Assembly (NCBI GenBank): GCA_017853435.1
Contig: JAFMJN010000001.1
Location: 2,603 to 66,602, forward strand
DNA length: 64,000 nucleotides
Direction of reading: 5' to 3'
Source of the DNA: Planctomycetota bacterium
GTDB lineage: Bacteria > Planctomycetota > GCA-002687715 > CAIWVZ01
Shown: positions 1-64,000 of the stretch, one piece after another
Numbering within the stretch: the stretch's first letter is position 1
Layout: the number at the start of each line of letters is the position of its first letter
Notes under the pieces: model-generated
Database searches by the model: none
The model's input: only the letters and a program-made list of their open reading frames with translations
Told to the model about the DNA's origin: nothing
Translations under genes and position numbers: made by a program

Positions 1-322
1 TCCGCACATCCCCGCATCGCGGCCCGCGGCCGCGGCGTTGTCGACTCCCGTCGACGCGCTCCTCGCCCGCGTTCCCCCGGACGGCGTCGTCCGCATCGCG
101 CCCATGTCGACGAAAGGCGAAGCCCGCGAAATGGCGGCGCGCGCCGCGCGGCTTCTGCGCCCGAGGCGCGTCGTATGGATCGACCCCGACGGTCCCATCG
201 ACGTGCTCGCGACGCCCGGCTGGACGCTGGCCTTCGGTCCGACGCCGGATCCGATGCCCGCGGGAACCGTACTCCTCGCCTCGGCGCCGGGCGTCTTCGC
301 CGTGGAGGTCCTTCCGCGATGA
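1..322 (+). CDS. 3' part of a hypothetical protein CDS. The frame is open from the window edge and the gene starts upstream of the window.
   Basis: The frame at positions 2,5,8... has no stop back to position 1. The stop TGA at 320-322 overlaps the ATG at 319-321 of the next gene (ATGA coupling). No recognisable domain. Confidence 0.35.
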   Translation, partial: PHIPASRPAAAALSTPVDALLARVPPDGVVRIAPMSTKGEAREMAARAARLLRPRRVVWIDPDGPIDVLATPGWTLAFGPTPDPMPAGTVLLASAPGVFAVEVLPR

Positions 323-1653
323 GCGCCGTCGTCGCGGTCCTCCTGCTCGCCGTGTCCGCATGGCCTCTCGGTCGACGCCTCGCCGCGGCACTCCCGCCGG
401 CCGCATCGCCCGCATGCCGCATCGCCACGGAAATCCTCGCGGGCTTGATCGTCCATGCGGGACTCGTCCACGTGCTCGTTTGCATCGGCGTCCCGCTGAA
501 GGGCGCGTTCGGCTTCGTCGGCGCCGTCGGCGTCGGCGCCGCGGTGATCGGTCCGACTCCCGCGGCTCGTGGGTCGTCGCCCCTTCCACGCATGTTCGGC
601 CCGCTCGTCGCTCTCGTGATCGTCGTGACGGCGTCGGCGCCGCTCGTCGAAGGTTTGAATCGCGCCCCCCGGCGCAACGACGCCGAATTCATCTGGCTGC
701 CGAAAGCCGAGCGTCTTTTCGACGAAATCCCGCCGATTCCTTGGTCGGCGCCGGAACACGCGCACGCCGAATACCCACGGGGGTGGCCCGCGCTCGTCGC
801 GGCGGCGGGTGCTTTCGATCAACCCGTGCCCGACGAAGCGCCGAACGTCGTCGGCGTCCTGTTCATGGTGCTCGTGCTTCTTTCGATCGTCGATGCGGCG
901 GCCTCGCGCGGACGACCGTGGGCCGGACTCGCGGCGGCGGCGGTCCTCGGACTGAATCCCGAATGGTCGGCGCTCGCGTGCTCGGGACTCGCCGATCTTC
1001 CGCTCTCGGCGGCGTTGCTTTTGGTCGTCATGGCGACTCCGCGTGAAGACGACGGCGCCCCGCTCCTCGCCGTCGCGGCCGCCTTCGGAGCCGCCTGCCT
1101 GAAGGACGAAGGATGGGTGCTGCTCGTCGCCGTCGGCGTCGCCGATTCCCTTCGCGCCGTCCGAACGCGATCGACGCGTCCGTTGGTCGCGTCCGCGATC
1201 GCGTGGGCGCTGCTCGTTCCGTGGCTCGTCCTTCGCGCACCGGTCGGCTCGCGCACGACGCTGCTCGTTCCGTGGCTTCCCGAAAACGCCGGATGGTTTT
1301 TCCGTCGTATCGCGGAAACGGCGAAGGAACTTCTGCAGATGGGATTCGGCGACGGGACGACCTATCCCGAGTTCCCGGGCGTCGCCGCGGGATCCATCGT
1401 CGTATTCACCGCCGTCGTCGTGGCCTCGGGTGCGGCGCTCGTGTGCGGCGGTCCCTTCAAACTTCGTACGCCCGCGATCCTCGGCCTCGCCGCGTTCGCC
1501 GTGTGGTGCGTCACGCCCGATCCGCTGCGGTGGCACGTCTGGACGTCGGCGGATCGCATCGCGTGCCAACTCGCGCCCGCGGTGCTGCTCGCGGGCTTCA
1601 CCGCCCTGTGGCCGCCCCGTCAGGGTGCGGTCGGCGGTAATCCGGCCAACTGA
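319..1653 (+). CDS. Polytopic integral membrane protein, about 12 hydrophobic segments. Possibly a membrane glycosyltransferase-like protein, but the family is unassigned.
   Basis: ATG at 319 is translationally coupled to the upstream ORF. The 444-aa product is dominated by Leu/Ala/Val-rich predicted TM helices (MSAVVAVLLLAVSAW..., VLFMVLVLLSIV..., WALLVPWLVL...). Confidence 0.5.
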   Translation: MSAVVAVLLLAVSAWPLGRRLAAALPPAASPACRIATEILAGLIVHAGLVHVLVCIGVPLKGAFGFVGAVGVGAAVIGPTPAARGSSPLPRMFGPLVALVIVVTASAPLVEGLNRAPRRNDAEFIWLPKAERLFDEIPPIPWSAPEHAHAEYPRGWPALVAAAGAFDQPVPDEAPNVVGVLFMVLVLLSIVDAAASRGRPWAGLAAAAVLGLNPEWSALACSGLADLPLSAALLLVVMATPREDDGAPLLAVAAAFGAACLKDEGWVLLVAVGVADSLRAVRTRSTRPLVASAIAWALLVPWLVLRAPVGSRTTLLVPWLPENAGWFFRRIAETAKELLQMGFGDGTTYPEFPGVAAGSIVVFTAVVVASGAALVCGGPFKLRTPAILGLAAFAVWCVTPDPLRWHVWTSADRIACQLAPAVLLAGFTALWPPRQGAVGGNPAN

Positions 1654-2879
1654 CGACGCAGAAGGTCGACGGCGCGCCCGGCGGCCAATCCGCGAATCTG
1701 CTCGCGACCGCCGCCGAAGCGGAACGTCACGGCGACCGTCGCGGAGGCGTCGGCCACCGCGATCCACACCGTTCCTTCCGGCACACCGCGATCGGCCCCG
1801 GGGCCCGCGACGCCGGTCGTCGCCAATCCGTGCGTCGTACCGAATCGACGACGGACGCCTTCGGCCATCGCCCGCACCACGGCTTCGCTGACCGCCCCGT
1901 GCGCCGCGAGCACCGACGCCGGAACGTCGAGCTCGCGCTCCTTGACCGCGTCCGCGTACGCGACGACGCCACCTCGGAAGTACGCCGAGGCTCCCGGCAC
2001 GTCGACGAGAAGCGACGCGACGAGCCCCGCGGTCAACGACTCGGCGACCGCGATCGTCGCACCGGCCGCCACGGCCGCCGCGGCGACGGCTTCGGCGGGC
2101 AACGCCCGACCGGGGGCGAGCGAGGACGCGGAGAATCGCCGACGAATCTCGGCGACGTCTCCCTCGACGCGTCGCCGGGCCTCGTCGTCCTCGGACGCCG
2201 TCGACGTCACGACGAGCGTGACGTTTCCGAGCCTCGGATACGAACCGATCGACGGATCGCGGTCCCGCACCATCAGGTCGGCCAACGCCTCGCCGATTTC
2301 GGCCTCCGGAATGCCGCACAACGTCACCGAATCCGTTCGGGGCGCGCGCGCACGCCCGGGCCACGCGTCGATCCGCGGAAGCAGATGACGTTCGATCAGC
2401 GTTCGGAACTCGATCGGCACTCCCGCGACGGCCAGCACCAAAGTTCCGTCGTGTTCGCGCAGGATCGCGGGGGCGGTGCCGACCGGGTTCTCGAGCGCCA
2501 CGCATCCCTCGGGAAGATCGGCCTGACGCAACGTGGATTCGGTCACCGGCCGTCCGCGGGCCCGCGTTCGTGCGGCCAATGCGTCCGCGAGAACCGCGTC
2601 GCGGCGGATCGACACACCGAACGCGTCCGCCAATCCGTCGCGGGTGAGATCGTCGAGCGTCGGCCCCAAGCCTCCTCCGACGACGACGATCGGGGCGCGA
2701 CGCAAGGCGTCGCGAACGGCTTCGGCGATCGCTCCCCGTTCGTCGGGGACGGTGACGCGTCGAACCAGCGGCACGCCGCGCGCACGCAGGACGGACGCGA
2801 TCCAATGGGCGTTGGTGTCGAGAACGCGGCCCGCGAGGAGTTCGTCGCCGACGGAAACGACGACCGCGGCCGGGGTCAC
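1620..2879 (-). CDS. cinA: CinA family competence/damage-inducible protein. N-terminal MoCF-binding domain plus C-terminal PncC-type NMN amidohydrolase domain.
   Basis: VVVSVGDELLAGRVLDTNAHWIA...VVGGGLGPTLDDLTRD matches the MoCF-binding fold. The C-terminal half (IAVAESLTAGLVASLL...GGVVAYADAVKERELDV...) matches the CinA C-terminal domain. GTG start at 2879 overlaps the tatC stop (GTGA). Confidence 0.8.
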   Translation of the reverse strand: MTPAAVVVSVGDELLAGRVLDTNAHWIASVLRARGVPLVRRVTVPDERGAIAEAVRDALRRAPIVVVGGGLGPTLDDLTRDGLADAFGVSIRRDAVLADALAARTRARGRPVTESTLRQADLPEGCVALENPVGTAPAILREHDGTLVLAVAGVPIEFRTLIERHLLPRIDAWPGRARAPRTDSVTLCGIPEAEIGEALADLMVRDRDPSIGSYPRLGNVTLVVTSTASEDDEARRRVEGDVAEIRRRFSASSLAPGRALPAEAVAAAAVAAGATIAVAESLTAGLVASLLVDVPGASAYFRGGVVAYADAVKERELDVPASVLAAHGAVSEAVVRAMAEGVRRRFGTTHGLATTGVAGPGADRGVPEGTVWIAVADASATVAVTFRFGGGREQIRGLAAGRAVDLLRRQLAGLPPTAP

Positions 2880-4261
2880 CGGAGCCGATTCCCCGCGACC
2901 TCGGAGCCGCGCGACGCGAGAATGCCGTCGAGTCTCGCGACCGCGGCCGCGCGCATCGCGTCGGTGAGTTCCGCGTCGGCCGCGGCGGGAACCGACGCCC
3001 CCGACGGATCGACGGCATCGAGCACCGCGACCGCGGTGTCGAAGGACTCGCGTGCGCCGACCTCGAGCGCGTTGCGGAGTTTCGGAAGGACGTCGGACAA
3101 CGTGAGGTCGGCAACCACTTCGGCCCGCCACACCACGGCTCCCGCCTGCACGCGAACGGCACGCCACGTGGTTCCGTCGGCGCGACGATTCACTACGACG
3201 GGCGAATCTTCGGTCAGTTTGAACCGAACGACCGCGAGGCGTCCGCCCCCGACGACGACGAAGTCTCGTCCCGCCGTCCCCTCGCTCAAGCGGAACGCGT
3301 GGGTCGGCACGACTCCGAGAACATCTCCCCCGACCTCGGGCCAAGGGACCACCGCCTTCGCGACGGTTTCCACCTTGCCGTCGGCGTCCACTTTGCGCCA
3401 CGATTTCATGAGCGGCTCGCGCATGACCCAAAGCAGCAACGCGATGGCCACCGGAATCCTGAGATTGCGCGCGACGTCGGCGGGCTTGAAACTCGGAAGT
3501 CCTTTCCCCGTCGCGATGGCGGAGAGGATGATCCCCACTTCGTAAAGGAAGCAGAGCGGAATCGCGACGAGCGACTGGGTGATCGGATCGGGAGGGGTGA
3601 GGATGCCCGCGACGATGAAAATGACGAGGATGGTCACGCGCCTGTAGGAGCGGTACCCGTCCGGGTCCACGAACCCGACTTTGGCGATGCCGATCATCAA
3701 CAACGGCAAGAGGAACGTGACGCCGAGCAACAACGTCAGCGTCGCGAAGAGGCTGAGATACTCGTCGAGACTGACCCAACTTTGCGCGATGTCGGCCGGG
3801 GCGAACCCGACCATGTAGCGGAGCGCGATGGGCAGGAGCAGCTTGTAGCCGAAGACCACTCCGGAGACGAAAAGCGCGACCGAGAACGGGACGATCTTCC
3901 GCACCCACCCCTTTTCACGGTCGTACAAACCCGCGGAGATGAATCCCCAGATCTGCGCGACCCAATAAGGCGCGGCGAAGATCAAACTCACGAAAAGGCT
4001 GACCTTGAACCACGTCACGAACGGCTGCGTGGGCGACGCGTACTTCAACGTCGGATCCAAACCGAGGTCGCGCATGGCGTCCTGGTAGGGGGCGACGACG
4101 ATCCGCATGCAATCGTCGGCGTACGTGGTCGCCAACGCGAACATGACCCCCGTGACGATGGCCGACCGCCACACGCGGCGACGGAGTTCTTCGAGATGAT
4201 CGAAGAAACTCATCCGCGTGGTCTCGACGGGATCTTGGACGGGTTCGGTCATGGGGATCAA
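2876..4261 (-). CDS. tatC: Twin-arginine translocase subunit TatC with an unusual C-terminal soluble extension of about 200 aa.
   Basis: N-terminal SFFDHLEELRRRVWRS followed by six hydrophobic helices typical of TatC (about 250 aa). About 200 further residues follow the last TM segment (EPLMKSWRKVDADGKVETVAK...), beta/Gly/Val-rich, with no recognisable domain. Confidence 0.75.
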   Translation of the reverse strand: MIPMTEPVQDPVETTRMSFFDHLEELRRRVWRSAIVTGVMFALATTYADDCMRIVVAPYQDAMRDLGLDPTLKYASPTQPFVTWFKVSLFVSLIFAAPYWVAQIWGFISAGLYDREKGWVRKIVPFSVALFVSGVVFGYKLLLPIALRYMVGFAPADIAQSWVSLDEYLSLFATLTLLLGVTFLLPLLMIGIAKVGFVDPDGYRSYRRVTILVIFIVAGILTPPDPITQSLVAIPLCFLYEVGIILSAIATGKGLPSFKPADVARNLRIPVAIALLLWVMREPLMKSWRKVDADGKVETVAKAVVPWPEVGGDVLGVVPTHAFRLSEGTAGRDFVVVGGGRLAVVRFKLTEDSPVVVNRRADGTTWRAVRVQAGAVVWRAEVVADLTLSDVLPKLRNALEVGARESFDTAVAVLDAVDPSGASVPAAADAELTDAMRAAAVARLDGILASRGSEVAGNRLR

Positions 4262-4347
4262 CGGGGGTTTTAGCAGGACGCTCCCCGTGAAAACAACGCA
4301 GGCCCCCGCACCCTTCGGGAGCGGAGGCCTGCGTCGAGAAGCCTATC

Positions 4348-5613
4348 TCAGAACTGGAGGAAAGGCTCGAGGTCGCGCGCGCGGAGGACCGGGATGGACC
4401 AGCCTTGCGCCTTCTTGTAATCCTCGGACTCGGTCGGATCGGCCTCTTCGCCGTCCTTGATGCCGACGATCACAAAGTCGGTTTCCACCGTGACCTTGGA
4501 TTCGACCTTCACGCCGTGGGATTCCAAAATCTTGGTCGCCATTTCGCGGTTGTAGCGGCCCGGGAGTTCACCGAGCACGACGAACCGGAGGGTCTTCGAC
4601 TTGTCGAAGATCGGCGAAAGGATCATGTCGCCCTCGCCCACCATCTCGCCCGAAGCCTCGGACTCGATGACGCATTCGGCGCGCTCGGCACCGACGGAGA
4701 CGACCACCACGCGGCCCGTGAAGACCTTCGTGTTGCCGCGGCGGATCTGGTAGGTGCGGAAGGCCGCACCGCGCCACACCTTGTCCTTCGAACCGATGTC
4801 GATGAAGCAGGTCTTCATCGCGCGGTTGACCGCGAGAACCTTGCCGTCCGGCGTCTCGGATTCCTTCGAGACCTGGACCTGGTTCTTGATCGCGGCGACC
4901 TGCGCATCCATGGTCTTCATGGCGCTGCGGGCGGCGACGACTTCCTTGTTGGATTCGTCCTTCGTCTTGGCGGCCTCGTCCGTCAACTTGCGGTTTTGGG
5001 ACTGGGCGTCGTCGCGCTCCTGCGTGAGCTGCGCGATTTGGCCCTGAAGGCGCGCCTGCGCGTTGTCCGATTCCTGCTTGAGTTGGTCGAGGTCGGTGGC
5101 ACGGCGCTTGTCGGCTTCCGTGAGCGCATCCGACTTGCCCTTCACTTCCGCTTCGAGCGTCTTGACCTGCGTCTGCAGGGCGGCGACTTCGCCGGACGCC
5201 GTCTTGTAGCGGTTGACGAGGACTTGGAGACCTTCGACGAGAGTCATGGTGCTCGCCGACTCGTCGCCGACCGCCTTGTAGGCGTCCTTCAGCGCGTTCT
5301 TCGCGAGCGTCGTGTACTTGCCGATGTACTTGTCTTCACCGGCGTCCGGGAGCGGATCGGCGACGGTTTCGAGAGCGGGCGGGCTGACCGGCACGCCTCC
5401 GCCGACGACCTTCGAGATGCGGTCGAAGCAGGCGGCGTTCCATTCGCCTTCGAGACGCGACTTCTTCAACTCGCTCGAGGCCTTCTTGGCGTCGGCGAGA
5501 GCCTTGTCGCGCTGAGCGGTGGCGTTCCAAGCGAAGGCCGTCACACCCAATGCGACCAAAAGGACGGCGATGAGCCATGCGATGTGCACGGCGCCGCGTT
5601 CCGAATGAGACAT
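4348..5613 (-). CDS. Membrane-anchored coiled-coil protein with a C-terminal BRCT domain.
   Basis: ATG at 5613 (MSHSERGAVHIAWLIAVLLVALGVTAFAW is a single TM). A long Ala/Lys/Glu/Gln-rich coiled-coil region follows. The C-terminus (KTLRFVVLGELPGRYNREMATKILESHGVKVESKVTVETDFVIVG...KKAQGWSIPVLRARDLEPFL) aligns closely with the LigA-type BRCT domain. Confidence 0.6.
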   Translation of the reverse strand: MSHSERGAVHIAWLIAVLLVALGVTAFAWNATAQRDKALADAKKASSELKKSRLEGEWNAACFDRISKVVGGGVPVSPPALETVADPLPDAGEDKYIGKYTTLAKNALKDAYKAVGDESASTMTLVEGLQVLVNRYKTASGEVAALQTQVKTLEAEVKGKSDALTEADKRRATDLDQLKQESDNAQARLQGQIAQLTQERDDAQSQNRKLTDEAAKTKDESNKEVVAARSAMKTMDAQVAAIKNQVQVSKESETPDGKVLAVNRAMKTCFIDIGSKDKVWRGAAFRTYQIRRGNTKVFTGRVVVVSVGAERAECVIESEASGEMVGEGDMILSPIFDKSKTLRFVVLGELPGRYNREMATKILESHGVKVESKVTVETDFVIVGIKDGEEADPTESEDYKKAQGWSIPVLRARDLEPFLQF

Positions 5614-5803
5614 CCGATTCCTCCGCCCCGAAGGGCGTGTTCCTGACACTGACCGGCCAAGGTTGTCGCTCGCAACTTGGCGGCCGGATTCAACGATGCG
5701 ATCCGAGCGAAGCGGGGCGGATTCTACGGACACGTTCGAAGTCCCGTCAAGCCAAGGGGCAGGGTTCGTGGATTCCGGGGGCCTCGGGGGGTACCCTCTC
5801 GGC

Positions 5804-6418
5804 ATGTCAGCCCCTCCCGTGATCGGCCTCTGCGGGGGCATCGGAGCCGGAAAATCGACGGTTGCTCGGGGTTTTGAGGCCCTCGGCGCCCGGGTGCTCG
5901 ATGCCGACCGGATCGCCCACGAGGTCCTCGACCTCCCCGAGGCCCGGGAGACCCTGTCCCGGAAATTCGGGACGGAAATTCTGACCGCGGACGGCAAAGT
6001 CGACCGGGCGGTCCTCAAGACCCGGGTTTTCGGGGACGCTCCGGACCGGGTGGCCGACCGCCGTTTCCTCGAGTCGGTGGTGCACCCGCAGGTGCGCGAT
6101 CGGATCGTCGCCGCGGTCGCCGACGCGCTGGCGGCTGCGGTCCCGCCTCCGGCGATCGTCCTCGACGTCCCGCTGTTGCTCGAAGGTCCGCTCGATGCGC
6201 TCTGCACACGGCGCGTGTTCATCGACGTCCCCGACCCGCAGCGGTTCCGTCGCACCGCGCGGACGCGCGGTTGGACCGAAGCCGAACACCGTGCGCGTGA
6301 AGCCGCCCAGATGCCGCTCGACGCGAAGCGCGCCCGCTGCGACGCCGTGATCACGAACGTCGAAGATCCGACCGCGCTCGCTGCACGCTGCCGCGAGCTC
6401 CTCGCCGACTTTTCCTAA
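5804..6418 (+). CDS. coaE: Dephospho-CoA kinase.
   Basis: GLCGGIGAGKSTV P-loop, DADRIAHEVL and VVHPQVRD motifs. ATG at 5804. The ORF-track start at 5663 is probably an upstream in-frame extension. Confidence 0.85.
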   Translation: MSAPPVIGLCGGIGAGKSTVARGFEALGARVLDADRIAHEVLDLPEARETLSRKFGTEILTADGKVDRAVLKTRVFGDAPDRVADRRFLESVVHPQVRDRIVAAVADALAAAVPPPAIVLDVPLLLEGPLDALCTRRVFIDVPDPQRFRRTARTRGWTEAEHRAREAAQMPLDAKRARCDAVITNVEDPTALAARCRELLADFS

Positions 6419-9400
6419 CGCGACTCGGGAGCCTTCGGCTCGTCCTGCAGGTTGTCGCTCGGCACGACGACGCCGACGCCCAAAAGGTCCGCACGACCGT
6501 TCGCCCAGCGTTCGAACGCATCGCGGTGCGCGGCGACGTCTTCGGCCGACGGTTCGGGAGCGAACGCGTCGAGCGGGAGCCCGGTGATCCGCCGCAGAAG
6601 AACGTCGGCACCGTCGCGCAGCCCGGGATTCGGCGCGCCGATCGCACGGATGAGCGTCGCCACTCCCTTGCGGTCGATGCGCCCCGTCGCGAGGAACGTC
6701 TCGCACGACGCGGTATCGAGTTGCGCGGCGCGCAGCGCGATCCGCAACCACTCGGCGCGGTCGCGGTCGCCGTGATCCGCCACCCAACGCTCATATTCGG
6801 CGAATCGCGAAGCCGGAGCCTTGGCGACCGACCCGAAGTAGGTGAGTCGACGGAATGCGGTTTCCGCCGCGGGGTCTCCGGCGGGGTTGCGGAGGAACTC
6901 GAGAAGCGGCGCGAGCGCTTCTTTCGCGCCCGCACGTCCGAGGGTCAACGCCACGGCACGCGCGAGTTCCTTGTCGTCTCCCGAAAGGGCCGGAACGAGC
7001 GCCCCGGCCGCGGCGGGTCCGAGAAGGTCGCCGAGCACGACCGCCGCCTGCAACTTGACGCTCTTGTCCTTCGACTTCGCGAACAGAGTCGCCGTCTCGT
7101 CGGCGGACGCACGCGTCCGCATACGCCCGAGCGTCGCGACGGCTTCCGCCGCCAAAGCGGCATCGGTCGATTCGCGTGCGAGAGTTCCCAACGCGATCGC
7201 CGCGCGCCGACCGCGCGCGGCCTGCAGCCCTCTCAGCACGGCGAAGCGATCGGGCACCGATCCCTCGCGGTAGATCTCGACGAGTTTCGGAACGGACGCG
7301 TCGCCGCCGGTGCCCCCGAGGGCTTCGATCGCACGCGCACGGAGGCCGCGGTCGCCGGAGGCGAGCACGGTTTCGAGGAGCGCCGGCGTACGAGGATCGT
7401 TCAGCTGCGCCAACGCGCGGATGCAGGTTTCGCGCACACGAGGTTCGTAGTCGCGCAATCCGTCGATCAACGCGTCGGCGGCCGCCGGATCTCCGCGGCG
7501 GCGCCCGAGTTCTTCCGCGGCGACGGATCGCAATCCCGCCGAACCGCTCCGCAACGCGGCGACGGCGGCGGTCGTCGGTGCCGGTGCGAGGTAGCGCTTC
7601 AACGCCTCCTCCGCGCGGAACCCGGGATATTTCGTCAGCGTGTCGAAGACCGCATCCCGAACCTTCACGTCGTTCGAGACGGCGAGCGCTTCGACCAAAA
7701 GTCGGGCTTCTTCCGTCATCCCCGCTTCCGCACGGAGGAACGCCGCGAGTCGCGAGGCCTGCGCCAATCGCCACTCGGTGGGCGCCGACGCCATCACCTC
7801 CGCCGCGGCGGTACGCGCTTCCTTGGCGAATCCGGCGAAACCGCCGACGGCGCTGTCGAGCAGTCGGGCTTCGCGGGCTGCGGGGTCGAGCCCCGCACGA
7901 ACCTTCATTTCGGCGTCGAGCCACGCGCGACGCGCCGTCGGATCCGTCGGCGCGAAACGCTGCCACGAGAGATCGCGCTGAAGCCGCAGCACGCGTTCGA
8001 CGAGATCCTTCACGCGTCCCTGCGGCGGTCCGACGCCGCGACGCAGAGCGGTGTCCCCGCCGCGACGGATCAGCACTTCCCAACCCTCACCGGGCGGCGC
8101 GTCTCCCCGCGCGGGCGGCGCGTCGAGCAATCCCGACGCCGCGATTTCGGCCGCGAGATCGGTGCAGGCTTCCATGCCGATCCAAAGCGGCGCACCCGGG
8201 CGCGGACGTTCCGCTTCCGCGAGGTCTCCGGTCAGGAACGCGGCGCGCGTGCGACCGAGATCGTCGCTCAGTCGCACCATCAGCGAACTCGTCGCCAACT
8301 CTTCGGCGGACAATCCGACGATGCGGCGTCGCGCTTTGAACGTATCGCGCACACGCGGCCACCACGCCTTCCACTTCGGAGCGTTCGGACCGAACGCTTC
8401 GCCCGTGAGAAGTTCGAGGCGCCGGAAGACCGGCCCTTCGACCGCGACGTAGTCGTTGAAGAAGACACCGCCCGCCACGGCGTCGAGCAGAATCGGCACG
8501 AGGTAGCGGTCGGCGATGTCACGCAACGCGGCGTCGCGCGCGCGGTAGGCGACCGTCGCGAGAAGCACCGCGGCGGATGCGCGATGGAACGGGTCGTCGC
8601 CTTGAAGGAACTTCATCGCGCGTCCCCGCAGAGCGGCGTCGTCCTCGGGGATCTTCCATCCGCGACCGGACTCTTCGATGCCCGCGAGCGTCAACATCGC
8701 GTACGCCGCGGAACGCATCACGCCTTCGCGGGCGGAGCCGAGCAGGCGTTCGGTGCCCTTCGGAGACGCGTGGAGAGCGAGATGCCGCGACGCGGCGTCC
8801 GCAACGCCGACTTCCGGGTCGAGGAACGCTTCGAACCACGCGTCGAGATCTTCGACGCCGGGAATGCGCCCGAGCAACGTGAAACCCGTCACGCGAATCG
8901 GTGCCTTCACGGACGCGCACATCGCCAGGACTTCCGCCGTGTAGCGGGCGTCGAGGGTTTCGGGCATCGCCTTCATCGCCGCTTCGCGCACGCCGCCCGC
9001 GGACGACGTCACGAAGGGCAAGACCTCGGCGGGTCCCATGAGAGGGTCGATCCGAACGAGCGCTTCCATGAGCCACGGAAGCCCGGCACGGTTCGTGGGT
9101 TCGCGGACGGCGCGCACGAGGGCCGGCGCGGCCTTCGCCCACTTCATTTCCGCGAGAGCGTGGGCCGCCCCCGCCTGCACGCGCCAGTCGTTCGATCCGA
9201 GGGCTTCGACGAGACGATCGGCGACCTTGTCGCCGAGCCCCGACAACGCGTCCGCCGCGTCGCGACCCGTCTTCTGCGGAAAGCGATCGAGCCGGGCGAA
9301 AAGTGCGTCGACGGGGTCGATCGGATCCTGCGGCGTCGTGGCGTCGGCGGGGGCCGGGGCCGACTCCGGGCCCCGTTTCGGAGCCGGGGCCACCGCCGGG

Positions 9401-9537
9401 GGCGGAGTTTCCTCCGGGGGTGAAAACACCGGACGCGGCCTCGGCTTCGGGTTGCGCGGCGGCGTTTCCTGAGCGACGAGGCCCGCCGCGACGAGGAGGA
9501 CGACGGCGAAGAACGGAACGACGTGGCGGTGGGTCAT
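6415..9537 (-). CDS. Secreted HEAT/PBS-lyase-like repeat protein (1040 aa) with an N-terminal signal peptide and a Pro-rich linker.
   Basis: The start at 9537 gives the signal peptide MTHRHVVPFFAVVLLVAAGLVAQE. Then come a Pro-rich segment and many repeated 'A..ALG..G...A...L..LL.D.D..VR..A..AL' HEAT-like units. The stop overlaps the coaE stop (convergent). Confidence 0.6.
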   Translation of the reverse strand: MTHRHVVPFFAVVLLVAAGLVAQETPPRNPKPRPRPVFSPPEETPPPAVAPAPKRGPESAPAPADATTPQDPIDPVDALFARLDRFPQKTGRDAADALSGLGDKVADRLVEALGSNDWRVQAGAAHALAEMKWAKAAPALVRAVREPTNRAGLPWLMEALVRIDPLMGPAEVLPFVTSSAGGVREAAMKAMPETLDARYTAEVLAMCASVKAPIRVTGFTLLGRIPGVEDLDAWFEAFLDPEVGVADAASRHLALHASPKGTERLLGSAREGVMRSAAYAMLTLAGIEESGRGWKIPEDDAALRGRAMKFLQGDDPFHRASAAVLLATVAYRARDAALRDIADRYLVPILLDAVAGGVFFNDYVAVEGPVFRRLELLTGEAFGPNAPKWKAWWPRVRDTFKARRRIVGLSAEELATSSLMVRLSDDLGRTRAAFLTGDLAEAERPRPGAPLWIGMEACTDLAAEIAASGLLDAPPARGDAPPGEGWEVLIRRGGDTALRRGVGPPQGRVKDLVERVLRLQRDLSWQRFAPTDPTARRAWLDAEMKVRAGLDPAAREARLLDSAVGGFAGFAKEARTAAAEVMASAPTEWRLAQASRLAAFLRAEAGMTEEARLLVEALAVSNDVKVRDAVFDTLTKYPGFRAEEALKRYLAPAPTTAAVAALRSGSAGLRSVAAEELGRRRGDPAAADALIDGLRDYEPRVRETCIRALAQLNDPRTPALLETVLASGDRGLRARAIEALGGTGGDASVPKLVEIYREGSVPDRFAVLRGLQAARGRRAAIALGTLARESTDAALAAEAVATLGRMRTRASADETATLFAKSKDKSVKLQAAVVLGDLLGPAAAGALVPALSGDDKELARAVALTLGRAGAKEALAPLLEFLRNPAGDPAAETAFRRLTYFGSVAKAPASRFAEYERWVADHGDRDRAEWLRIALRAAQLDTASCETFLATGRIDRKGVATLIRAIGAPNPGLRDGADVLLRRITGLPLDAFAPEPSAEDVAAHRDAFERWANGRADLLGVGVVVPSDNLQDEPKAPESR

Positions 9538-9922
9538 GGAAGTCCGAAACCGAAGGGTCCCCCATCGTGTCAGGACGGTCCCTCCGCCGCAACGCCTCCC
9601 CGACCCGCCCGAACCATTCGTTTTCGCGCCGAGTCCCCGAAAAAAGACGTCGGGCCACCGGCGAACCGATGGCCCGACACGGACCTCCACCATTGTGCCG
9701 TCTGGCGGAGGGCGCTCAGGCCCTCGTAAGGAAGTGGGGACGCCCGCACGGCTCCGTCTCGTGCAACCCGAGGGATGCGGTGACGTCGTCGAACGGGTCC
9801 GCCCCCCGCACAACGTTCATTGGGGCGAGCGCAGCTGACCAAAGGCGGGCACGGGAGAAGTCCGAGTCACGTTGCCACGCCGGGGGGCCTGCGGCAAGGC
9901 GACGCCGCGCGAACACGATGCT

Positions 9923-11929
9923 TCAGCGCAGACGGCCGCCGTGCGCCGCGGCCACGGCGTCGACGACGGCGCGACAACGCGCGTCGACGTCCTCGCCCGA
10001 CAGCGTGCCCGACGCCGATCGGAAAACGACCGAAACCGCCAAACTCTTCTTGCCGTCGCCGACCTGCCGTCCGCGGAATTCGTCGAAGAACCGTACGTCT
10101 TCCAAGTCGGGTCCGGCGGCGGCGCGCAGGGTCGCGACGAGAGCCGCGTAGGAAACACCCTCGTCGAGCACGAATGCGAGATCGCGAACGGTCGCCGGGA
10201 ACTTGGGCAAGCCGACGAACGTCTTGACCGGTCGCCACGCCGTCACGAACGGTCGCAGATCGAGTTCGAAGAAGTGCGGCGTCGGATCGAGATGGCGTTC
10301 GTCGGCCAAATCCTTCGCCACGCGACCGATCACGCCGACGACGCGTCCGTCGAGCGACACCGACTGGCGCACGAGCGGATCGAGCCCGTCGTGACCGGAC
10401 GGGCCGAACGTGATCGCGGTACCGAGTCCCGCGACGAGCGCTTCGAGAACGCCCTTCGTTTCGCGGAATCCGGTTTCGAGGAGCGCCGCGACCGCGGGAA
10501 CGCGATCGGGCACGGCGTCGCCGCCGTCGAACGCGAGGTTGCCGCACTCGAACAGGCGCAATCCGGTGTTGCCTTGATCACGATTCAGTCCGCAGACGGC
10601 GAGCAGCGACGGAAGAAGGCTTCGACGCACGGCGCCTTCTCCCGCACGCACGGGATTGCGAACGACGAGGCCCGCTCCGGTGCCGAGGAAGGCGAGCGAC
10701 GCGTCGCGGCCTTCACGGACGAACGTCGGGGTGACGCATTCGTCGAGCCCGATCAACGCGAGGCGCGACTTCACGGCGTCGATCAACGTCCGTTCGGGAT
10801 GGAGACGAACCGGTATGACGCGCAAACCGCCGCCTTCCGGAATCTTGTCGAGGCCGACCACGCGGATGATCTCTTCGACGAGGTCGATCCCGCGTACGAG
10901 ATCCGCACGCCACGACGGAGGCGTCACGTCGAACGCATCGTCGTCGACGCGCGCCACCGTGCAACCGAGATCCGTGAGAAGGCGTTCGATGCGGGAGGCC
11001 GGGATGGAGGCGCCGGTCACCGACTTCACCACGCGGCGCGACAGACGGATGGCGGGCGTCGGGACGGGTGCGGTCCGAACGTCGATCGGAGCGGTGCGCA
11101 CGGTGCCGCCCGCGAGTTCGACGATGAGGCGCGCGGCGCGCAATGCGCCGTCGAGGGCTCCTTCACGATCGACGCCGCGCTCGAATCGGTGCGAAGAATC
11201 CGACTTGAGCGCCAAGGCGCGCGACGTGCGCCGCACGGAGGGTGGGTCGAAACAGGCGCTTTCGAGGAGGATGCGCGTCGTCGACGCATCGACGGCCGTG
11301 CGCTCGCCTCCCATCACACCCGCGATCGCGACGGGCCCGGCGGCGTCGGCAATGACGCCCATCGCCGCGGTGAGCGCGTAGTCGCGTCCGTCGAGCGCGG
11401 CCATTTTTTCTCCGTCCTTCGCGCGCCGGACGACGACGCCGCCGCCCACGAGTTTGTCGAGGTCGAAGGCGTGCAACGGCTGCGACCGCTCGAAGAGAAC
11501 GAGATTCGTGGCGTCGACGACGTTGTTCACCGAACGCGCGCCCATCGACTCGAGGCGACGTCGGACGTGGTCGGGAGACGGGCCCACGCGAATGCCTTCA
11601 ACGACGACGCCGACGTAACGCGGGCAGAAAGCCGCGTCGTCGACGCGCACCGAGGCGCGCTCGGCGGTCGCGGGTGCGACCATGGCGACGTCGCAGGAGG
11701 GCGGAACGAGCGACTTGCGCGTGACCGCCGCGAGGTCGCGTGCGAGCCCCATGACGCCGAGGCAATCGGGGCGATTCGACGTGACGGCGCACACGAGCAC
11801 CGGCCCCGCTTCCGACTTCTCGATGGCCTCGACTTCCGTGCCGGAGAACGTCAGCAGGTCGGAAAGCGTCTTCGGCGACGACTTCACGTCGGGAAGCAAC
11901 TCACGAAGCCAATCGACGGGCGCCTTCAT
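9923..11929 (-). CDS. pheT: Phenylalanine--tRNA ligase beta subunit, short form lacking the N-terminal tRNA-binding domain.
   Basis: B3/B4, B5 and class II-like core motifs (VGVMGGERTAVD, SLRFERGVD, FFELDL...FPATVRDLAF, FRSASGTLSGEDVD). Sits 4 nt downstream of pheS. Confidence 0.85.
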   Translation of the reverse strand: MKAPVDWLRELLPDVKSSPKTLSDLLTFSGTEVEAIEKSEAGPVLVCAVTSNRPDCLGVMGLARDLAAVTRKSLVPPSCDVAMVAPATAERASVRVDDAAFCPRYVGVVVEGIRVGPSPDHVRRRLESMGARSVNNVVDATNLVLFERSQPLHAFDLDKLVGGGVVVRRAKDGEKMAALDGRDYALTAAMGVIADAAGPVAIAGVMGGERTAVDASTTRILLESACFDPPSVRRTSRALALKSDSSHRFERGVDREGALDGALRAARLIVELAGGTVRTAPIDVRTAPVPTPAIRLSRRVVKSVTGASIPASRIERLLTDLGCTVARVDDDAFDVTPPSWRADLVRGIDLVEEIIRVVGLDKIPEGGGLRVIPVRLHPERTLIDAVKSRLALIGLDECVTPTFVREGRDASLAFLGTGAGLVVRNPVRAGEGAVRRSLLPSLLAVCGLNRDQGNTGLRLFECGNLAFDGGDAVPDRVPAVAALLETGFRETKGVLEALVAGLGTAITFGPSGHDGLDPLVRQSVSLDGRVVGVIGRVAKDLADERHLDPTPHFFELDLRPFVTAWRPVKTFVGLPKFPATVRDLAFVLDEGVSYAALVATLRAAAGPDLEDVRFFDEFRGRQVGDGKKSLAVSVVFRSASGTLSGEDVDARCRAVVDAVAAAHGGRLR

Positions 11930-11932
11930 GAA

Positions 11933-12928
11933 TCAGTGCACCTGCCTCAGGAATCGGACGTCGTTCTCCGTCAGACGACGGATGTCCGGGACGGCGAAAC
12001 GACGCATCGCGAGGCGTTCGATGCCGAGTCCGAACGCGAATCCGCTCCAGCGCGCCGCGTCGACGCCGCAGGCTTCGAGAACGGCGGGGTCGACCATGCC
12101 GCACCCGCCGATTTCGACGTAACCGCGCCCGGGGAATTCGACGTCGATTTCCGCCGAAGGTTCCGTGAACGGAAAGAACGACGGGCGCAACCGCACGTTG
12201 ACGTCTTCGCCGTAGAGCGTGCGGACGAACGCGAGGAGCGTCGTTTTCAGGTCGGCCATCGAAAGACCTTCGTCGATCGCGAGACCTTCGATCTGATGGA
12301 ACATGTAGTGGTGCGTGGCGTCGACCGTGTCCGGTCGATACACGCGTCCCGCGGCGACGATGCGCAGCGGCGGACGACGCGTCTCCATCGTGCGCACCTG
12401 GATGGTCGACGTCTGGCTTCGCAGAAGGAGGCGACGGTTCGACACGTAGAAGTTGTCGGCCTCGTCACGGGCGGGATGGTGCTCGGGGATGTTGAGAGCG
12501 ACGAAGTTGTGGAACTCGTCCTCGATCTCCGGGCCGTCCGTCTCCTCGAAGCCGAGGGTGCCGAACACGCGCACCACTTCCCGGATGGTCCGGGTGATCG
12601 GGTGCAACGATCCCGTCGCGGGTGCGATGCCCGGCAACGTGAGATCTTCTCGCGGACCTCCGGTCGCCGCGCGACCGAGGACCGCTTCGCGCTCGAGGAC
12701 GGCGTCCTCGATGCGCTTCTTCGCGACGTTCACCTCCGCACCGAAGCGAGGTTTCTCCTCTTTCGGAAGCGCGCGGAGGTGCTCCATCAAGGCGGGGATA
12801 CGGCCGGACTTGCCGAGCAGCGCGGACTTCACGGCGGCGAGCGCCGCGGCATCCGCGGCGCTTGCGACGGCGCGCTCGCCCTCTTCGAGGACGAGGCGCA
12901 CCTGCTCGAACGCGTCGTGTCCCGTCAT
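11933..12928 (-). CDS. pheS: Phenylalanine--tRNA ligase alpha subunit.
   Basis: HPITRTIREV, LRSQTSTIQVR, FRPSFFPFTEPSAEIDV and GCGMVDPAVLEACG class II motifs. Confidence 0.9.
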   Translation of the reverse strand: MTGHDAFEQVRLVLEEGERAVASAADAAALAAVKSALLGKSGRIPALMEHLRALPKEEKPRFGAEVNVAKKRIEDAVLEREAVLGRAATGGPREDLTLPGIAPATGSLHPITRTIREVVRVFGTLGFEETDGPEIEDEFHNFVALNIPEHHPARDEADNFYVSNRRLLLRSQTSTIQVRTMETRRPPLRIVAAGRVYRPDTVDATHHYMFHQIEGLAIDEGLSMADLKTTLLAFVRTLYGEDVNVRLRPSFFPFTEPSAEIDVEFPGRGYVEIGGCGMVDPAVLEACGVDAARWSGFAFGLGIERLAMRRFAVPDIRRLTENDVRFLRQVH

Positions 12929-12944
12929 CCCCCGCCCCGGTGCC

Positions 12945-13304
12945 TCAGGCGACCGCGACCTTGGCCTTCGCCATCTCGACGAGGCGCGCGAACGCCGCCG
13001 GGTCGTGGATCGCGAGTTCCGAGAGTTGCTTGCGGTCGAGGGTCACTTCGGCCTTCTTCAGACCGTTGATGAACCGCGAGTACGCGATGCCCGCGGCGCG
13101 GCACGCCGCGTTGAGGCGGATGATCCAGAGCGAACGGTATTCGCGCTTCTTGGCGCGGCGATCGCGGAAGGCGTACTTGCCGGCACGGCGGACGGCTTCC
13201 TTGGCGGTACGGTACAGGCGTCCGCGGCCCCCGCGGTAGCCCTTGGCGGCCTTGAAGACCTTGTTGTGGCGCTTCTTCCGCGCCGGCGAATTGGTCGCAC
13301 GCAT
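12945..13304 (-). CDS. rplT: 50S ribosomal protein L20.
   Basis: [27 protein letters not shown]...[19 protein letters not shown]. Confidence 0.9.
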
Positions 13305-13357
13305 GGTGATCTCTCCACGCCGCGCGTCGGGCGCGCGGCATCAGTTCGGGTTGTTTC

Positions 13358-13579
13358 TCAGAGGCTCGGACGCAAAAGCTTCATCGCGGCCTTCACGTTG
13401 GACTTGTGCATCACGGCGCGGCCGCGGAGCTTCCGGACGACGCCTCCGGCGGTACCCACCATGAGGTGGGACTTGCCGGCGATCGTGCGGAGGATCTTGC
13501 CGTTCTTCGTGACCTTGAAGCGCTTCTTGGCCGACTTCGAGGTCTTGAGTTTGAAATGAGCTCGCTTCTTGCGGGGCAT
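13358..13579 (-). CDS. rpmI: 50S ribosomal protein L35.
   Basis: MPRKKRAHFKLKTSKSAKKRFKVTKNGKILR... Confidence 0.85.
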   Translation of the reverse strand: MPRKKRAHFKLKTSKSAKKRFKVTKNGKILRTIAGKSHLMVGTAGGVVRKLRGRAVMHKSNVKAAMKLLRPSL

Positions 13580-13602
13580 GGCTGTCTCCGTTGGGGTGAT
13601 CC

Positions 13603-14142
13603 CTACTTCTTCGTGGGCATGATCACCATGGTCATGCGCTTGCCGTCCAATTTCGGCATGCGCTCGATTTTTCCGACATCCTGAAGCTCGACGGCGAACT
13701 CCTTCAGGAGTTGATCGCCGAGTTCCGGGTGAACGACTTCGCGGCCGCGGAAGATGACGGTGACGGCGACCTTGTCGCCTTCCGTCAGGAACTCGCGGGC
13801 CTTCTTCATCTTGACTTCGCGGTCGTGGACGTCCGTGCGGGGACGCAGGCGGAGTTCCTTGACCGTGATGACGTGTTGCTTCTTGCGCGATTCGCCTTCG
13901 CGCTTCTTCTGCTCGTATTTGAACTTCCCGAAGTCCATGATGCGGCAGACGGGCGGGACCGCCGTGGGAGAAATCTCCACGAGGTCCAAACCCTTCTCGC
14001 GCGCCAAGGCGCGCGCCGCATCGGAAGTCATGACGCCCAACTGCTCGCTCTCGGGGCCGAGGACGCGAACCTCGGGAACCCGGATCTGCAGGTTGACGCG
14101 GTGACGGGGAGGCGCGGCGGGGCCGCGGTCAAAAGGCCTCAC
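13603..14142 (-). CDS. infC: Translation initiation factor IF-3. The start codon is non-ATG (GTG at 14142, as is typical for infC).
   Basis: VNLQIRVPEVRVLGPESEQLGVM...GLDLVEISPTAVPPVCRIMDFGKFKYEQ...VIFRGRE. The first codon on the minus strand at 14140-14142 is GTG. Confidence 0.8.
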   Translation of the reverse strand: MRPFDRGPAAPPRHRVNLQIRVPEVRVLGPESEQLGVMTSDAARALAREKGLDLVEISPTAVPPVCRIMDFGKFKYEQKKREGESRKKQHVITVKELRLRPRTDVHDREVKMKKAREFLTEGDKVAVTVIFRGREVVHPELGDQLLKEFAVELQDVGKIERMPKLDGKRMTMVIMPTKK

Positions 14143-14170
14143 GGGGCGGAGCCCCCGACGAGCAGGTTCA

Positions 14171-16117
14171 TCATCGTTTCTTCGTCCTCTCGAGATCCGC
14201 GAACAGGGCGAGCACGCCGTCCCGGGTCATCGGACCCAGGTCCTTGTCGGGGCGCTCGCGCACGGCGACCGTTCCTTCGGCGACCTCACGGTCGCCGACG
14301 ACGAGCACGTAGGGAATGCGCATGAGGCGGGCGTCGCGGATTTTCGCGCCCACCTTCTGATTCGACACGTCGAGTCCGACGCGGTGTCCCGCGGCTTCGA
14401 GCGCGGCGACGAATTCCTTCGCGTAGGCCATGTGGCCCTCCGCGATCGGAAGAACGCGAGCCTGTTCCGGCGCGAGCCAGAACGGGAAGTTGCCCGACGT
14501 CTGTTCGATCAACACGCCGACGAAACGCTCGAGCGATCCGAGAATCGCGCGGTGGATCATCACCGGACGCTCTTCGCCGCCGTCGCGCGTCGTGTACTTG
14601 AGATCGAAGCGTTCGGGCAGGTTGAAGTCGAGCTGAATCGTCGACAACTGCCATTCACGGCCGATCGCGTCTTCGGTGATGAAGTCGATCTTCGGCCCGT
14701 AGAACGCGCCGTCTCCCGGATTGACCGTGTAGGCCACGCCGTTTTCGGTGAGCGCCGCGGCGAGCGCCGATTCGGCCTTGTTCCAAATCTCGTCCGTGCC
14801 GAGCGAACCGGCGGGACGGGTCGACAGGAACACCTTCGGGCGGGTGAATCCGAAGAGGTCGTAGACGCCCATGATCATCTTGAGGAGCGAGGCGATCTCG
14901 TCCTTGATCTGATCGGGGGCGACGAACAGGTGCGCGTCGTCCTGGCAGAACGTACGCACGCGCGTGAGTCCGCCCGTCACGCCGGAGCGCTCGTAGCGGT
15001 GGAGACGACCGAAGTCCGCGATGCGCAGGGGCAGTTCGCGGTACGAACGCTTCTCGTTCGCGAAGATGTAGGTGTGCGACGGGCAGTTCATGGGCTTCAC
15101 CCCGAACTGACGCTCGTCCTTCTCCGTCACGTACATGTTTTCGAGGTAGTGCGCCCAGTGACCCGAGGTCTTGAACATCTCGGTGTCGAAGATCTGCGGC
15201 GTGATGACTTCCTTGTAGTCGTACGTGCGATAGAGCTCGCGCATGTGCTGCACGAGGCGGTTGTAGATGATGGTTCCGCGCGGCAGGAAGAACGGGCTCG
15301 CCGGGGCGATCGGGTGCATCATGAACAACCCGAGTTCCTTGCCGATCTTGCGATGATCGCGGGCCTTCGCCTCTTCCTGGCGAGTGACCCACGCGTCGAG
15401 TTCCTTCTTCGACGTGAACGCGGTGCCGTAGATGCGTTGGAGCATCTTGTTCTTCTCGTCGCCGCGCCAGTAGGCACCCGCGACGGTCAGAAGTTTGAAC
15501 GCCTTCACGTAGCCGGTCGACGGAACGTGAGGCCCGCGGCAAAGGTCTTCGAAGGCCCCCGAACCGTGACGGTAGGTCGTGATCGATTCCGCGGCGGAGA
15601 TTCCTTCGATGATCTCGACTTTGTAGATCTCTCCTTCGGAGCGATAGCGCGCGAGTGCGGCGTCGCGTCCCGTCTCGCACCGCTCGAACGCGGTGTCCGC
15701 TTCGACGATCTTCGACATTTCCTTTTCGATGCGTTCGAGGTCTTCGGGCAGGACCTTCGCGTCGAGATCGATGTCGTAGTAGAAGCCGTCGTCGGTTGAA
15801 GGACCGATCGAGAGTTTGGCTTGCGGCCAAAGGCGGCAGATCGCGTCCGCCATGATGTGCGAGGCCGAGTGGCGGACGACTTCGAGTCCGTCCTTCGAAT
15901 CCGCCGTCACGATGGACAGCGAGCAGTCGCGGACGAGGGCGTAGCGGAGATCGAGGATTTCGGCGCCGCCGTCGATCTTGCCGCCGACGCAGGCCTTGCC
16001 GAGGCCGCTGCCGATACGGAACGCCACATCGCGGATGGAGCAGCCTTTCGGCATCTCCAACACGCGGCCATCCGGAAGGGTCACCTTGACCGGGTCGTTC
16101 GACGCGGTTTCCGACAT
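14171..16117 (-). CDS. thrS: Threonine--tRNA ligase (TGS domain, editing domain, class II core and anticodon-binding domain).
   Basis: VKVTLPDGRVLEMPKGCSIRDVAF (TGS), HSASHIMADA, FGRLHRYERSG, QLSTIQLDFNLPERF and VAPEQARVLPI motifs. ATG at 16117. Confidence 0.9.
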   Translation of the reverse strand: MSETASNDPVKVTLPDGRVLEMPKGCSIRDVAFRIGSGLGKACVGGKIDGGAEILDLRYALVRDCSLSIVTADSKDGLEVVRHSASHIMADAICRLWPQAKLSIGPSTDDGFYYDIDLDAKVLPEDLERIEKEMSKIVEADTAFERCETGRDAALARYRSEGEIYKVEIIEGISAAESITTYRHGSGAFEDLCRGPHVPSTGYVKAFKLLTVAGAYWRGDEKNKMLQRIYGTAFTSKKELDAWVTRQEEAKARDHRKIGKELGLFMMHPIAPASPFFLPRGTIIYNRLVQHMRELYRTYDYKEVITPQIFDTEMFKTSGHWAHYLENMYVTEKDERQFGVKPMNCPSHTYIFANEKRSYRELPLRIADFGRLHRYERSGVTGGLTRVRTFCQDDAHLFVAPDQIKDEIASLLKMIMGVYDLFGFTRPKVFLSTRPAGSLGTDEIWNKAESALAAALTENGVAYTVNPGDGAFYGPKIDFITEDAIGREWQLSTIQLDFNLPERFDLKYTTRDGGEERPVMIHRAILGSLERFVGVLIEQTSGNFPFWLAPEQARVLPIAEGHMAYAKEFVAALEAAGHRVGLDVSNQKVGAKIRDARLMRIPYVLVVGDREVAEGTVAVRERPDKDLGPMTRDGVLALFADLERTKKR

Positions 16118-16310
16118 CGCTCTTGTTCCTCGCTGAGGGGCCGAAGCCCCGATGGGTCATCCCCCGAGGGGGACGAAAAGGAAGCCGTGACGGCGACCTG
16201 CGGCGGCGCAGGGGCAGAGCGCACCCCGGAACCAACCGTTGGGAAGGGAGAGATACGCGATTCCCCCTCCCCTTTCAACCGCCCCGGCCCCGATCGGGGC
16301 CTTACCCCCG

Positions 16311-18071
16311 TCAGGGAGCGGGCTTGGGGCGAAGCTGGAGGCCGAGATCCGCCCATTGGCGGTCGTCGGCGGGCGACGGGCTCGTGGTGAGCAAACACGT
16401 CCCCGAGGCCGTTTTCGGGAAGGCGATGACGTCCCGAAGCGACTCCGCCCCGCGCATGAGCATCACCAGGCGGTCGAGACCGAGGGCGATCCCACCGTGC
16501 GGCGGCGCTCCGTAGTCGAGCGCCCGGAGGAACCACCCGAACTTGGTCTCGGCCTCGGCCCGCGAAAAGCCGACGAGGTCGAAGACCTTCTGCTGGTCTT
16601 CCGGTCGGTGGATGCGGATCGAACCGGAGGCGATCTCGTTGCCGTTCAGCACGAGGTCGTAGAGATTCGCCTTCACGTCGGAGAGGTCGTCGCCGAGGTT
16701 CGGCATCGCCCCCTTCGTGGACGTGAACATGTGGTGCTTCGCTTCCCAACGCTTGTCGTCTTCGTTCCAACCGAACATCGGGAAGTCGACGACCCACAGG
16801 AACGCGTTGCGCGACGTGTCGATCAGTTTGCGCGTCCGACCGAAGTGGAGGCGCACCTGAGCCAACGCGGCGCACGTCGTTTCGAACGGAGCCGCGACGA
16901 AGACGAGGAGGTCGCCGGTCTTCGCGCCCGCGCGTTCCGCGATGCGCGCGACGTCGTTCGGCGAAAGGAACTTCGCGACGGGCCCCTGAGGACCGTCGGG
17001 CGTGAGCTTGATCCACGCGAGTCCCTTGGCGCCGTGCGTCTTCGCGACGGCTTCCGTCTCGTCGATTTCCTTGCGGGACAGCGCGGCGCCGTCCGGAAGG
17101 CAAATGCCTTTGACCGATCCACCCTTCGACGCGGCGACGTCGGAGAACACCTTGAAGCCGCATCCCGCCGCGATGTCGCCGATATCAAACAGTTCGAGGC
17201 CGAACCGCACGTCCGGCTTGTCGTTGCCGAAGCGGCGCATGCATTCGTCGTAGGAAAGTCGCGGGAACGGCGCGGAGAGGGCCGCGCCGGTCAGGTCTTT
17301 CCAAAGCGTCTTCAGCATGTCTTCGACCACGAAGAACACGTCTTCCTGATCGACGAACGACATCTCGAGATCGATCTGCGTGAACTCCGGCTGCCGATCG
17401 GCGCGGAGATCCTCGTCGCGGAGACACTTGCAGATTTGGAAGTAGCGGTCCATACCGCTCACCATCAGCACCTGTTTGAAGAGCTGCGGCGACTGCGGAA
17501 GGGCGTAGACCTCGCCGGGATGCAGGCGCGACGGAACGATGAAGTCGCGGGCGCCTTCGGGCGTCGTCTTGATCAGAAGCGGCGTTTCGATCTCGAGGAA
17601 ACCGTGCCCCGAAAGGGAGTTTCTGATCGAGTGGCACATGCGGTGCCGGAATTCGATGTTGTCGGAAAGCGCTTTCCGACGGAGATCGAGGTAGCGGTAC
17701 TCGAGTCGAAGATCTTCGCGCACCGTCGTCTTGTCGGTGATCTCGAAGGGCGGCGTCTTCGAACGATTGAGCACGGTCACGCCGCGCGCGACGACTTCGA
17801 CGTCGCCGGTCGGGCGATTCGGGTTGCGGGATTCGGCGGGGCGCAGACGCACCTCACCTTCGACGCACACGACGTCTTCCGACCGCAGACCGACGGCCCC
17901 CGGAACGGCCGCGGAATCCACGACCACCTGCGTGATGCCGTGGCGGTCGCGAAGATCGATGAACGAAACGCCGCCGTGGTCGCGCGTGGACGCGACCCAA
18001 CCGTTGAGGACGACCACCGAACCGGCGTCTCCCCCACGGAGCCCGCCGCACGTATGGGTCCGCTTCTTCAT
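16311..18071 (-). CDS. aspS: Aspartate--tRNA ligase.
   Basis: THTCGGLRGGDAGSVVVLNGWV (OB fold), FLEIETPLLIKTTPEGARDF, FRDEDLRADRQPEFTQIDLE and GGIALGLDRLVMLM motifs. Confidence 0.9.
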   Translation of the reverse strand: MKKRTHTCGGLRGGDAGSVVVLNGWVASTRDHGGVSFIDLRDRHGITQVVVDSAAVPGAVGLRSEDVVCVEGEVRLRPAESRNPNRPTGDVEVVARGVTVLNRSKTPPFEITDKTTVREDLRLEYRYLDLRRKALSDNIEFRHRMCHSIRNSLSGHGFLEIETPLLIKTTPEGARDFIVPSRLHPGEVYALPQSPQLFKQVLMVSGMDRYFQICKCLRDEDLRADRQPEFTQIDLEMSFVDQEDVFFVVEDMLKTLWKDLTGAALSAPFPRLSYDECMRRFGNDKPDVRFGLELFDIGDIAAGCGFKVFSDVAASKGGSVKGICLPDGAALSRKEIDETEAVAKTHGAKGLAWIKLTPDGPQGPVAKFLSPNDVARIAERAGAKTGDLLVFVAAPFETTCAALAQVRLHFGRTRKLIDTSRNAFLWVVDFPMFGWNEDDKRWEAKHHMFTSTKGAMPNLGDDLSDVKANLYDLVLNGNEIASGSIRIHRPEDQQKVFDLVGFSRAEAETKFGWFLRALDYGAPPHGGIALGLDRLVMLMRGAESLRDVIAFPKTASGTCLLTTSPSPADDRQWADLGLQLRPKPAP

Positions 18072-18079
18072 GGTGATGT

Positions 18080-18508
18080 TCAGGAGCGCGTTGAGCGCAT
18101 CTTGTAGCGACCTGCGATCCGCAGTCGGGCCGCGGCGCGGGCCAACGCGGCCTCGGCGCGGGCGAGATCCACCTGCGCGTCGCGACGCATCGAATACAAA
18201 CGTTCGCGGGCGCGCTTCTCGGATTCACGCGCGCGCTTCTCGTCGATCGCGTCCGCGGCTTCACCCGTATCGGCGAGCACGGTGACCACGTCACCCGCGA
18301 CTTCGAGGAAGCCGCCGCTCACCATGAAGGCGACGTCCGCGCCGTCGACGAGCTTCGCCGACAGTTCGCCGGTATCGAGCGTCGTGACGAGCGGCGCGTG
18401 GCCGACCAGGATCCCCATGAGCCCCTTCGTGGCGGGCGCCACGACGGTGGACACCGACGCCTCGAAGAGGGTCTTTTCCGGGGTGAGGACCTTGAGGGTG
18501 AGCGGCAT
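18080..18508 (-). CDS. atpC: F1 ATP synthase epsilon subunit.
   Basis: LKVLTPEKTLFEASVSTVVAPATKGLMGILVGHAPLVTTL. Position directly after atpD. Confidence 0.8.
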   Translation of the reverse strand: MPLTLKVLTPEKTLFEASVSTVVAPATKGLMGILVGHAPLVTTLDTGELSAKLVDGADVAFMVSGGFLEVAGDVVTVLADTGEAADAIDEKRARESEKRARERLYSMRRDAQVDLARAEAALARAAARLRIAGRYKMRSTRS

Positions 18509-18515
18509 GGCGACC

Positions 18516-20805
<2,290 letters not shown>

Positions 20806-20817
20806 GTCGGCCTCCGA

Positions 20818-22374
20818 TCAGCCTTTGGCGCCGGCCGCCGCGTTGAACGTCTTGTTGAACGACGCGATCGCGTCCTTCAACTTCGCTTCGCAGTCGGCTT
20901 CGAGCTTGCCGGTCTTCCGGATCTCGTCGCCCACTTCCGGACGCGCGTCGCGCATGTAGGAGAGGAACTGCTCCTGCCACACGGAGACCTTGTCCTTGGC
21001 GATTTCGTCGAGGAACCGGTTGGTTCCCGCGTAGATCACCATGACCTGTTCCTCGAAGCCCATCGGCTTGTACTGCGGCTGCTTGAGGAGTTCGACGAGA
21101 CGTTCGCCGCGACGGAGCGTCGCGAGGGTCGCCTTGTCGAGGTCCGAGCCGAACTGGGCGAAGGCCGCGAGTTCGCGGAACTGCGCCATTTCGAGGCGGA
21201 GCTTGCCGGCGACCTTCTTCATGGCCTTCGTCTGCGCCGCGCCACCGACGCGGGACACCGAGAGACCGACGTTCACGGCCGGGCGGATGCCCGAGTTGAA
21301 CAAGTCGGTTTCGAGGTAGATCTGGCCGTCGGTGATCGAGATGACGTTCGTCGGGATGTACGCCGTCACGTCGCCCTGCTGAATTTCGACGACGGGCAAC
21401 GACGTGAGCGACCCCGAGCCCGCCTTGTATTCGGCGGGGTTGATCGTGTGGGCGTCGTCGGCCAACTTCGCCGAGCGCTCGAGGAGACGGCTGTGGAGAT
21501 TGAAGACGTCGCCCGGGAACGCTTCACGACCCGGCGGACGGCGCAGGAGCAACGACACCTGACGCCACGCGGTCGCGTGCTTGTACAAGTCGTCGTAGAT
21601 CACGAGGCAGTGCTCGCCGCGGTCGCGGAAGTACTCGCCCATGGTCGTTCCGGAGAACGGCGCCATGTACTGCATCGAAGCCTGATCCGACGCGGAGGCG
21701 TTCACGATGATCGTGTACTCCATCGCCCCGGCGCGTTCGAGCACGGCCTGCACGCCCTTGATGGTCGACATCTTCTGTCCGACCGCGACGTACACGCACT
21801 TCACGCCCTTGCCCTTTTGATTGATGATCGTGTCGACGCAGACGGCGGTCTTGCCGGTCTGACGGTCGCCGATGATCAATTCGCGCTGACCGCGACCGAC
21901 CGGGATCATGCCGTCGATGGCCTTGATGCCCGTCTGGAGCGGCTCGTGCACGCCCTTGCGTTCGACGACCGACGGCGCGTTGCGCTCGATCGGCATCTTG
22001 AGTTCCGACTTGATCACGCCCTTGCCGTCGATCGGTTCGCCGAGCGCGTTCACGACGCGACCGAGGAGGCCGGGGCCGACGGGCACCGAGATGATCTCGC
22101 CCGTGCCGGTCACGCGATCGCCTTCCTTCACCTTCGTGTCGTCGCCGAGAAGAATGACGCCGACGTCCTCTTCTTCGAGGTTGAGCGCGATCCCCTTGAC
22201 GCCGTTCGGGAACTCGAGGAGTTCCGAAACCTTGCAGTCCTTCAGTCCATGGACGCGAGCGACGCCGTCACCGACCGAGAGGACGGTGCCGAAGTTGCTG
22301 ACGGCCACGCTTCCATCGAAGGCCTTGATCTGCTGCTTGAGGATGGAGGTGATTTCCGAAGGGGTCATACCCAT
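20818..22374 (-). CDS. atpA: F1 ATP synthase alpha subunit.
   Basis: [19 protein letters not shown]-loop, [11 protein letters not shown]-terminus, [18 protein letters not shown]. Confidence 0.9.
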
Positions 22375-22404
22375 GGTGGAGATCTTTCGTAACGGCCGCG
22401 CGCG

Positions 22405-22947
22405 TCAGGAACGCGCGAGGATGGAGGACTTGAGACGCTCGAGGCGGGAAGCCGTGCTTCCGTCCACGAACGTCGAACCGAACTTGAGACGGAGCCCGCC
22501 GAGGATCGCCGGATTGACCGACGTCTCGAGCACGACTTCGCCTCCGAGCGACGCTTTGAGTCCGTCGCGGAGGGCGGCGAGTTCCGCGGGCGGCAATTCC
22601 GCTGCGGATTCGACGCCGATACGCACGATGCCGTAGTGGCGATCGAGCGCTTCGGCGAACGCCGTGAAGAGGTCCGCATACGCGCCGCAGCGGCCGCGCA
22701 TCGCCATGAGGCGAAGCGTGTTGACCACCGGGGACGCCGCGGGGAACTTCTTCCCGAGTTCCGCCACCTTCGACGCCGGACGCGTCCGGACGTCCGACAG
22801 AAGGGTGCAGAGCGCCGTATCCGCGGCGAGCGCTTCCTTCACGGAAGCCAACTCCGCCGCGACGGCGTCGACCCTTCCTTCCTCGCGAGCGAGGGTGAAG
22901 AGGGCTTCCGCGTAGCGGCGCGCAACCGGCATCCAGTCTTTCGCCAT
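22405..22947 (-). CDS. atpH: F1 ATP synthase delta (OSCP) subunit.
   Basis: VARRYAEALFTLAREEG N-terminus. Position between atpF and atpA. Confidence 0.75.
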   Translation of the reverse strand: MAKDWMPVARRYAEALFTLAREEGRVDAVAAELASVKEALAADTALCTLLSDVRTRPASKVAELGKKFPAASPVVNTLRLMAMRGRCGAYADLFTAFAEALDRHYGIVRIGVESAAELPPAELAALRDGLKASLGGEVVLETSVNPAILGGLRLKFGSTFVDGSTASRLERLKSSILARS

Positions 22948-22958
22948 TGCGCGCCCCT

Positions 22959-23564
22959 TCAGGCAGCACCCTTCTTGGTTTTCGCAGTCATCGCTTTGAC
23001 GACCTCTTCGGCCGCCTTGCGGTGATCGTCGTCGGACGCCGACTTCTTCACGACTTCGCGGGTGATCGCGATCGCGAGATCGACGGCGACTTCCTTGATG
23101 TCCGCCAACGCCTTCTCGCGGGCCGCTTCGATGTCGGCTTCCGCGCGAGCGCGTGCGGCTTCGGCATCGGCCTTCGCACGTGCGGCGATTTCCGCCGCGA
23201 CGCGTTCGGCCGAAGCTCGGGCCTGTTCGACCGTCTCACGTGCCTTGAGGGCGGCGGCGTCCAACTCCGCGGCGAGTTTCCTCGCGGCGGCTTCGGCATC
23301 GGCGCGGGCCTTCTCGGCACTCGCAAGATCACCTTCGAGCTTGTGTTCGCGCGCCTCGACGGCGGCGACGATCGGCTTCCAGGCGAACTTCGTGAGGAGG
23401 AAGAGCAGGATCAGGAACGTCACGCCGCTCCAAACGGCGAGTCCGGGGCTGACTTCGAGCGGATTGAAGCCCTGACCGCCTTCCGGGCCGCCGACGGCCG
23501 AAGCCGCGGAACCCGCATCGATCAAGGCGCCCGCGAAGGAAGCGCCGAGCATGGTGAACGTCAT
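22959..23564 (-). CDS. atpF: Fo ATP synthase b subunit.
   Basis: N-terminal TM helix (VWSGVTFLILLFLLTKFAW) followed by a long Ala/Glu/Arg-rich helix. Operon position. Confidence 0.75.
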   Translation of the reverse strand: MTFTMLGASFAGALIDAGSAASAVGGPEGGQGFNPLEVSPGLAVWSGVTFLILLFLLTKFAWKPIVAAVEAREHKLEGDLASAEKARADAEAAARKLAAELDAAALKARETVEQARASAERVAAEIAARAKADAEAARARAEADIEAAREKALADIKEVAVDLAIAITREVVKKSASDDDHRKAAEEVVKAMTAKTKKGAA

Positions 23565-23581
23565 GTGCCCGTCTCCGTTGC

Positions 23582-23603
23582 GGCGTCTCCGTCGGGAGAC
23601 GCC
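23582..23603 (-). promoter_or_regulatory. Stable hairpin in the atpE-atpF intergenic region (possible attenuator or mRNA-stability element).
   Basis: ggcgtctcc-gtcg-ggagacgcc is a perfect 9-bp stem with a 4-nt loop, located between the atpE stop (23611) and the atpF start (23564). Confidence 0.35.
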
Positions 23604-23610
23604 GGTAGGG

Positions 23611-23829
23611 TCAGTTCTTGGCCGCGCCCTGGCAGACGACGAGCGCGAAGAAGGTGAAACCTTCGATGAGCGCCGCCGCGATGATCATCGTCGTGCGGAT
23701 GTCGCCGGCCTTCTCGGGCTGACGCGCGATGGATTCGACCGACGCCTGCGCGAGACGGCCGATGGCGAACGCCGCACCGAGAGTCACGAGGCCGGCACCG
23801 AGGGCTGCGAGAGGGATAAGAGTCATCAT
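23611..23829 (-). CDS. atpE: Fo ATP synthase c subunit (proteolipid).
   Basis: 72-aa two-helix hairpin with GAAFAIGRLAQASVESIARQPE...IEGFTFFALVV. Confidence 0.8.
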   Translation of the reverse strand: MMTLIPLAALGAGLVTLGAAFAIGRLAQASVESIARQPEKAGDIRTTMIIAAALIEGFTFFALVVCQGAAKN

Positions 23830-23863
23830 GGTAGCTCCAAAGGAGGGGAAAAACCCCGGGTTA

Positions 23864-24676
23864 TCAGTGTTCCGGATGAACCGTGCCGCTCACGAAGAGC
23901 GACGCGAGTAGGGTGAAGACGTAGGCCTGCAGGAAGCAGACCAGAAGTTCGAGGACGTTGACGAAGAGGGCGAGCAGCACCGACGGCGCCGCGACCCAGT
24001 AGGCCTTCGCCACGAAGATGAGACCGAGGAATGCGCCCACGACGAGGTGGCCCGCGATCATGTTGGCGAACAAACGGATGGCCAACACGCCGTGCTTGAT
24101 GAAGAACCCGACCACTTCGAGGACGAAGAGGAGCGGGACGAGCCAACCCGGGAGCCCCGGCGGGATGAAGGCGTGGATGAAGCCTCCGATCCCGTTTTCC
24201 CGAATGCCGCCGAAGATCGACACGAGGAGCACCGACACCGCGAGCATCCCGGTCATGCCGAGATTGGACGTGGCGGTCCCGCCGATCATCGGAATCGGAA
24301 CCATCCCGAGAAGGTTGGTGACGAAGATGAAGGAGAACAGCGTGCAGAAGAACGGGAGGTACTTGTCGCCGTGGTGGCCCATGCCCGGGCGCACGAATTC
24401 GTCGCGGATGAAGACGACGAGCGATTCACCGGCGTTTTGCAGGACGCCGCGCGGGATCATCGACCCGGCGGGACGACGCCCGGCCACGTAGGCGAGGGCG
24501 AAAACGACCAGCCCCGACAAGACCGCCATGATGGAGAAGTTCGTGACCGGGATCGCCCAAGAGAGCCCCGGGATCGTGATCTTCGCCCACGGAGTGTGGA
24601 TGTTGTCGAGGCAGTGGTGGCGAATCCACTCCAAGGGATCGGAGATGTCGCCGGAGAGCAGGAACGGTTGGACCAT
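23864..24676 (-). CDS. atpB: Fo ATP synthase a subunit.
   Basis: RLFANMIAGHLV and LQAYVFTLLASLF signatures. The ATG at 24676 is preferred over the ORF-track start at 24733. Confidence 0.85.
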   Translation of the reverse strand: MVQPFLLSGDISDPLEWIRHHCLDNIHTPWAKITIPGLSWAIPVTNFSIMAVLSGLVVFALAYVAGRRPAGSMIPRGVLQNAGESLVVFIRDEFVRPGMGHHGDKYLPFFCTLFSFIFVTNLLGMVPIPMIGGTATSNLGMTGMLAVSVLLVSIFGGIRENGIGGFIHAFIPPGLPGWLVPLLFVLEVVGFFIKHGVLAIRLFANMIAGHLVVGAFLGLIFVAKAYWVAAPSVLLALFVNVLELLVCFLQAYVFTLLASLFVSGTVHPEH

Positions 24677-24695
24677 CGCTGAGACTGTCTCTCGC

Positions 24696-25109
24696 TCAAC
24701 CACCACCCGCCTTCGGGCCCGCGTCACCGGCACGCGCCGGGACCGCCAGAAGGCATGCCACGCACAAGTGCGCCTGTCCCACCACGCCGAGCGCCAAGGC
24801 CCAGACGAACGGTTCCGACGGCACCACCCGGGTCACGGCGACCGCCCCCCACGCCGTGAGGAGGATCATCGATTTCACCGCGATCGAGACTCCCCACACA
24901 CGGAGGAAATTCTCGGGATCGCGCGAAAGCCCTCCGAAGAGGACCGCGTGGGAAGCGGCACCCGCAACCCCCGCGACGACCGAACCCGCAAGCAAGGCCA
25001 CCCCGCCGCCGACGACGTCGGCACCCGGCACCCAAAGCACCGCCACTCCGTAGGCTACGAGAGTCGCGGCGACCCAGGCGACGGCATAGACGACACGGGA
25101 GGAGGTCAC
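24696..25109 (-). CDS. atpI: ATP synthase protein I (AtpI-like small hydrophobic protein).
   Basis: About 137 aa with four hydrophobic segments directly upstream of atpB. GTG at 25109 overlaps the stop of the upstream small ORF (GTGA). The ORF-track start at 25217 would overlap the upstream gene. Confidence 0.45.
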   Translation of the reverse strand: MTSSRVVYAVAWVAATLVAYGVAVLWVPGADVVGGGVALLAGSVVAGVAGAASHAVLFGGLSRDPENFLRVWGVSIAVKSMILLTAWGAVAVTRVVPSEPFVWALALGVVGQAHLCVACLLAVPARAGDAGPKAGGG

Positions 25110-25390
25110 CGCGGTTCTCCGTCCGACCGCTCGATGGCGGCCGACGTCCGGAGCAGATCCCACGTCCCGATCGCTATTCCGAGAAGAGACCCCACGAGCT
25201 TCCCCCACGGCTCCCATCCGCGACGCGCGTCGAGGAGGTCACCGAGCCACCACCCCGCGGCGACCAAGACCGCGAAGGTCAAGCCGCATCCGAGGTAGCG
25301 CAGCCCCTTGAAGGAGCCCGAGGAGCGCGATCCGTCTCCCATACCTGCTTGCCCGGAGGAATCCGTCGAAAAATGCCCTTGACAAGACAT
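25106..25390 (-). CDS. AtpZ/ATPase_gene1-like small membrane protein at the head of the atp operon. The start is ambiguous (ATG at 25390 or 25342).
   Basis: GLRYLGCGLTFAVLVAAGWWLGDLLD...WGKLVGSLLGIAIGTWDLL is a two-TM motif resembling ATP-synthase gene-1 proteins. First gene of the atp cluster. Confidence 0.45.
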   Translation of the reverse strand: MSCQGHFSTDSSGQAGMGDGSRSSGSFKGLRYLGCGLTFAVLVAAGWWLGDLLDARRGWEPWGKLVGSLLGIAIGTWDLLRTSAAIERSDGEPR

Positions 25391-25621
25391 TCCCCGAGCA
25401 TTCCACCCGAAAGGCTCGGCACGTTATCCACGCTCACGGCGGCGTACAACCCTCCGCCGAAGAAATCGGAGCACTCCGCGAAACCCCGGAAAAACCGTCG
25501 CCCTCGCGCCCGATTCGCGGGTTGCCTCCGCACCCGCCCCGCGCTAGATGGAGACGCGCCGGAATCGCGGCCGTCCCGCGCAACGCAAACGCAGGCCGCC
25601 CCGGAAACGGGTTCGAGAACC

Positions 25622-26089
25622 ATGGAAACCACTCTCATCATCGTCAAGCCCGACGGCGTGCAACGCGGGCTCATCGGTCGCATCGTCTCCCGCTTCGAGG
25701 ACAAGGGCCTTCAGATCACGGGCATGAAGCTCACGAAGATCCCGATGTCCCTCGCGGAAACCCACTACGAGGCCCACAAGGCCAAGAAGTTCTACCCCGG
25801 CCTCGTGCGCTTCATGACGTCGTCGCCCGTCGTCGTGTTGGCGGTGCGCGGCATCAACGCGATCGCCATCTGCCGCAAGATGATGGGCGCCACGTTCGGC
25901 TCGAACGCCGAACCGGGCACGATCCGCGGCGATTTCGGCGTGTCGAACTCGTTCAACCTGATCCACGGCTCGGATTCCCCCGAGGCCGCGAAGCGCGAAC
26001 TCGAACTGTTCTTCGCGCCGGGCGAAGTCCTCGCGTGGGACTGGTGCTCGATCGGCTGGACGTACGACGCCGCCGAAGAGAAGTTCTGA
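25622..26089 (+). CDS. ndk: Nucleoside diphosphate kinase.
   Basis: METTLIIVKPDGVQRGLIGRIVSRFE...NLIHGSDSPEAAKRE. ATG at 25622. The ORF-track start at 25349 is an upstream in-frame extension. Confidence 0.9.
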   Translation: METTLIIVKPDGVQRGLIGRIVSRFEDKGLQITGMKLTKIPMSLAETHYEAHKAKKFYPGLVRFMTSSPVVVLAVRGINAIAICRKMMGATFGSNAEPGTIRGDFGVSNSFNLIHGSDSPEAAKRELELFFAPGEVLAWDWCSIGWTYDAAEEKF

Positions 26090-26105
26090 CCGACGCCCCG
26101 CGCCC

Positions 26106-27605
26106 GTGCTGACTCCATCCGAACTCTGCCTCGTCGCCGCGGAGTTGAACGGAACGTGCGCGGGCGCGAAGGTGCGCAAGGTCGGGCAACCGACCGACAC
26201 CGCGATCGTCCTCCGCCTTTCGAGGGAGGGAGACGATCGCGGTCTTCTTTTGTCCGCATCGAGAAGGTTCCCGCGCGCCCATCTCGTCGCGACTCCCCCG
26301 CCGAATCCCCGGACGCCGCCGCCCTTCTGCGTCGAACTCCGCGCGCGCCTCGAAGGTTCGCGACTGGTTTCGGTGGAAACGCTCCCGAGGGACCGCGTCC
26401 TCGTCGCGACGTTCGACGCGCGCGACGACTCCGGCGCCCCGCGCCGCCTCCACCTCCGCGGGCACTTCTTCGGATCGAAGCCGGATCTCCTCCTCGTCGA
26501 CGCCGACCACACCGTGATCGCGTCGATTCTCGGAGCGGAGAGCCGCTTCTCCCGCGGAACGAAAGTCCCGTCCGGGCCGCCGCCCGCGCGCGACCCCGGA
26601 TCGGACGTGCCGTTTTCGGGTTTCGGCGAAGATTTTTCGCCGCGTTCGTTCGAAAACGGCGATCTTTCCGCCGCGCTCGAAGCGTGGTTCGCTCCGCGCG
26701 AATCGGACGCCGAATCCGCCGAACTCCGCTCCGAATGCGCCAAGGACCTGCGGGAGTCCCGCAAGAAGCAGGAGAAGATCCTCGAAGGGCTCGCGAAGGA
26801 TCTCGCGGCCCTCGACGCGATCCCGACGCTGCGCCGCGAAGGCGAACTGCTCAAGTCGGTGGTTCACTCGATCAAACGTGGACAAAAGTCCATCAAGGTG
26901 ACGGACTGGGAAACCGGCGCGCCGGTGGAGATCGCCCTCGACCCCTCCAAGACCCCGCGTGAAGAGGTGTCGGCCCGATTCGACGAGATGCACCGACTCG
27001 AAAGAAGCGGCGAGGCGGTGGCCGCACGACGCGGAATCGTCGAAGAGCGGATCGCGGCGATCGACGCGGCGGCCCGGACTTTGGAGGCGGCCGTCGACGC
27101 CGACGCGATCGCCGAATGGCGACGCGTCGCCGAAGAACGCGGCATTCTGCGGAAGAAGCCCGCGCCGCCTCCGCCCGAATCGTCGAAACGCAAGGAAACG
27201 CCCGAACCGAGAAAGCCGCACCACGTGTTCCTATCGAAGGACGGGCTGGAAATCCTCGTCGGGCGGACGGCCTCCGACAACGACGTCCTCACGTTCAAGG
27301 TCGCCGCGGGCAACGATTGGTGGCTCCACGTGCGCGACTACCCGGGGTCGCACGTGGTGATCCGCGACACCGGGGCCGATATCCCCGAACAAACCCTGCT
27401 CGACGCCGCCGCCCTCGCGGTCCACTTCTCGAAGGCCGACGCCGCATCGAAGCACGACGTGTCGTGGACCCGGCGCAAATTCGTGTCGAAGTCGAAGGGC
27501 GCACCCGCCGGGCAGGTGCTCCTCTCCACCCACAAGACGCTGCGACTGCGCCCCGAACCGGAACGCCTCGCCCGACTCCTCAACCACGACATCCCGAAGC
27601 GGTAA
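26106..27605 (+). CDS. NFACT-family protein (RqcH / fibronectin-binding protein A-like), short 499-aa form.
   Basis: HVFLSKDGLEILVGRTASDNDVLTFKVAAGNDWWLHVRDYPGSHVVIR matches the NFACT-R/DUF814 RNA-binding domain. NFACT-N-like N-terminus. GTG start. Confidence 0.6.
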   Translation: MLTPSELCLVAAELNGTCAGAKVRKVGQPTDTAIVLRLSREGDDRGLLLSASRRFPRAHLVATPPPNPRTPPPFCVELRARLEGSRLVSVETLPRDRVLVATFDARDDSGAPRRLHLRGHFFGSKPDLLLVDADHTVIASILGAESRFSRGTKVPSGPPPARDPGSDVPFSGFGEDFSPRSFENGDLSAALEAWFAPRESDAESAELRSECAKDLRESRKKQEKILEGLAKDLAALDAIPTLRREGELLKSVVHSIKRGQKSIKVTDWETGAPVEIALDPSKTPREEVSARFDEMHRLERSGEAVAARRGIVEERIAAIDAAARTLEAAVDADAIAEWRRVAEERGILRKKPAPPPPESSKRKETPEPRKPHHVFLSKDGLEILVGRTASDNDVLTFKVAAGNDWWLHVRDYPGSHVVIRDTGADIPEQTLLDAAALAVHFSKADAASKHDVSWTRRKFVSKSKGAPAGQVLLSTHKTLRLRPEPERLARLLNHDIPKR

Positions 27606-27648
27606 GATCGCGCGGCGCCGGGCCCCTCCTCCGGCGACGGATCCCCCC

Positions 27649-28767
27649 ATGAACGCCCGCAACGCCCTCTCGGCCCTCGGCCTCCTGCTCACGATCGGCT
27701 GCGCCCTTCTTCCGGAAGACGACCCGCGCGCCGACAAGGACACCCGCATGTTCGATGCGGCGTACTACAAGCAGAACGCCGCCGAGTACTTCCAAGGCCG
27801 CCAGTACCCGCGTGCCCGCGAACAATTCGTGAAGTACCTCGAACTCGAACCCGATTCGTGGACGGGACGCCTCGGCCTCGCCTTCACGGACTACTACATC
27901 GCGCGCGACTTCGTCGTCAGCCGAGGCGATCTCGCCGCGGCGCGCGAGCGCACCGAACTCGCCGAAAAATCGTTCCGCGAACTTTGGGACGGCACGATCG
28001 AAGGCTCGACGGAAACGGCCGACCCGCGGCGCCCCCAGTGGAAGGCGGCCCTCGGCGTCGCGATGTCGGTCCGACAACTCGGCGTGCTCGATGGGCTCGA
28101 AGCGGATCGATGGGAAGCCGAAGCCCGGAAGGGCGGCAAGAGCGCCGAAGAAGCCTTGAAGCGCGGCGTCGACGCCGAAGCCCGCCGCGACAAGCGCTAC
28201 CGCGAAGCGGTGGCCATCTACGAAAAACTCGTCGCGCAGGAAGCCGCATCGGCTCAGTCCATTTCGGATCTCGCCGAACTCCACGTCGTGCTCAAGCAGG
28301 ATGCGAAAGCGGAGGCGCTCTACCTCCGCTGGCTCGACGCGGCGAAGCGCACGCGCGAAGGGCTGACGAGCCGCAAGACCGAAGCCGCGTCGATTTCCGA
28401 TCGCGAAGCGAAGACGCTTTCGATGAAGTTCCTCGACGAAAAACTCGAAAGCAACGCCGAAAAGCAAGCCGACGTTCTCTCCGACCTCGCGGGTCTCGCG
28501 TGGGCGCGCGGCGAATGGCAACGCGGCCGGGCATGGATCGAACAAGCCGTCGAGACGGCCCCGCGTCGCACCGAGTTCCTGCTCAAACTGGCGCAGTTCG
28601 AAGACAAGTTGATGATGTACGAAACCGGGATCACGCACATCGACGCGTATCTGAAGGACCGTACCGCGCGCAATCTCGAATTCGACGACGCGGCCGCCGA
28701 AGCGCTTCGACTCCGCAAGCGGATGCAGGCGGAGATCGATCGCCGTCCGAAGCCGCGCGGCGGCTGA
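27649..28767 (+). CDS. Lipoprotein with TPR-like helical repeats.
   Basis: Signal peptide with lipobox (LGLLLTIGC). Remainder Ala/Glu/Arg-rich helical repeats. Confidence 0.5.
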   Translation: MNARNALSALGLLLTIGCALLPEDDPRADKDTRMFDAAYYKQNAAEYFQGRQYPRAREQFVKYLELEPDSWTGRLGLAFTDYYIARDFVVSRGDLAAARERTELAEKSFRELWDGTIEGSTETADPRRPQWKAALGVAMSVRQLGVLDGLEADRWEAEARKGGKSAEEALKRGVDAEARRDKRYREAVAIYEKLVAQEAASAQSISDLAELHVVLKQDAKAEALYLRWLDAAKRTREGLTSRKTEAASISDREAKTLSMKFLDEKLESNAEKQADVLSDLAGLAWARGEWQRGRAWIEQAVETAPRRTEFLLKLAQFEDKLMMYETGITHIDAYLKDRTARNLEFDDAAAEALRLRKRMQAEIDRRPKPRGG

Positions 28768-28846
28768 ACGCGCTCGAGCGACGGGTCGTGAAAAAGGGCG
28801 TGTCTCCCGGCGGGAAACACGCCCTTTCTTCTCGGCGGTCCGACGA

Positions 28847-30331
28847 TCAGGTGTCGATCTGCGCGCGCTGCAGACGTCCGGAGTGGTCGACGTACACCGA
28901 CTTCCACTCGGAATAGAACTCGTACACCTGAAGCCCCGCCTCGCGGTGACCGTTTCCGGTGCCCTTCACGCCGCCGAAAGGAAGTTGCACTTCGGCGCCG
29001 ATCGTGGGGCCGTTCACGTAGGTGATGCCCGCTTCGAGATCGCGGATCGCCGTGAACGCGCGATTGACGTCGCGCGTGTAGATGGACGAAGAAAGACCGT
29101 AGTCGACTTCGTTGTGGATCGACACCGCCTCTTCGAACGAGTCGACGACGAGGATCGCGACCACGGGTCCGAAGACTTCTTCGCGGGCGATGCGCATGCC
29201 GCGCGTCACACCGCCGAAGACCGTCGGTTCGAACCACCACCCGTCCGCACATGCGGGATCCGTCGGCACACCGCCGCCGCAGAGGAGTTTCGCACCCTCT
29301 TCCTTGGCGATGCGGACGTAATCGGCGACCCGATCACGCTGCTCGCTCGACACGAGCGGCGCGACGTTGACGCCGTCGTGGAGGCCGTTGCCGATCTTGA
29401 GCGTCCGGACGCGCGCGAGGAACTTCGCGGTGAACGCCTCGGCGATGGATCGATGAAGGATGAGACGCGAGGTGGCCGTGCAACGCTGACCCGTGGTGCC
29501 GAAAGCGCCCCAAAGGGCACCGTCCACGGCGAGGTCGAGATCGCCGTCCTCCATCACGATTTGGGCGTTCTTCCCGCCCATTTCGAGCGAAACCTTGCGG
29601 TTCAAACGGCCGCACGTCTCGCCGATGAGCGATCCGGTCTGCGTGGATCCGGTGAAGGAAACCGCGCGGATTCCGGGGTGCGCTACGAGCGCCGCCCCCG
29701 CTTCTTCGCCGGAACCGCACACCATGTTCACGACGCCCGCGGGCACGCCCGCGTCCATGAGCGCCTTCACGAATTCCGCGGCGCACGCCGGAGTGAGTTC
29801 CGACGGCTTGAGCACCACGGTGTTGCCGCACACGAGCGCGGGGAAGATCTTCCACGACGGGATCGCGACCGGGAAGTTCCACGGCGTCACCATCGCGCAC
29901 GGTCCGACCGGCTGACGGATCGACATGCCGAACTTGTTCGGCAGTTCGCACGGAACGGTTTCGCCGGCGAGGAAGCGGCCCTGAGCCGCGACCAGAAGCG
30001 CCGTGTCGATGGCCTCCTGAACGTCGCCGCGCGTTTCCGTGATGGGCTTGCCCATCTCGCGCGTCATCAGCGTCGCCAACGCTTCCTTGCGTTCCGCGAG
30101 GATGCGCCCCGCCTCGGCGATCATGAGACCGCGCTTCGGAGCGGGGACCAACTTCCACGACGGATACGCGGCGACCGCGGCCTTCACCGCGGCGTCGACG
30201 TCCGCGGCGTCGGAGAGCGGCGCGGAGGACACGGTCTCCCGGGCGGCGGCGGGGTTTTCGCGGGCGAGGGTTCGACCGGTGCGGCTCGCGCACCAAGTCC
30301 CGTTGATGAGATTTTGAACGTGAACGGTCAT
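28847..30331 (-). CDS. NAD(P)+-dependent aldehyde dehydrogenase.
   Basis: VTPWNFPVAIPSWKIFPALVCGNTVVLKPSE, SLEMGGKNAQIV (catalytic Glu) and GQRCTATSRLILH (catalytic Cys). ATG at 30331. Confidence 0.85.
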   Translation of the reverse strand: MTVHVQNLINGTWCASRTGRTLARENPAAARETVSSAPLSDAADVDAAVKAAVAAYPSWKLVPAPKRGLMIAEAGRILAERKEALATLMTREMGKPITETRGDVQEAIDTALLVAAQGRFLAGETVPCELPNKFGMSIRQPVGPCAMVTPWNFPVAIPSWKIFPALVCGNTVVLKPSELTPACAAEFVKALMDAGVPAGVVNMVCGSGEEAGAALVAHPGIRAVSFTGSTQTGSLIGETCGRLNRKVSLEMGGKNAQIVMEDGDLDLAVDGALWGAFGTTGQRCTATSRLILHRSIAEAFTAKFLARVRTLKIGNGLHDGVNVAPLVSSEQRDRVADYVRIAKEEGAKLLCGGGVPTDPACADGWWFEPTVFGGVTRGMRIAREEVFGPVVAILVVDSFEEAVSIHNEVDYGLSSSIYTRDVNRAFTAIRDLEAGITYVNGPTIGAEVQLPFGGVKGTGNGHREAGLQVYEFYSEWKSVYVDHSGRLQRAQIDT

Positions 30332-30382
30332 GGCGGGAGACGTTAGCAAAGCGGTCGCGTTTTCTGATAACGTCGCCCCGAG

Positions 30383-30748
30383 ATGGAAGCCCCCCGTCGC
30401 CTCCGATTCCCGAAAGCGGCCCGACTGCGTACCCCCGAGGAATTTCGGGCGGTTCGCGCGGCGCGGAGGGGCGTTCGCGACCACGTGCTCGACATCGCGT
30501 TCCGCCGCAACGGACTTCCGCTGACGCGTCTCGGGCTCGCGATCACGATCCGGGGCATCGGTGCCGTCCACAGAAACCGGGTGAAGCGCGTGCTCCGAGA
30601 GATCTTCCGGCTGCGTCGGCCCGACCTTCCGATGGGGCTCGATCTCGTCGTCGTCGCCCGCGATCCGGCGGCGGCCGGTGATTTCGCGGTCGCCGCGAAG
30701 TCCTTCGACGCCCTCGTCCGACGCATCGCGGAGGTGGCGGCGCGATGA
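30383..30748 (+). CDS. rnpA: Ribonuclease P protein component.
   Basis: FPKAARLRTPEEFRAVR...RNRVKRVLREIFR. Immediately followed by, and overlapping, yidD. Confidence 0.75.
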   Translation: MEAPRRLRFPKAARLRTPEEFRAVRAARRGVRDHVLDIAFRRNGLPLTRLGLAITIRGIGAVHRNRVKRVLREIFRLRRPDLPMGLDLVVVARDPAAAGDFAVAAKSFDALVRRIAEVAAR

Positions 30749-30981
30749 TCGGGAAGATCCTGATCGGGTGCGTGCGTCTCTATCAATGGACGCTCTCCCC
30801 TCTCCTTCCCGCGTGGTGCCGCTTCCACCCGTCCTGCTCGGCCTACATGGTGGAGGCGATCCGCACCCACGGCCCCGTCGCGGGCACTTGGCTCGGCCTA
30901 AAAAGAATCGGCCGCTGTCGCCCGGGGGGCGGCAGCGGCTTCGATCTCGTTCCGCCGAAGGATCCGGCGGAACCGCGTTAG
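30745..30981 (+). CDS. yidD: Membrane protein insertion efficiency factor YidD.
   Basis: LIGCVRLYQWTLSPLLPAWCRFHPSCSAYMVEAIRTHG. Confidence 0.8.
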   Translation: MIGKILIGCVRLYQWTLSPLLPAWCRFHPSCSAYMVEAIRTHGPVAGTWLGLKRIGRCRPGGGSGFDLVPPKDPAEPR

Positions 30982-30982
30982 A

Positions 30983-33130
30983 TCACCAACCCTCGCCGGG
31001 GCCGACGGGGCGATCGTTCATGGCGTCGCGGACGAGCTTCGTGGCGCGCGCTTCGTCCGCGGCCTTCTGCTTCTTCTCGCGATCCGCCTTGCGTTCGGCT
31101 TCCTTGCGGGCGGTTTCCTTGCGCGCCTCGATGTCCTTGTCGGAGTCGGGAGCGTTGAGATCCACCCACGCCTTGTTCTTGAGGTTTTCCCACGTGAACA
31201 CGGCGGAGCCGGGCGTCGTCGGAGCGACGCGCTGTTTGATCTGATCGATGTTGGTCTTCGACGCGGCCCACATCTCGTCGACCGTCGCGGCGCGGCGCGC
31301 CTCGAGCAGCGGGACCGCCGAAGCGCCCCACGCCGTTTCGAGTTGCAGCATGCCGATGCGGCCTTCCTTGAGTTCGGCCAACGCGTTCAGACGCGACGTC
31401 TTGCGCCAGAAGCGGGCGGCGCGCTCGTCGCCGTCGAGTTTGTCGTCGGCGGTGAAGCGGGCGTCGCGGCCGCCGTTCGAGCGGCGGAGCCAACCCGTAT
31501 CGCGGACGTCGACGTTCTGTTCCTTCGCGACCGAAGCGAAAGCTTCGGCCTCGACGGACGCCTTCGCGGCTTCCGACGCTTCTTCCTGCTTCTTCTTCTC
31601 TTCGTTTTCGATTTCGAGAATGGCGACGCCGTCCGACGCCTTGTCGCGGGACAGGTTCTTTTCCTTGATGCGGTTCTCGATCGCGGCGACGCGGCCCTTC
31701 TCGAGATCCTCGAGCTTCGACTTCAGCTTTTCGGCGACGCGATCGTCGACGGCCTTACGGAAGGCTTCGGCCTTGGTCTGCGCCATTTCGCCGGCCTTCT
31801 TGGCCTTCCAGGCGTCAACGACCTTCGTCAGAACACCTTCGTCGTCGAGGGTCGGCTCGCGTTCGGCGTTGAAGGCCGTGACCTTCCACACCGCGACGTT
31901 CGAACCCGGCTCTTCGACCGCGCCCTTGCAGGCGTAGGCGTCCGAGAAGACGGCGTCGAGAACGGCGGGCGGGGTCAACTTGCCTTCACGGATCTGCTGG
32001 AACACCTGCAGTGCCGCGTTGGACGAGGGGAAGTCCGGGTGCTGTTGAATCTTGATCGAGTCGAGATTCTTGACGTCGGCGAGGCGGAAGCCGTACTTGT
32101 CGGCGATCGCCTTGCCGTCGCCGCCGCCCTTCCACTCCGCGAACGCCTTTTCGGCGAGCTTCGCGAGGAGGTATTCCTTCTTCACGCGTTCCTTGACGAG
32201 GTCGAATTCCGTCGGGTTGTCCGCGGGCTTCGAATCCGTCGTGGTCTGACGCGCCTTGGCGGCCGCTTCGGCGAACTTCGCGTAGGACTCGGGGAACGCG
32301 TTGTAGCGGATCTTCGCCTGCTCGTCGGTGACCGAGAGACCGGCCGCCGCGACCATCGCCGCCCACGTGTCCTTCCACGCCTTCTCGAGCGCGGCGTCGT
32401 CCATATCCGCGGTGCGGACGTACATCACCTGACCGTCGATTCGATCCGGAACGCGATTCGCGGCTTTCAGCGTCGCGTCGTCGGCGAGGTACTTCGCGAG
32501 CGTCGCTCGATCTTCCGCGTTCGCCGGATCGACCTTGACGTCGTCCTTCGAAATGCTGAACCACGCGAACTTCGCGCGCAGGCTTTCGTAGTCCTGCTTG
32601 AAGCGTTCGAACACCTGCTCGTAGGTGGCCGAGGGACGCGCGCGATCGGAGAGCGTACGGAACGTGCGGATCGCGGTGAGGTCGCGGTAGAGCTCGCGGA
32701 CCGTCTCGGGGCTGCGCTTATAGAGATTGACGTCGACCTGATCGGCACCCGGTTGCGCGGCGCGCGCTTCGTTGATCGAAGCCACGATCGCGCCGTCGGT
32801 CGCGATCACGCCCGCTTCCTTCGCGAGCGCCTTGAGGACGAGGTACGACCAGACGACCTGCGGGTCGTCTTCGTACTGCACCTGAATCTGGTTCGCGACC
32901 TGCTGCTTCGAGCGGAGGTTGCGGTCGAGTTCCTGCGCCGTCATGTAGTAGTTCTCGACCGACACCGTGACCGGTTCGCCGTTCGGGAGCTTGAACGTGC
33001 CCATGTCGCCGGTCGGTCCGCTTGAACCGCGCATGCTGTCGCTCAGCGTGGCCCATGCACCGAGGCCACCCAAGGAAATGACGCAGAACCAGAGAATCGG
33101 CGCCTGGTAGCGCTTCATGAAGTCGAACAT
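30983..33130 (-). CDS. Membrane-anchored periplasmic chaperone-like protein (PpiD/SurA-N-like) with a long acidic, Lys-rich C-terminal region.
   Basis: ATG at 33130 preceded by GGAGA. N-terminal anchor (MFDFMKRYQAPILWFCVISLGGLGAWA). A SurA-N-like helical region follows. No clear parvulin signature. The C-terminus has a KEKNLSRDK...EEKKKQEEASEAAKA low-complexity region. Confidence 0.45.
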   Translation of the reverse strand: MFDFMKRYQAPILWFCVISLGGLGAWATLSDSMRGSSGPTGDMGTFKLPNGEPVTVSVENYYMTAQELDRNLRSKQQVANQIQVQYEDDPQVVWSYLVLKALAKEAGVIATDGAIVASINEARAAQPGADQVDVNLYKRSPETVRELYRDLTAIRTFRTLSDRARPSATYEQVFERFKQDYESLRAKFAWFSISKDDVKVDPANAEDRATLAKYLADDATLKAANRVPDRIDGQVMYVRTADMDDAALEKAWKDTWAAMVAAAGLSVTDEQAKIRYNAFPESYAKFAEAAAKARQTTTDSKPADNPTEFDLVKERVKKEYLLAKLAEKAFAEWKGGGDGKAIADKYGFRLADVKNLDSIKIQQHPDFPSSNAALQVFQQIREGKLTPPAVLDAVFSDAYACKGAVEEPGSNVAVWKVTAFNAEREPTLDDEGVLTKVVDAWKAKKAGEMAQTKAEAFRKAVDDRVAEKLKSKLEDLEKGRVAAIENRIKEKNLSRDKASDGVAILEIENEEKKKQEEASEAAKASVEAEAFASVAKEQNVDVRDTGWLRRSNGGRDARFTADDKLDGDERAARFWRKTSRLNALAELKEGRIGMLQLETAWGASAVPLLEARRAATVDEMWAASKTNIDQIKQRVAPTTPGSAVFTWENLKNKAWVDLNAPDSDKDIEARKETARKEAERKADREKKQKAADEARATKLVRDAMNDRPVGPGEGW

Positions 33131-33251
33131 CAAAATGTCTCCGCGGTGCGGAAGCAAACCCCTGTCGCGCAGGAAGATGGCACACCATCCTCGGTCCACG
33201 CGGGGAGGGGAATGTTAGGAGATGGGACGTCGGGGTTCAAACCGCCGCACG

Positions 33252-33833
33252 TTACGACGGTTCACCTCTTGCGAGGCGCTTGAGATCCTCGACTCCCGGT
33301 AGATCTTCGACAGATTTCAGGCCGAACTGACGCAAAAACTGGCGGGTGGTTCCGTATTGGAACGGGGCGCCGGGGATATCGGCCCTCCCGACGGTCCGGA
33401 CGAGGCCTCGATCCATGAGGGTGCGGACGTGTTGCCCGGACTGGGCGCCGCGCAAAGCATCGAGTTCCGCGCGGGTAATCGGCTGCTTGTAGGCCACGAC
33501 GGCGAGGGTTTCGATGGCCGCGGGAGTCAAACGTTCCTCGATCCGCACCTTTGCGACGCGCGACACCCACGGGAAAAGGTTCTCCCGCGTGAGGAATTGC
33601 CACCCGCCCGCCACCTGAGCGAGCACCACCCCGCGGGGCGCGCCGTTCGTGGCTTCCGCAAGCCTATTCAGCGCGTCGAGGAGGTCGGTCACGCTCGTAT
33701 CTTCACCGAGGATGCGGTGCAACTGGGCGAGACTGACCGGTTCCGGCGACGCGAAGAGGATGCCCTCCACGATCGGGACGAGGTCGTTCGCATCGGAGCC
33801 CATAGGGCCCGCGGGGCTGTTGGTGTCGGTCAT
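33252..33833 (-). CDS. scpB: Segregation and condensation protein B.
   Basis: LVPIVEGILFASPEPVSLAQL...ETLAVVAYKQPITRAELDALRG winged-helix repeats. ATG at 33833. Confidence 0.8.
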   Translation of the reverse strand: MTDTNSPAGPMGSDANDLVPIVEGILFASPEPVSLAQLHRILGEDTSVTDLLDALNRLAEATNGAPRGVVLAQVAGGWQFLTRENLFPWVSRVAKVRIEERLTPAAIETLAVVAYKQPITRAELDALRGAQSGQHVRTLMDRGLVRTVGRADIPGAPFQYGTTRQFLRQFGLKSVEDLPGVEDLKRLARGEPS

Positions 33834-33856
33834 GGAAATCGTCTGCCGGAAACGCC

Positions 33857-34852
33857 TCAGAGCGTACCGTCGATCCAAAGGTTGTAAAGGCGTTCGATCC
33901 GGAGGTTCCACGCGAGGAATTCGAGCGTGCCGACCGGTTCCGTGACGAGGCCGGCTTCGATTTCCCCCGAAACCTCGACCCAAGAGGCCGTTCGGGGCGG
34001 AATCCGGCGCAAAAGACGCACGATCTCGAATCGACGACGCCCGGAGCCGTCGTCGACCGAGAGGATTCCCGTGCGCTCGCCGGGAGCGAGGGCGAACGCC
34101 CGATCGGCGACCGCCGGTGCCAGGCTTTCACGGGCGACCGGGGGCATCCGCCCCCCCGCCCGAGCGGTTTCGTGGGTCGAATACTTCATCGCCAACGCGG
34201 CCATGTCGGCGCCCGCGTCAAGTTTCGCGGCGACTTCCTTCGCCGTCGCTTCGTCGTCGACGAGGATGATCTGCAATTCGACGCGATCCGCGCGCAACCC
34301 GTCATAGCGGACGACGCGGGAGAGTTTCCATCGCTCCACGAGATCGTCGCGGCGCGCGGCCTTCCAGTCGTCGAGCGACTGCCGATATTCGAGGCGCACG
34401 AAGGATTCCGGCGTCGCCCCTTTTCCGTAGGCCTTGAGGGCCCGCAGCGCGAGATCCTCGACCGCCTTCGCGAGTTGCGCGTCGACCACGTCTTCGGGGA
34501 CCTTCAAGCCGTGCTTGCGGACTTCCTGCTCCACCACTTCCCGAACGACGAGTTGATTCAGCGCGGCGAACGCTTGTTGGCGAAGCGTCGCGCCCGGGGC
34601 CCCGGCGGACTGGGTTCTGAAGAGATGTCGGACGACGTCGTCGCCGGTGAAGACCCGATCTCCCACGCGCGCCACGGGTCGACCGCCGGCCGTCGCGACC
34701 GGAGTCGCCGACGCGGGTGCCGGAGGCGCCGGGAGAACTTCGACGGACGAAGCCCCCGCGACGACGGGCGTCGGCGGCGGCAACGGGCGCTGCGGCGTGC
34801 ATGCCGCAAGCATGCACGCGAGTAGAAGCCCCGAGGGGCGGAATCCCCTCAC
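33857..34852 (-). CDS. Lipoprotein with a parvulin/SurA-like PPIase-type domain (possibly degenerate). Last gene of the pseudopilin operon.
   Basis: GTG at 34852 overlaps the upstream stop (GTGA). Lipobox LLLACMLAAC. RVELQIILVDDEATAKEVAAKLDAGADMAALAMKYS resembles a PpiC-type PPIase domain. Confidence 0.45.
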   Translation of the reverse strand: MRGFRPSGLLLACMLAACTPQRPLPPPTPVVAGASSVEVLPAPPAPASATPVATAGGRPVARVGDRVFTGDDVVRHLFRTQSAGAPGATLRQQAFAALNQLVVREVVEQEVRKHGLKVPEDVVDAQLAKAVEDLALRALKAYGKGATPESFVRLEYRQSLDDWKAARRDDLVERWKLSRVVRYDGLRADRVELQIILVDDEATAKEVAAKLDAGADMAALAMKYSTHETARAGGRMPPVARESLAPAVADRAFALAPGERTGILSVDDGSGRRRFEIVRLLRRIPPRTASWVEVSGEIEAGLVTEPVGTLEFLAWNLRIERLYNLWIDGTL

Positions 34853-36294
34853 TTGTACGAGACGCCGCGATCGCGCATGTGACCTTGGCAACGCGGGCAC
34901 ACCGCGCGAAGGACGTCGCCCTGCGAGCCGGAGAACTGGATGTAGCCCTTCGCGCCGCAGCGTTCGCAGTCTTCCCACTTCTCGCCCGTGACTTCGACCT
35001 TCTTCGCGTTTTCCGCCCAGAACGCCATCATCCACTGCTCGCGCTCGGACGACTGGGAACGGGTCCACCATTCCTCCTTGGTCGGAGGCTTCGGCAGACG
35101 ATCCTGAGGCGGGGCGGCTTGCTGGCCGTTGCGACCCTGCTGACGCGCTTGTTGCGCGTAGGCCTGCGCCATCGCGCGCTGCATCTCCGCTTGGAGTTGC
35201 TGCGCCTGCTTCGCGACGCCGAGGATGACGAACGACCCGGATCCGTACATCGCGAATCGGGTGGCATGCCACCGGCGATCCTCCCACATCTTCTCGACCT
35301 CGTTCTTCGGGTCGAGTTTGTGGCGCGCGGCGAGGTCGGCCACGACTTCCTTGTGGATTTCGGAGCGGAGCTTCCGGCGTGCTTCGTCGAGCGTCAGTTT
35401 CTCGTCGCGGGAGAGCGCGCGGATCTTGTTCTTCAGGACGAGGTCGTATTCGTTCGCGACGATGCGACGGAAGTACTCGTAGCGCTTCTTGGCGAAGGAC
35501 TCTCGATAGGTCGTGATCTCGGCGCGAATACCGGCGGGAACGTCGGGCAGCTTTTCGATCTCGTCGAGGGCGGCGACCGCCTTGTCGAATTGATTCAACA
35601 TCGCCTGTTGGCGGGCGCGGTCGAGTTCGTCGCGGAGCACCTTGTTCTTCGCCAACGCCTCGAGCCGTTCGAGCGTGTTGGCGATCCAATCCTTTTGAAA
35701 CTCGGCGTCGGCGGCCCGAACCTTGAGCAGATGACCGACCGCCTGCTCGTAAAGCCCCAGGGCGTCGGCGAGGCGGGCGAGATCCATGTGGGCGGCGACG
35801 TCGTCGTCGGTCGCTGCGGCTTCGGCTTCGCGCTTCGCGAAGTAGTCGGCCGACTTCCAAATCGCCGTCACGGGCACCTGCGTCTGTTCGATCCCGTCCT
35901 TCACGATGTTGGCTCGCGGGATCACCTGCTTCGTGCCCGCGACCATGACCGACAATTCCTTGTCGTTCTGCGCGTCGATGCGACCGACGACCTCGTCGCC
36001 GGTCTTGAGCGTGATCCGAACGCCCGGCTCGGAGGGAATCCGACTCGATTCATCCTCCTTCAATCCGCGCGCGATCATGATCCGGTTGCGATCCGCCTCC
36101 CGAATCAACGACCACGGAACGAACACCGTGCCGCCGCCGTCGAGGAGCTTGACGCGAAGGCCGCGATCGTTCGCCTCGAGAATGCTGACGTGCAGGTAGC
36201 GTCCGTCGACGAGCACGAGATCCTCGGCGTGGAGCCACGCCGGGCAGAGGACGAGGACGAGAAGGGCGAGTAGACGGCGCATGGCTGTCTCCAT
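34849..36294 (-). CDS. Secreted protein with helical repeats and a C-terminal CxxC...CxxC zinc-ribbon-like motif.
   Basis: Signal peptide MRRLLALLVLVLCPAWLHAED. C-terminus CERCGAKGYIQFSGSQGDVLRAVCPRCQGHM. The ATG overlaps the pseudopilin stop by 1 nt (TAATG). Confidence 0.45.
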   Translation of the reverse strand: METAMRRLLALLVLVLCPAWLHAEDLVLVDGRYLHVSILEANDRGLRVKLLDGGGTVFVPWSLIREADRNRIMIARGLKEDESSRIPSEPGVRITLKTGDEVVGRIDAQNDKELSVMVAGTKQVIPRANIVKDGIEQTQVPVTAIWKSADYFAKREAEAAATDDDVAAHMDLARLADALGLYEQAVGHLLKVRAADAEFQKDWIANTLERLEALAKNKVLRDELDRARQQAMLNQFDKAVAALDEIEKLPDVPAGIRAEITTYRESFAKKRYEYFRRIVANEYDLVLKNKIRALSRDEKLTLDEARRKLRSEIHKEVVADLAARHKLDPKNEVEKMWEDRRWHATRFAMYGSGSFVILGVAKQAQQLQAEMQRAMAQAYAQQARQQGRNGQQAAPPQDRLPKPPTKEEWWTRSQSSEREQWMMAFWAENAKKVEVTGEKWEDCERCGAKGYIQFSGSQGDVLRAVCPRCQGHMRDRGVSYK

Positions 36295-36746
36295 TATTGC
36301 GGCCTTCCGGTGCGACCCCGGAGGATGGCCTGATTATCCGACGGCAGCGCGATCGGAAGGTAACCGAATTCGTAGGTGCGTTCGCCGCCCGGAGCGGGAA
36401 CGACGAGGGTGACGCGGGCCAACACTTCCCGACCGGCATCGTCGCCGGGAACCGACTCGAAGAGGTAACGGCACTTCCAGCGGTTCGACCCGCCGAGACC
36501 GAACTCCCCGTCCCCCCGGCTCTTGCCGCCCTTCGAGCCGCTCGCGACCCGCGCGGCGGCCTCGTTCGAAATACGCTCCACGGCCTCGGGCAAGAGCAAC
36601 GCGGCATCCATGCGTTCCGCCGCCTCCGCTTCGAGATCGAGGGCTCCGGAAAACAGGGCGATGACTCCCGACATCCCGATGACCAAAAGTCCCATGGCCA
36701 CGAGGATTTCGACGAGCGTGAATCCTTTTTCGCCGCGACGGGTCAT
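36294..36746 (-). CDS. Prepilin-type N-terminal cleavage/methylation-domain protein (minor pseudopilin).
   Basis: KGFTLVEILVAMGLLVIGMSGV class III signal motif at the N-terminus. ATG at 36746. 4-nt overlap with the upstream gene. Confidence 0.7.
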   Translation of the reverse strand: MTRRGEKGFTLVEILVAMGLLVIGMSGVIALFSGALDLEAEAAERMDAALLLPEAVERISNEAAARVASGSKGGKSRGDGEFGLGGSNRWKCRYLFESVPGDDAGREVLARVTLVVPAPGGERTYEFGYLPIALPSDNQAILRGRTGRPQ

Positions 36747-37912
36747 CGGGTGGTCTCCGTGTAGTCGGCGCGTCCGGTCGGCGGGCGCACGGTCAGACGG
36801 TAGGTCTTTCCGACATTGACGGCCGTGCCGGGCGCGTGCTCCCCGACCTCCGAACGCCGGCGACCGCGGGCGACGCGCGCACCGCCCGCCACCACGTCGT
36901 CGACCTCGCACCATTCTCCGCCGACGGACACCAAGCGATCGCGGTCGCCGAGACGCGGGAGACGTCCCGGTTCATCGACGACGAGTTCACGTTCGCCGGG
37001 GCGCAACGGACGCACGAGGCGGGCCTCGGGGCGTCCCGGGGTCCCGATGGTCAACGTGATGCCGAGACGTCGAGGGAAGACGTCGTCCCGCTCGTCCGCG
37101 AGCGACGCGGGCCCGCGCGCGAGCGCGAACTGCTCGGGCGGCAAGAGGGCGCGCGTGGAATCCCACGTCTCGCGACCCGAGGCGTTCGGCGGAGCGTCGA
37201 GCAAGGCGGCTTCGTCTTCGATCGACGGAACCGAGTCGCCCGCATAGACCCGGAGGAGCAGCACGCCGGTGACGACGGGCGAGAGATTGCGGCGGACCCA
37301 AGCGGCGTCGGCGCCCGCCGGGGCGTCGTCTCCGAAGAAACCGCCCTGCGCGAGCGCGGGCGTCCGCACGCCGCGCCACAAGGTCAACACGCCCGGAGGA
37401 TCGACGTCCTCCTGCGTCAACGCCCAGCAGACTTCCATGAGGCCCGCCGGGGGCGCGAGTTGCTCGCGCGCGCCGGTCCCCGGATCTCCGCCGGTCCACG
37501 CCGCCTCGGGTTTTCCGATTTCAGGAAGCCCTCGGGCGGAACCGTCGGTCGGCTGGGACTCCGGAGTCGGGACGGGTGCCGGGCGCGCGCCGGCCGAGCG
37601 CAGCACGGGATGCTCCGACTCGCCCTGCGGAAGAGCCCGCACCAAGCGGATCATCGATTGCGGTCCGCCGCCGACGCGCGTCGCCGAGACGACGAAACGC
37701 CCGCCGGCCCCCGTGTGGATATTCGCGAGATCGTCTTCGAGAAGACCGAGCACGGTCGATGCGGACGCGAGATGCTGCCCGCTGCGTTCACCCGCGTGAT
37801 AGAGGTCGAACGAGTTCCTCATCAACTGGACGAGGAGCGTCCCGAGCGTCCCGAGCAGCGCCATCGCGGCCAGCAATTCGACGAGAGAAAGCCCCGAGGT
37901 GCGGCGACTCAT
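36743..37912 (-). CDS. Prepilin-type N-terminal domain protein (large minor pseudopilin, 389 aa).
   Basis: GLSLVELLAAMALLGTLGTLLVQL at the N-terminus. ATG at 37912 overlaps the upstream gene by 4 nt. Confidence 0.6.
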   Translation of the reverse strand: MSRRTSGLSLVELLAAMALLGTLGTLLVQLMRNSFDLYHAGERSGQHLASASTVLGLLEDDLANIHTGAGGRFVVSATRVGGGPQSMIRLVRALPQGESEHPVLRSAGARPAPVPTPESQPTDGSARGLPEIGKPEAAWTGGDPGTGAREQLAPPAGLMEVCWALTQEDVDPPGVLTLWRGVRTPALAQGGFFGDDAPAGADAAWVRRNLSPVVTGVLLLRVYAGDSVPSIEDEAALLDAPPNASGRETWDSTRALLPPEQFALARGPASLADERDDVFPRRLGITLTIGTPGRPEARLVRPLRPGERELVVDEPGRLPRLGDRDRLVSVGGEWCEVDDVVAGGARVARGRRRSEVGEHAPGTAVNVGKTYRLTVRPPTGRADYTETTR

Positions 37913-40900
37913 CGACGTTCCTCCCGGGTCAACGTGCGCGTTTCGTCCATCCAGAGGACTTCGACTTTTTCCAGGATCGGCGACATCTTCCATTCGTGAC
38001 GCGCCAGATTGACCGGATCGAAACACCCGGATTCGAACGAGACTCCGAAGCGCACGTCGAAACCGTCGCCGTGGGCTCGGATGGCGTGCGGCTGTTTCCC
38101 GTCGGCCGCGGGATCGTCGAACCGCATCACGTACGGAGCGACCGCTCCCGGACCCGCCCACGGCGCATCACGGCGGAGACGCACCGTCGCCGTGAGACGC
38201 ACGCTGCGCGAGGGGCTTTGTTCCTCCCAGCGGAATCCGTCGAACCATGCGCCGTCGAGCGGCAACGAGAATCCGTACCACGCGAGTTCCGGACTATCGT
38301 TGTCCCGCGAACCGCGATCCCAATGGCGGAACGGCATTTCGAGGACGATGGCTTCCGCGTCGTGGGCACGGGTGACGGTGCCGAATCGACCGCGGAAGAG
38401 TCCGCCCGCACGCTCGCCCTTTTCGTCGAGGCGCGGCGGCATCGTCAGCGTGTTTTGGTTGCGAGCGGCCGAATAGTGGATGAGTTCTTCGTCCACGAGA
38501 ACGAGCCCGCCGTTCGCGACGAAATCGCCGGTGGAGGCGAGATTCAGGTCCGTGGCGTCCGCCGCGAGCGGCCCCTGAAGCATCGAGACGGGGACGAAGT
38601 CGAGGAAGACCGCGGAGGTTCCCCAACCGTGCTTCTGCGGAGTCGTATTCATGAAGCCGCGGATGCAGCGCAGGAGCGCCGGTCCGCCGCCCTTCCCCGT
38701 CCCGATCTGGCGATACGCGATGATCTCGTCGCCGACCTGGACGAGACCCGCGTCGTTTTCGGGGAGAACCGACTGCAGGGGTTCGTCGGCGAGAACCTTG
38801 GTGCCGTCCGGGAGCGTCGCATAAAGTGGCGGCTGTTGCGCGAAGCCTTCGCGCAGGACCCACACCGTGCGACACAAGGGAATCTCGTCGGTCGACTCGT
38901 CGATTCCCTGAACTTGCGTGACGGACGCGCCTCCCGACGTGTTGCTCGTCGACGACGCGTTGAGTCCCATCGTCGCGTGATCCCAAACGATGAAACGCTC
39001 GTCGGTGGTCGGAGCGATACGGACTTCGTCGAGGCGCCCCGACAGCGGCGACAACGCCCCCGACGTGCCCTGTCCCCCCGCCGCCGCCAACGCACCGTTT
39101 CCGCGGATACGCGGAAGTTCGCCGGAGGGGAACTTGAGGAGACGCGTGTAGGTCTCGCGCGACGGGTCCTCGACGGGAACTTGTCGCACGGTGAATTCCT
39201 GACCGCCGGTCGCGAAAGCCGCGAGCCCGATCGAGGGATTACCGTTGACCGCTTCGGGGATATTCGCCGACCACGCGACGTCGAAACGACGACGAATGCC
39301 GCCCCCCGATGATTCGACGGTGACGGAGTCCCCCCAACCGGGTCCGGGCATCGACGGCACCGGAACCGAAGTCGGCTGCCCCGGCTGCGGATTCGTGACG
39401 GGAATCGTCCCGATACCGGGGAACATCGGGACGCGGAACACCGGGGCGACTTCCTCGTTGGATCCGTGGATCGCGGCACCTGCCGCAAGCAGGTTGTCGT
39501 AGCCGAAGATCGTGGTTCCACCCTGCGAGCGGGACCGCAACGCTTGATTCACGAGCAACGGGGCCGCGGGCGTCGGATTCGTGATCGACTCGAGAAGCCG
39601 CTGCACGGCGTTGTCGAGGCGCGGGCCGTCGGCGTTCACGAGAAGGTTGCGCCCCGTGTCGCGGTAGGTGTACCGGATCCACTCGACCTTGTGCTGCTGA
39701 ATGTCGGAGAAGTTCGGGACCCCGACGGAAACGAACTCGGGGTTGATCCCGTTTTGTCCTTGGCGCGGCTCGAAGTAGCTCGAGACGTTCGTGACTCCGA
39801 TCGAAAGCGGAATGACCCGGCACAGGGTCGGAACGTTCGCCGCCGAGCCTTGACCGGCACGCTTCACCCAGTGCTTTTGACGCGTTTGGGAAATGACCAA
39901 GTTGCCGCCGACCTGCCCCGTGATGGGGTTGTCGGTCGGCGAGGAAAGTCCGAGAAGGGTCGTCCCCGCACGCGACTGGTAGGTCGCGAGTTCGATGACG
40001 GTCGGGGCAAGGCCGCCGAGATTCACGCCGCCGGGCAGCGTCTGACCGGTGATGCTCGAGACGATGAGGACGTAGCCGCCGGTCGGCTGGAAACACGAGA
40101 AATCCGGTACGGATCCCGTCGCGAGCACGAGATCCAGCCGATCGCCGTTCGGCTTCGCGGGGTCGAGGATCTCCATCGTGATCGGAGGAGGTCCGCCCGC
40201 CGGAGCCCCGGGGCCGCCGCCGACGGTCAACGTTTCGACCGCGTTCGACGCGAACGACGCGAGATTGAAGGGGCCCAAATCGGAAGCGAGTTTCCCGCCG
40301 CCCTTCGCGATCGCGACGCCGCCGCGATCCTGCTGCGGGAGGAGCGGCAGCGAATAACCGAACAGTTCGACGCGCTCACCCGCGGCGTGGTCGATCGGGC
40401 TCGTCCCGCGACGCCCGCGGCCGTTGCCGCCTCCGTTCGGGTAGGTGATCACCGAGAACGACGTTCCCGTGCGCTCGAATTCGACGATCTCGCGACCGAC
40501 CCAAGCGGCACCGCGATCAGGCCATCCATCGGCGTCCTCCGTCGTGAACGTCGTATCCGCGCGCGCCATCGAACCGGCGAGACGCGTCGAGTACTTCGCC
40601 TTCCCGCGCTTCATGCCGTCCCACCAAATCGCCACATCGGAGGGTTTCGAGCCCTTGTAGGAAAGGCCCGCGTGGTACCACGTGTCCGACTTCCACACGC
40701 CACCTTCGGGGGTCCATGTGGTTTCGGCGACCTCTTCGATCGTCGCAGCGGGATTCGGCAGCGTGCGATCCGCCACGCGCGCCTTCACGCGACCGTCCGC
40801 GTCGCGCGACAAGGTGATGAACTGATTCGGATCGTCCGACGCCTGCAGGTGGAAGAACGTCGCCTGCGACGGCGCGCCGTCGAAGCGGAACCACCCGTCG

Positions 40901-42963
40901 AGTTTGACGGGATTCGGACCGGTGCGGTCGAGCAAGGTGCCGACCTGCGGACGGCGATTGCCACCGCCGTTGGCGGTGACACCGCCGACCGTGCCCGGGA
41001 GTCGGGTCGCTCCGGCCGCCGCGCCCCCACGCCCGCCGCCGCCGCGCGCACCGGGATTCGATTTCGGAAGTTGATAGGCGCCCTTTTCGAGCATCCACCC
41101 GTCGGGATCGATCTTCTCGACATCGATGTTGTCGGGAACTTGGAACGCCTGGCCGTCGAAATGTTCGATGAATCCGCCGAGGGGTTCGAGCCGCGCGGGC
41201 GAAAGCCGGACGTCGCCCTGTTCCCGATCAGGGAAAACGCTGCGCTTCTCCGCGTTGCCCGAATAGAGCAGCAAACGCGGCACGCGACTCGGAGGAATCT
41301 GGTTTTGAGATTCGAACCTCTCGAGCGGCTTCGGCCACGTCGAGAACCAACGAGCCGTACGGGCCGCGAGGATCGGTTCTTCGAAATCCCACTGCGTATC
41401 GAAGAAGGTGCTGCGACGTCCGGGCGACGCGACGCGCACCTGCTCGGTGACGACGCGACGCGCACGCTCGCGGCCGGAGCGGTCGTTCGCCACCGCACTC
41501 GCCGTGATCGTGTAATGGTCGTAGGACCGGAACGCGAACGGCACCGTGTTCATGAATCCGAACAACTTGTCGCCCGGATCGATCGCGTTGCGGAACACCG
41601 CGAGCATCTGCAATTGATCGTAGATGAGGGGCGCGTTCGTCAGCAGGTTCTGCAGCGTATCGCGCAGTTGTTCGAGATTGCGAACCGGACGCGCCGCGAG
41701 CAACGCGTCCACCACCGCTTCCGCGCCGAGGCGCGTCACGCGACCGGTGGTTCCGTTCGCGCTGCGGCGTCCCCGCGTGAACTGCAAGCCCTCCACGACA
41801 CGAAGAAGGGTATCCTTCGTGGCGGTGTTCACATTCACGGGATGGCGAAGCAACGGCGCCACGAACGTCTGTTCGGAGGCGTAGGCGTTCGCGAGCGGAT
41901 CGCAGAGCGCGAGCACGGAAACGGCACCGCGCGGCTGCGAGTCGAACACCATGTTGTATTCGGTCGTCGCTCCGTTGGTGATTCGTATCACCGTGCCGGG
42001 CGAGATGCCGTCGTTCCCGCGGACCACGATCTTGTAACCGTCGGTCACGTCGGCGTTGGTCGGGTCGGTGTCCTGCGCGAGCGTCGTCGGCGCTCCGAAT
42101 CCGTCCGACGTGGGACGGCCCCCGACGAGCGAAAAGTCGCGTGCGAGTCGATCGACCTCGTTCGCGGTCAATCGGACGTCGGAGTAGAGAGCGACTTCCT
42201 TCATAGAACCCGGCCACGACGATTCGCGGCGCGTCGCGCCGGATTTGCGGGGCGATTTCCAAGGGAGCATCGCGAGTTCCCGCGCGCGGTCGTCGATCAC
42301 GAAGGCGTCGGTCTGATGTTTCCGAGCCTTGCCGCCGCCTGGCAACCCGCGCTGGCATCCGAGGAACTGGTTGCCGGTGGCCTTCGCGTACGCAATGCGC
42401 TCGCCTTCGAGGAAGAGGTATCCGTTCGTCGAAGGGAATCCGGTCGTTTCCTCGACGGTGATGACGCCGTCCGTGTCGGTGATCTCCGTCGTGAGGACGG
42501 TCCTGCCGAGCGACGCCGCGATGAGGAAGGGCGGAGACGTCCATAGATTCGGGGTCGCCTGGGAATCGCGGACCGAGACGTCCCACACGTCGCCGCGCGG
42601 ATCGTTGCGATAGAGGAGCGGAACTCCGTCCGCATCGACCAACGGCTTGCCCTTCGAATCGACGAGGTCGAACGGAATCTTGAACTCTTCCTCCGTGTCC
42701 CAAAGCGGGGTCGACATCGGATCGGTGTCGGGATTGCCGCCGCGCTCGAACTCGCGCTCGGAGGTCGTCCGTTCGAGCGACACCTTCGCATGGTCGAGCA
42801 CGGCGCGCGCCCCGACCTTGACCCGTGCCTCGGAAACGAGGTTCTCGCTCGCGCCGTTGTCGTTCAGGGCGATCGCGAGGAATGGTGCCGCAAGCACCAT
42901 CAGCCCGAGAAGGCACGAGAGGACGAGGACCAAGGCGACGCCGCGTTGCGGTCGACCGTTCAT
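37909..42963 (-). CDS. Giant GspK-like pseudopilin-family protein (1684 aa).
   Basis: ATG at 42963. N-terminus QRGVALVLVLSCLLGLMVLAAPFLAIAL matches the GspK-type (non-methylated) prepilin-like leader. The remaining ~1650 aa is Gly/Thr/Asn/Asp-rich beta-type sequence with polyglycine patches (GARGGGGRGGAAAG) and no recognisable domain. Confidence 0.55.
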   Translation of the reverse strand: MNGRPQRGVALVLVLSCLLGLMVLAAPFLAIALNDNGASENLVSEARVKVGARAVLDHAKVSLERTTSEREFERGGNPDTDPMSTPLWDTEEEFKIPFDLVDSKGKPLVDADGVPLLYRNDPRGDVWDVSVRDSQATPNLWTSPPFLIAASLGRTVLTTEITDTDGVITVEETTGFPSTNGYLFLEGERIAYAKATGNQFLGCQRGLPGGGKARKHQTDAFVIDDRARELAMLPWKSPRKSGATRRESSWPGSMKEVALYSDVRLTANEVDRLARDFSLVGGRPTSDGFGAPTTLAQDTDPTNADVTDGYKIVVRGNDGISPGTVIRITNGATTEYNMVFDSQPRGAVSVLALCDPLANAYASEQTFVAPLLRHPVNVNTATKDTLLRVVEGLQFTRGRRSANGTTGRVTRLGAEAVVDALLAARPVRNLEQLRDTLQNLLTNAPLIYDQLQMLAVFRNAIDPGDKLFGFMNTVPFAFRSYDHYTITASAVANDRSGRERARRVVTEQVRVASPGRRSTFFDTQWDFEEPILAARTARWFSTWPKPLERFESQNQIPPSRVPRLLLYSGNAEKRSVFPDREQGDVRLSPARLEPLGGFIEHFDGQAFQVPDNIDVEKIDPDGWMLEKGAYQLPKSNPGARGGGGRGGAAAGATRLPGTVGGVTANGGGNRRPQVGTLLDRTGPNPVKLDGWFRFDGAPSQATFFHLQASDDPNQFITLSRDADGRVKARVADRTLPNPAATIEEVAETTWTPEGGVWKSDTWYHAGLSYKGSKPSDVAIWWDGMKRGKAKYSTRLAGSMARADTTFTTEDADGWPDRGAAWVGREIVEFERTGTSFSVITYPNGGGNGRGRRGTSPIDHAAGERVELFGYSLPLLPQQDRGGVAIAKGGGKLASDLGPFNLASFASNAVETLTVGGGPGAPAGGPPPITMEILDPAKPNGDRLDLVLATGSVPDFSCFQPTGGYVLIVSSITGQTLPGGVNLGGLAPTVIELATYQSRAGTTLLGLSSPTDNPITGQVGGNLVISQTRQKHWVKRAGQGSAANVPTLCRVIPLSIGVTNVSSYFEPRQGQNGINPEFVSVGVPNFSDIQQHKVEWIRYTYRDTGRNLLVNADGPRLDNAVQRLLESITNPTPAAPLLVNQALRSRSQGGTTIFGYDNLLAAGAAIHGSNEEVAPVFRVPMFPGIGTIPVTNPQPGQPTSVPVPSMPGPGWGDSVTVESSGGGIRRRFDVAWSANIPEAVNGNPSIGLAAFATGGQEFTVRQVPVEDPSRETYTRLLKFPSGELPRIRGNGALAAAGGQGTSGALSPLSGRLDEVRIAPTTDERFIVWDHATMGLNASSTSNTSGGASVTQVQGIDESTDEIPLCRTVWVLREGFAQQPPLYATLPDGTKVLADEPLQSVLPENDAGLVQVGDEIIAYRQIGTGKGGGPALLRCIRGFMNTTPQKHGWGTSAVFLDFVPVSMLQGPLAADATDLNLASTGDFVANGGLVLVDEELIHYSAARNQNTLTMPPRLDEKGERAGGLFRGRFGTVTRAHDAEAIVLEMPFRHWDRGSRDNDSPELAWYGFSLPLDGAWFDGFRWEEQSPSRSVRLTATVRLRRDAPWAGPGAVAPYVMRFDDPAADGKQPHAIRAHGDGFDVRFGVSFESGCFDPVNLARHEWKMSPILEKVEVLWMDETRTLTREERR

Positions 42964-43979
42964 CGGATCACCCCCGCGAGATCGACCGCGACTTCCTCGA
43001 TCCGTTCTTCCTGAACGAGACGCAACCGAACGGGTTCGCCGTGCAGACGACGGTCGAGCCGTCCCTCCTCGTCGAATCGGATCGTCAAGGGGGTTTTGAT
43101 GTCGAAGGCCACGCCGCGCTCGAGGGAGAAGGGTTCGCCGATGCCCACGGTGACGTAACGCACGCCGTCGACGAGTCCCGCGACTCCGCCGCCGATCATG
43201 AACGTGTAGTCGGGAGCCGACGACGCCTCGCCGGCGACGAGCGTTTCCGCTTCCACGACGCCGTGCGCCGTCACGACGAGAGCGACGCCGTCGTAGGCCA
43301 CGCCGACGCGGTTCCACGCGTCGGACTCGACCACTCCCGCCGCGGTTTTCGCGCGACGGACGACGGGTTCGTCGCCGGGGCGATCCGCGAGACGCACCAT
43401 GATCTCGGCCGTCAACGAGAGGTCCTGCTCGAGGAGGAGAGCGAACGCATACGCGTCCGCACCGCTGCCGAGGCGAACGATCTGTCCGGGGCCGGAAGGC
43501 ATGAGATCCGCTTCGAAGATGAATCCCGCCGACGGGTCGAACGTAGGTGCCGACGAAAGCGCGGGACCGAGAATACGCCCGCCTCCGGCCAACTTGGCGG
43601 CCTTGCGGACGGTGCCGCCGTCGACGAGCACCGCGCCCGCGAGCAGCGCCTCGCGAGCATCCCCCATCGGCGTCCGACCGTTGTCCGCCGCGTCGAAGTT
43701 CAAAGTGGCGGCGCGACGCGAGAGCCGCACCTGCAGCGAACCGGGCGCGCCCGTCGCCGGATCACCGGGCATGCAAACGACCGACGAGAGCGCGCGGTCG
43801 GCACGGGCGAGTTGCTTTGCGCGCGTCAAGGCCGCGTGGGTGACGCGGACCGAACCGCCGAGCGCCGCCCCCTGCCCCGCGCGCGAAAGCGCATTCGCGG
43901 AGAAACCCAGAAGCACGGCGAGAATCGTCGTGACGACGAGAACTTCCGCGATGGTGAATCCCGATTGGCGTCGACGCAT
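42960..43979 (-). CDS. Prepilin-type N-terminal domain protein (GspH/I-like minor pseudopilin).
   Basis: SGFTIAEVLVVTTILAVLLG N-terminus. The stop overlaps the start of the giant gene (ATGA). Confidence 0.6.
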   Translation of the reverse strand: MRRRQSGFTIAEVLVVTTILAVLLGFSANALSRAGQGAALGGSVRVTHAALTRAKQLARADRALSSVVCMPGDPATGAPGSLQVRLSRRAATLNFDAADNGRTPMGDAREALLAGAVLVDGGTVRKAAKLAGGGRILGPALSSAPTFDPSAGFIFEADLMPSGPGQIVRLGSGADAYAFALLLEQDLSLTAEIMVRLADRPGDEPVVRRAKTAAGVVESDAWNRVGVAYDGVALVVTAHGVVEAETLVAGEASSAPDYTFMIGGGVAGLVDGVRYVTVGIGEPFSLERGVAFDIKTPLTIRFDEEGRLDRRLHGEPVRLRLVQEERIEEVAVDLAGVIR

Positions 43980-43989
43980 ACGTGCGCTT

Positions 43990-44616
43990 CTAGTTCCTGT
44001 CGAAGTTGGTGACGTCGTCTTCGGTGTTGAAGACGCGATCGGGGCCGGCCGAAACGAGTTGGAAAGAGTCCCGACGGAACGCCGTCTTGGTCTTTTGGCT
44101 CTGCCACGGAACGAACTTCAACGTGCCTTCCACGGCGGACACGTTGCGCACGTCGGGATTCGCGTAGTCCGTCGCGTTCACGTAGGCCAACGTCGTGCCC
44201 CACTTGTCGACGAGCGTATACAACTTGCGATCACCGAACCGCGTCAACTGGACCTGGGTCATCCCGGAACCGTCCTCCGACAACGTGACGATCTTCCCGT
44301 CCTCGAAGTCGAAGGCTCCCGAATACGCTTTGGAGTTGAGGCACATGACCAACGCCGAAACGCCGCAATTCTCGAGGCTGTTGACGGCACCGACGCCGGG
44401 AAAATCGCGCAGCGTCGTGGGCGGATAGGTCCCCTCCGAGGATCGGTACGCCTCGAGCGCCGCCGTGAGGTTCATGAGATACGCCTCGGTCGCCTTCCGA
44501 TCCATGTTCCGGAGGATCGGCGGGATCGAGATCATTCCGATGCCCGCGAGCGACGCGATGATGACCATCACGACGAGAAGTTCGACGAGGGTGAAACCCT
44601 TGTTGCCGGAAGTCAT
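43990..44616 (-). CDS. gspG: GspG-like major pseudopilin (type II secretion / type IV pilin-like).
   Basis: MTSGNKGFTLVELLVVMVIIASLAGI followed by a globular domain (208 aa). Confidence 0.7.
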   Translation of the reverse strand: MTSGNKGFTLVELLVVMVIIASLAGIGMISIPPILRNMDRKATEAYLMNLTAALEAYRSSEGTYPPTTLRDFPGVGAVNSLENCGVSALVMCLNSKAYSGAFDFEDGKIVTLSEDGSGMTQVQLTRFGDRKLYTLVDKWGTTLAYVNATDYANPDVRNVSAVEGTLKFVPWQSQKTKTAFRRDSFQLVSAGPDRVFNTEDDVTNFDRN

Positions 44617-44617
44617 C

Positions 44618-47464
44618 CTACTTCTCCTTCGTGGTCACGACGGTCGCGTTGTCCGCGGACCACGAGACCTTTTGATCGAGCGCGGCCTGCGAAAACACCC
44701 AAAGTTCGAAGGTGCGCTTCCAGTTGCGGATGTCCTGCAACACCGCCGAGGCGACGACCTCCTTGTTCGCGAGGATGTCGACGCGACCTTCGCGCGGATC
44801 GGCCCAACGGATTTCGAGACTGACGACGCCGCCCGCGAAGGTCGACGTGGTCGGTTCCCAATCCGTCATTTTCCCCTTCTCGAGGCGGCGCCAAACGAGC
44901 CGACCTTCCGGCGAGAAAGCGACCTGCACGCCCCCCCAAGGGAGGTAGCCCGCCGGACGATCCTCCGGGAATCCCGGCCACTTCTCTCCGCCCGCACGAC
45001 CTTGATTCATCGCGATGAGCGCGATGCCGGCGTGGACGCCCTGTTGTTTCGCCACGTCGAGATCGACTCCGAAGGAGACGAAGCGGTCGCCTTGGCGTTC
45101 CTGCCAAACGATCGTCGGCTTGTCCGACAACGTGCGCTGTTGCCCTTCGAAGACGAGTTTCTGGTCGACGAGGGCCGGAGCGACGCCCGCACCGATTTCC
45201 TTCTTCCACTCGCGGCCGATCTGCGTCCCCGACCGGGAGAAACCGTCGGACCAAAGGAGCTTCGACCGCTGCGCCGTGATGGCGGCGTTGGCGGACGTCG
45301 CCCATGCGGCGAGCGCTCCGCCCTTCGACGCGGTATCGGCGACGCGCTGCATGATCTGCAGAGCCTCGCCTTCGTTCGACTTCTGGTACTGGTGGAACGC
45401 CGTGGCCGCGAGCCACGCGGGATCCTTCAGATCCGCGGCGGACGCCTTCGCGACCAGCGCGTCGGCGTCGGCCATACGACGTCGGCGCACCGCGGTCAGC
45501 AGACGGCGAGGCCCGACGCCGGGGTACCCCGGTTCGACCACGGCGAGCCGATCGTAAAAGCGCGAGGCACGCGCGAGATCGCCCTCGGCGTACGCGGCAT
45601 CACCGAGAGCCGCGAGAAGATCCGGATCGTCGGGCGATGCATCGAGCGCCCCGAGAAGCACCTCGCGAGCCTTCACGGGGTCGCCGCTCATGAGCAACGC
45701 GCGACCCCAAGCGGGTCGCAGGGCGGGGTCCGACGGTCCCGTCTCCGTCGCGGCGGTCGACGCGACGCCGAGCGCGGCATCGTCCTTGCCCGATTGTTCC
45801 TCGACGGCGGCCGACGCGGCCCCGGCGCGCGCGGCGAGAAGCGGATCGAGTTCCGGCACAAGCGCCAACGCCGCTCGCGCACCGCCGACGTCGCCCGTCA
45901 GCAACTTCGCGGCTCCCGAGAGGTGCATCAACGTGCCGCTCGCCGGGAACAACGCCAACGCGGCGGCCGACGCGGTCTTCGCTTCCTCGATCTTGCCGAC
46001 GGCGATCAACGCCGTCACCGACAGCGCCAACGCCCGTTCGTGCGCGCGCTGTCGATCGGCGTCGCCTCCCGCTCCTGCGGTCGTCGCGCGACGCCAACGA
46101 TCCATCACCACGTCGAGTTGGCCTTCGGCGTTCTTCGGATCGCCGACCGCGAGATACGCTTCGGCGAGCAACATGCGAATGCGTTCGGCCCGATCGCCGT
46201 CGGACGACGCGAGCGCGTCACGAAGCGGAGAGATCGCATCGCGAGCCTTGCCGGTACGCAGGAGAGCCTCTCCGAGCGTCGCGGCGGCGACCGCATCGGC
46301 ACCCTTCGCCATCGCTTCGCGCGCCGTCGCCGCGGCTTCGTCGCGGAGACCGAGACGCATCTCGAGGCGCGCCTTGCGAGCGAGCAGCGACGTCGCGCCG
46401 GGGTGCGCCAGGAGTCCGTCGCGCAGGACGCTCATTTCCGCGTCGTAGTCGAACAGCGCTTCACGGCAATCGGAGAGCATGACGAACACGTCGATCGCGC
46501 GTTCACCTTTCTTGCGGAGTCCTTCGAGGAATTCGACGCACAGGGCGTATTCCTTGGCTTCGAAAATCCCGCGAACCGCATCGAGAGCTCCGACGGCGTC
46601 GTCCGACTTCAACGTGCGGCGACGGGTCTCGAAACGGTTGACGGGGTTCTCCGCGAGGACGATTTCCGCGACGACGTCCGCCGTGTAGACCGTGCGTGCG
46701 AGTAGTCTGCCCTTCTTGTCTTCACGGAAGGCGACTTTCAACGCCTTCATCTTCTCGGTGCGTGCGATCTCGGAAAGATCCGTGTTGCCGCGCAGCGCGT
46801 TGTATTCCGCGAGGAGATCCCAACGGTTCTTGTTCCGATCCGCGGCCATGAATTCACCGAGGGCCGACTGTCCGTTCGTGAACGTGATCCGATCGAGCCG
46901 CTTGCGGCGATCCGCTTCCGATTCTTCGGCCCGGCGTTGTTCCTCTTCGCGACGGATGCGGTCCGCCGCCGACATTCGCAAGCGGTCGGCCAGTCCGAGA
47001 GCACCGTCGACGGAGGTCGGGACGACGCCTTCCGCCGTCGGAACCGGAGGCGCATCGGTGCTCGCCGAAGGCACCACGGTCGCTGCAGGCGCGGCGCCGG
47101 TGGCCGTCGGATTGAATGATCGGCGAAGTGCGCGGCCGAGCGTTCCGCCGAGATCGAACGGAAGCACCGGTGCGGGCACCGGCAGTCGCGGCATCACCGG
47201 GGCGGCGAGTTCGAGAGGCGGCAATTCGCGCGTCTCGACGGGAGCCTCGTAGGGATTCCGCCCTTCGGAGGACCACGTCGAAACGTCGGGCTTGATGAAT
47301 CGCCCCGGAGACGGTTTCGCGGCGACTTCATCGGGCGGGGCGCTTCCGCCACCGCCACGGCGCCCCGTCGAGGGCGCTCCCGACGAACCGCCGAGCGCCA
47401 CCAGTCCCCCAAGAAGCGCCAGCGTCAGCACGAACGTGATCGGTTCCTTCTTCATGGACATCAT
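44618..47464 (-). CDS. Secreted TPR-repeat protein (948 aa) with a C-terminal beta-rich domain.
   Basis: Signal peptide (MKKEPITFVLTLALLGGLVALG). Central TPR-like Ala/Leu/Asp-rich repeats. The last ~200 aa are beta-type (WQERQGDRFVSFGVDLD...VSLEIRWADPREGRVDI). 1-nt gap to gspG. Confidence 0.5.
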   Translation of the reverse strand: MMSMKKEPITFVLTLALLGGLVALGGSSGAPSTGRRGGGGSAPPDEVAAKPSPGRFIKPDVSTWSSEGRNPYEAPVETRELPPLELAAPVMPRLPVPAPVLPFDLGGTLGRALRRSFNPTATGAAPAATVVPSASTDAPPVPTAEGVVPTSVDGALGLADRLRMSAADRIRREEEQRRAEESEADRRKRLDRITFTNGQSALGEFMAADRNKNRWDLLAEYNALRGNTDLSEIARTEKMKALKVAFREDKKGRLLARTVYTADVVAEIVLAENPVNRFETRRRTLKSDDAVGALDAVRGIFEAKEYALCVEFLEGLRKKGERAIDVFVMLSDCREALFDYDAEMSVLRDGLLAHPGATSLLARKARLEMRLGLRDEAAATAREAMAKGADAVAAATLGEALLRTGKARDAISPLRDALASSDGDRAERIRMLLAEAYLAVGDPKNAEGQLDVVMDRWRRATTAGAGGDADRQRAHERALALSVTALIAVGKIEEAKTASAAALALFPASGTLMHLSGAAKLLTGDVGGARAALALVPELDPLLAARAGAASAAVEEQSGKDDAALGVASTAATETGPSDPALRPAWGRALLMSGDPVKAREVLLGALDASPDDPDLLAALGDAAYAEGDLARASRFYDRLAVVEPGYPGVGPRRLLTAVRRRRMADADALVAKASAADLKDPAWLAATAFHQYQKSNEGEALQIMQRVADTASKGGALAAWATSANAAITAQRSKLLWSDGFSRSGTQIGREWKKEIGAGVAPALVDQKLVFEGQQRTLSDKPTIVWQERQGDRFVSFGVDLDVAKQQGVHAGIALIAMNQGRAGGEKWPGFPEDRPAGYLPWGGVQVAFSPEGRLVWRRLEKGKMTDWEPTTSTFAGGVVSLEIRWADPREGRVDILANKEVVASAVLQDIRNWKRTFELWVFSQAALDQKVSWSADNATVVTTKEK

Positions 47465-47470
47465 CGGGGC

Positions 47471-48316
47471 TCAGCGCAGCGCGCCTTCGGGGTTGACGTC
47501 GAGGGCGCGGAGATCGAAGCGGGCTTCCACGCGACGCCGGTCGTTCGGATCGGCACCCTTCCGTTCCTTCACGGATCCGTCGGGCGGGAAATCCAAACTG
47601 GTGACCACGGCTTTTTCGACCGCGAGCCAACGGCCGGCGAGCGCTTCGCTGCCGGTGTTGTCCTGCGCGAGCGCGCGCACCACGATCGACACGGCGCGCG
47701 GGTGGCCGACGACGGACAGCGACACCTTCGTCCCGGCGACGAACGGGGTCTTCGCGCCCGGGCTCTTCTTTTCCGGCTTGTCGATTTCGATGCGTTCGAC
47801 GCGAGCGATCCCGCCCTCCACTTCGCGTTCCGCCGCGAGAGCGATCACGAGGACCTGTTCGACGACGTCGAGTCCGCGCATCCAATGTTCTTGATCGGAT
47901 CGCTGGGACGGGAAGGCGTCGGGCAGGCCGAGTCGTTGGTCGACGTCGATATTGCGGACGGCACAGGCTTCGAGCGTCCCGTTTCGGAAGCGTTCGAGTT
48001 GCGCGTTGTAGTAAAGATCGGAATCGGCGACGTCGGATGCGATGCGCCATTCCTTCGCCGGAACGCGGGCGACGTTCGTACGCAGACCGTCGTAGCCCGC
48101 TTCAAGCGTGCCGCGGTTCTCGACCGCCTTGCGGAGGTCGAATCCGGCGGGCAGCGCCTGCTTCTGGTCCGCCTTCGCACGACCGATCTTCGCGCGCGCG
48201 GCTTGAATACGGCCGTCGAACGCTCCGTCGATCAAGAGGACGCCGACGAGCAACAAGAGCCCCCCCGCGACGACCGACATGATGAACTTGCGGTGTTCCT
48301 GCCAAATGTCGCCCAT
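47471..48316 (-). CDS. Bitopic inner-membrane protein, GspM/PilO-like assembly component (tentative).
   Basis: Single N-terminal TM (IMSVVAGGLLLLVGVLLI) followed by a helical then alpha/beta periplasmic domain. Sits immediately downstream of the GspL-like gene. Confidence 0.4.
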   Translation of the reverse strand: MGDIWQEHRKFIMSVVAGGLLLLVGVLLIDGAFDGRIQAARAKIGRAKADQKQALPAGFDLRKAVENRGTLEAGYDGLRTNVARVPAKEWRIASDVADSDLYYNAQLERFRNGTLEACAVRNIDVDQRLGLPDAFPSQRSDQEHWMRGLDVVEQVLVIALAAEREVEGGIARVERIEIDKPEKKSPGAKTPFVAGTKVSLSVVGHPRAVSIVVRALAQDNTGSEALAGRWLAVEKAVVTSLDFPPDGSVKERKGADPNDRRRVEARFDLRALDVNPEGALR

Positions 48317-48319
48317 GGC

Positions 48320-49990
48320 TCACGTCCCTCCGGTCAAGTCGACGCGCACCGTGTAGGAAAGCACGCCGCCGCCTCGAGCCGCGCCGCCTTTTTGGTCGGC
48401 GATCGACACGTCCGAGCCCGGAAGCGCTTTTTGAAGGCCGAGGACGAAATCCTGCAGAGCCTTCTCGGGCTGCCCCGCCTGCGACGTCGCCTGCCCCGCG
48501 ACGTAGGCGACGGTGCGCAGCACACGCGGCGACTTCGGGTCCTTCGGGTCGGTGGGGCGCGCCTCGCGCTGAACCGTGACCGAGCCGACCCATGCGCCTT
48601 CCGGCAGCGCCTCTTGAACGACCTTTTGAATCCGTGCGAGTCCTTCGCCGGGTTCCGTCCATCCGGCGAGGGCGGCCATCCTTTGGTTGATGTCGCGGAT
48701 ACGTTCCTGTTCGGTATCCCACGTCTTGCGGTCGCGCTTCGCCTTATCGGCCGCGCGGACTTCCGCCGCGGCGTCCTTTTCGAGTCGTCCGGCTTCGGCC
48801 ATGCCGTCCCAAAGGCGGAACCCCAGGAATCCTGCGGCGGCGACGCCCGAGAGGATCATCCACAAAGTTCGTTCACGGAAACTTCGTCGCGTCCGCGTCG
48901 CCGAAGTGACCACGTCGAGTTTGAACGCGGCCGGATCGCCCGACGTGATCATGAGCCCCAAAGCCACCGCGAACGCGCCCGGGTCTTCGAGGAACGTCTT
49001 CGCGTCCTCGGCGGGTAACGCGGAGGTGTCGAGCGCGTTTTCCGGTTGGAACCGAACGACGGGGCAGCGGAACGCGGCGGACAGGTAGTCGGAGAGACCT
49101 CGGAGGCGGGCACCTCCGCCCGAAAGCAGGATGCGCGAGGGTTCGAGGTCGCGAATCTTCGTCTGCGCCCGAATGAACGCGAGACTGGACTGAATCATGG
49201 CGGTTAGTTGGCCGACCGGGCCGACCAACGCGTTCGCCACTTTCTCTTCCTTGCCCGATGCGTACGCCGCGCGGCCCTTCGGGCTGACGTTGCCCGACTG
49301 GTGTTTCAGCGCCTCGGCATCCGCCGTTCCGAGTCCGAACCCGGACGCGACGGCCTCGGTCAATGCACGACCTCCGCCCGCCAAGTTGCGTGCGAACAGC
49401 AACTCGCCGTCCTTCACCAAAGCGATTTCGAGGTTGCGGTCTCCGATATCGACGAGAAGCGCGGCTTCGCCGTCACGCGGGTCACCCGTCGCGAGGAAGG
49501 CGTTCGCCAAGGCGACCGACGACGGAGTCCCGCAAGACGGGTCGCCGACCGTGGCGGCCGCGTCATGGCGGGCCGAGAGGAAGCCCTCCTTGCAGACGGC
49601 CACCATGACGTTTTCTTCTCCCGCCGACGCGTTCGGCAGTTGAAGGAGATTCCAGTCGCTCGCGAGCGCGTCTCCGACGGTCTGCGACATGTCGCGGACC
49701 TCGACGTCCATAAGGAATCGAAGGCGCCACAGCGGAACCTTCGGAACGGTCGTGTAACGGATGATCAGCGAAGGGCCGGAGATGCCGAAACGCACACCGG
49801 GCACGCGTCCCTTCGGGCCGAGCTCCGCCGCGAGTGTTCCGACCGCTGCGAGGGTCGCCGATTCCCCGTCCCCCGACGAATCGACCGAAGCCTGAAGCAC
49901 ACGCTGCAATTTCCAACGCGTCCCCGCACGCTCGGCGACGACCATTCGGACATGGTTGGATCCGAGATCGAGTCCTGCGAAAACCTTCAC
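48320..49990 (-). CDS. GspL-like protein (or PilM-PilN fusion). Cytoplasmic actin-like domain, TM segment and periplasmic domain.
   Basis: MKVFAGLDLGSNHVRMVVAE...LLVDIGDRNLEIALVKDGELLFARNL actin-like ATPase-fold motifs. TM segment TLWMILSGVAAAGFLGFRLW. Coiled-coil periplasmic tail. Confidence 0.6.
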   Translation of the reverse strand: MKVFAGLDLGSNHVRMVVAERAGTRWKLQRVLQASVDSSGDGESATLAAVGTLAAELGPKGRVPGVRFGISGPSLIIRYTTVPKVPLWRLRFLMDVEVRDMSQTVGDALASDWNLLQLPNASAGEENVMVAVCKEGFLSARHDAAATVGDPSCGTPSSVALANAFLATGDPRDGEAALLVDIGDRNLEIALVKDGELLFARNLAGGGRALTEAVASGFGLGTADAEALKHQSGNVSPKGRAAYASGKEEKVANALVGPVGQLTAMIQSSLAFIRAQTKIRDLEPSRILLSGGGARLRGLSDYLSAAFRCPVVRFQPENALDTSALPAEDAKTFLEDPGAFAVALGLMITSGDPAAFKLDVVTSATRTRRSFRERTLWMILSGVAAAGFLGFRLWDGMAEAGRLEKDAAAEVRAADKAKRDRKTWDTEQERIRDINQRMAALAGWTEPGEGLARIQKVVQEALPEGAWVGSVTVQREARPTDPKDPKSPRVLRTVAYVAGQATSQAGQPEKALQDFVLGLQKALPGSDVSIADQKGGAARGGGVLSYTVRVDLTGGT

Positions 49991-52446
49991 TTGTTCCCCT
50001 CCCCGGCGGAGCGCAAACGCGACAGCCGCGCTTCCGCGTCACGGGCGGATTCCGATCCCGGATGACGTCGGATGACCGATTCGAACAGCGCGGCCGCGAC
50101 GTCGCGACGCCCCCTCGGATCACCGGCGTAGTCGATCGCGCGCAGGAGCGAGGCCTGCGCCTCGGCCGTCGCCCGGGCTCCCGACGTGGTCACGCGATCC
50201 TTTTCGAGAGTCTGCGCGAGTTGTTCGAATGCGTCTCCGACGGGAGCGCCCTTCCATTTTCCCGCAGCGTCGCGCACCGACGCGATCAACGCGCCGTCGG
50301 TCACGATCGTACGGAAGAAACGCGCGTCGTCCGCCCTCGCCTCGAAATCGCGCTGAAGATTGCGCGCGACTTCGGCAAGTCGATCGACCGCCGTACGCGC
50401 TTCGGATTCGATGCGATCCTCGAACGGGAAGCGTGCGAGTACCTGTCCGAATGCGGACAGCGCTTCTCCGAAGCGTCCGGCGCGCTCCGCTTCGCGCGCT
50501 TTCGCGAGGAGCACCCCGGCCGCTGAAAGTTCGGCTTCGAACGAGGTATCGATCGCACAGCGGAAACTCGTGGCCGCGCCTCGTTTCATCACGAGGACGG
50601 CGACTCCGCGAGCGTCGATCAGCGAGACGGGGATCGACGCGGCGCTTCCATCCATCGCGACGAAGCGCAACCGGACGCGTGCGCCCGCGTCGCCGACGAT
50701 GACGGCCGACGCCGGCGACGCGGCGAACGGTCCCCGTCGACGGACTCCGGTCTCGCCTTCAACCGTCGTCACGGTGACTTCCGCCGGACTACCGGGGACG
50801 ACCGCGGCGAAGTCCGTCTCGCCGGAGGCGCCCGCGAGTTCCCAGCCGATGGTCGCCGGTTCTCCCGTCAATGTCGCCTTGAGTCCTCCAACTGCCGGCG
50901 TCGGGCCGCCGAATCCGGGCCCCGCCGGAGCTTTCGGATCACGGAACGACCACGCTCCGAAGTCGCGGAACACGACGCGACCGGGGCGTGTCGCACGCAC
51001 GGCCCCCGAAGATCCCATCGCGACGGCGAGATTCCCCGCCTTCGTCGCGGAGTCGGGCGGCGGATCGACCGCCTCCACGGACACATCGTCGAACGCGGCT
51101 TCCCCGCGGCCTGCGAGGATGAGTCCGACGCGCACCTTCGTGTATCCGCCCGGATCGGCGAAAACACCGGAAACCAATTTGAAATCGGTCGACTCTCCCG
51201 CAGGGAGTACGTCGCGGACCGCGACCGATTCGTCGGCGTTGAGCCAGTCGAGGCACAATCCCGCGTCCGCTCCCGAATCGGCGCGGACGCGCGCCGTCAC
51301 GCGAAAAGCGCGACCGGCGGCGACATCGACGGCACCCGACGCCCCTTCGAGCCGTACGATTCCGGGCGTCGGTCCGCGTTCGGCGCGCGCCAACGTCATC
51401 GCCACGCCCGAAGGTCCGTCCACCATGCCGACCGATGTGGGATCCGCCGGATCGAGCGGTTTCCATCCTTCCGCTTCGGCCGATTCGCCCTCATCGGCCA
51501 CGGGTTCGAACGACCACCATTTTTCGGGAACGAGGTTCGACGCGACGTGCCTCGACGCACCCGCGACGGAAACATTTCGCGCCTCGTTGCGCATCCATAG
51601 GTAGCCGACGCCCCCCAGAAGCCCGACGATGACGAGAAGCATCACGATGTTGAAAACGGTGTCGGAGCGCTTCGGCGGAACCTTCACTTCGAAGCTCGCG
51701 CCACCCATGTCGAACGCGGGCGCAATCACGGTTCGCGCCTCCGGTTCGTCGGGCGCCTCTTCAAGCGCTTCCGGAGGCGGAGCGAAGTCAGATGCGGCAC
51801 CGATGCCGAACGTCGCGGTGAATGATCCGAACGTCACGACCGATCCGGAAGCGAGTTCCGCTTCCTCGACCGGTTCTCCATCGACCTTCGTTCCATTGGA
51901 GGAACCGAGGTCCTTGACCATCCAACCCGATCCCTTTTTCCGCAATTCGGCATGATCGCCCGACACGGACGGGTCGGAAAGCACGAGCGCGTTGCGCGGC
52001 TTGCGCCCCACGGTGAACGACTCACCCGAAATCTTGACGACCTCGCCGCGTCGCGAACCCGTCCCGAGAACGAGGACGACGTCTTGTTCGAGCGAGATTT
52101 CGTCCTCGCCCCAACCGTCTTCAACCGCGGGTTCGGAAGCCTCGACGCCGGCGTCGAGAAACCGTATGGAAACGGATCCGACGGAGATCACGTCGCCGTC
52201 TTGAAGTTCGAACTTCGAAACCTTGCGACCATTCACCAAGGTCCCGTTGGAGGAACCGAGATCTTCCACGAACCAAGCGGAACCGTCCTTGAAGAATCGG
52301 CAATGCTGCCGAGACGCTTCGGGGACGTCGAGGACGACGTCGTTGGTCGACGATCGGCCGGCTTTGACCTCGCTTCCGAGGGCCAATTCCCGAAAACCGG
52401 CGGCGTCCGTGATGGCAAGTTTTGGCATGGTGCGGTGCGCGTCCAC
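49987..52446 (-). CDS. Membrane protein with two N-terminal FHA domains, one TM segment and a large periplasmic domain. First gene of the pseudopilin operon.
   Basis: Two FHA cores (GRSSTNDVVLDVPEASRQHCRFF...VEDLGSSNGTLVNGRKV and GRKPRNALVLSDPSVSGDHAELR...VKDLGSSNGTKVDG). TM segment TVFNIVMLLVIVGLLGGVGYLW. An alternative start is the ATG at 52428 (MPKLAIT). 4-nt overlap with the GspL-like gene. Confidence 0.65.
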   Translation of the reverse strand: MDAHRTMPKLAITDAAGFRELALGSEVKAGRSSTNDVVLDVPEASRQHCRFFKDGSAWFVEDLGSSNGTLVNGRKVSKFELQDGDVISVGSVSIRFLDAGVEASEPAVEDGWGEDEISLEQDVVLVLGTGSRRGEVVKISGESFTVGRKPRNALVLSDPSVSGDHAELRKKGSGWMVKDLGSSNGTKVDGEPVEEAELASGSVVTFGSFTATFGIGAASDFAPPPEALEEAPDEPEARTVIAPAFDMGGASFEVKVPPKRSDTVFNIVMLLVIVGLLGGVGYLWMRNEARNVSVAGASRHVASNLVPEKWWSFEPVADEGESAEAEGWKPLDPADPTSVGMVDGPSGVAMTLARAERGPTPGIVRLEGASGAVDVAAGRAFRVTARVRADSGADAGLCLDWLNADESVAVRDVLPAGESTDFKLVSGVFADPGGYTKVRVGLILAGRGEAAFDDVSVEAVDPPPDSATKAGNLAVAMGSSGAVRATRPGRVVFRDFGAWSFRDPKAPAGPGFGGPTPAVGGLKATLTGEPATIGWELAGASGETDFAAVVPGSPAEVTVTTVEGETGVRRRGPFAASPASAVIVGDAGARVRLRFVAMDGSAASIPVSLIDARGVAVLVMKRGAATSFRCAIDTSFEAELSAAGVLLAKAREAERAGRFGEALSAFGQVLARFPFEDRIESEARTAVDRLAEVARNLQRDFEARADDARFFRTIVTDGALIASVRDAAGKWKGAPVGDAFEQLAQTLEKDRVTTSGARATAEAQASLLRAIDYAGDPRGRRDVAAALFESVIRRHPGSESARDAEARLSRLRSAGEGNK

Positions 52447-52673
52447 CCGTCGCCCGAGATTCCCCCAACCACCGACGACGATGGAAGTTGCGAAACGATG
52501 GCGACGGTCTCGAAGAGTTCCCCGATCGAGGGCCCCGGATCCCGAGGCGACTCGACTCTAAACCGACGGACATTTCGAGACCACTTCGAAGGGGGATTCG
52601 TGCGATCCGCCCCAACCCGTGATTCGCGGCTCGATTCGCGCTACGATCTGCTCGCTGCGTCGGAAGACGCACG

Positions 52674-52746
52674 GGTCCCGTAGCTCAGTGGATAGAGCAT
52701 CGGTCTTCGGAACCGCAGGTCGCCCGTTCGAATCGGGCCGGGACCG
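52674..52746 (+). tRNA. tRNA-Arg (anticodon TCG).
   Basis: Cloverleaf by hand folding. Acceptor GGTCCCG/CGGGACC, D-arm GCTC-AGTGGATA-GAGC, anticodon arm TCGGT-CTTCGGA-ACCGC (one T.C mismatch at 27:43), T-arm GCCCG-TTCGAAT-CGGGC, discriminator G. No encoded CCA. Confidence 0.75.
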
Positions 52747-52969
52747 CTGAGATTTCGCGAGGTTTCGCCGTTCCCGCACCTCCCAGTGCCGGAGTGCCGC
52801 CATCGATCTGCGGCCCTACCGGGCCGAGGAACCGATGCCCTAACCCGGTTACCCGGCACCACCGATTGCCGCCACGCCCGTTATCCCAAGCCTTCAACAA
52901 CCGATCGCAGAGTGGATCTGCCGCAAGTAGAACCGACTAGACGCGAGTCCAGCGGTCATGGCTTGGATC

Positions 52970-53497
52970 TCAGGCGATGGTGCGGACGGTGACCCCGAAT
53001 CGCCGTTCGCTGCCCGCACGCGCTCCGTTTAAACCGACCCCGGACACGACGGTCATGGCCTCGAGTGATACGTGTCCATCGGAGTGCGGGCGCGGACACT
53101 CGGCCTGCCCTCCGCTACGGCCCCCTCTACACTCTCTGCAGCCGCACTCCCCCTTCCAGCGAAGGACCCGCACCCTCCACCGATAGAGGATGGCGTCGTG
53201 GCCACCGACACCCCGCACCGACGAGTGAAGGACGGCCACTGGAGCAACGTCCTCAGCAACCAAGATGGCGGGGGCAGGACATCTCGTATCAAAGAGAACT
53301 GCTTGGGTCACGAGACGGCGAGCAGCATGACATGTCGGACGAGTTTCCGCCGTCGACGCGAGCGACTCCATCGTTCGAGTGCCTTCCAAACTGCGATTCC
53401 GATTGCGGATGAGCGGACGCACCACACGGGGGGCAGGACACCTCGTCGCAAAGAGGACCGTTTGGGTCGGGAGAAGGCGAGCGGCGTAGGGTCCCAT
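52970..53497 (-). pseudogene. Two tandem decayed copies of the Rhs N-terminal leader module (orphan Rhs 5' remnants). Probably non-functional.
   Basis: Translation contains ...ETRPTCHAARRLVTQAVLFDTRCPAPAILVAEDVAPVAVL... and ...TQTVLFATRCPAPRVV... These are homologous to the Rhs1 leader SLASTVENRPTCHAARRRVTQTVLFETRCPAPAILVAEDHAPLAVL (58500-58693). At nucleotide level 'ggcgggggcaggacacctcgtctcaaagagaacggtttgggtcac' recurs at about 53260, 53410 and 58540. Confidence 0.5.
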
Positions 53498-53502
53498 GCG
53501 CG

Positions 53503-53973
53503 CTACTGCGGTGGTGGCTGAGATCCCCGAGCCAATGGTCGAAACTGCTCACCGTTCCCAATTTGAAATCGATAGCCGACGCACACACCATCCGAAATGT
53601 GCAGACGAAAATACGAGGGGAGTAGATCGCTAGTAGGTCCTGACTTGGACGGAATGAGAACCCCGCCCATACGGTACTCAAGAATCGTAATCGGTGGTGC
53701 GGCTGACTCCCGATCAGGGGGGCCAAGGTTGTCATTGATCCACGCAGCGGTCCTTTGCAATACCCCTTCTCGTTCAACCAAGTCACCAACCATATAGGGA
53801 CGGCGATTAACGGGGCTCAGCTCATCACTGCCGCGCATCCTCCAAATATCTGGGGCAAATGGAATGAGTCGCGCAAAATCGTAGTGAGCATCATCCGCTA
53901 CCGCGAACGCGCCTAACCCCCAACCTAAGAGACCGGCAAATGCAACGGCAACAGACCATTTGACTTGAATCAT
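53503..53973 (-). CDS. Secreted hypothetical protein in the Rhs island (accessory or immunity candidate).
   Basis: The ATG at 53973 overlaps the stop of the upstream gene (ATGA). Signal peptide MIQVKWSVAVAFAGLLGWGLGAFAVA. AT-rich relative to the flanks. Confidence 0.4.
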   Translation of the reverse strand: MIQVKWSVAVAFAGLLGWGLGAFAVADDAHYDFARLIPFAPDIWRMRGSDELSPVNRRPYMVGDLVEREGVLQRTAAWINDNLGPPDRESAAPPITILEYRMGGVLIPSKSGPTSDLLPSYFRLHISDGVCVGYRFQIGNGEQFRPLARGSQPPPQ

Positions 53974-54614
53974 CGTTGGGCTTCGCTTAGCATTGCACTA
54001 GCGCCCTCGAAGAGTCCTAACTCACTACAAATGCCGTGTGTGAATTTCAGTCGCATGACAATGCGCCTTGGTTCAGGCGATGGCCAGCCACGCCCCGCGG
54101 TCGATCCCATATCGAACTCTGCGGACAGATCGCCGTGTCGACGATCAGGCGCTCCTACCCGCTCAAACACGTCTGTGGTCGACTGACCCAGAATCGATCC
54201 GTCTCGCGCCAATGCACCAACCATCGTTGCGCGAACCTGCCGCGGGTACCCGACGGTGTCGTGAGCGCTTTTCCAGACGGAGGGATCAAACGCGGACGAG
54301 TCCCAGTACTTGACTTGCTTCAAGTGCATCGACTCGGATCGCGATCCAATGAACACCAAGTACCCTAGGAATCCGACGACCCAGAGCAGTCCTCGCCATG
54401 AACGAATGAAATTGCCCGCGCGCCGTGGGTGGTGAATCAAGACCAACAATCCATACACCATAAAACCAAAGCACATGAAGCACACCAGCCCCAGTAATCC
54501 AGTTGGACTGGAATCAAAGCCTATCAGCCCGGACAAAAGCGCAAGCGGGAGCAAGAAAACCTGAACGCCACCTGCCAACAACATTCCAGTGAACCACTCA
54601 AACGAAGTCAACAT
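53970..54614 (-). CDS. Polytopic membrane protein, candidate immunity protein for the Rhs1 C-terminal toxin.
   Basis: ATG at 54614. At least four hydrophobic helices (GMLLAGGVQVFLLPLALLSGLIGF, LLGLVCFMCFGFMVYGLLVLI, LLWVVGFLGYLVFIG). Lies downstream of the Rhs1 stop in a low-GC patch. Confidence 0.4.
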   Translation of the reverse strand: MLTSFEWFTGMLLAGGVQVFLLPLALLSGLIGFDSSPTGLLGLVCFMCFGFMVYGLLVLIHHPRRAGNFIRSWRGLLWVVGFLGYLVFIGSRSESMHLKQVKYWDSSAFDPSVWKSAHDTVGYPRQVRATMVGALARDGSILGQSTTDVFERVGAPDRRHGDLSAEFDMGSTAGRGWPSPEPRRIVMRLKFTHGICSELGLFEGASAMLSEAQR

Positions 54615-54823
54615 GGTATCCCCCCTGATGACTCACCGGGGTGCCCCCGAGAGGCTCGTGCACGATAATAGTCATGACAGTTGAACCCCCGCGCAACACC
54701 CGATCCGCATCACACCGAAGCACCCGACATATCTCGAACAAACCGGCCCGAAATAGTATCTGCTCGATTGTGTCCGTGAATGGCACGAGAACCAATCAGA
54801 ACAATTTACTCGCGAACGGAGGT

Positions 54824-57800
54824 TCACCTCGGCCTCCTCCTAGTCATCTTGCCGAATGCATATCCGTATGCCCACAGGTCCAGATCGGCGCCAACAGGGA
54901 TATCCCCCGTCGGATCGCCATCCAACTCAACACCGCCGTTGAGCGGATTGCAGCCTTTGGGTCCATGCCAAATCACGGGCCCATGCGGCATCGTCTTGCC
55001 TCCCCCAGATGGCGGAGGTGTGGTTCCACGGTGCACGGGAATCCGCCGCAATGGGTACGCGAACCGAAGCATTAGTAGCCCTCGGTCGAGTTTGTCCTTG
55101 CAGCAAGTCCAGCAATCGTCAGGCGTCTTCTTGGGAAATGCACACAGAAATCCAGCCTCGTTATTAAGGACGTCCTTCCTACTCTCACCATTCCATTTCC
55201 CACCTGCCCAGTTTTCCGTGTCAAAGAGCTCATGCGAACCCATTCCAGCTCTGGCGGCCAGCCCGCCATACTGCCTCACTGCCATACACGCTCCCACACA
55301 GTGCACCATTGCGTTGAAGGCCTCATTCGGTGCGTCCGGTGGAAATCCATGCTCCCGGAGCACCCTTGACGCCGCAGCCATCAAGCTTTCAGACTGAGTT
55401 GGAGGCGGCTCAGACAGCCCCATAACGCGCCGAGCGGCTCCGGCTGAGTTCTCTCCCATGCCCTGCTCTCCAAGCGGATCCGTTGTGTCAAGTGGCATGG
55501 AATCCACATACCCATACCCATAGACCCCCGACGCATCGAGGATCGGGTCCCTCTCAAGGAACCCGCCCGTCTCCGGCCGGTACCACCTTGCACGGTAGTA
55601 GTAGAGCCCGATCTCCTGGTTCCACTCTCGTCCCGTGTACGTGAAGTCCTGCTCGCCCTGCGACATGTTCGGGCTGTAGTACGTCCCCGTTCCGTCGCAG
55701 AACTGCACCTGACCGTAGTCGGTGTACCGGTACGTCTCGAGCACACCCCCTTCGATCGTGATTGTGTTTGTCAGATTCGACACGACACACTGCACGGTCC
55801 CCAGGAAGTCGCCCTGGTAGTAGCCCTCGTAGTAGTAACTTGGGCCTGCGTTGAAGATGTCCGCCCGTGCCCAAAGGATCTGGTCCATCAGGTAGGGGCC
55901 GTACACCCTCACGAACTTCACGCGGGACTCGCTCAGGGGGCTCGACCCGGCTTGCACCACGAACTCTTCGATCGGTTGCTCACCGTCGTAGTACGTGTGC
56001 GTCCAGAACGAGCCGTTCGTGTCCTTGCGCTCGATGCGGCGGCCAAATGGGTCGTACCGGTAGCGCCAGACATGACCGCTGCCGTCGGTCGCTTCGTAGA
56101 TCCGGTTCTCCATGTCCACCTTGACCGTCGGGGACGTCTTCTGGTTCCCGTTCGTGTCAAACGTGTTGGTCTCTTGGGAGGTCTGCGTCAGCGTCGAGCC
56201 GTTCCAGTCGTACACCGTGCGGGTGCCCAACTGGTTTTGCGTGTCGAACACGTGGTCTTCTCGGCGGACGCCCGACTGCGACGGGGTGTCGTATTGGAGC
56301 GTCTTCCGGTTACCCACTTCGTCGAGCGTGAACTGACGCCGGTAGGCGAAGTCCGTTGTGGACTCGGTGGCCGACTCCACAGCCGAGTGGCTGGAGGTCG
56401 CGTACCCCACTCCGTAAAGCGTCTTCGTCAGGCGGTTGGCACCGTCGTAGTAGTACCGGTCGCCGTAGTCGAGGACTCCGCCCAGAGTGGCCCCTGTGGA
56501 GGCGTTGATGTAGTCCCGGCGTTCGAAGGTCACTCGGCCGCCCGCGTCGTACCCGCGCTTCAGGTCGACCGTCGTTGTCCGAGTCCCGTCCTTCAGCCTA
56601 TCCCATGTGAGCTGCGTCGCGCGGCCGTACGCGTCATACGCGAGCGTCTCGCGCGAGCGGTCGGATCCAAGCGTCAACTTCGTCATCCGGCGTGGGCCAG
56701 CGAAGTCCCAGTCGGCAGCGACGACGTAGGTCGGGCTTCCGGCCGTGATGTCGTCGGTTCGCTCCAGTTTGCTCACGCGGTTCAAGGAGTCGTACGTCCG
56801 CTTCACTCCGGTCAGGCCGTCGGGATACTTCACGAGGCTAAGGAGCCCGTCTCCCCCGTACGTGTACTCGACCTTCCGGTACGTGGTTCCAGACCCGCTG
56901 TCGTCCGTCGGCGTGATCCACGTCGTTTCGGATTCGAGTTTGCCTAGGGTGTTCCACGTTCGCGTCACGAGGGAATCCCGATTGTAGGCCGAGGTCAGGC
57001 GGCCGACGCCATCATACAGGAACTTCACCAGTGTGGGGCCTACCACATTCGTCGCTAGGGAATACGACTTCGTCAGCAGCAGATTTCGGCTGTCGTACGT
57101 GTACGTCGCCGAGGACCCGTTCCGGTCGGTCCTCGTCGAGACGTTATGGGCTTGGTCGTAGGTTAATGACACGGTGTCCGAGCCCGCCTCGTCGTAACTC
57201 AGGGTCAAGCGGTCAGCCTGGTCATACTCGTAGCGGCAGGACGTGTCGCCAGACCCTCGGACGTTCGTCCGGGTGACCAGGTTGTCGTTCAGGTCGTAGA
57301 CCATCACCGTATCGAGGTAAGTGGGGCTGCCGCCTCCGGTAAGGCGCCGCCTCACCTTCGTCACCCGGCCAAAATCGTCATAGAGGTTGGCAACGACGTT
57401 GCCGTTCGGGTCCGTTGCGGTCCGGACCCGGCCAAACCCGTCCACGTCGTAGGTCGTGGTCAAGGCCGTGGCGGAGCCACCCCCTCGCTCGCTGGTCGAG
57501 GTAAGGTGCCCGTCGGCATCGTAGGCGTGCTCCACGACGTAGGTCTTCGTGGTCCCGCCTTCCACCTCGTCGGCCGTGGTCTTTGTCACCCGTCCGGAAG
57601 GGTCCAACTGGCTCGTGACAGAGTTGCCGAGGGCGTCTGTCACCTTCGAGCGGCGGCCAGCCCCGTCGAAGGTGTAGGTCGTTGTGGAAGCCCCACCCCC
57701 GCACCCGCAGGAGTCGGTCGTCTGGGTCAGGCGGCCGCTCTTGTCGTAGGACATCGTGAAGGTCACGGTCCCGCTCTCGATGTCCGTCGAGAGATCGGCC

Positions 57801-58693
57801 TTCTTGGCCCATTGGGCGGTGGACGTCACGCGGTTGTCCCCGTCGTAGGACGCCCGGGACTCGATCAGTTTCGTGTTGCCGGAGTTGTACCGCTGACGCG
57901 TCACCGCGTTCGAGTTCTTATCGAACGTCGTCGTTGCGTAGTGGGATCCCGGATCCGTCATCTTCGTCGTCCGGTCGAACCCGTCGTACGCGAGCGTCGT
58001 CGCGTTCCCCTTACCGTCTTGCATCTTCGTCAGGCGGTGGTTCTGGTCGTACTCCCGGACCGACGAGGAGGCGTAGGCCGTCCCGCTCGCCACGGTCTTC
58101 GTCACTTCCAAGCCACGCATGTCGAACGTCGTGGTTTTCGAGTTGCCGCGGGGGAGCGTCACGGAGGTCACCCGGTCTTCCCTATCGCGGGCGAAGGCCC
58201 AGATGCGGTTGGACCCGTAACTCGAACCGTACTGCATCGTGATCGCCGACACCTCGTCAAGGAGGGTGTAGGACGTGAGGATGCGTTGCTCTGAGTTCGA
58301 GATGTCGGCGTTGCCGTGGTCGCGACGGGTCTCGGTCACCCGGTCGTTTAAGTCGTAGAAGTAGTCGGTCACCTTACCTGTCGGCGAGGTCACCGAGGTC
58401 GGGTAGCCAAGCGCGTTACGCGAGATCGTGGTGGTACCGCTCGTTGGGTCGGTGATGGAGGTGACGTTGTATGCGCTGCGAACGCGCGCTGACGAGGAGA
58501 GGACTGCCAATGGGGCATGGTCCTCAGCGACCAAGATGGCGGGGGCAGGACACCTCGTCTCAAAGAGAACGGTTTGGGTCACCCGACGACGAGCAGCATG
58601 ACATGTCGGACGATTCTCCACCGTCGATGCGAGCGAATTGAGTGAGCGAATGGCCTTCGAACCAAGATTTCGGGCGCGGACGAGCGATTGCAT
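54824..58693 (-). CDS. Rhs/YD-repeat protein (Rhs1, about 1289 aa) with a short unique N-terminal leader, a full RHS core and a variable C-terminal toxin domain.
   Basis: Many YD repeats (YEYDQADRLT, YTYDSRNLL, YRYDPFGRR). Core end YYYRARWYRPETGGFLERDPI...DPLGEQG (DPxG cleavage-type motif) followed by a 230-aa unique tail. The ATG at 58693 with a GAGG SD is preferred. The ORF-track N-terminus (to 58834) overlaps the upstream membrane-protein gene in another frame. Confidence 0.75.
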   Translation of the reverse strand: MQSLVRARNLGSKAIRSLNSLASTVENRPTCHAARRRVTQTVLFETRCPAPAILVAEDHAPLAVLSSSARVRSAYNVTSITDPTSGTTTISRNALGYPTSVTSPTGKVTDYFYDLNDRVTETRRDHGNADISNSEQRILTSYTLLDEVSAITMQYGSSYGSNRIWAFARDREDRVTSVTLPRGNSKTTTFDMRGLEVTKTVASGTAYASSSVREYDQNHRLTKMQDGKGNATTLAYDGFDRTTKMTDPGSHYATTTFDKNSNAVTRQRYNSGNTKLIESRASYDGDNRVTSTAQWAKKADLSTDIESGTVTFTMSYDKSGRLTQTTDSCGCGGGASTTTYTFDGAGRRSKVTDALGNSVTSQLDPSGRVTKTTADEVEGGTTKTYVVEHAYDADGHLTSTSERGGGSATALTTTYDVDGFGRVRTATDPNGNVVANLYDDFGRVTKVRRRLTGGGSPTYLDTVMVYDLNDNLVTRTNVRGSGDTSCRYEYDQADRLTLSYDEAGSDTVSLTYDQAHNVSTRTDRNGSSATYTYDSRNLLLTKSYSLATNVVGPTLVKFLYDGVGRLTSAYNRDSLVTRTWNTLGKLESETTWITPTDDSGSGTTYRKVEYTYGGDGLLSLVKYPDGLTGVKRTYDSLNRVSKLERTDDITAGSPTYVVAADWDFAGPRRMTKLTLGSDRSRETLAYDAYGRATQLTWDRLKDGTRTTTVDLKRGYDAGGRVTFERRDYINASTGATLGGVLDYGDRYYYDGANRLTKTLYGVGYATSSHSAVESATESTTDFAYRRQFTLDEVGNRKTLQYDTPSQSGVRREDHVFDTQNQLGTRTVYDWNGSTLTQTSQETNTFDTNGNQKTSPTVKVDMENRIYEATDGSGHVWRYRYDPFGRRIERKDTNGSFWTHTYYDGEQPIEEFVVQAGSSPLSESRVKFVRVYGPYLMDQILWARADIFNAGPSYYYEGYYQGDFLGTVQCVVSNLTNTITIEGGVLETYRYTDYGQVQFCDGTGTYYSPNMSQGEQDFTYTGREWNQEIGLYYYRARWYRPETGGFLERDPILDASGVYGYGYVDSMPLDTTDPLGEQGMGENSAGAARRVMGLSEPPPTQSESLMAAASRVLREHGFPPDAPNEAFNAMVHCVGACMAVRQYGGLAARAGMGSHELFDTENWAGGKWNGESRKDVLNNEAGFLCAFPKKTPDDCWTCCKDKLDRGLLMLRFAYPLRRIPVHRGTTPPPSGGGKTMPHGPVIWHGPKGCNPLNGGVELDGDPTGDIPVGADLDLWAYGYAFGKMTRRRPR
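55502..58469. repeat. Copy 1 (Rhs1 core) of a 2,968-bp near-identical direct repeat. Its partner is at 60331-63298, period 4,829 bp.
   Basis: Nucleotide identity starts at 'atccacatacccatac' (55502 / 60331) and ends at 'ggtgacgttg' (58469 / 63298). Only one mismatch was noticed (ttgggtcgg vs ttggatcgg near 58446 / 63275). The ORF track shows identical ORFs offset by 4829. Confidence 0.9.
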
Positions 58694-58706
58694 CGCACGG
58701 GCCTCA

Positions 58707-59477
58707 TCACACGGTATCAACGTCTTTGTAGATAAATAATGGAAGTCGAACAAAACCAATCCAAATAAACTTAAGCACGTCAACTCGAACTGCGGCTTCC
58801 CGGGATGTCGGGTCCCGAAAAAGAACCGCATCAAAAATAATTCCGCGCCCGAAGAACGCTCTTAACGCTGAGCACTGTGGATGATCTGCGCTCCTATGAG
58901 TTTGGCGTTTCCAACTGAGTGCCTCGCGAATTCTTCGGCGGAGTGAATCCGGAGGCATCGACTCTTGTGGCGTGCCTGTGAACGTTTGGCCAACAAGCGT
59001 AGCCACATCATCGAAATTAATGTCAACCAACACGCCGCGTTCCATGGTCCAACACTTCTCACTACCAACCGACGAGCTCGAATGCAACGGCGCGCCCGAC
59101 AACCGTCCAAGGCGAAATGTACTCCAAACAGAATAGCCCCAAGCGACCAGTAGAACCGTAACCAGTTCCAACGACGGATGCGCCCAAGTAAAGTGCCAAC
59201 CCCCGAATTGCAACACGGCCGCTCCAAAATCACGAGTCAAAGCACACGCAAACAGAAGGGACTTCGAATCGAACAAAATAATTCCACGCCGCAGACTAAG
59301 GCTGATCCCGCCGTGAAACAGGACTAAGAACAAAGGGACAGACATTGATCGAGCAGCAACTAAATCCAGTAGCACCGTGCAGCTCATGCACGCAGCAAAC
59401 CAAACCGCCATGAGCAGTATCGCAGATGCGACCCTTGGCGGTGTTGAAGGGTGTTTGTAGACAGAAATTTTACTCAT
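58707..59477 (-). CDS. Polytopic membrane protein with a C-terminal soluble domain, candidate immunity protein for the Rhs2 C-terminal toxin.
   Basis: ATG at 59477, 58 bp downstream of the Rhs2 stop. At least four N-terminal TM helices. AT-rich (about 50% GC) relative to the flanks. The stop lies 13 nt before the Rhs1 ATG. Confidence 0.45.
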   Translation of the reverse strand: MSKISVYKHPSTPPRVASAILLMAVWFAACMSCTVLLDLVAARSMSVPLFLVLFHGGISLSLRRGIILFDSKSLLFACALTRDFGAAVLQFGGWHFTWAHPSLELVTVLLVAWGYSVWSTFRLGRLSGAPLHSSSSVGSEKCWTMERGVLVDINFDDVATLVGQTFTGTPQESMPPDSLRRRIREALSWKRQTHRSADHPQCSALRAFFGRGIIFDAVLFRDPTSREAAVRVDVLKFIWIGFVRLPLFIYKDVDTV

Positions 59478-59535
59478 ACAAAGAGGTGGATCCGTCGGCT
59501 AATGATGTTCTACCCTGTACACAACAATCAGTACT

Positions 59536-62500
59536 TCAATGCCCTAACTTCTTGGGCCTTGAATCTGCCGGGATAACCGGACGACTCCCCGGGGCTGGCT
59601 TTACGTCAACGGGACTGTGTTCGACTTCTGGAATTAGAGGCTTGCGCTTCCTGCAGCACTTTTCGGGGGCGTACCCATCTTTCGCCTTCTTCAGATTTTT
59701 TGCCGCCTCGGATTGTGCGGCTGCATACTTCTCCAGCGTTGCACGGGCATCGGAGCTCGACAGTACTTCGTAGTGGTCGTCGCTGCCCATGAATCTAGTC
59801 CAACCATCCACTACGCCAACCGAGCCACCGGCCACTTCCGCTGCTCCCAGTGCGACTCCACCAACACTGATTTCAACAGCGACTCCAACGCCTATTATCG
59901 TGCCCGCCCCACCCGTCGTGGCAGTACTACCTACTACGACCACAATGCTGACAGCCACAGAGCCCAGTGCTACTCCAGCACCTTTCACAAGGACACCAGC
60001 GCCCGCGGCCATCTCAGCCATCCCTAGAAGAATTTGCCGTTCGGTACCTTTAACAAATCGGCCCTCGTCAAGCAGCCGCTCAAGAGGTCCTGCCTTCTCG
60101 CGCCACTTGTCCCATGCGTCGTCAACGGCGTCAAGGCAACTTCTTTCGAATTCACTGCAGCATTCCGTGTCAAAACTCCCCCCATTCGCCTCACACACCT
60201 TCTTCGCATCGACACACGTTGGTCGACAAGCAAATGCCCTAAGTGAACTTCTCGACTCTTTGTTCTTCTGATAGGGAGTCGGTCTTAGTGCTTGAAATCC
60301 AGCAGGGTCGATCTGGTCTGTCGGCATCCCATCCACATACCCATACCCATAGACCCCCGACGCATCGAGGATCGGGTCCCTCTCAAGGAACCCGCCCGTC
60401 TCCGGCCGGTACCACCTTGCACGGTAGTAGTAGAGCCCGATCTCCTGGTTCCACTCTCGTCCCGTGTACGTGAAGTCCTGCTCGCCCTGCGACATGTTCG
60501 GGCTGTAGTACGTCCCCGTTCCGTCGCAGAACTGCACCTGACCGTAGTCGGTGTACCGGTACGTCTCGAGCACACCCCCTTCGATCGTGATTGTGTTTGT
60601 CAGATTCGACACGACACACTGCACGGTCCCCAGGAAGTCGCCCTGGTAGTAGCCCTCGTAGTAGTAACTTGGGCCTGCGTTGAAGATGTCCGCCCGTGCC
60701 CAAAGGATCTGGTCCATCAGGTAGGGGCCGTACACCCTCACGAACTTCACGCGGGACTCGCTCAGGGGGCTCGACCCGGCTTGCACCACGAACTCTTCGA
60801 TCGGTTGCTCACCGTCGTAGTACGTGTGCGTCCAGAACGAGCCGTTCGTGTCCTTGCGCTCGATGCGGCGGCCAAATGGGTCGTACCGGTAGCGCCAGAC
60901 ATGACCGCTGCCGTCGGTCGCTTCGTAGATCCGGTTCTCCATGTCCACCTTGACCGTCGGGGACGTCTTCTGGTTCCCGTTCGTGTCAAACGTGTTGGTC
61001 TCTTGGGAGGTCTGCGTCAGCGTCGAGCCGTTCCAGTCGTACACCGTGCGGGTGCCCAACTGGTTTTGCGTGTCGAACACGTGGTCTTCTCGGCGGACGC
61101 CCGACTGCGACGGGGTGTCGTATTGGAGCGTCTTCCGGTTACCCACTTCGTCGAGCGTGAACTGACGCCGGTAGGCGAAGTCCGTTGTGGACTCGGTGGC
61201 CGACTCCACAGCCGAGTGGCTGGAGGTCGCGTACCCCACTCCGTAAAGCGTCTTCGTCAGGCGGTTGGCACCGTCGTAGTAGTACCGGTCGCCGTAGTCG
61301 AGGACTCCGCCCAGAGTGGCCCCTGTGGAGGCGTTGATGTAGTCCCGGCGTTCGAAGGTCACTCGGCCGCCCGCGTCGTACCCGCGCTTCAGGTCGACCG
61401 TCGTTGTCCGAGTCCCGTCCTTCAGCCTATCCCATGTGAGCTGCGTCGCGCGGCCGTACGCGTCATACGCGAGCGTCTCGCGCGAGCGGTCGGATCCAAG
61501 CGTCAACTTCGTCATCCGGCGTGGGCCAGCGAAGTCCCAGTCGGCAGCGACGACGTAGGTCGGGCTTCCGGCCGTGATGTCGTCGGTTCGCTCCAGTTTG
61601 CTCACGCGGTTCAAGGAGTCGTACGTCCGCTTCACTCCGGTCAGGCCGTCGGGATACTTCACGAGGCTAAGGAGCCCGTCTCCCCCGTACGTGTACTCGA
61701 CCTTCCGGTACGTGGTTCCAGACCCGCTGTCGTCCGTCGGCGTGATCCACGTCGTTTCGGATTCGAGTTTGCCTAGGGTGTTCCACGTTCGCGTCACGAG
61801 GGAATCCCGATTGTAGGCCGAGGTCAGGCGGCCGACGCCATCATACAGGAACTTCACCAGTGTGGGGCCTACCACATTCGTCGCTAGGGAATACGACTTC
61901 GTCAGCAGCAGATTTCGGCTGTCGTACGTGTACGTCGCCGAGGACCCGTTCCGGTCGGTCCTCGTCGAGACGTTATGGGCTTGGTCGTAGGTTAATGACA
62001 CGGTGTCCGAGCCCGCCTCGTCGTAACTCAGGGTCAAGCGGTCAGCCTGGTCATACTCGTAGCGGCAGGACGTGTCGCCAGACCCTCGGACGTTCGTCCG
62101 GGTGACCAGGTTGTCGTTCAGGTCGTAGACCATCACCGTATCGAGGTAAGTGGGGCTGCCGCCTCCGGTAAGGCGCCGCCTCACCTTCGTCACCCGGCCA
62201 AAATCGTCATAGAGGTTGGCAACGACGTTGCCGTTCGGGTCCGTTGCGGTCCGGACCCGGCCAAACCCGTCCACGTCGTAGGTCGTGGTCAAGGCCGTGG
62301 CGGAGCCACCCCCTCGCTCGCTGGTCGAGGTAAGGTGCCCGTCGGCATCGTAGGCGTGCTCCACGACGTAGGTCTTCGTGGTCCCGCCTTCCACCTCGTC
62401 GGCCGTGGTCTTTGTCACCCGTCCGGAAGGGTCCAACTGGCTCGTGACAGAGTTGCCGAGGGCGTCTGTCACCTTCGAGCGGCGGCCAGCCCCGTCGAAG

Positions 62501-64000
62501 GTGTAGGTCGTTGTGGAAGCCCCACCCCCGCACCCGCAGGAGTCGGTCGTCTGGGTCAGGCGGCCGCTCTTGTCGTAGGACATCGTGAAGGTCACGGTCC
62601 CGCTCTCGATGTCCGTCGAGAGATCGGCCTTCTTGGCCCATTGGGCGGTGGACGTCACGCGGTTGTCCCCGTCGTAGGACGCCCGGGACTCGATCAGTTT
62701 CGTGTTGCCGGAGTTGTACCGCTGACGCGTCACCGCGTTCGAGTTCTTATCGAACGTCGTCGTTGCGTAGTGGGATCCCGGATCCGTCATCTTCGTCGTC
62801 CGGTCGAACCCGTCGTACGCGAGCGTCGTCGCGTTCCCCTTACCGTCTTGCATCTTCGTCAGGCGGTGGTTCTGGTCGTACTCCCGGACCGACGAGGAGG
62901 CGTAGGCCGTCCCGCTCGCCACGGTCTTCGTCACTTCCAAGCCACGCATGTCGAACGTCGTGGTTTTCGAGTTGCCGCGGGGGAGCGTCACGGAGGTCAC
63001 CCGGTCTTCCCTATCGCGGGCGAAGGCCCAGATGCGGTTGGACCCGTAACTCGAACCGTACTGCATCGTGATCGCCGACACCTCGTCAAGGAGGGTGTAG
63101 GACGTGAGGATGCGTTGCTCTGAGTTCGAGATGTCGGCGTTGCCGTGGTCGCGACGGGTCTCGGTCACCCGGTCGTTTAAGTCGTAGAAGTAGTCGGTCA
63201 CCTTACCTGTCGGCGAGGTCACCGAGGTCGGGTAGCCAAGCGCGTTACGCGAGATCGTGGTGGTACCGCTCGTTGGATCGGTGATGGAGGTGACGTTGCC
63301 GTACTGGTCTCTTGCAAACGTCGTCTCGATGGCAAGGCCGGACGGATCCACGGTCACCTTCGAGACCTGGCCGCCGCCAGTGTACGTAAATGCCACCACC
63401 TTCGACTCTGGATCGGTGACGGTGATCGGGCGGCTCAGGGAGTCATACGAGATGCTGTACCCCGACGCGCCAGTTTCTGGAGACTTCTGGCTGGTGACGT
63501 TGCCGTTGCCGTCGCGCGTGATCTCGAAGTCTCGGCCGTTTGGATCGATGACCTTCGTGAGGAGTTTCCAATCAGACGTGGTCTGGTAGACGTACTCCGT
63601 CACAAGATGGTCGCTCCCAGATCGCATCGTCGCGATGCTGGTTGCAGAGAGACCCGATGCTGTGGATTTGATGGATGCCGTGAGTAGCCCACCGGAGTAC
63701 TGGTAGAGCATCCCGTTGCCTTCAGGTGCAACGGATTTCGTGAGAAGTCCCGTCGATGAGTCCCAGTAGCACGTCGTGTCTTCGAAGGATTCGGGGGATC
63801 GCTCCTGCTTGATCTTCGTGATCGCATAGTTCGAGTCAAACTCGAAAATGCGACGCGCACCTTCCCGATCGATCTCCGTCGTCTTGTTCATCGCGTAGGT
63901 CACGACGTATTTCTGCGTCGACGAGTCGCCAAAAATCTGCTTCGTAACGCGCCCCGATCCGTCGTACTCCATCTGCAAGTACGCAGCCCCGCTCGACGCT
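59536..64000 (-). CDS. Rhs/YD-repeat protein (Rhs2), 5'-truncated by the window edge. Its C-terminal toxin domain contains a glycine-zipper hydrophobic segment.
   Basis: The ORF is open to the window edge with YD repeats throughout. The core is identical to Rhs1 over 2,968 nt. C-terminal tail after DPAGFQ: Cys-rich region, then GAGVLVKGAGVALGSVAVSIVVVVGSTATTGGAGTIIGVGVAVEISVGGVALGAAEVAGG. Confidence 0.75.
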   Translation of the reverse strand, partial: ASSGAAYLQMEYDGSGRVTKQIFGDSSTQKYVVTYAMNKTTEIDREGARRIFEFDSNYAITKIKQERSPESFEDTTCYWDSSTGLLTKSVAPEGNGMLYQYSGGLLTASIKSTASGLSATSIATMRSGSDHLVTEYVYQTTSDWKLLTKVIDPNGRDFEITRDGNGNVTSQKSPETGASGYSISYDSLSRPITVTDPESKVVAFTYTGGGQVSKVTVDPSGLAIETTFARDQYGNVTSITDPTSGTTTISRNALGYPTSVTSPTGKVTDYFYDLNDRVTETRRDHGNADISNSEQRILTSYTLLDEVSAITMQYGSSYGSNRIWAFARDREDRVTSVTLPRGNSKTTTFDMRGLEVTKTVASGTAYASSSVREYDQNHRLTKMQDGKGNATTLAYDGFDRTTKMTDPGSHYATTTFDKNSNAVTRQRYNSGNTKLIESRASYDGDNRVTSTAQWAKKADLSTDIESGTVTFTMSYDKSGRLTQTTDSCGCGGGASTTTYTFDGAGRRSKVTDALGNSVTSQLDPSGRVTKTTADEVEGGTTKTYVVEHAYDADGHLTSTSERGGGSATALTTTYDVDGFGRVRTATDPNGNVVANLYDDFGRVTKVRRRLTGGGSPTYLDTVMVYDLNDNLVTRTNVRGSGDTSCRYEYDQADRLTLSYDEAGSDTVSLTYDQAHNVSTRTDRNGSSATYTYDSRNLLLTKSYSLATNVVGPTLVKFLYDGVGRLTSAYNRDSLVTRTWNTLGKLESETTWITPTDDSGSGTTYRKVEYTYGGDGLLSLVKYPDGLTGVKRTYDSLNRVSKLERTDDITAGSPTYVVAADWDFAGPRRMTKLTLGSDRSRETLAYDAYGRATQLTWDRLKDGTRTTTVDLKRGYDAGGRVTFERRDYINASTGATLGGVLDYGDRYYYDGANRLTKTLYGVGYATSSHSAVESATESTTDFAYRRQFTLDEVGNRKTLQYDTPSQSGVRREDHVFDTQNQLGTRTVYDWNGSTLTQTSQETNTFDTNGNQKTSPTVKVDMENRIYEATDGSGHVWRYRYDPFGRRIERKDTNGSFWTHTYYDGEQPIEEFVVQAGSSPLSESRVKFVRVYGPYLMDQILWARADIFNAGPSYYYEGYYQGDFLGTVQCVVSNLTNTITIEGGVLETYRYTDYGQVQFCDGTGTYYSPNMSQGEQDFTYTGREWNQEIGLYYYRARWYRPETGGFLERDPILDASGVYGYGYVDGMPTDQIDPAGFQALRPTPYQKNKESRSSLRAFACRPTCVDAKKVCEANGGSFDTECCSEFERSCLDAVDDAWDKWREKAGPLERLLDEGRFVKGTERQILLGMAEMAAGAGVLVKGAGVALGSVAVSIVVVVGSTATTGGAGTIIGVGVAVEISVGGVALGAAEVAGGSVGVVDGWTRFMGSDDHYEVLSSSDARATLEKYAAAQSEAAKNLKKAKDGYAPEKCCRKRKPLIPEVEHSPVDVKPAPGSRPVIPADSRPKKLGH
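60331..63298. repeat. Copy 2 (Rhs2 core) of the 2,968-bp direct repeat.
   Basis: See copy 1. Confidence 0.9.

Follow-up and report, generated by a model that had tools for sequence, protein, structure and literature searches.

The envelope of Planctomycetota is atypical: the periplasm is enlarged, the membranes are invaginated and division proceeds without FtsZ. To our knowledge, few lineage-specific structural proteins of this envelope have been identified. Every characterised BRCT domain that we know of acts inside the cell. In the type IV pilus system, the FlgT-C-like domains of TsaP form the spokes around the periplasmic PilQ secretin (10.1101/2020.05.29.123786). TsaP and FlgT, both of which are periplasmic, turned out to be the closest sequence relatives (FlgT_C beta-roll, PF16538) of a beta-barrel in the protein described here. 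This protein is encoded in a 64,000-nucleotide stretch of DNA from a Planctomycetota bacterium (hereafter, the window), and joins a membrane anchor and a long helical stalk to the barrel and a C-terminal BRCT domain.

The gene lies on the reverse strand at 4348..5613 (-) and is complete, its translation comprising 421 codons plus a stop. This open reading frame is real, with a GC3 of 0.84, and full-length homologues are 403-470 aa long. A Shine-Dalgarno sequence, GGAGGA, was read directly from the sequence at 5619..5624 (-), 5 nt before the ATG at 5613. Further upstream, at 5721..5750 (-), a putative sigma70-like promoter (TTGACG, an 18 nt spacer and TAGAAT) agrees with the consensus at 10/12 positions; one such site was found against 0.1 expected in shuffles, the assignment being a consensus match. 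It falls within the 190-bp divergent region that the BRCT gene shares with coaE. On the 3' side, the gap between the stop codon and tatC contains an intrinsic-terminator-like hairpin at 4289..4334 (-), GCAGGCCUCCGC...GCGGGGGCCUGC followed by GUUGUUUU, with a minimum free energy of -46.9 kcal/mol (z -4.55; 0/200 shuffles were equally stable). An equivalent GC hairpin was found between the orthologue stop and tatC in 7/7 related loci folded, followed by a clear U-run in 6/7 and a weak one in L013. Because of its own promoter-like site and terminator, the BRCT gene looks like a separate transcription unit. The window DNA was 91.5% identical to a contig of 'uncultured planctomycete LaPlata_bin-2350'.

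The protein begins with a short tail, MSHSER (residues 1-6; 5596..5613, -), recognised from the sequence and its relatives. Hydropathy and the AlphaFold2 (AF2) model place a single transmembrane (TM) signal-anchor helix at residues 7-30 (GAVHIAWLIAVLLVALGVTAFAWN; 5524..5595, -), with a Kyte-Doolittle mean of 2.41 over 19 aa and a helical conformation in AF2. All full-length family members share this kind of short tail and TM helix at the N-terminus, and in the GAV subfamily the fourth TM position is a polar H, S or N in 47/64 sequences. One member, P0012, carries the JGI label 'PulG'. We considered and rejected a prepilin-like N-terminus, as the segment reads R-G-A-V-H-I-A in place of the G|F-T-L-x-E processing motif, has no Glu at +5 and is not matched by the N_methyl model, which does match true pseudopilins in the same window.

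Beyond the anchor, AF2 (run on an 18-sequence alignment) predicted helices at residues 7-70, 94-122 and 125-251, so that the stalk occupies residues 31-251 (4861..5523, -) with helices at 31-70, 94-122 and 125-251. The last of these is a single 127-residue helix with pLDDT >90 at 140-220, and would be ~19 nm long if straight. Both the alignments and AF2 show a non-helical Gly/Pro loop within the stalk, at residues 68-93 (VVGGGVPVSPP...; 5335..5412, -). Its motif, 'VGxxVPxxLPxP', is conserved in the family alignments, where G71 is invariant, and the region ~71-93 has low pLDDT and no helix in AF2. Heptad periodicity in residues 125-251 was modest, with a power of 0.82 at 3.5 residues vs 0.24 +/- 0.24 in shuffles, 3.4% of which matched the observed value. 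The stalk also gave weak matches to many coiled-coil models (SMC, filament, golgin), which is the usual coiled-coil noise. A preliminary description of this DNA had proposed a membrane anchor, a helical stalk and a terminal BRCT domain, and hydropathy, AF2 and Pfam bear this out. It had further described everything before the BRCT domain as a TM helix plus ~300 aa of coiled coil; the TM helix and the helices at ~31-70 and 94-251 stand, but the conserved loop breaks the helices and a barrel at residues 255-336 had been missed.

This barrel (4606..4851, -) is a six-stranded beta-barrel, or beta-roll, probably of the FlgT-C/TsaP type, with D256, G257, F285 and D329 as invariant residues. Pfam FlgT_C (PF16538) was matched by 6/15 diverse relatives (best 2e-5), the window protein itself falling below the model, and a barrel-only profile gave a single match among PDB sequences, M. 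xanthus TsaP (E 0.0095). In fold searches, the barrel was also matched by cytoplasmic F1, FliI and HerA, and in F1 and FliI a barrel is likewise followed by an alpha/beta domain. Two barrel cysteines, Cys269 and Cys314, tended to occur together: 39 sequences had both, 5 only the first, 38 only the second and 89 neither, giving an odds ratio of ~18 from raw counts that ignore kinship. Such coupling would fit an optional disulfide.

The C-terminal domain (residues 340-421; 4351..4596, -) is a LigA/RFC1-type BRCT domain with a degenerate phosphate pocket (L347, E377). The LigA-type assignment had been made from the letters alone, and a Pfam search now confirmed it, with BRCT (PF00533) scoring 28.5 bits for the whole protein and 31 bits for its C-terminal part against a gathering cut-off of 21.3. 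The same model matched 15/15 diverse relatives (best 2.5e-9). A family profile searched against the PDB found the T. thermophilus LigA BRCT (1l7b, 1.2e-6) and the RFC1 BRCT (1e-4), the LigA and RFC1 BRCT domains were also the top-ranked Foldseek matches, and the PHROGs NAD-ligase family matched the domain at 2.3e-8. The model has the three-layer alpha/beta fold with a four-stranded parallel sheet that marks a BRCT domain. The identification of the C-terminal domain of the window protein as BRCT is therefore solid. A defence or phage protein was rejected as an alternative identity, since PADLOC returned only weak SMC-like coiled-coil matches and PHROGs only the ligase BRCT.

We then mapped the pocket columns through HMMER alignments to 1l7b and 2k6g, taking the Ser/Thr and Lys columns to be the BRCT phosphate pocket, as in RFC1 and BRCA1. 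Among 173 sequences, the Ser/Thr column (Thr of 'FVITG') was occupied by L in 75, A in 28, E in 27, V in 13 and I in 12, and the Lys column (Lys of 'SxKT') by E in 39, D in 39, N in 17, R in 15 and K in 11. The Gly after beta1 was retained in 173/173, and the third RFC1 pocket position (R356) was K or R in 89/173. The Ser/Thr-Gly plus Lys signature of the phosphate-binding BRCT subclass is thus lacking family-wide, and the domain was net acidic in 134/171 sequences. Owing to this pocket loss and acidity, it is unlikely that the domain reads phosphopeptides or 5'-phosphate DNA by the known mode. The earlier suggestion that it might tether DNA or phosphoproteins finds no support in this comparison, with the pocket Lys present in 11/173.

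A profile of the barrel plus BRCT region matched 3,719 clusters (50% identity) at E<=0.001 and 2,476 at E<=1e-10. In the best 150 clusters, nearly all proteins were 400-470 aa long and matched at their C-terminus. Every named member came from a Planctomycetota or Phycisphaerae MAG, and no cultured organism was found among the family clusters looked up. Their labels are 'hypothetical' and 'BRCT domain-containing', besides the erroneous 'NAD-dependent DNA ligase' and 'PulG'. The BRCT stalk proteins apparently form a large, uncharacterised, Planctomycetota-specific family, and the TM/stalk/barrel/BRCT order is genuinely a phylum-wide uncharacterised architecture of known domains. Literature searches on BRCT and Planctomycetes, or on planctomycete coiled-coil division proteins, returned nothing relevant.

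In most genomes examined, the gene is single-copy and located in a housekeeping gene block. Tandem paralogue pairs occur in two distant lineages (L010, 6744-7994 and 7998-9551; L015, 5607-6881 and 7001-8398), which hints at hetero-oligomers. Apart from these duplicates, no paralogue with another head domain was found in the window or the 16 loci. Among individual members, P0101 has two BRCT domains and P0059 has the BRCT inserted into the barrel. The orthologue on a contig titled 'Candidatus Kuenenia stuttgartiensis' (L005, CAMARR010000010.1) is 84% identical, and over ~2.5 kb the contig shares 77% DNA identity with the 66%-GC window; the taxonomic label of this contig looks wrong.

Membrane orientation was assessed from the charges flanking the TM helix. 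The window protein has a net charge of 0 in the N-tail and +3 in the 18 residues after the TM, a bias shared by its closest relatives. By the positive-inside rule, the preliminary description had placed the bulk of the protein in the cytoplasm; this holds for the window protein and its nearest relatives, but across the 145 full-length members the charges are reversed. The N-tail was net positive in 122/145 (mean +1.56) and contained at least one K or R in 144/145. The last charged residue before the TM was R or K in 130/145 members and the first one after it D or E in 105/145, while the first 18 residues after the TM were net zero or negative in 114/145. Analysed with the same script, the N-in controls TolA, MreC, FtsB and FtsN (E. 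coli) matched the family pattern and the N-out controls ZipA, TatA and TatB showed the opposite one.

At the family level, the charge pattern favours an N-in/C-out topology, and the periplasmic relatives of the barrel and the coupling of its two cysteines give hints in the same direction. A plain Lys+Arg count, however, favours C-in in 91/148 members, and the sequence evidence on topology is therefore not unanimous. On the basis of the family charges and the barrel relatives together, the C-terminus leans periplasmic, against the cytoplasmic reading. This suggests, against the strong prior expectation of an intracellular BRCT domain, that the BRCT end may face the periplasm and not DNA.

The gene order rho-coaE followed by divergent X-tatC(-ychF)-cinA, where X is the BRCT stalk gene, recurs in 8 independent contexts (the window, with its near-identical relatives L001/L002/L005 and L008 counted as two, and L003, L004, L011, L012, L013, L016) and reaches down to ~25-30% identity. 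The arrangement lies inside a larger housekeeping gene block, and the tatC link is missing in 4 more distant members. Given the terminator and this block, we regard the adjacency to tatC as synteny rather than an operon. No consistently adjacent envelope partner gene was found in the related loci examined, nor any conserved operon partner beyond the housekeeping synteny block. The preliminary description had noted an operon encoding FHA domains opposite the gene. The divergent gene is in fact coaE, and no FHA, kinase or repair gene occurs in the conserved neighbourhood. Among the window ORFs scanned, the only FHA gene is 49987-52446, which lies 45 kb away on the same strand, beside PilM-like and pseudopilin genes.

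Several other features of the window were recorded. TatC (2876-4261, -) is 461 aa long, and the Pfam TatC model spans only residues 21-235; its C-terminal extension of ~220 aa includes a possible extra hydrophobic segment and is common to L001, L003, L004 and L012 (447-477 aa) but not L011, L013 and L016 (244-293 aa). A HEAT-repeat protein of ~1,000-1,130 aa is encoded at 6415-9813 (-), and most related loci (L001, L003, L004, L012, L013) have its gene in the same place, upstream of coaE. At 175-1653 (+), a 492-aa polytopic membrane protein has no Pfam match; in L001 and L003, genes of 448 and 486 aa that also lack Pfam matches occupy the same position, convergent with cinA. Strong coding signal without a Pfam match was also seen at 30983-33199 (-), 34849-36294 (-) and 24528-25298 (+), for products of 738, 481 and 256 aa.

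A pilus/T2SS-like cluster occupies 36294-49990 (-) and 49987-52446 (-). The latter gene, unrelated to the BRCT gene, encodes an 819-aa protein with two FHA domains and a YscD-like cytoplasmic domain, and 48320-49990 a PilM/FtsA-like ATPase fold. The cluster also includes a 948-aa TPR protein, two N_methyl pseudopilins (36294-36914 and 43990-44616) and a 1802-aa ORF without a Pfam match (37909-43317). Two large RHS-repeat proteins are encoded in tandem at 54824-58834 (-; 1336 aa) and 59536-63999 (-; >1487 aa), each with a DUF4595 region. The GC content of this stretch is 0.56-0.62 vs ~0.66, and it may be a horizontally acquired toxin locus.

From the observed architecture and family, we infer the orientation and function of the BRCT protein as follows. 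It may be an envelope strut that is anchored in the inner membrane and carries a beta-roll and a protein-docking BRCT head in the periplasm, an explanation to which we give not quite an even chance. The protein would be N-in/C-out, with the stalk and the barrel-BRCT head in the periplasm. The stalk helices would associate in pairs or bundles to form a rod of roughly 20-30 nm, and the beta-roll would engage its neighbours sideways in ring-type contacts, like those of TsaP and FlgT. At the far end of the rod, the acidic, pocket-less BRCT fold would serve as a protein-docking head. The protein would then serve the cell envelope, or a machine that spans it, as a spacer or tether, and would not read DNA or phosphopeptides.

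A strut of this kind would require a periplasmic BRCT domain, which would be unprecedented; literature searches found none. In the window protein and its closest relatives the charge bias is the opposite one, and the Lys+Arg-only count points the other way as well. The barrel fold also exists in cytoplasmic proteins and the window protein stays below the FlgT_C model, while the kinship-blind cysteine counts and the lack of a consistent envelope partner in the related loci weigh on the same side. The main alternative is the opposite orientation, N-out/C-in, in which a cytoplasmic membrane-tethered scaffold with a ZipA/EzrA layout would use its barrel-BRCT head to bring a cytoplasmic protein or the nucleoid to the membrane. 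We give it a somewhat smaller chance than the strut; it amounts to the model of the preliminary description minus canonical phospho-recognition. In its favour, known BRCT domains are intracellular and the closest ones, in LigA and RFC1, touch DNA; the flanks of the window protein obey the positive-inside rule for C-in, which the Lys+Arg-only count also favours; R356, one of three RFC1 pocket positions, is often basic; and barrel-then-alpha/beta arrangements occur in F1 and FliI. Against the C-in orientation stand the near-invariant Arg/Lys directly before the TM and the acidic residues directly after it, unlike ZipA, TatA and TatB, and the periplasmic location of the barrel's nearest sequence relatives. 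The loss of the pocket Ser/Thr and Lys and the negative charge of most BRCT domains make binding of DNA or a phospho-ligand in the known mode unlikely, and the conserved neighbourhood offers no FHA, kinase or repair gene as a partner.

Two further explanations fare much worse. As the BRCT stalk gene is directly upstream of tatC, its product might be a Tat accessory, a TatB-like component or a dedicated Tat substrate, which we judge very improbable. The order kept in the 8 contexts would fit such a role, as would the absence of any called tatA or tatB beside tatC in those loci and the RR that precedes the hydrophobic stretch in some members. A regular-expression scan of window ORFs >=80 aa, a weak test, found no TatA-like motif. 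However, the strong hairpin parts the gene from tatC in the window and all 7 related loci folded, the adjacency may be plain synteny of a conserved housekeeping block, and it disappears in the 4 more distant members. We rejected a TatA/TatB-like role because of this conserved terminator, an hhalign comparison of the N-terminal profile with E. coli TatB (probability 1.2%) and the lack of a Pfam MttA_Hcf106 (PF02416) match in 17 N-terminal regions; there is also no Gly-Pro hinge. A Tat substrate was likewise rejected: the window N-terminus reads E-R-G, not S/T-R-R-x-F-L-K, RR is confined to some members, and the long, very hydrophobic stretch is that of a typical Sec/SRP anchor. Still less credible is that the C-terminal domain is no true BRCT, but a chance similarity or a decayed LigA fragment fused to a coiled-coil ORF. 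The full LigA model (TIGR00575) does reach only 21.2 bits vs a cut-off of 444, matching at model positions 587-647 (BRCT) alone, and JGI labels several members 'NAD-dependent DNA ligase'. Yet the Pfam BRCT score exceeds its gathering threshold, the model finds each of the 15 diverse relatives, and the protein lacks adenylation, OB, Zn-finger and HhH regions. Full-length conservation over thousands of clusters and the invariant core imply purifying selection on the whole protein. Pfam, the fold matches and cluster-wide conservation effectively refute this artefact reading.

How interesting the family is hinges chiefly on the side of the membrane at which the BRCT domain lies. The BRCT fold is known only from intracellular proteins of DNA damage and replication. 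We tentatively propose, with somewhat less than even confidence, that Planctomycetota have adopted it as the outermost part of an inner-membrane-anchored, periplasm-spanning strut bearing a TsaP/FlgT-type beta-roll. If the strut reading is true, this would be the first extracytoplasmic BRCT domain, and the protein would be a phylum-wide, lineage-specific part of the planctomycetal envelope or of a trans-envelope machine. A periplasmic head would place the BRCT fold in a new compartment, in a use independent of phosphate binding, and would offer a way into the architecture of the planctomycetal envelope. With a cytoplasmic head, the protein would instead be a new membrane-tethered BRCT scaffold in bacteria.

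Compared with LigA and RFC1, the window BRCT retains the 'FVxxG' beta1, the 'G(A/G)KV' turn, the 'TDFxVxG' beta3 and the alpha3 aromatic. Unlike LigA and RFC1, the window protein lacks ligase and clamp-loader domains; its BRCT domain is acidic, has lost the pocket and is joined to a beta-barrel, a stalk and a membrane anchor. As in the window protein, a single N-terminal TM in ZipA and EzrA is connected through a long linker or coiled coil to an interaction domain at the other end. They have no positive N-tail charge and a basic cluster after the TM, the reverse of the BRCT family, and there is no homology; of the two, ZipA was run as a control.

TolA, and more loosely TonB, MreC and GspB/OutB, resemble the protein in blueprint only: behind a short basic tail come one N-terminal TM in which a polar residue is conserved, a few acidic residues and a long helical rod that ends in a small globular head. 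The window protein shows no similarity to the TolA, TonB or MreC domains in sequence or HMM searches, no tolQR or exbBD lies near the gene, and the periplasmic location is one that we infer here. TsaP has a LysM domain and two FlgT-C-like domains, whereas the window protein has no LysM match and one barrel, on which grounds we rejected membership of the TsaP family; the N and M domains of FlgT are also absent. Furthermore, TsaP and FlgT have cleaved signal peptides and are soluble in the periplasm, while the window protein has an uncleaved TM anchor, a long stalk and a BRCT domain. As a strut, it would act like TolA, TsaP and FlgT-type envelope scaffolds while belonging to neither the TolA nor the TsaP family.

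What the first reader, a model, noticed from the sequence alone, without database searches (positions are those of the whole stretch)
33857..52446. 18.6-kb translationally coupled 12-gene pseudopilin / T2SS-like operon headed by a double-FHA membrane protein
On the minus strand, 12 consecutive genes are joined by 4-nt (ATGA/GTGA) or 1-nt overlaps or gaps of 10 nt or less. In order these are the FHA-FHA-TM protein, a GspL-like gene, a GspM-like gene, a 948-aa TPR secreted protein, a GspG-like major pseudopilin and a GspH-like pseudopilin. They are followed by a 1684-aa GspK-like giant, a 389-aa pseudopilin, a 150-aa pseudopilin, a Cys-rich secreted protein and a parvulin-like lipoprotein. Four proteins carry canonical GFTLVELL-type prepilin leaders. 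Canonical T2SS/T4P systems need a GspE/PilB ATPase, a GspF/PilC platform, a secretin and a prepilin peptidase, and none of these is present in the operon or the window. FHA, TPR, zinc-ribbon and PPIase-like proteins are not standard components. This looks like a non-canonical pseudopilus module with possible phosphothreonine-dependent control.
Basis: partly seen in the sequence, partly recalled or inferred. Interest (0 to 1): 0.8.

Follow-up and report, generated by a model that had tools for sequence, protein, structure and literature searches.

The report
FHA-headed type II secretion-like pseudopilus operon
This is a real, tightly packed 11-gene operon from an uncultured planctomycete that encodes the filament subunits and inner-membrane assembly proteins of a type II secretion-like machine. 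It is always led by a phosphothreonine-reader (FHA) membrane protein and includes a giant lectin-bearing tip subunit; the arrangement is widespread in metagenomes, and I found no published description of it.

Summary
All junctions are overlaps or gaps of at most 10 nt.

HMM, profile and fold evidence support most of the assignments:
- g2 is a PilM-type GspL-like fusion.
- g3 belongs to the GspM/PilO family.
- g5 is a GspG-type major pseudopilin and keeps the GspG calcium-loop motif.
- The H-, I- and J-like calls rest only on N-terminal pilin segments and gene order.

No GspD, E, F or O is present in any frame of the window.

The order FHA, L, M, TPR, G, H, giant K is conserved in dozens of metagenomic loci. 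An FHA gene lies upstream in 49 of 49 loci with enough flank, and a GspG-like gene lies downstream in 34 of 34. Among the 80 metagenome loci and their closer relatives, no GspE-type ATPase or secretin lies within 10 kb; one locus has an adjacent Tad-type ATPase cluster. More distant homologues sit in complete T2SS clusters. The missing parts are therefore most likely encoded elsewhere, as in split type IV pilus loci.

The phosphothreonine-binding residues of the FHA domain are invariant, but phospho-control itself is inferred.

Verdict: an uncharacterised, Planctomycetota-specific variant of a known kind. It is interesting but not categorically new.

The parts
49987..52446 (-). g1: inner-membrane protein with two cytoplasmic FHA domains, one TM helix (about residues 260-286), a periplasmic CBM-like jelly-roll and a C-terminal TPR/YfiO-like helical domain (819 aa).
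   Evidence: Pfam FHA E 1.5e-41 with two stretches. Closest PDB sequences are the pThr-binding FHA proteins GarA, OdhI and Rv1747. TM helix. The periplasmic profile matches CBM-type modules, including phage fibre gp20 at E 7e-8 and CBMs of GH10, endoglucanase and hyaluronate lyase. An FHA gene lies directly upstream of the g2 homologue in 49/49 loci. G147, R148, S162, H165 and N184 are invariant in 45 homologues.
48320..49990 (-). g2: PilM-type actin-like cytoplasmic domain fused through a TM segment to a periplasmic domain. This gives it a GspL-like architecture, equivalent to a PilM+PilN fusion (556 aa).
   Evidence: Pfam PilM_2 scores 52.3 bits against a cut-off of 27. NCBIfam Amuc_1101_fam scores 124 bits, below its 650-bit cut-off, and TIGR01175 pilM scores 80.6 bits. 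The weakest homologues are GspL (PilM_2+T2SSL) in a canonical gspC-M cluster and a PilM-like gene between a secretin and GspE.
47471..48316 (-). g3: bitopic GspM/PilO-family protein (281 aa, N-terminal TM).
   Evidence: The window protein alone gives no significant Pfam hit. Of 61 positional homologues, 8 hit T2SSM (best E 3.9e-5), 7 hit T2SSM_b and 1 hits PilN. The 61-sequence profile has M. xanthus PilO (3jc8) as its best PDB hit, E 1.4e-5. The L003 homologue has a faint Amuc_1100 hit.
44618..47464 (-). g4: membrane-anchored or secreted 948-aa TPR protein with a Pro-rich linker and a C-terminal non-TPR beta-rich domain.
   Evidence: TPR_14 and TPR_19 at E about 1e-11. N-terminal hydrophobic segment at residues 6-30. 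An ORF of about 900-1000 aa follows g3 in 41 of 42 loci with enough flank; in L010 a 556-aa ORF follows g3 and the TPR gene comes after it. 38 of the 39 ORFs scanned are TPR proteins.
43990..44616 (-). g5: GspG-type major pseudopilin (208 aa).
   Evidence: Leader MTSGNKG/FTLVE. TIGR01710 gspG E 7e-10 and N_methyl. E. coli GspG aligns over the whole length at E 1.8e-7. The 33-sequence profile has PulG/GspG 5wda as best PDB hit, E 4.6e-16, and matches the GspG C-terminal SxGPDGxxGTxDDIxN loop.
42960..43979 (-). g6: modular minor pseudopilin in the GspH position (339 aa).
   Evidence: Leader RRRQSG/FTIAE. N_methyl E 8.9e-7. The L003 homologue carries Laminin_G_3. The GspH assignment rests on position only.
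37909..42963 (-). g7: giant GspK-type pseudopilin (1684 aa). It has a GspK fold with inserted small beta-barrels at the N-terminus, then a LamG/lectin-like domain and further all-beta modules.
36743..37912 (-). g8: minor pseudopilin in the GspJ position (389 aa), with a C-terminal copy of the E-x-x-E-V...RGxR...H...G motif that is repeated in the giant.
   Evidence: Leader RRTSG/LSLVE. N_methyl E 0.0015, below cut-off. hhalign against E. coli GspJ gives probability 91% but covers only residues 1-65. Motif.
36294..36746 (-). g9: small minor pseudopilin, PilV/GspI-like (150 aa).
   Evidence: Leader RGEKG/FTLVE. TIGR02523 pilV E 3.1e-7, gspI E 0.0013 and N_methyl E 1.7e-7.
34849..36294 (-). g10: secreted 481-aa protein of unknown fold with a C-terminal CxxC-x17-CxxC zinc-ribbon-like motif. 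Proposed periplasmic accessory or chaperone.
   Evidence: Signal-peptide-like N-terminus. No Pfam family. Conserved after g9 in L001-L003; the zinc ribbon is absent from L003.
33857..34852 (-). g11: parvulin-type PPIase / SurA-like lipoprotein (331 aa, GTG start, lipobox LAAC).
   Evidence: Rotamase_2 E 1.9e-8, Rotamase E 4.6e-8 and SurA_N_3 E 5.8e-5. Start and GTGA overlap with g10. Conserved in L001-L003.

Best explanation
The block is the filament-and-assembly-platform operon of a type II secretion-class (type IV filament superfamily) machine. It is specific to a clade of uncultured Planctomycetota.

Shown:
- g5 is a GspG-type major subunit.
- g7 is a GspK-fold tip subunit enlarged by about 1,300 residues of lectin-like and phage-tail-like beta modules.
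- g2 and g3 are the GspL-like (PilM-type) and GspM/PilO-like inner-membrane platform proteins.
- g6, g8 and g9 are further prepilin-leader proteins.
- g1 (FHA-TM-periplasmic) and g4 (TPR) are invariant extra components.
- g11 is a periplasmic parvulin/SurA-like foldase.

Inferred mechanism:
1. The five pilin-like proteins are processed by a PilD/GspO-type peptidase.
2. They are polymerised on the g2/g3 platform by a GspE-type ATPase and a GspF-type platform protein encoded elsewhere in the genome.
3. g9, g8 and g7 form the I-J-K-type initiation complex that caps the filament, and g6 links it to the g5 polymer.
4. g1 is a bitopic ring or scaffold protein. Its topology resembles GspC, PilP or T3SS YscD. 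Its cytoplasmic FHA domain binds a phosphothreonine on a partner, so that a Ser/Thr kinase gates assembly.
5. g10 and g11 help fold or stabilise the very large all-beta tip protein in the periplasm.

Because the tip carries lectin-type modules, I favour a filament whose job is to present a ligand- or glycan-binding tip over a plain secretion piston. I put this at roughly 55:45.
For: Component identities:
- GspG identity.
- GspK fold.
- LamG/lectin and phage-tail modules.
- GspL-like g2.
- GspM/PilO g3.
- TPR g4.
- FHA domains with canonical, invariant pThr-binding residues.
- CBM-like periplasmic domain in g1.
- Foldase g11.

Conserved order across relatives and metagenomes. FHA is upstream in 49/49 loci, GspG-like downstream in 34/34 and the giant in 27/30.

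Distant g2 homologues lie inside clusters that also carry a secretin and GspE. This shows the protein type works with those parts.

An FHA-GAF-sigma54 activator lies immediately upstream in six relatives. An orthologous Ser/Thr kinase lies 4-8 kb upstream in 13 loci.
Against: - No ATPase, platform protein, secretin or prepilin peptidase could be located for this organism or any close relative. None is in the window. None lies within 10 kb in about 80 loci, apart from an adjacent Tad cluster in L051 that is probably a separate system.
- The GspH, GspI and GspJ assignments rest on N-terminal segments and position only.
- Both AF2 models are of moderate confidence (pLDDT 65-69) and were built from 12-13 sequences.
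- No kinase or phosphatase gene is in the window. No phosphorylation target is known.
- No sigma54 promoter was recognisable upstream here.
- CBM- and LamG-like beta-sandwiches are common structural modules, so glycan binding is not demonstrated.
Confidence: 0.75

Rival explanations
1. It is a conventional protein-secreting T2SS whose genes are merely scattered. On this view the G polymer is a short periplasmic piston. The giant K, the TPR protein and the FHA protein are lineage-specific decorations that recognise secreted substrates or dock the secretin, and no surface filament is made.
For: - The major subunit is GspG-type and keeps the calcium-loop motif.
- The tip subunit has the GspK fold.
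- g3 hits T2SSM.
- The nearest complete systems containing g2-like proteins are gspC-M or secretin-GspE-GspG clusters.
Against: - A tip subunit of about 180 kDa, with roughly 1,000 residues of extra beta modules, is hard to fit under a secretin gate as a piston head. This is an inference.
- The lectin-like modules and dedicated foldases resemble the tip-adhesin logic of type IV pili (PilY1/PilC) and of modular pilins (PMC8179133, PMC8833165).
- No substrate genes are evident in the operon.
Confidence: 0.35
2. It is the PilMNO-plus-minor-pilin set of a type IVa pilus, not a T2SS.
For: - g2 passes the Pfam PilM_2 cut-off.
- The g3 profile's best PDB hit is M. xanthus PilO.
- The best NCBIfam hit of g9 is PilV.
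- Split loci and a large tip protein encoded among minor pilins are typical of T4aP (own knowledge; PMC8833165).
Against: - The major subunit is GspG-type, not PilA-type, including the GspG-specific C-terminal loop.
- PilM and PilN are fused as in GspL.
- No PilP, PilQ or PilT lies in the window or within 10 kb of the called genes in relatives L001-L004 and L010. The 80-locus panel was searched only for GspD, E, F and O.
Confidence: 0.2
3. It is a self-contained filament system that needs no GspE-type ATPase, secretin or prepilin peptidase. This is the strongest form of the reader's 'non-canonical' idea.
For: Within the clade of about 80 loci, no GspE-type ATPase, secretin or prepilin peptidase lies within 10 kb, and only L051 has Tad-type ATPase and platform genes nearby.
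Against: - Class III signal peptides with the conserved Gly and Glu5 imply a PilD-type peptidase.
- GspL/PilM-type actin-like domains are ATPase-docking modules in every studied system (established knowledge of T2SS and T4P).
- Distant homologues co-occur with GspE and a secretin.
- Planctomycete pathways are commonly dispersed across the genome.
Confidence: 0.04

Closest known systems
Type II secretion system (Gsp/Pul/Xcp): pseudopilus GspG-H-I-J-K with the GspL/GspM platform
   Same: - GspG-type major subunit with the C-terminal calcium-loop motif.
- GspK-fold subunit lacking Glu5.
- Three further prepilin-leader minor subunits.
- A GspL-like fused actin-domain/TM/periplasmic protein followed by a GspM-family protein.
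- All genes in one operon.
   Different: - No gspC, D, E, F or O in the locus or within 10 kb in dozens of relatives.
- The gene order is L-M-(TPR)-G-H-K-J-I instead of G-H-I-J-K-L-M.
- The L-type protein is PilM-like rather than the proteobacterial T2SSL family.
- GspK is enlarged five-fold with lectin-like and phage-tail-like modules.
- An FHA membrane protein, a 900-aa TPR protein and periplasmic foldases are integral to the operon.
Type IVa pilus sub-operons (pilMNOPQ; fimU-pilVWXY1E of P. aeruginosa; M. xanthus minor pilin/PilY1/TfcP clusters)
   Same: - The machine is split over several loci.
- It has PilM and PilO homology.
- A very large tip-associated protein is encoded among the minor pilins.
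- An accessory periplasmic protein supports the tip protein (TfcP, PMC8833165).
   Different: - The large protein here is itself a pilin (a GspK-fold fusion), not a separate PilY1 beta-propeller.
- The major subunit is GspG-type.
- There is no PilP or PilQ.
- PilM and PilN are fused.
Akkermansia muciniphila MUL2 locus (Amuc_1099-1102), a PVC-superphylum pilus-like system needed for mucin uptake (PMC13174399; Davey et al. 2023, cited there)
   Same: - g2 gives its best NCBIfam hit to the Amuc_1101 PilM-like family.
- A g3 homologue has a faint Amuc_1100 hit.
- Both are PVC-group systems linked, in Akkermansia experimentally, to glycan acquisition.
   Different: - The score is far below the family cut-off (124 against 650 bits).
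- MUL2 has four genes, an archaeal-type pilin and an adjacent secretin-like gene.
- MUL2 has no FHA protein, TPR protein, GspG or giant GspK.
FHA-based threonine-phosphorylation control of other envelope machines: T6SS Fha1/TagH with PpkA/PppA; archaellum ArnA/ArnB; T3SS YscD/PrgH topology
   Same: - An FHA domain is attached to, or associated with, a membrane-spanning nanomachine.
- g1 has the topology of YscD: cytoplasmic FHA, one TM helix and a periplasmic domain.
- g1 hits TIGR03354 (VI_FHA) at E 5.5e-19 and ArnA (5a8i) at E 7e-5.
   Different: - g1 scores below every family cut-off.
- Its periplasmic part (a CBM-like jelly-roll plus a TPR-like domain) is unrelated to those proteins.
- Unlike YscD/PrgH (own knowledge), it keeps the canonical pThr-binding Arg, Ser, His and Asn.
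- I found no description of an FHA component in any T2SS.
Modular type IV pilins, for example Streptococcus sanguinis PilB (PMC8179133)
   Same: A pilin module is fused to a functional adhesin- or lectin-type module displayed on the filament.
   Different: - The scale is different: about 1,300 extra residues and several modules.
- The carrier is a GspK-type tip subunit.
- The host is a Gram-negative planctomycete.

Membership tests
Type II secretion system (Gsp) | GspG-type major pseudopilin: prepilin leader, Glu5 and a C-terminal calcium-binding loop | tested here: met
   TIGR01710 E 7e-10, partial and below cut-off. E. coli GspG aligns over the full length at E 1.8e-7. The 33-sequence profile has PulG 5wda as best PDB hit, E 4.6e-16, and matches the SxGPDG..DDIxN loop.
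Type II secretion system (Gsp) | GspK minor pseudopilin: pilin fold with an inserted domain and no Glu5 | tested here: met
   [not shown]
Type II secretion system (Gsp) | GspH, GspI and GspJ minor pseudopilins | tested here: inconclusive
   Matches cover only the N-terminal helix. g9 hits gspI at E 0.0013 and pilV at E 3e-7. g8 against E. coli GspJ gives hhalign probability 91% over 63 residues. g6 hits N_methyl only.
Type II secretion system (Gsp) | GspL and GspM inner-membrane platform pair | tested here: met
   g2 has PilM_2 plus a TM segment and a periplasmic domain. A distant homologue carries PilM_2+T2SSL in a gspC-M cluster. For the g3 family, 8/61 members hit T2SSM and 7/61 hit T2SSM_b, and the profile's best PDB hit is PilO at E 1.4e-5.
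Type II secretion system (Gsp) | GspE ATPase, GspF platform protein, GspD secretin and GspO prepilin peptidase | tested here: not met
   All four are absent from all six frames of the window and from within 10 kb of the clade's loci. Whether they exist elsewhere in the genome could not be tested with these tools.
Type II secretion system (Gsp) | GspC, the inner-membrane connector to the secretin (HR domain) | tested here: not met
   E. coli GspC gives no tblastn hit. g1 has comparable topology, but its periplasmic part matches CBM-like modules and TPR, not an HR or PDZ domain.
Type IVa pilus machine | PilM actin-like protein, separate PilN, PilO, PilP and PilQ secretin | tested here: not met
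   PilM_2 is above its cut-off and there is PilO-like profile similarity. However, PilM and PilN are fused, and no PilP or PilQ is found in the window or among the called genes of relatives L001-L004 and L010.
Type IVa pilus machine | PilA-type major pilin and a PilY1-type tip adhesin (beta-propeller) | tested here: not met
   [not shown]
Amuc_1101 family / Akkermansia MUL2 locus | NCBIfam NF045709 equivalog score of at least 650 bits, with neighbouring Amuc_1100 and Amuc_1102-type pilin genes | tested here: not met
   g2 scores 124 bits. The neighbours differ. Only a faint Amuc_1100 hit is seen, in one g3 homologue.
Verru_Chthon cassette (TIGR02596-TIGR02600) | Four-gene cassette A-D that passes the TIGRFAM cut-offs | tested here: not met
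   g5, g6 and g9 hit cassette proteins D and B only at E 1e-3 to 1e-2, below the cut-offs. g7 has no hit to protein A.
pThr-binding FHA domain | Conserved Gly-Arg, Ser-x-x-His and Asn-Gly loops | tested here: met
   Both FHA domains of g1 carry these loops. G147, R148, S162, H165 and N184 are invariant in 45 homologues. The closest solved relatives are GarA, OdhI and Rv1747. Actual phosphopeptide binding cannot be tested here.

The most novel reading that the evidence does not exclude
The operon may encode a Planctomycetota-specific, T2SS-derived surface fibre. Its 180-kDa GspK-fusion tip, the LamG-type minor pilin, and the CBM-like domains of the FHA protein (and possibly the TPR protein) would capture polysaccharide for uptake into the enlarged periplasm. 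Assembly would be switched by Ser/Thr phosphorylation read by the FHA domain.

That would supply a genetic basis for the glycan-binding fibres seen on cultured planctomycetes (PMC5394234). It would also be a functional parallel to the Akkermansia MUL pilus-like system.
Probability: 0.15. Interest if true: 0.85.

Novelty: new variant of a known kind. Interest (0 to 1): 0.6.

Why it matters
Type II secretion and type IV pilus machines are defined almost entirely from Proteobacteria and a few other cultured groups. This operon has a conserved architecture in an uncultured planctomycete clade: at least 280 relatives of the L-type protein in JGI metagenomes, and 970 50%-identity clusters of the giant subunit.

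It adds three features to the core:
- an invariant FHA-domain membrane component;
- a 900-aa TPR protein;
- a GspK tip subunit enlarged into a multi-module, lectin-bearing protein served by its own periplasmic foldases.

If the FHA domain gates assembly, this would be a direct link between Ser/Thr signalling and a T2SS-class machine. Such a link is known so far for T6SS and the archaellum. If the tip binds glycans, the system becomes a candidate for the unexplained polysaccharide-binding fibres of Planctomycetes. It also gives annotators a concrete definition for a large set of proteins now labelled 'hypothetical' or 'PulG'.

Tried and rejected
**Locating the missing ATPase, platform protein, secretin and peptidase**
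- Not in the window (Pfam on flanks; six-frame tblastn).
- Not within 10 kb in L001-L010 or in the 80 metagenome loci.
- The one GspE-like hit, in L051, is a Tad cluster (TadZ, CpaF, TadB, TadC) and probably a separate system.
- Searching for g5 paralogues on the large carrier contigs as a route to a second gsp locus found none. The contexts of the weak hits P0259 and P0255 were uninformative.

**Sigma54 promoter upstream of g1**
- No convincing match in the window.
- Only L003 has a good GGCAC-N5-TTGC at -61.

**Sequence searches that gave nothing**
- The giant against PDB gave no significant hit.
- The six-sequence g3 profile against PDB gave nothing.
- hhalign of g3 against E. coli GspM was not significant. 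Only the 61-sequence profile gave a signal.

**Genome-collection scan**
- The three-sequence version returned only three loci.

**Readings rejected**
- Verru_Chthon cassette and Amuc_1101 membership: scores are far below the cut-offs.
- A cluster of unrelated genes or gene-calling artefacts: rejected because of conserved synteny and coupling in relatives.

**Literature**
- Searches for a description of an FHA-headed T2SS-like or PilM operon in Planctomycetes found none.

Full report
**Observation**

The window is high-GC (about 66%) chromosomal DNA. Housekeeping genes (ATP synthase, four aminoacyl-tRNA synthetase genes, IF3, TatC) lie below 30 kb.

Between 33857 and 52446 the minus strand carries eleven consecutive ORFs. 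Their junctions are -4, +3, +6, +1, +10, -4, -4, -4, -1 and -4 nt.

A twelfth gene, scpB (33252-33833), follows after 23 nt. After it comes a 738-aa protein whose L003 homologue has a weak SurA_N_3 hit. Both are syntenic in relatives, but I do not count them as part of the system.

Inside the block there is no sigma-70-like promoter. Terminator-like sites are fewer than in shuffled sequence.

Four products have canonical prepilin leaders. The giant has a GspK-type leader without Glu5.

**What each gene is**

- **g1 (819 aa).** It has two FHA domains (Pfam E 1.5e-41) and one TM helix. The periplasmic half has a profile matching CBM4_9/22-type jelly-roll modules, then a TPR/YfiO-like tail.
- **g2.** It passes the Pfam PilM_2 cut-off. 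Its best NCBIfam match is the Akkermansia Amuc_1101 PilM-like family, far below cut-off. The actin-like domain is fused through a TM segment to a periplasmic domain, which is the GspL architecture.
- **g3.** Alone it gives no significant hit. I collected the gene that follows g2 in 61 loci. Of these, 8 hit T2SSM, 7 hit T2SSM_b and 1 hits PilN. The family profile's best PDB match is M. xanthus PilO at E 1.4e-5.
- **g4.** A TPR protein. An ORF of about 900-1000 aa follows g3 in 41 of 42 loci; in L010 a 556-aa ORF intervenes and the TPR gene comes next. 38 of the 39 ORFs scanned are TPR proteins.
- **g5.** GspG-type. E. coli GspG aligns over its whole length. A 33-sequence profile has PulG as best PDB hit (E 4.6e-16) and matches the GspG-specific C-terminal SxGPDGxxGTxDDIxN loop.
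- **g6, g8, g9.** These are pilin-like at the N-terminus only. An L003 homologue of g6 has a Laminin_G_3 domain.
- **g7 (1684 aa).** It has no Pfam family.
  - A motif (G-x-E-I-I-x-Y ... RG-x-x-GT ... H) recurs in the giant and at the C-terminus of g8.
- **g10.** A secreted protein with a C-terminal zinc-ribbon-like CxxC pair, which is not conserved in L003.
- **g11.** A parvulin/SurA-like lipoprotein.

**What is missing**

Pfam scans of the main flanking ORFs found no GspD, GspE, GspF or GspO. Six-frame tblastn with E. coli GspC-O and a metagenomic GspE and secretin also found none.

**Relatives**

The word-indexed search found only 18 homologues of the giant and 56 of g2. All came from Planctomycetota MAGs.

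The closest genome is 'uncultured planctomycete LaPlata_bin-2350', at 92% identity for g4.

Full-operon synteny, including scpB, holds in L001, L002 and L003, where the giant is 49, 38 and 27% identical.

An exhaustive HMM search with the giant's C-terminal profile found 970 cluster representatives at E<=1e-3, and 441 at E<=1e-30. Most are 1600-1800 aa. A sample carried only the names 'hypothetical protein' or 'PulG'.

A metagenome scan with a g2 alignment gave 280 relatives, of which 80 loci were kept. A tblastn panel over these loci gave the following:

| Feature | Loci with it / loci with enough flank |
|---|---|
| FHA gene directly upstream of g2 | 49/49 |
| GspG-like gene downstream | 34/34 |
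| Recognisable giant | 27/30 |

GC content ranges from 0.53 to 0.77, so the hosts are diverse. Most relatives have one FHA domain. The double FHA is a feature of the window's subclade.

None of the 80 metagenome loci has a GspE-type ATPase, a secretin or a GspO-type prepilin peptidase within 10 kb. L051 is a partial exception: it lies next to a Tad cluster (TadZ, CpaF, TadB, TadC).

The most distant g2 homologues are different. One is a GspL in a canonical gspC-D-E-F-G-H-I-J-K-L-M cluster. Another lies between a secretin and GspE-GspG (L009).

**Interpretation**

The module is a T2SS-class member of the type IV filament superfamily. It encodes the filament subunits and the L/M platform, and it is consistently separated from the motor, platform protein, peptidase and outer-membrane channel.

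Separation by itself is not unusual. P. aeruginosa type IVa pilus genes are split in the same way (own knowledge). The class III leaders and the actin-like ATPase-docking domain argue that the missing parts exist elsewhere. I could not test that: the tools give at most 10 kb around a known protein, and the attempt through g5 paralogues failed.

The unusual features are the invariant extras.

- **The FHA protein.** It has the topology of secretin-connecting ring proteins (GspC, PilP, YscD). Unlike YscD (own knowledge), it keeps the phosphothreonine-binding Arg, Ser, His and Asn. These residues are invariant in 45 homologues.
- **Regulatory neighbours.** In six relatives an FHA-GAF-sigma54 activator lies immediately upstream. 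In 13 loci an orthologous Ser/Thr kinase lies 4-8 kb upstream. Neither is present in the window. Here a tRNA-Arg gene and a variable Rhs island adjoin the operon.
- **Precedents.** Phospho-dependent gating is therefore a reasonable inference. The T6SS Fha1/PpkA pathway and the archaellum ArnA system are precedents (own knowledge; ArnA appears among the PDB hits).
- **The tip.** The giant GspK fusion, the LamG-type minor pilin, the CBM-like domain of g1 and the operon-encoded foldases point to a filament that presents a large ligand-binding tip. Modular pilins (PMC8179133) and the PilY1/TfcP pair (PMC8833165) are the nearest precedents.
- **Link to glycan capture.** A connection to the polysaccharide-binding fibres of planctomycetes (PMC5394234), or to the Akkermansia MUL system (PMC13174399), is possible but speculative.

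**Novelty and score**

Four full-text searches found no description of this architecture. It is not a new kind of machine, because every core part belongs to known T2SS or T4P families. It is a distinct, widespread and uncharacterised variant.

Interest is 0.6. The main open point is where the ATPase, platform protein, peptidase and secretin are encoded, and of which type they are.

Noticed in passing
window 52674-52747 (+) and 52970-63999: A tRNA-Arg(TCG) gene lies about 230 bp upstream of g1, divergently oriented. Beyond it is a lower-GC region (0.56-0.63) with two Rhs-repeat genes (54824-58834 and 59536-63999) and small ORFs. The two Rhs genes share 2,968 bp at 99.97% identity. Similarity to the 92%-identical relative L006 stops about 400 bp upstream of g1, so this looks like a strain-specific island inserted next to the tRNA.
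   Followed up: partly
window 33252-33833 and 30983-33199 (-): scpB follows g11 after 23 nt, and a 738-aa gene follows scpB. This pair is conserved downstream of the operon in L001-L003. The L003 homologue of the 738-aa protein has a weak SurA_N_3 hit. It is unclear whether scpB is co-transcribed or whether the second chaperone-like gene serves the system.
   Followed up: partly
L002 1-21; L010 5052-7124; L014, L015, L020, L022: An FHA-GAF-sigma54-activator (enhancer-binding protein) gene lies immediately upstream of the FHA membrane-protein gene in six relatives. It is absent from the window. L003 has a good sigma54-type GGCAC-N5-TTGC at -61.
   Followed up: partly
L004 1662-2663 and 12 further metagenome loci (L037, L039, L041, L045, L047-L049, L054-L056, L060, L065): An orthologous Ser/Thr protein kinase (40-47% identity) lies 4-8 kb upstream of the FHA gene in one subclade. 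It is a candidate partner for the FHA domain, or it may simply reflect conserved synteny.
   Followed up: no
[not shown]
   Followed up: partly
L007 (CAMARR010000015.1): The record title says 'Candidatus Kuenenia stuttgartiensis' MAG. However, the contig carries this operon with g4 71% identical to the window protein. Kuenenia genomes are low-GC (about 41%, own knowledge), so this is probably a mis-binned or mislabelled contig.
   Followed up: no
L005 (Candidatus Brocadiia MAG, GCA_046538415.1): Only the L-like, M-like and TPR trio is present, without FHA or pseudopilin genes. It lies next to sulfatases, an alginate lyase/heparinase-type gene and a CBM9 protein. This hints that the trio is a separable sub-module and gives a possible polysaccharide context.
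   Followed up: no
L051 747-5241: A Tad-type cluster (TadZ/CpaE-like AAA_31, CpaF-type T2SSE, two T2SSF proteins) lies 3-7 kb upstream of the FHA gene. Among the 80 metagenome loci (L012-L091), this is the only one with any secretion ATPase within 10 kb.
   Followed up: partly

Follow-up and report, generated by a model that had tools for sequence, protein, structure and literature searches.

A giant reading frame in a pseudopilin operon

The giant GspK-like gene lies at 37909-42963 on the minus strand of the window (the whole 64,000-nucleotide stretch analysed), where its open reading frame and translation give 1,684 codons plus a stop. These coordinates and this length had been proposed in a first-pass annotation that gave no strand, and both were borne out; the N-terminus quoted there, QRGVALVLVLSCLLGLMVLAAPFL, proved to be residues 6-29 of the protein. 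Start/stop overlap on both sides had also been claimed, and a 4-base ATGA overlap was found at each junction, upstream with a 339-aa gene (42960-43979) and downstream with a 389-aa gene (36743-37912), both on the minus strand like every operon gene described below. The mechanical reading frame reaches back to a GTG at 43317, a 118-codon extension. Because this extension is Arg-rich, runs into the upstream gene, and is missing from all homologues and from the JGI gene call, we placed the start at the ATG at 42963.

GC content at codon positions 1/2/3 (0.66/0.51/0.80) showed a coding-type GC3. An antisense reading frame of 1,026 aa (39466-42546, plus strand; 19.5% Arg) had the mirror pattern (0.81/0.52/0.64), by which we rejected it as spurious. 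High-GC DNA yields long spurious frames of this sort, and the first-pass annotation had raised the concern that a sequencing or assembly frameshift had joined two genes. That check was passed without recourse to reads. The exact 1,684-aa product is also called on an independent JGI metagenome contig (Ga0673005_0000507); 18 full-length homologues (1,593-1,830 aa) align over their entire length, the residues invariant among them ranging from position 14 to position 1664; and a single frame of ~1,600-1,900 aa is common to more than 150 independent assemblies. The identical independent call, the end-to-end homologues and the invariant residues over the whole length establish a genuine single gene, free of frameshift or assembly artefact. 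The artefact explanation, whether by fusion or by a spurious high-GC frame, retains virtually no probability, being already refuted by the independent contig, the homologues, the GC3 and the confident AF2 folds of both halves of the protein.

The operon is headed by an FHA-FHA membrane protein (49987-52446; Pfam FHA 141 bits, Yop-YscD_cpl 107 bits; syntenic). A 556-aa PilM-like protein follows (48320-49990; Pfam PilM_2 52 bits, above cut-off; NCBIfam Amuc_1101 family 124 bits, below cut-off), whose C-terminal membrane and periplasmic part gives it a PilM-PilN or GspL-like topology. The next gene encodes a 281-aa membrane protein (47471-48316), placed at the PilO/GspM position by synteny; it had no family match, and its orthologue in a related locus (L003) matched Amuc_1100 faintly. 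Beyond a syntenic 948-aa TPR protein (44618-47464; Pfam TPR_14, TPR_19) lies a 208-aa GspG-like major pseudopilin (43990-44616; N_methyl 31 bits; TIGR01710 GspG E 7e-10, below cut-off), and E. coli GspG aligns over residues 1-138 with the corresponding proteins of 33 related loci, at E values as low as 3e-15. The 339-aa pseudopilin immediately upstream of the giant gene (Pfam N_methyl 28.7 bits) is GspH-like by position, with weak GspH and Verru_Chthon D matches. Its profile matches LamG-type domains (E 9e-4), and the L003 orthologue bears Pfam Laminin_G_3.

Downstream, all close relatives have the 389-aa pseudopilin (N_methyl 18.5 bits, below cut-off) in synteny, and its helix and E12, a Glu+5-type position, are conserved. 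It is followed by a 150-aa pseudopilin (36294-36746; N_methyl 30.9 bits) with a conserved GFTLxE and below-cut-off matches to PilV (30.9 bits) and GspI (19 bits). We call these J-like and I/PilV-like provisionally, by order and size only, and the H identity of the 339-aa protein is likewise provisional. The last conserved gene of the cluster encodes a 481-aa secreted protein (34849-36294), syntenic in five related loci (L001-L004 and L008) and with no significant family match. Four genes flanking the giant gene carry prepilin motifs, one being a GspG homologue; weak matches of the neighbouring pilins were to Verru_Chthon cassette proteins B and D. The pseudopilins on either side had been described as ordinary, which they are not: E. 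coli GspH has 169 aa and GspJ 195 aa, roughly half the 339 and 389 aa found here, and the 339-aa protein bears a LamG-like domain of its own.

This gene order (FHA, PilM/N-like, PilO-like, TPR, GspG-like, H-like with LamG, giant gene, two pseudopilins) is conserved, with operon synteny kept down to 27% identity, and distant relatives keep the locus in synteny with genes for ScpB, RNase P, NFACT, NDK and ATP synthase. Genes for an ATPase, a platform protein, a secretin or a prepilin peptidase were not found in the window. Among 87 related loci, one had any of these within 10 kb of the giant gene, a GspE-like ATPase, and no gene for GspC, D, E or F was linked in 86 of the 87.

Domain organisation of the 1,684-residue protein

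The N-terminal module (residues 1-530; 41374-42963) is GspK-like, a pilin fold with an alpha-domain. It begins with a leader and alpha-1 helix (residues 1-64; 42772-42963), delineated by sequence, conservation, hhalign, NCBIfam and AF2. The short, basic leader reads MNGRPQRG, continuing as VALVLVLSCLLGLMVLAAPFL into the hydrophobic helix, with a putative prepilin-peptidase site after Gly8. Residues G8, V14, L18, L21, A25 and P27 are conserved across homologues, and position +5 after Gly8 is Leu13, not Glu, within a family consensus of VAL(I/V)(L/M). By hhalign, residues 4-33 align with the N-terminus of E. coli GspK (40% identity over 30 residues); NCBIfam T2SS_GspK matches residues 6-70, and AF2 placed a helix at residues 6-64.

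Two beta-barrels are inserted in the module, the first small (residues ~150-225; 42289-42516; motif GYLFLEGERIAY...CQRG...H) and the second at residues ~290-372 (41848-42096). The helical alpha-domain (residues ~373-465; 41569-41847; AF2 helices at 383-461) opens with a conserved HPVNVNTA motif that includes the invariant P375, N377, N379 and A381; in 4 of 19 relatives the motif is picked up, at sub-threshold scores, by positions 1-21 of Pfam T2SSK. When the AF2 model was compared with the PDB, the best match was the GspK fold, of GspK/XcpX and not PilX/PilK, and the model has the alpha-domain set into the beta-sheet as in 3CI0. As modelled, the front third of the protein folds like GspK. The first-pass proposal of a GspK-like pseudopilin some five times normal size in one genuine frame has therefore survived the two refutation tests set for it beforehand, namely a frameshift joining two genes and the lack of a GspK-like fold at the N-terminus.

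The protein reached 18.5 bits against the curated GspK HMM NF037980 (cut-off 130) and had no match in Pfam. Eleven of 19 relatives matched the GspK HMM, at best with E 1.3e-13 over the first ~105 profile positions; the best relative scored 51 bits, below cut-off, and Pfam T2SSK reached at most 22 bits in relatives (cut-off 24.2). N_methyl (IPR012902) did not match the giant protein, and one relative reached E 0.23; this miss is expected, because GspK-type leaders are without the GFxxxE motif. The protein is GspK-like by fold, leader and context, and not a database-defined GspK.

Past this module, a conserved segment (531-630) leads into a variable Gly-rich linker (633-680), together occupying residues 531-683 (40915-41373). 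Residues 528-640 had AF2 pLDDT below 50 when modelled alone, and P544, P557, G583, V585, G597, H601, D603 and G622 are invariant in this segment; the linker varies among homologues in both length and sequence. A LamG/pentraxin (concanavalin A-like lectin) domain (residues ~684-812; 40528-40914) is followed by a chain of beta-rich domains (residues ~813-1560; 38284-40527) holding three more copies of the small-barrel motif (818-868, 1406-1455, 1485-1545) and one short helical segment (~1113-1153). The protein ends with a beta-sandwich and a conserved 12-residue tail (residues ~1561-1684; 37912-38283). This tail, of fixed length and consensus d.TRvL.rEe.R, aligned across ~190 family members; W1658, K1659 and L1664 near the C-terminus are invariant, and the last 8 residues had pLDDT below 50 when modelled alone. 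In a mean-field covariation analysis of tail against pilin domain (Meff 113), the C-terminal block could not be told apart from control blocks.

The C-terminal ~1,000 residues had no global match in the PDB or BFVD. The small barrels resemble a kind found in phage tail proteins, with matches spanning 55-90 residues only. Earlier description of the remainder as Gly/Asn/Thr/Asp-rich with polyglycine tracts held in part: Gly is high (10.9%) and Thr (7.5%) and Asp (6.3%) moderate, but Asn is only 4.0%, and one GGGG and seven GGG make 'tracts' an overstatement. The extension is most likely a lectin-bearing, beta-rich, adhesin-like module.

An undescribed family and its relation to known systems

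Homologues of comparable length, for which the first-pass annotation had proposed a search next to gspG genes, turned out to be widespread, and the operon is conserved. Full-length relatives run from 1,590 to 1,950 aa, at 25-94% identity. The family has members in at least 156 stretches from species-representative genomes of Planctomycetota and, when clustered at 50% identity, forms ~400 clusters, nearly all members being 1,300-1,950 aa; among the 80 best loci it was seen in MAGs only. Conservation along the protein is near uniform, with no hypervariable domain, a pattern unusual for an adhesin. The family is widespread in Planctomycetota and so far undescribed.

With GspK/XcpX of type II secretion (PDB 3CI0 chain K, 5VTM chain X) the protein shares a leader ending in Gly before a hydrophobic helix, the lack of Glu+5, and the company of pilin genes. 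It differs in its size, 5.1 times the 327 aa of E. coli K-12 GspK and so close to the fivefold first estimated, in the two barrels inserted in the GspK module and the ~1,150 residues appended to it, in missing the curated HMM cut-offs, and in being unlinked to gspC/D/E/F. The likeness to PilX/PilK plus PilY1/PilC of type IVa pili, an apical subunit without Glu+5 together with a very large (>1,000 aa) tip adhesin, is a functional analogy. The conserved extreme C-terminus recalls the C-terminal assembly strand of PilY1 (PMC13533445), and no PilY1-type C-terminal beta-propeller was found in the giant protein. CpaL of the Caulobacter Tad (type IVc) pilus, ~600 aa, resembles it in architecture, an adhesin-like middle region following an N-terminal domain of minor-pilin type; CpaL's own C-terminal strand completes its pilin domain (PMC13533445).

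The modular type IV pilins have ligand-binding modules grafted on to a pilin module and presumed to be placed at the tip, as in S. sanguinis PilB (vWA) and PilC (ConA-like lectin), ETEC CofB and Thermus ComZ (PMC8179133, PMC9934059). In the giant protein, an N-terminal GspK-type module is likewise joined to modules that are not pilus-specific, phage-tail-type barrels and a LamG/ConA-superfamily lectin that parallels S. sanguinis PilC (PMC8179133, PMC9934059). It has many domains where modular pilins have one or two, and the largest of them noted in the 2021 InterPro survey, at 860 aa, is about half as long (PMC8179133). We conclude that it belongs to the modular pilin kind, as a variant that escapes that survey (PMC8179133) by having no N_methyl/IPR012902 match.

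Verru_Chthon cassette protein A (NCBIfam TIGR02600, 1,296 positions) is another catalogued, uncharacterised giant family of the PVC superphylum and comes with pilin-like cassette proteins B-D. We regard the two families as separate, because TIGR02600 aligned only through positions 1-62, matching the N-terminal helix in 8 of 19 relatives at 11-13 bits (cut-off 332), and did not match the giant protein itself. Phage tail and GTA host-specificity proteins (Rcc01698/Megatron, tip attachment protein J) have no global similarity to it, and there is no phage or GTA gene context.

A proposed tip pseudopilin with a built-in adhesin

We consider it probable that the giant protein is the apical (GspK/PilX-position) minor pseudopilin of a planctomycete type IV filament, fused to a large adhesin-like module. 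Prepilin peptidase would cut the leader after Gly8, and the alpha-1 helix would anchor the protein in the inner membrane. GspK-position subunits lack Glu+5 and sit at the apex (PMC13533445); because the giant protein has no Glu+5 and a GspK fold, it may nucleate and cap the filament in company with the H-like pseudopilin encoded upstream and the two (I/J) encoded downstream. The 208-aa GspG-like subunit would then polymerise beneath this tip on a platform that includes the operon's PilM/N-like, PilO-like, TPR and FHA proteins, as homology with the GspIJK and PilVWX tip complexes suggests. The ~1,150 residues past the GspK module (Gly-rich linker, LamG lectin, chain of beta-domains) would ride on the tip and bind a ligand, judging by domain type most likely a glycan or a surface.

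Modular pilins display at the tip the adhesive modules grafted on to them, ConA-like lectins among these (PMC8179133, PMC9934059), and the earlier suggestion of an extended adhesin or cargo-presenting tip is plausible, strengthened by the LamG/pentraxin-type lectin domain. A single polypeptide might in this way do the work of PilX plus PilY1 in type IVa pili, or of CpaL in Tad pili. In GspK and CpaL the C-terminal strand comes from the protein itself, in cis, and PilY1 contributes it in trans (PMC13533445); more tentatively, the tail of the giant protein could fold back on its pilin domain as a comparable licensing strand. Besides the uniform conservation, several points run against this reading: no curated GspK model was passed, genes for the filament machinery were not found in the window, a tip of ~180 kDa must cross a secretin or remain periplasmic, the I and J labels of the neighbouring genes come from order and size only, and covariation did not set the tail apart from control blocks.

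The protein could instead belong, as GspK, to a true type II secretion system. The pseudopilus would then stay in the periplasm, and the extension, instead of being a surface adhesin, would push exoproteins as a piston head or select them as a cargo-recognition platform, possibly within the enlarged periplasm of planctomycetes. Such a role would accord with the closest structures being those of T2SS GspK and XcpX and not of pilus PilX/PilK, with the T2SSK-type motif of the alpha-domain and with a major subunit that is a full-length GspG homologue. We nonetheless judge it unlikely: the platform gene scores as PilM (Pfam PilM_2, Amuc_1101 family) and not GspL/M, GspC/D/E/F are unlinked in 86 of 87 loci, a lectin-bearing appendage of ~1,150 residues fits poorly under a secretin gate, and the presence of LamG on a further pilin points to the capture of ligands, not to pushing.

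A GspK-derived envelope protein independent of any filament, anchored in the membrane by its uncleaved helix and with a beta-rich body that works as scaffold or lectin in the periplasm or at the cell surface, seems to us still more doubtful. The unreached pilin and GspK HMM thresholds, the lack of a linked assembly ATPase (bar one of 87 loci) and the uniform conservation expected of a structural protein would suit it, but Gly-1 and the helix pattern are kept as in processed pseudopilins, the gene is translationally coupled to a pseudopilin gene on either side within a conserved operon that also has GspG-like and PilM-like genes, and the entire GspK globular fold is retained, not the helix alone. 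Origin as a phage tail or host-specificity protein (a prophage or tailocin remnant), pilin-like at the N-terminus only, is very improbable: the likeness is confined to barrels of 55-90 residues, comparison with BFVD gives global TM-scores no higher than 0.13, the matches among 2.9 million viral contigs number 2 and cover residues 1477-1544 only, and the neighbourhood holds housekeeping genes and no phage genes.

The tip-adhesin reading has a more specific and speculative form, to which we give a low probability, in which the family is the ligand-capturing tip of the pili-like fibres by which Planctomycetota bind high-molecular-weight polysaccharide. Dextran-gold has been seen on planctomycetal fibres before polysaccharide appears in the enlarged periplasm (PMC5394234). 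The filament, of type IV and retractile, would bear at its tip a multi-domain lectin 'harpoon' of ~180 kDa and reel glycans to the cell, and the second LamG domain, on the H-like pilin, might join in capture. If true, this would give a molecular handle on macromolecule uptake in planctomycetes.

The long open frame and its family

The giant gene occupies the minus strand of the window from 42963 down to 37909, comprising 1,684 codons plus a stop and starting MNGRPQRGVALVLVLSCLLGLMVLAAPFL. ATGA overlaps join it to both neighbours, its ATG to the stop of the 339-aa gene upstream and its own stop to the ATG of the 389-aa gene downstream. The mechanical ORF extends further, to a GTG at 43317; these extra codons are rich in Arg, fall within the upstream gene, and are missing from every homologue and from an independent gene call. 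GC content by codon position (0.66/0.51/0.80) follows the coding-frame pattern for a 66% GC genome. An antisense ORF of 1,026 aa (39466-42546, plus strand) was rejected as a real gene: with 19.5% Arg and a mirror GC pattern (0.81/0.52/0.64), it is an artefact of the mirror frame of high-GC coding DNA. The first-pass annotation had described the protein as Gly/Asn-rich with polyglycine tracts. The glycine part held (10.9% Gly), whereas Asn reached just 4.0%, and the tracts amount to one GGGG and seven GGG.

The same annotation had cautioned that a sequencing or assembly frameshift might join two genes, and had proposed looking for homologues of comparable length. Among 5.8 billion proteins, a word-indexed search picked out 18 relatives, 1,593-1,830 aa long and 25-94% identical. 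Homologues of the expected size thus exist, and most cover nearly all of the query: 98-100% for 16 of the 18, and 53% in the best BLASTP local alignment for P0017 and P0018, the two most distant full-length relatives. In the multiple alignment all 18 aligned end to end, with invariant residues from V14 through L1664. A scan of one genome per species in GTDB found 156 stretches encoding relatives. Among the best 80 of these, most span the whole query, all come from metagenome-assembled genomes, and nearly all carry the label Planctomycetota or that of a lineage within it; the closest among the listed stretches is 'LaPlata_bin-2350' (94%). An independent JGI metagenome contig was called with an identical 1,684-aa product. 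Because this product, the 18 long relatives, their end-to-end alignment and the 156 genome stretches agree, we conclude that the long frame is genuine; a join of two genes was excluded without reads, as the same frame recurs in the independent contig, the relatives and more than 150 genome stretches.

The N-terminal 530 positions also served as HMM query in an exhaustive search of 1.84 billion cluster representatives, with 394 matches at E<=1e-30. Nearly all of the best 150 have lengths of 1,300-1,950 aa, and the few short matches begin or end mid-profile, as expected of fragments at contig ends. A second word-indexed search with the alignment as query added no new members, and the literature on pseudopilins or GspK in Planctomycetota and on the Verru_Chthon cassette yielded no description of a giant GspK-like family.

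A GspK-like base and its extension

The leader is of the GspK type: Gly occupies -1 and Val +1, and +5 is Leu in place of Glu. Against E. coli K-12 GspK, a template that as a single sequence has too little power here, hhalign matched the N-terminal family profile at 40% identity and 35% probability over a 30-residue helix only. The giant protein itself scored 18.5 bits with the NCBIfam GspK model (cut-off 130), in a match confined to the N-terminal helix, and Pfam and NCBIfam scans gave nothing else usable. Since these direct scans were weak, the link to GspK was drawn from structure prediction and from scans of the relatives. The NCBIfam GspK model matches 11 of 19 relatives over its first ~105 positions (best 1.3e-13, 51 bits), and Pfam T2SSK matches, below threshold in 4 of 19, the invariant HPVNVNTA motif that opens the helical alpha-domain. 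None of these matches reached a curated cut-off. The protein is therefore GspK-like by fold, leader and context, and is not a database-defined GspK. Other high structural scores of the N-terminal model were to six-stranded barrels (phage tailspike N-termini, tail-tip proteins, EF-Tu domain 2); in the protein these are two insertions, at about residues 150-225 and 290-372.

Residues 531-630 (window 41074-41373, minus strand) hold the invariant P544, P557, G583, V585, G597, H601, D603 and G622, and in an AlphaFold2 model of the N-terminal 640 residues by themselves their pLDDT stayed below 50; splitting the protein for modelling may have cut a domain here. The probable contact of this region is with the C-terminal module or with partner pilins. 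A variable Gly-rich linker (residues 633-680) follows.

A barrel motif, G-x-[LIV]-x-[LIV]-x-x-E-x-[LIV]-x-[YF]…RG..GT…H, repeats at residues 181, 818, 1406 and 1485. Twelve of 19 relatives match Pfam Rcc01698_C at this motif, though below threshold, and alignments of 55-85 residues link it to PHROG families of tail, baseplate-wedge and virion-structural proteins (1e-10 to 5e-9). When the profile of the whole family was run against PDB sequences, one marginal LamG-like match was all that came up. Foldseek comparison of the C-terminal model with BFVD returned low E-values with TM-scores of at most 0.13, and the BFVD matches are not taken as evidence of a global phage relationship. Only 2 of 2.9 million viral contigs matched the giant protein, at residues 1477-1544 only.

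Conservation is fairly even over the protein and peaks at residues 1401-1550. In nearly all of ~190 aligned members a fixed-length tail after a WK.tP.L…V.Y motif ends the protein, and its last ~12 residues (37912-37950, minus strand) carry the conserved d.TRvL.rEe.R. By analogy, this tail is a candidate for a C-terminal 'licensing' strand as in GspK, CpaL and PilY1. Mean-field DCA was dominated by gap artefacts before filtering; the gap-filtered run (Meff 113, underpowered) recovered known hairpin contacts, and N-to-C pairs were no commoner than in control blocks.

Operon and neighbourhood

The giant gene sits within a tightly packed minus-strand operon. At its head, a membrane protein with two FHA domains (49987-52446), also matched by Pfam Yop-YscD_cpl, a YscD-like cytoplasmic-domain model, is kept in all close relatives and hints that the filament machine may be under phospho-threonine-dependent control. 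Then come a 556-aa PilM-family protein with a membrane segment and periplasmic tail (Pfam PilM_2 above threshold; a distant Amuc_1101-family match), a 281-aa membrane protein and a 948-aa TPR protein. The major subunit (43990-44616, minus strand) is GspG-like and ends with a GspG-like motif, SAGPDRVFNTEDDVTNF; it has 208 aa compared with 145 aa in E. coli, with a ~60-residue internal insertion, and in 33 related loci the counterpart gene aligns with the whole of E. coli GspG. After it lies the 339-aa H-position pseudopilin (42960-43979, minus strand), which carries its own LamG-like domain, so that two lectin-type domains would sit near a filament tip. The giant gene is followed by the 389-aa (J; 36743-37912) and 150-aa (I; 36294-36746) pseudopilins. 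Because profile searches against PDB recognised only the N-terminal helices of the three neighbouring pseudopilins, plus the LamG domain in one, the H, I and J labels are provisional. The last conserved gene (34849-36294, minus strand) encodes a 481-aa secreted protein that has a signal peptide and, in its C-terminal part, a CxxC…CxxC motif, and to which the scans assigned no family.

This order is the same around homologues down to 27% identity, and several homologue loci also share flanking ScpB, RNase P, YidD, NFACT, NDK and ATP synthase genes. The common gene order and housekeeping flanks point to vertical inheritance of the locus rather than a mobile element. P0017 (1,830 aa; loci L005/L006), the most divergent full-length relative, has a different neighbourhood, with ECF sigma factors and EF-P and no nearby pseudopilin gene recognised by Pfam; P0018 (L007), unlike P0017, follows two N_methyl pseudopilin genes.

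The 64-kb window encodes none of secretin, assembly ATPase, platform protein and prepilin peptidase, and within 10 kb of the giant gene just 1 of 87 related loci has any of these, a GspE-like gene. The remainder of the window holds housekeeping genes and two Rhs-repeat genes. Positions 1-33000 encode TatC, the tRNA synthetases for Phe, Thr and Asp, subunits of the F1 ATP synthase and ScpB, as would fit a core region of the chromosome. The Rhs/YD-repeat genes (54824-58834 and 59536-63978, minus strand; Pfam RHS_repeat 115 and 159 bits) both have a DUF4595-like segment and lie in a stretch of GC 0.56-0.63, compared with about 0.66. Unannotated small ORFs (53503-53973 and 53970-54614) are found downstream of the first Rhs gene, and together these genes are possibly a toxin/immunity island. 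In two related loci (L004, L008) an FHA-GAF-sigma54 activator occupies the Rhs position upstream of the FHA gene.

A predicted filament tip

Fold, leader and gene context are shown by this analysis, and we favour, with moderate confidence, the reading that the giant protein takes the place of the apical minor pseudopilin in a type IV filament and owes its size to a fused tip module. After prepilin processing, which would follow Gly8, the protein and the neighbouring I-, J- and H-position pseudopilins would nucleate a tip complex, the GspG-like subunit would polymerise beneath it, and the lectin-bearing extension would be displayed at the tip. We infer processing, tip location and ligand binding from GspIJK, PilVWX-PilY1 and modular pilins (PMC13533445, PMC8179133, PMC9934059). 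The last ~10 residues may return to the pilin sheet, as suggested by the conserved fixed tail and by the model of cis or trans C-terminal strand addition for GspK, CpaL and PilY1 (PMC13533445).

The heaviest rival, the head of a periplasmic T2SS pseudopilus, is unlikely. An anchored envelope protein acting independently of any filament is less probable again; the gene stands among pseudopilin genes. Far behind both comes a phage origin, which is most improbable: likeness to tail and baseplate families is confined to the barrels, and a prophage source was rejected on the low TM-scores and the partial matches in two viral contigs. An artefactual long frame, given its recurrence in independent assemblies, is the least credible of all. 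Within the favoured reading of an enlarged apical pseudopilin, it is doubtful that the protein is the glycan-capturing tip of the dextran-binding fibres that Planctomycetota possess (PMC5394234).

The base of the giant protein would work like GspK, and as a whole it may be likened to PilX plus PilY1, or to CpaL; it has no PilY1 propeller. It belongs broadly with the modular pilins, at about twice the size of the largest noted in a 2021 InterPro survey (860 aa, PMC8179133), and is without the N_methyl signature on which that survey relied. The only giant of like flavour already catalogued, Verru_Chthon cassette protein A (TIGR02600), is a distinct family that has just the N-terminal helix in common with some relatives.

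Type IV filaments are usually viewed as gaining function when a small tip complex is joined by a separate giant adhesin (PilY1/PilC) or, alternatively, when one modest module is grafted onto a pilin. An apical GspK-type subunit that itself reaches 1,600-1,900 residues, with lectin domains and phage-tail-type barrels, would be a third and extreme route. The family is conserved in many Planctomycetota, undetected by Pfam, NCBIfam and the InterPro-based modular-pilin survey; it stretches the size range known for pilin-like proteins roughly two-fold, and would allow hundreds of 'hypothetical proteins' to be renamed. With its 1,150-residue loop the giant protein is a natural case on which to test the 'licensing' model of the C-terminal strand, and its gene is a concrete candidate for fibres and surface interactions that are poorly understood in Planctomycetota.

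Follow-up and report, generated by a model that had tools for sequence, protein, structure and literature searches.

The window, that is, the whole 64-kb stretch of planctomycete DNA that was analysed, carries on its reverse strand a pseudopilin operon whose first gene encodes a protein with two FHA domains, a single transmembrane (TM) helix and a large periplasmic region (Table 1). The annotated open reading frame (49987..52446) reaches a GTG codon at 52446; the likelier start is the ATG at 52428, since all six closest homologues begin with MPKL, and the protein thus has 813 rather than 819 residues. The stop of the FHA gene and the GTG with which its downstream neighbour begins share nucleotides (AAC AAG TGA / GTG AAG GTT), so that the 4-nt overlap given in the preliminary description is borne out as GTGA, with GGAGG just upstream. 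The gene had also been placed first in its operon, which is correct for this window, where a tRNA-Arg gene lies about 245 nt upstream on the opposite strand. The product is probably a previously undescribed accessory subunit of a T2SS/T4P-like machine: as had been suspected, literature searches returned no such component, and all named family members are annotated only as 'FHA domain-containing' or 'hypothetical'.

Table 1. Features of the FHA gene and its operon, in the order of transcription.
Feature	Position	Strand	Basis or remark
tRNA-Arg(TCG)	52674..52747	(+)	marks the upstream operon boundary in this genome
FHA-FHA-TM-periplasmic protein, 813 aa	49987..52428	(-)	homologue starts, Pfam
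FHA domain 1	52144..52428	(-)	residues ~1-95; G24-R25, S39-R-x-H42, N61-G-T
FHA domain 2	51799..52077	(-)	residues ~118-210; G141-R142, S156, H159, N178-G-T conserved
Single transmembrane helix	51592..51654	(-)	residues 259-279; sequence, AF2 helix
Periplasmic domain 1, predicted CBM4_9/CBM22-like beta-jelly-roll	51052..51540	(-)	residues ~297-459
Periplasmic domain 2, galactose-mutarotase-like beta-supersandwich	50533..51072	(-)	residues ~453-632
Periplasmic C-terminal helical domain	50005..50541	(-)	residues ~630-808; ends in CpoB/YbgF/BamD-like TPR
PilM-like actin-fold protein with TM and periplasmic tail, 556 aa	48320..49990	(-)	GTG start
Bitopic protein in PilO/GspM position, 281 aa	47471..48316	(-)	conserved synteny; no family match
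TPR protein, 948 aa	44618..47464	(-)	family match, conserved order
GspG-like major pseudopilin, 208 aa	43990..44616	(-)	family matches
Pseudopilin, 339 aa	42960..43979	(-)	orthologues in other loci carry Laminin_G_3
Giant protein, 1684 aa	37909..42963	(-)	GspK-like N-terminal hydrophobic segment
Two more prepilin-type minor pseudopilins	36294..37915	(-)	~36743-37915, 36294-36746
Last tightly spaced gene, 481 aa	34849..36294	(-)	signal peptide, C-terminal CxxC..CxxC

The operon bears the marks of the type IV filament superfamily, with N_methyl, GspG, GspK and PilV/GspI-like matches together with a PilM_2 match; the PilV/GspI-like product is the minor pseudopilin at ~36294-36746. The gene directly downstream of the FHA gene matches PF11104 (PilM_2) and, at 4.9e-15, PilM of PDB 3jc8. 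It had been called GspL-like, which holds for its layout, a fusion with a TM helix and a periplasmic tail, but its sequence is PilM-like and has no GspL family match. The same protein matches the NCBIfam Amuc_1101 family (E 7.6e-36, 124.1 bits), far below the equivalog cut-off of 650, in an alignment that covers almost the whole model (positions 7-489 of 608); to judge from the sequence it is only a distant relative of that family. A secretin is not found within the 64-kb window. Scans of the main ORFs of the window, and of 10-kb flanks around the related loci, turned up no GspE/PilB ATPase, GspF/PilC platform protein or prepilin peptidase, and these components are presumably encoded elsewhere in the genome.

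An FHA-type gene stands directly before the same PilM-like gene in 14 of 14 independent Planctomycetota loci (30-88% identity), and in 12 of them the order continues from the PilM-like gene through a protein of ~280 aa, a TPR protein of ~950 aa and a GspG-like pseudopilin to further pseudopilin(s) and a giant GspK-like gene of ~1.7 kaa. Since this order is kept across Planctomycetota down to ~30% identity, the linkage of the FHA gene to the operon, which the preliminary description had allowed might be coincidental, is not so. Start/stop overlaps occur in the window and in five other loci (L003, L004, L015, L018 and L021). The FHA protein is among the least conserved of the cluster, with 30-40% identity in distant loci versus 41-56% for the PilM-like gene, as might be expected if it were a signalling or glycan-sensing protein with no tie to the operon beside it. 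We consider this reading extremely unlikely, because the position is invariant and the stop/start overlap persists across deep divergence, including variants with one or no FHA domain, and because the genes upstream of the FHA gene vary among loci whereas the PilM-like partner downstream never does.

The number of FHA domains differs between family members. Among 89 complete proteins with a full C-terminal module, drawn from 154 sequences, two FHA domains occur in 58, one in 26 and none in five, and the FHA-less variants are 550-570 aa long. For example, the one-FHA member P0073 (locus L020) and the zero-FHA member P0128 (L021) occupy the same slot before the PilM-like gene. Thus, the TM helix and the periplasmic module are the core of the subunit and the FHA domains a regulatory add-on, and the FHA-less relatives show that FHA input is dispensable for the machine. 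A profile of the C-terminal module gives 923 matches at E<=1e-3 and 279 at E<=1e-10, and at 50% identity the family falls into hundreds of clusters. All the carriers found are metagenome-assembled genomes.

Regarding the FHA domains, the two that had been claimed are recovered by Pfam PF00498 as two stretches (E 1.5e-41; 141.1 bits against a cut-off of 20.7), the best-scoring of which covers residues 28-90, with the second domain at ~129-212, both in the 819-aa numbering. The same profile matches 55 of 62 sampled relatives. The second domain is preceded by a conserved acidic linker, WG(D/E)DEISLE. Both domains carry R, S, H and N at the canonical phosphothreonine (pThr)-site positions (R25/S39/H42/N61 and R142/S156/H159/N178), and these residues are at least 80% conserved among 34 two-FHA relatives. 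Among solved structures, the nearest relatives by PDB sequence match are the classical pThr-binding FHA proteins GarA, OdhI, Rv1747 and FhaB. Judged by these residues, both domains are of the canonical pThr-binding type and would be expected to bind pThr.

The single hydrophobic helix that had been noted is present (FNIVMLLVIVGLLGGVGYLWM, residues 259-279 of 813) and is modelled by AlphaFold as one long helix. It is flanked by basic residues on both sides, KR in front and R behind, and charge therefore gives no orientation; the N-in topology is deduced from the size of the FHA region at the N-terminus and the lack of a signal peptide. About 530 residues lie after the helix, in line with the large periplasmic region of ~500 aa expected earlier. 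In the predicted structure this region is all-beta as far as residue ~627 and turns all-alpha at 630; the first structure model, built from six sequences, is of medium confidence (pLDDT 73.5). The first periplasmic domain starts with a nearly invariant N-L-x5-W-S-F-E motif and finishes with FDDV, and the window protein has no Pfam CBM match. The CBM-like jelly-roll and the supersandwich are common protein scaffolds, so that the modelled folds make glycan binding no more than a possibility.

The layout had been likened to that of the YscD/EscD inner-membrane ring proteins of the T3SS, a likeness that proves superficial. Like SctD (YscD/PrgH/EscD/MxiG; CdsD), the protein is bitopic and N-in, combines an FHA fold in the cytoplasm with one TM helix and an extensive periplasmic part, and comes from the operon of a secretion machine, and PF16697 (Yop-YscD_cpl) matches at 5.6e-31, on the same residues as the FHA match. 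The FHA domain of chlamydial CdsD (PDB 3gqs) is also among the PDB matches. These features would suit an SctD-type protein that forms a 24-mer inner-membrane ring through its ring-building motifs and offers its FHA fold as a phospho-independent docking face. However, periplasmic ring-building motifs of alpha-beta-beta-alpha-beta topology are the defining mark of SctD proteins, in whose FHA fold the pThr-binding residues are poorly conserved (PMC3635987). The predicted structure was inspected for these motifs and contains none; in place of the three ring-building motifs of SctD it has the jelly-roll, the supersandwich and the helical end, and in place of a degenerate pThr site it has two FHA domains with intact residues. 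The context also differs, being T2SS/T4P-like instead of T3SS: none of the T3SS core genes (SctC/J/V/N and others) occurs in the window or in the gene tables of related loci, which hold only PilM-like, pseudopilin, TPR and secretin genes. An SctD identity is therefore not supported, and the ring-protein reading is largely refuted and now scarcely credible.

A second comparison is with Fha1/TagH of the T6SS, whose canonical FHA domain likewise belongs to the gene cluster of a secretion machine, and with which the FHA-TM protein probably shares the logic of a pThr-dependent assembly switch. Fha1/TagH is soluble or peripheral in the cytoplasm, whereas the FHA-TM protein is membrane-anchored and bears a large periplasmic module. 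The match to TIGR03354 (TagH/Fha1) reaches 69.3 bits against a cut-off of 120.25 and covers only the FHA part (residues 138-231), which does not make the protein a member of that family, and no T6SS genes accompany it.

We also compared the protein with known periplasmic connectors. GspC/PilP, FimV, TsaP and ExeAB are accessory proteins of the inner membrane, bitopic or lipid-anchored, that connect platform, cell wall and secretin through their periplasmic domains; many gsp operons begin with GspC, and glycan binding is known for the T4P and T2SS accessory factors FimV, TsaP and ExeAB. None of them is known to carry FHA domains, and no sequence or fold similarity to the FHA-TM protein was detected. 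The protein has no GspC-family (T2SS-C), PDZ, LysM or PG-binding domain match and, with neither a T2SS-C domain nor a PDZ/coiled-coil domain, does not belong to the GspC family. It could instead be a non-homologous replacement of GspC/PilP, a bitopic connector of platform and secretin in which the FHA domains are a secondary embellishment, and whose periplasmic domains would contact secretin N-domains and/or substrates. Its place as first gene directly ahead of the platform genes, a GspC-like topology that is clearest in the FHA-less 550-570-aa variants, and the secretin found in the same cluster in six loci (L003, L013, L015, L016, L017 and L018) argue for such a role, as does the fact that family profile searches find no recognisable GspC or PilP gene in the operon. 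We regard it as an unlikely reading. The two carbohydrate-binding-type folds and the CpoB/BamD-like TPR end could also suit an anchor or assembly factor that binds peptidoglycan or glycan and, like FimV, TsaP, ExeA or ExeB, would position the secretin and the platform in the cell wall. This is very unlikely: no LysM, SPOR, OmpA-like or PG_binding domain is matched, and a CBM fold is no proof of ligand binding.

The signalling context differs between loci. An FHA-GAF-sigma54 activator is encoded upstream in seven loci, immediately so in L003, L013, L014, L015, L016 and L017 and 3.5 kb away in L019. A Hanks-type kinase with HRDVKPSN/DFG motifs stands immediately upstream in L004; this adjacency is found in only one of ~13 contexts and is absent in the related L022. 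In the 64-kb window there is no kinase, phosphatase or FHA-activator, nor was a -24/-12 sigma54 candidate found; such candidates upstream in other loci are at about chance expectation, except one in L016. The coupling of Ser/Thr-kinase signalling to pseudopilus assembly, which had been proposed from the sequence, is plausible, on the circumstantial basis of the canonical FHA residues, the activator in seven loci and the kinase beside one. FHA control of secretion and filament machines has precedents in the Tad-like Kil system and the T6SS (PMC8460266). The Kil machine of Myxococcus xanthus also belongs to the type IV filament superfamily, has a cluster rich in FHA proteins and has a signalling cascade as its proposed trigger; it is of the Tad/type IVc kind, with FHA domains on its ATPase KilF or other proteins, and the TM-CBM-supersandwich-TPR module has no described homologue in it (PMC8460266).

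On balance we lean towards a bitopic accessory subunit in the inner membrane, part of a type IV filament machine specific to Planctomycetota; the subunit probably links Ser/Thr phosphorylation to pseudopilus assembly and possibly binds glycan. The machine would consist of the PilM-like/GspL-like protein, the protein in PilO/GspM position, the TPR protein and GspG/H/K/J/I-like pseudopilins, with an adjacent secretin in other genomes. The TM helix and periplasmic core would sit next to the PilM-like/PilO-like assembly platform, and this core may bind the TPR and secretin components and/or a glycan, which would be peptidoglycan or a polysaccharide substrate. The FHA domains would recruit, or be recruited by, a partner that a Hanks-type kinase phosphorylates on threonine, and assembly or activity of the pseudopilus would be gated post-translationally, by analogy with the gating of the T6SS by Fha1/PpkA. 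The FHA-GAF-sigma54 activator, encoded upstream in most relatives, may respond to the same signal through transcription. Few envelope nanomachines have been studied as closely as those of the T2SS and the type IV pilus, and we know of no phospho-threonine reader among their catalogued inner-membrane parts (GspC/L/M, PilM/N/O/P), yet this family is consistently first in a platform/pseudopilin operon of uncultured Planctomycetota. Gating by a Hanks kinase, if true, would extend a T6SS-style threonine-phosphorylation switch to the type IV filament superfamily.

A bolder version, which we hold to be distinctly unlikely, makes the protein, within a nanomachine of Planctomycetota for glycan foraging or secretion, a transmembrane switch in one polypeptide that relays periplasmic glycan sensing to the FHA domains and, with the Hanks kinase and the activator, licenses pseudopilus assembly. 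The CBM-like and mutarotase-like domains would here sense polysaccharide or cell-wall glycan. Ser/Thr phosphorylation would then directly gate a T2SS/T4P-type machine, a mode of control that to our knowledge has been described in this superfamily only for the Tad-like Kil system. On this version the machine might be the planctomycete counterpart of the verrucomicrobial MUL2 glycan-uptake pilus.

Returning to the accessory-subunit reading, several features point to glycan capture or secretion, namely the periplasmic folds of carbohydrate type, the pseudopilins with lectin-like Laminin_G_3 and the distant relation of the PilM-like protein to the Akkermansia MUL2 protein; this would fit the polysaccharide degradation for which Planctomycetota are known. 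Lastly, MUL2 of Akkermansia (Amuc_1098-1102, with Amuc_1101 as the PilM-like MUL2B) comes from the same PVC superphylum as the planctomycete operon. This verrucomicrobial locus is of the pilus/secretin type and has been connected with glycan acquisition (PMC13174399). Its four listed genes include none for an FHA-TM protein, and the pseudopilin set and the giant GspK-like protein differ.

The protein with two FHA domains, a transmembrane (TM) helix and a periplasmic module is best read, with moderate confidence, as a so far undescribed membrane component with FHA domains, through which Ser/Thr signalling is coupled to a pseudopilus machine. The open reading frame that the preliminary description had placed at 49987..52446 exists, on the minus strand; since all six closest homologues begin with MPKL, the true start is the ATG at 52428, which gives a protein of 813 aa. 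One Planctomycetota MAG protein is 100% identical to it. The two tandem FHA domains first noticed in the sequence are recovered by Pfam (two stretches; E = 1.5e-41, 141 bits versus a cut-off of 20.7), and the closest solved structures, GarA, OdhI, the FhaB/Rv0019c type and Rv1747, are classical phospho-threonine readers. The residues R25/S39/H42/N61 and R142/S156/H159/N178 of these domains are at least 80% conserved among 34 two-FHA relatives. An acidic linker between the FHA domains, WG(D/E)DE(I/L)SLE, is kept in the six closest homologues and may serve in docking or autoregulation. The single TM segment and large periplasmic domain are likewise borne out, with one hydrophobic helix at residues 259-279 followed by ~530 residues, in which Pfam detects no domain except a sub-threshold TPR at the extreme C-terminus. 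The 4-nt overlap with the next gene is also present: the FHA stop and the GTG start of the PilM-like gene share GTGA, and GGAGG lies just 5' of it.

We compared the protein with the FHA-bearing components of known secretion machines. What defines the SctD family is ring-building motifs in the periplasm together with an FHA fold in which the pThr-binding residues show little conservation and can be dispensed with (PMC3635987). The YscD/EscD architecture proposed earlier does not hold, since ring-building motifs are absent from the periplasmic part. The pThr residues of both FHA domains are conserved, and the PF16697 match falls on the same residues as the FHA match; thus, the resemblance is topological only, and SctD (YscD) identity was rejected. 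The earlier comparison with T6SS Fha1/TagH stands as far as shared logic is concerned, namely a canonical FHA domain within a machine cluster. Membership does not stand: the TIGR03354 match reaches 69 bits, short of the cut-off of 120, and is confined to the FHA domain. Our literature search for an FHA component of T2SS/T4aP gave none, in agreement with the view that this is not a described T2SS/T4P component.

In the AlphaFold model (pLDDT 73.5), the TM helix is followed by an all-beta region and the C-terminal domain is helical, and the sequence evidence agrees with this layout. The first periplasmic domain is bracketed by nearly invariant N-L-x5-W-S-F-E and FDDV motifs, which we take to be similar to the termini of CBM_4_9 domains. 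Of 62 relatives, 5 give a Pfam CBM_4_9 match, the family profile aligns with xylanase Y in its CBM22 region (E = 0.0015), and the helical end has matches to CpoB/YbgF (E = 5.6e-6) and to BamD-type TPRs. When only the TM and periplasmic part was used as query, an exhaustive profile search returned 923 representatives at E<=1e-3, of which 279 reach <=1e-10 and 40 reach <=1e-30, the weaker matches including unrelated multi-CBM giants; a k-mer-indexed search with the C-terminal part gave 6 clusters only and understates the family. In a sample of 154 sequences (the best 150 profile matches plus homologues from the first search outside them), the full module occurs in 89 complete proteins, with two FHA domains in 58, one in 26 and none in 5. 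Both a one-FHA member (locus L020) and a zero-FHA member (L021) occupy the identical slot before the PilM-like gene, in L021 again with a 4-nt overlap. As the number of FHA domains varies and the slot does not, the TM and periplasmic module is the constant part and the FHA domains are a modular cytoplasmic addition. All members with a source name are from Planctomycetota MAGs, and their annotation goes no further than 'FHA domain-containing' or 'hypothetical'; so far, the FHA-bearing component is restricted to uncultured Planctomycetota.

The operon is composed of ten close-set or overlapping minus-strand genes from 52428 to 34849. Its FHA gene had been described as the first, which holds in this genome because the upstream tRNA-Arg lies on the opposite strand. 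A scan of 52300-53000 for sigma70-type promoters and terminators found none. The 281-aa bitopic protein has no family match and no PDB sequence relative. The 1684-aa giant matches only NF037980 (E = 0.0012, N-terminus only) among families, retains 40-51% identity in more distant related loci, and may form the tip of the pseudopilus as a subunit of unusual size. The 481-aa secreted protein has weak matches only (Leptospira LA_0442 N-terminal domain, E = 7.7e-6). Beyond the 3' end of the operon lie housekeeping genes (ScpB, aldehyde dehydrogenase, NFACT, ATP synthase and aminoacyl-tRNA synthetases).

Features of the operon and its upstream side (window coordinates)
Feature	Position	Strand	Remarks
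Gene 1, FHA protein	49987-52428	-	
Acidic linker in gene 1	52078-52143	-	residues ~96-117
Gene 2, PilM-like actin-fold protein fused to TM and periplasmic tail		-	PF11104; PDB PilM 3jc8, 4.9e-15
Gene 3, bitopic protein		-	281 aa
Gene 4, TPR protein		-	948 aa
Gene 5, GspG-like pseudopilin		-	
Gene 6, second pseudopilin		-	
Gene 7, giant protein	37909-42963	-	1684 aa; GspK-like N-terminal hydrophobic segment
Genes 8 and 9, two more prepilin-type proteins		-	one PilV/GspI-like
Gene 10 (last), secreted protein	34849-36294	-	481 aa; signal peptide; C-terminal CxxC...CxxC zinc-ribbon-like motif
tRNA-Arg(TCG)	52674-52747	+	~245 nt upstream of FHA gene
RHS/YD-repeat polymorphic-toxin genes	54824-58834; 59536-63978	-	
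Small immunity-like ORFs, after each RHS gene	58707-59477; 53970-54614; 53503-53973		
57-nt repeat (GGGGGCAGGACACCTCGTCGCAAAGAGGACCG...), three copies	53270-53326; 53429-53485; 58541-58597		>=82% identity
251-nt repeat	53191-53441; 58462-58712		75% identity
'ORF' over first 57-nt repeat copies	52970-53497		probably not coding

The linkage of the FHA gene to this operon is not coincidental, as the same PilM-like gene follows directly in every related locus recovered (L001/L012, L003, L004, L010, L011, L013-L019 and L022), down to ~30% identity; the full gene order recurs in at least 12 of them. The upstream neighbours vary: the window and L010 have RHS toxins and a tRNA, L001 has mobile elements and L022 has thioredoxin-like genes. 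An FHA-GAF-sigma54 activator (enhancer-binding protein) lies immediately upstream in L003, L013, L014, L015, L016 and L017, and 3.5 kb upstream in L019. A secretin-HAD hydrolase-(asparagine synthase, AsnB)-TPR module precedes the FHA gene on the same strand in L003, L013, L015, L016 and L018, and a secretin is nearby on the opposite strand in L017.

The FHA protein would most likely be an inner-membrane accessory subunit located next to the PilM-like/PilO-position platform. A putative Thr-phosphorylated partner could dock onto its two FHA domains, which would tie assembly to Hanks-kinase signalling in parallel with the FHA-bearing sigma54 activator found upstream in seven relatives. Against such coupling, a Hanks-type kinase (HRDVKPSN, DFG) adjoins an orthologous FHA gene only once, immediately upstream at 4-954 (+) of the metagenomic contig L004, and was sought in L022 and not seen. 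The 64-kb window has no kinase, phosphatase, activator or secretin, nor, among its main ORFs, an ATPase or platform protein; the FHA domains were all that came up in a six-frame regex for the Hanks catalytic loop and in tblastn with four queries, namely the kinase of L004 and the activator, secretin and TPR proteins of L013. The -24/-12 promoter candidates before the FHA gene in activator-bearing loci also weigh against it, being mostly near chance expectation except for TGGTACGGTCCTTGCT at -132 in L016 (one mismatch); the window has no such sigma54 promoter upstream of the gene. T6SS and the FHA-rich Tad-like Kil system are precedents for FHA control of machines (PMC8460266). The present case would be another FHA-regulated envelope machine, here a type IV filament system.

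On the periplasmic side, possible ligands of the glycan-type folds and the TPR end are the cell wall, a substrate polysaccharide, TPR proteins or the secretin. The PilM-like partner is distant kin of Akkermansia Amuc_1101 (MUL2B), matching its NCBIfam family at 7.6e-36, yet far under the cut-off; Amuc_1101 is part of a pilus locus that has been linked to glycan acquisition (PMC13174399). Together with the lectin-like pseudopilins of related loci, these features make a glycan-related role plausible, CBM-like folds not being proof of ligand binding.

The tRNA-Arg(TCG) separates the operon from an RHS toxin island, and may mark a site of integration or rearrangement; if so, this would explain why the secretin and activator module that other genomes carry upstream is absent here. 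The two RHS genes are near-identical in their core (direct repeat, 4829-nt spacing, 99-100% identity) and differ in their C-terminal tips, and these repeats are where public contigs of this organism stop. In the sister MAG (L010), the equivalent place is taken by an RHS gene whose tip is TNT (tuberculosis necrotizing toxin).
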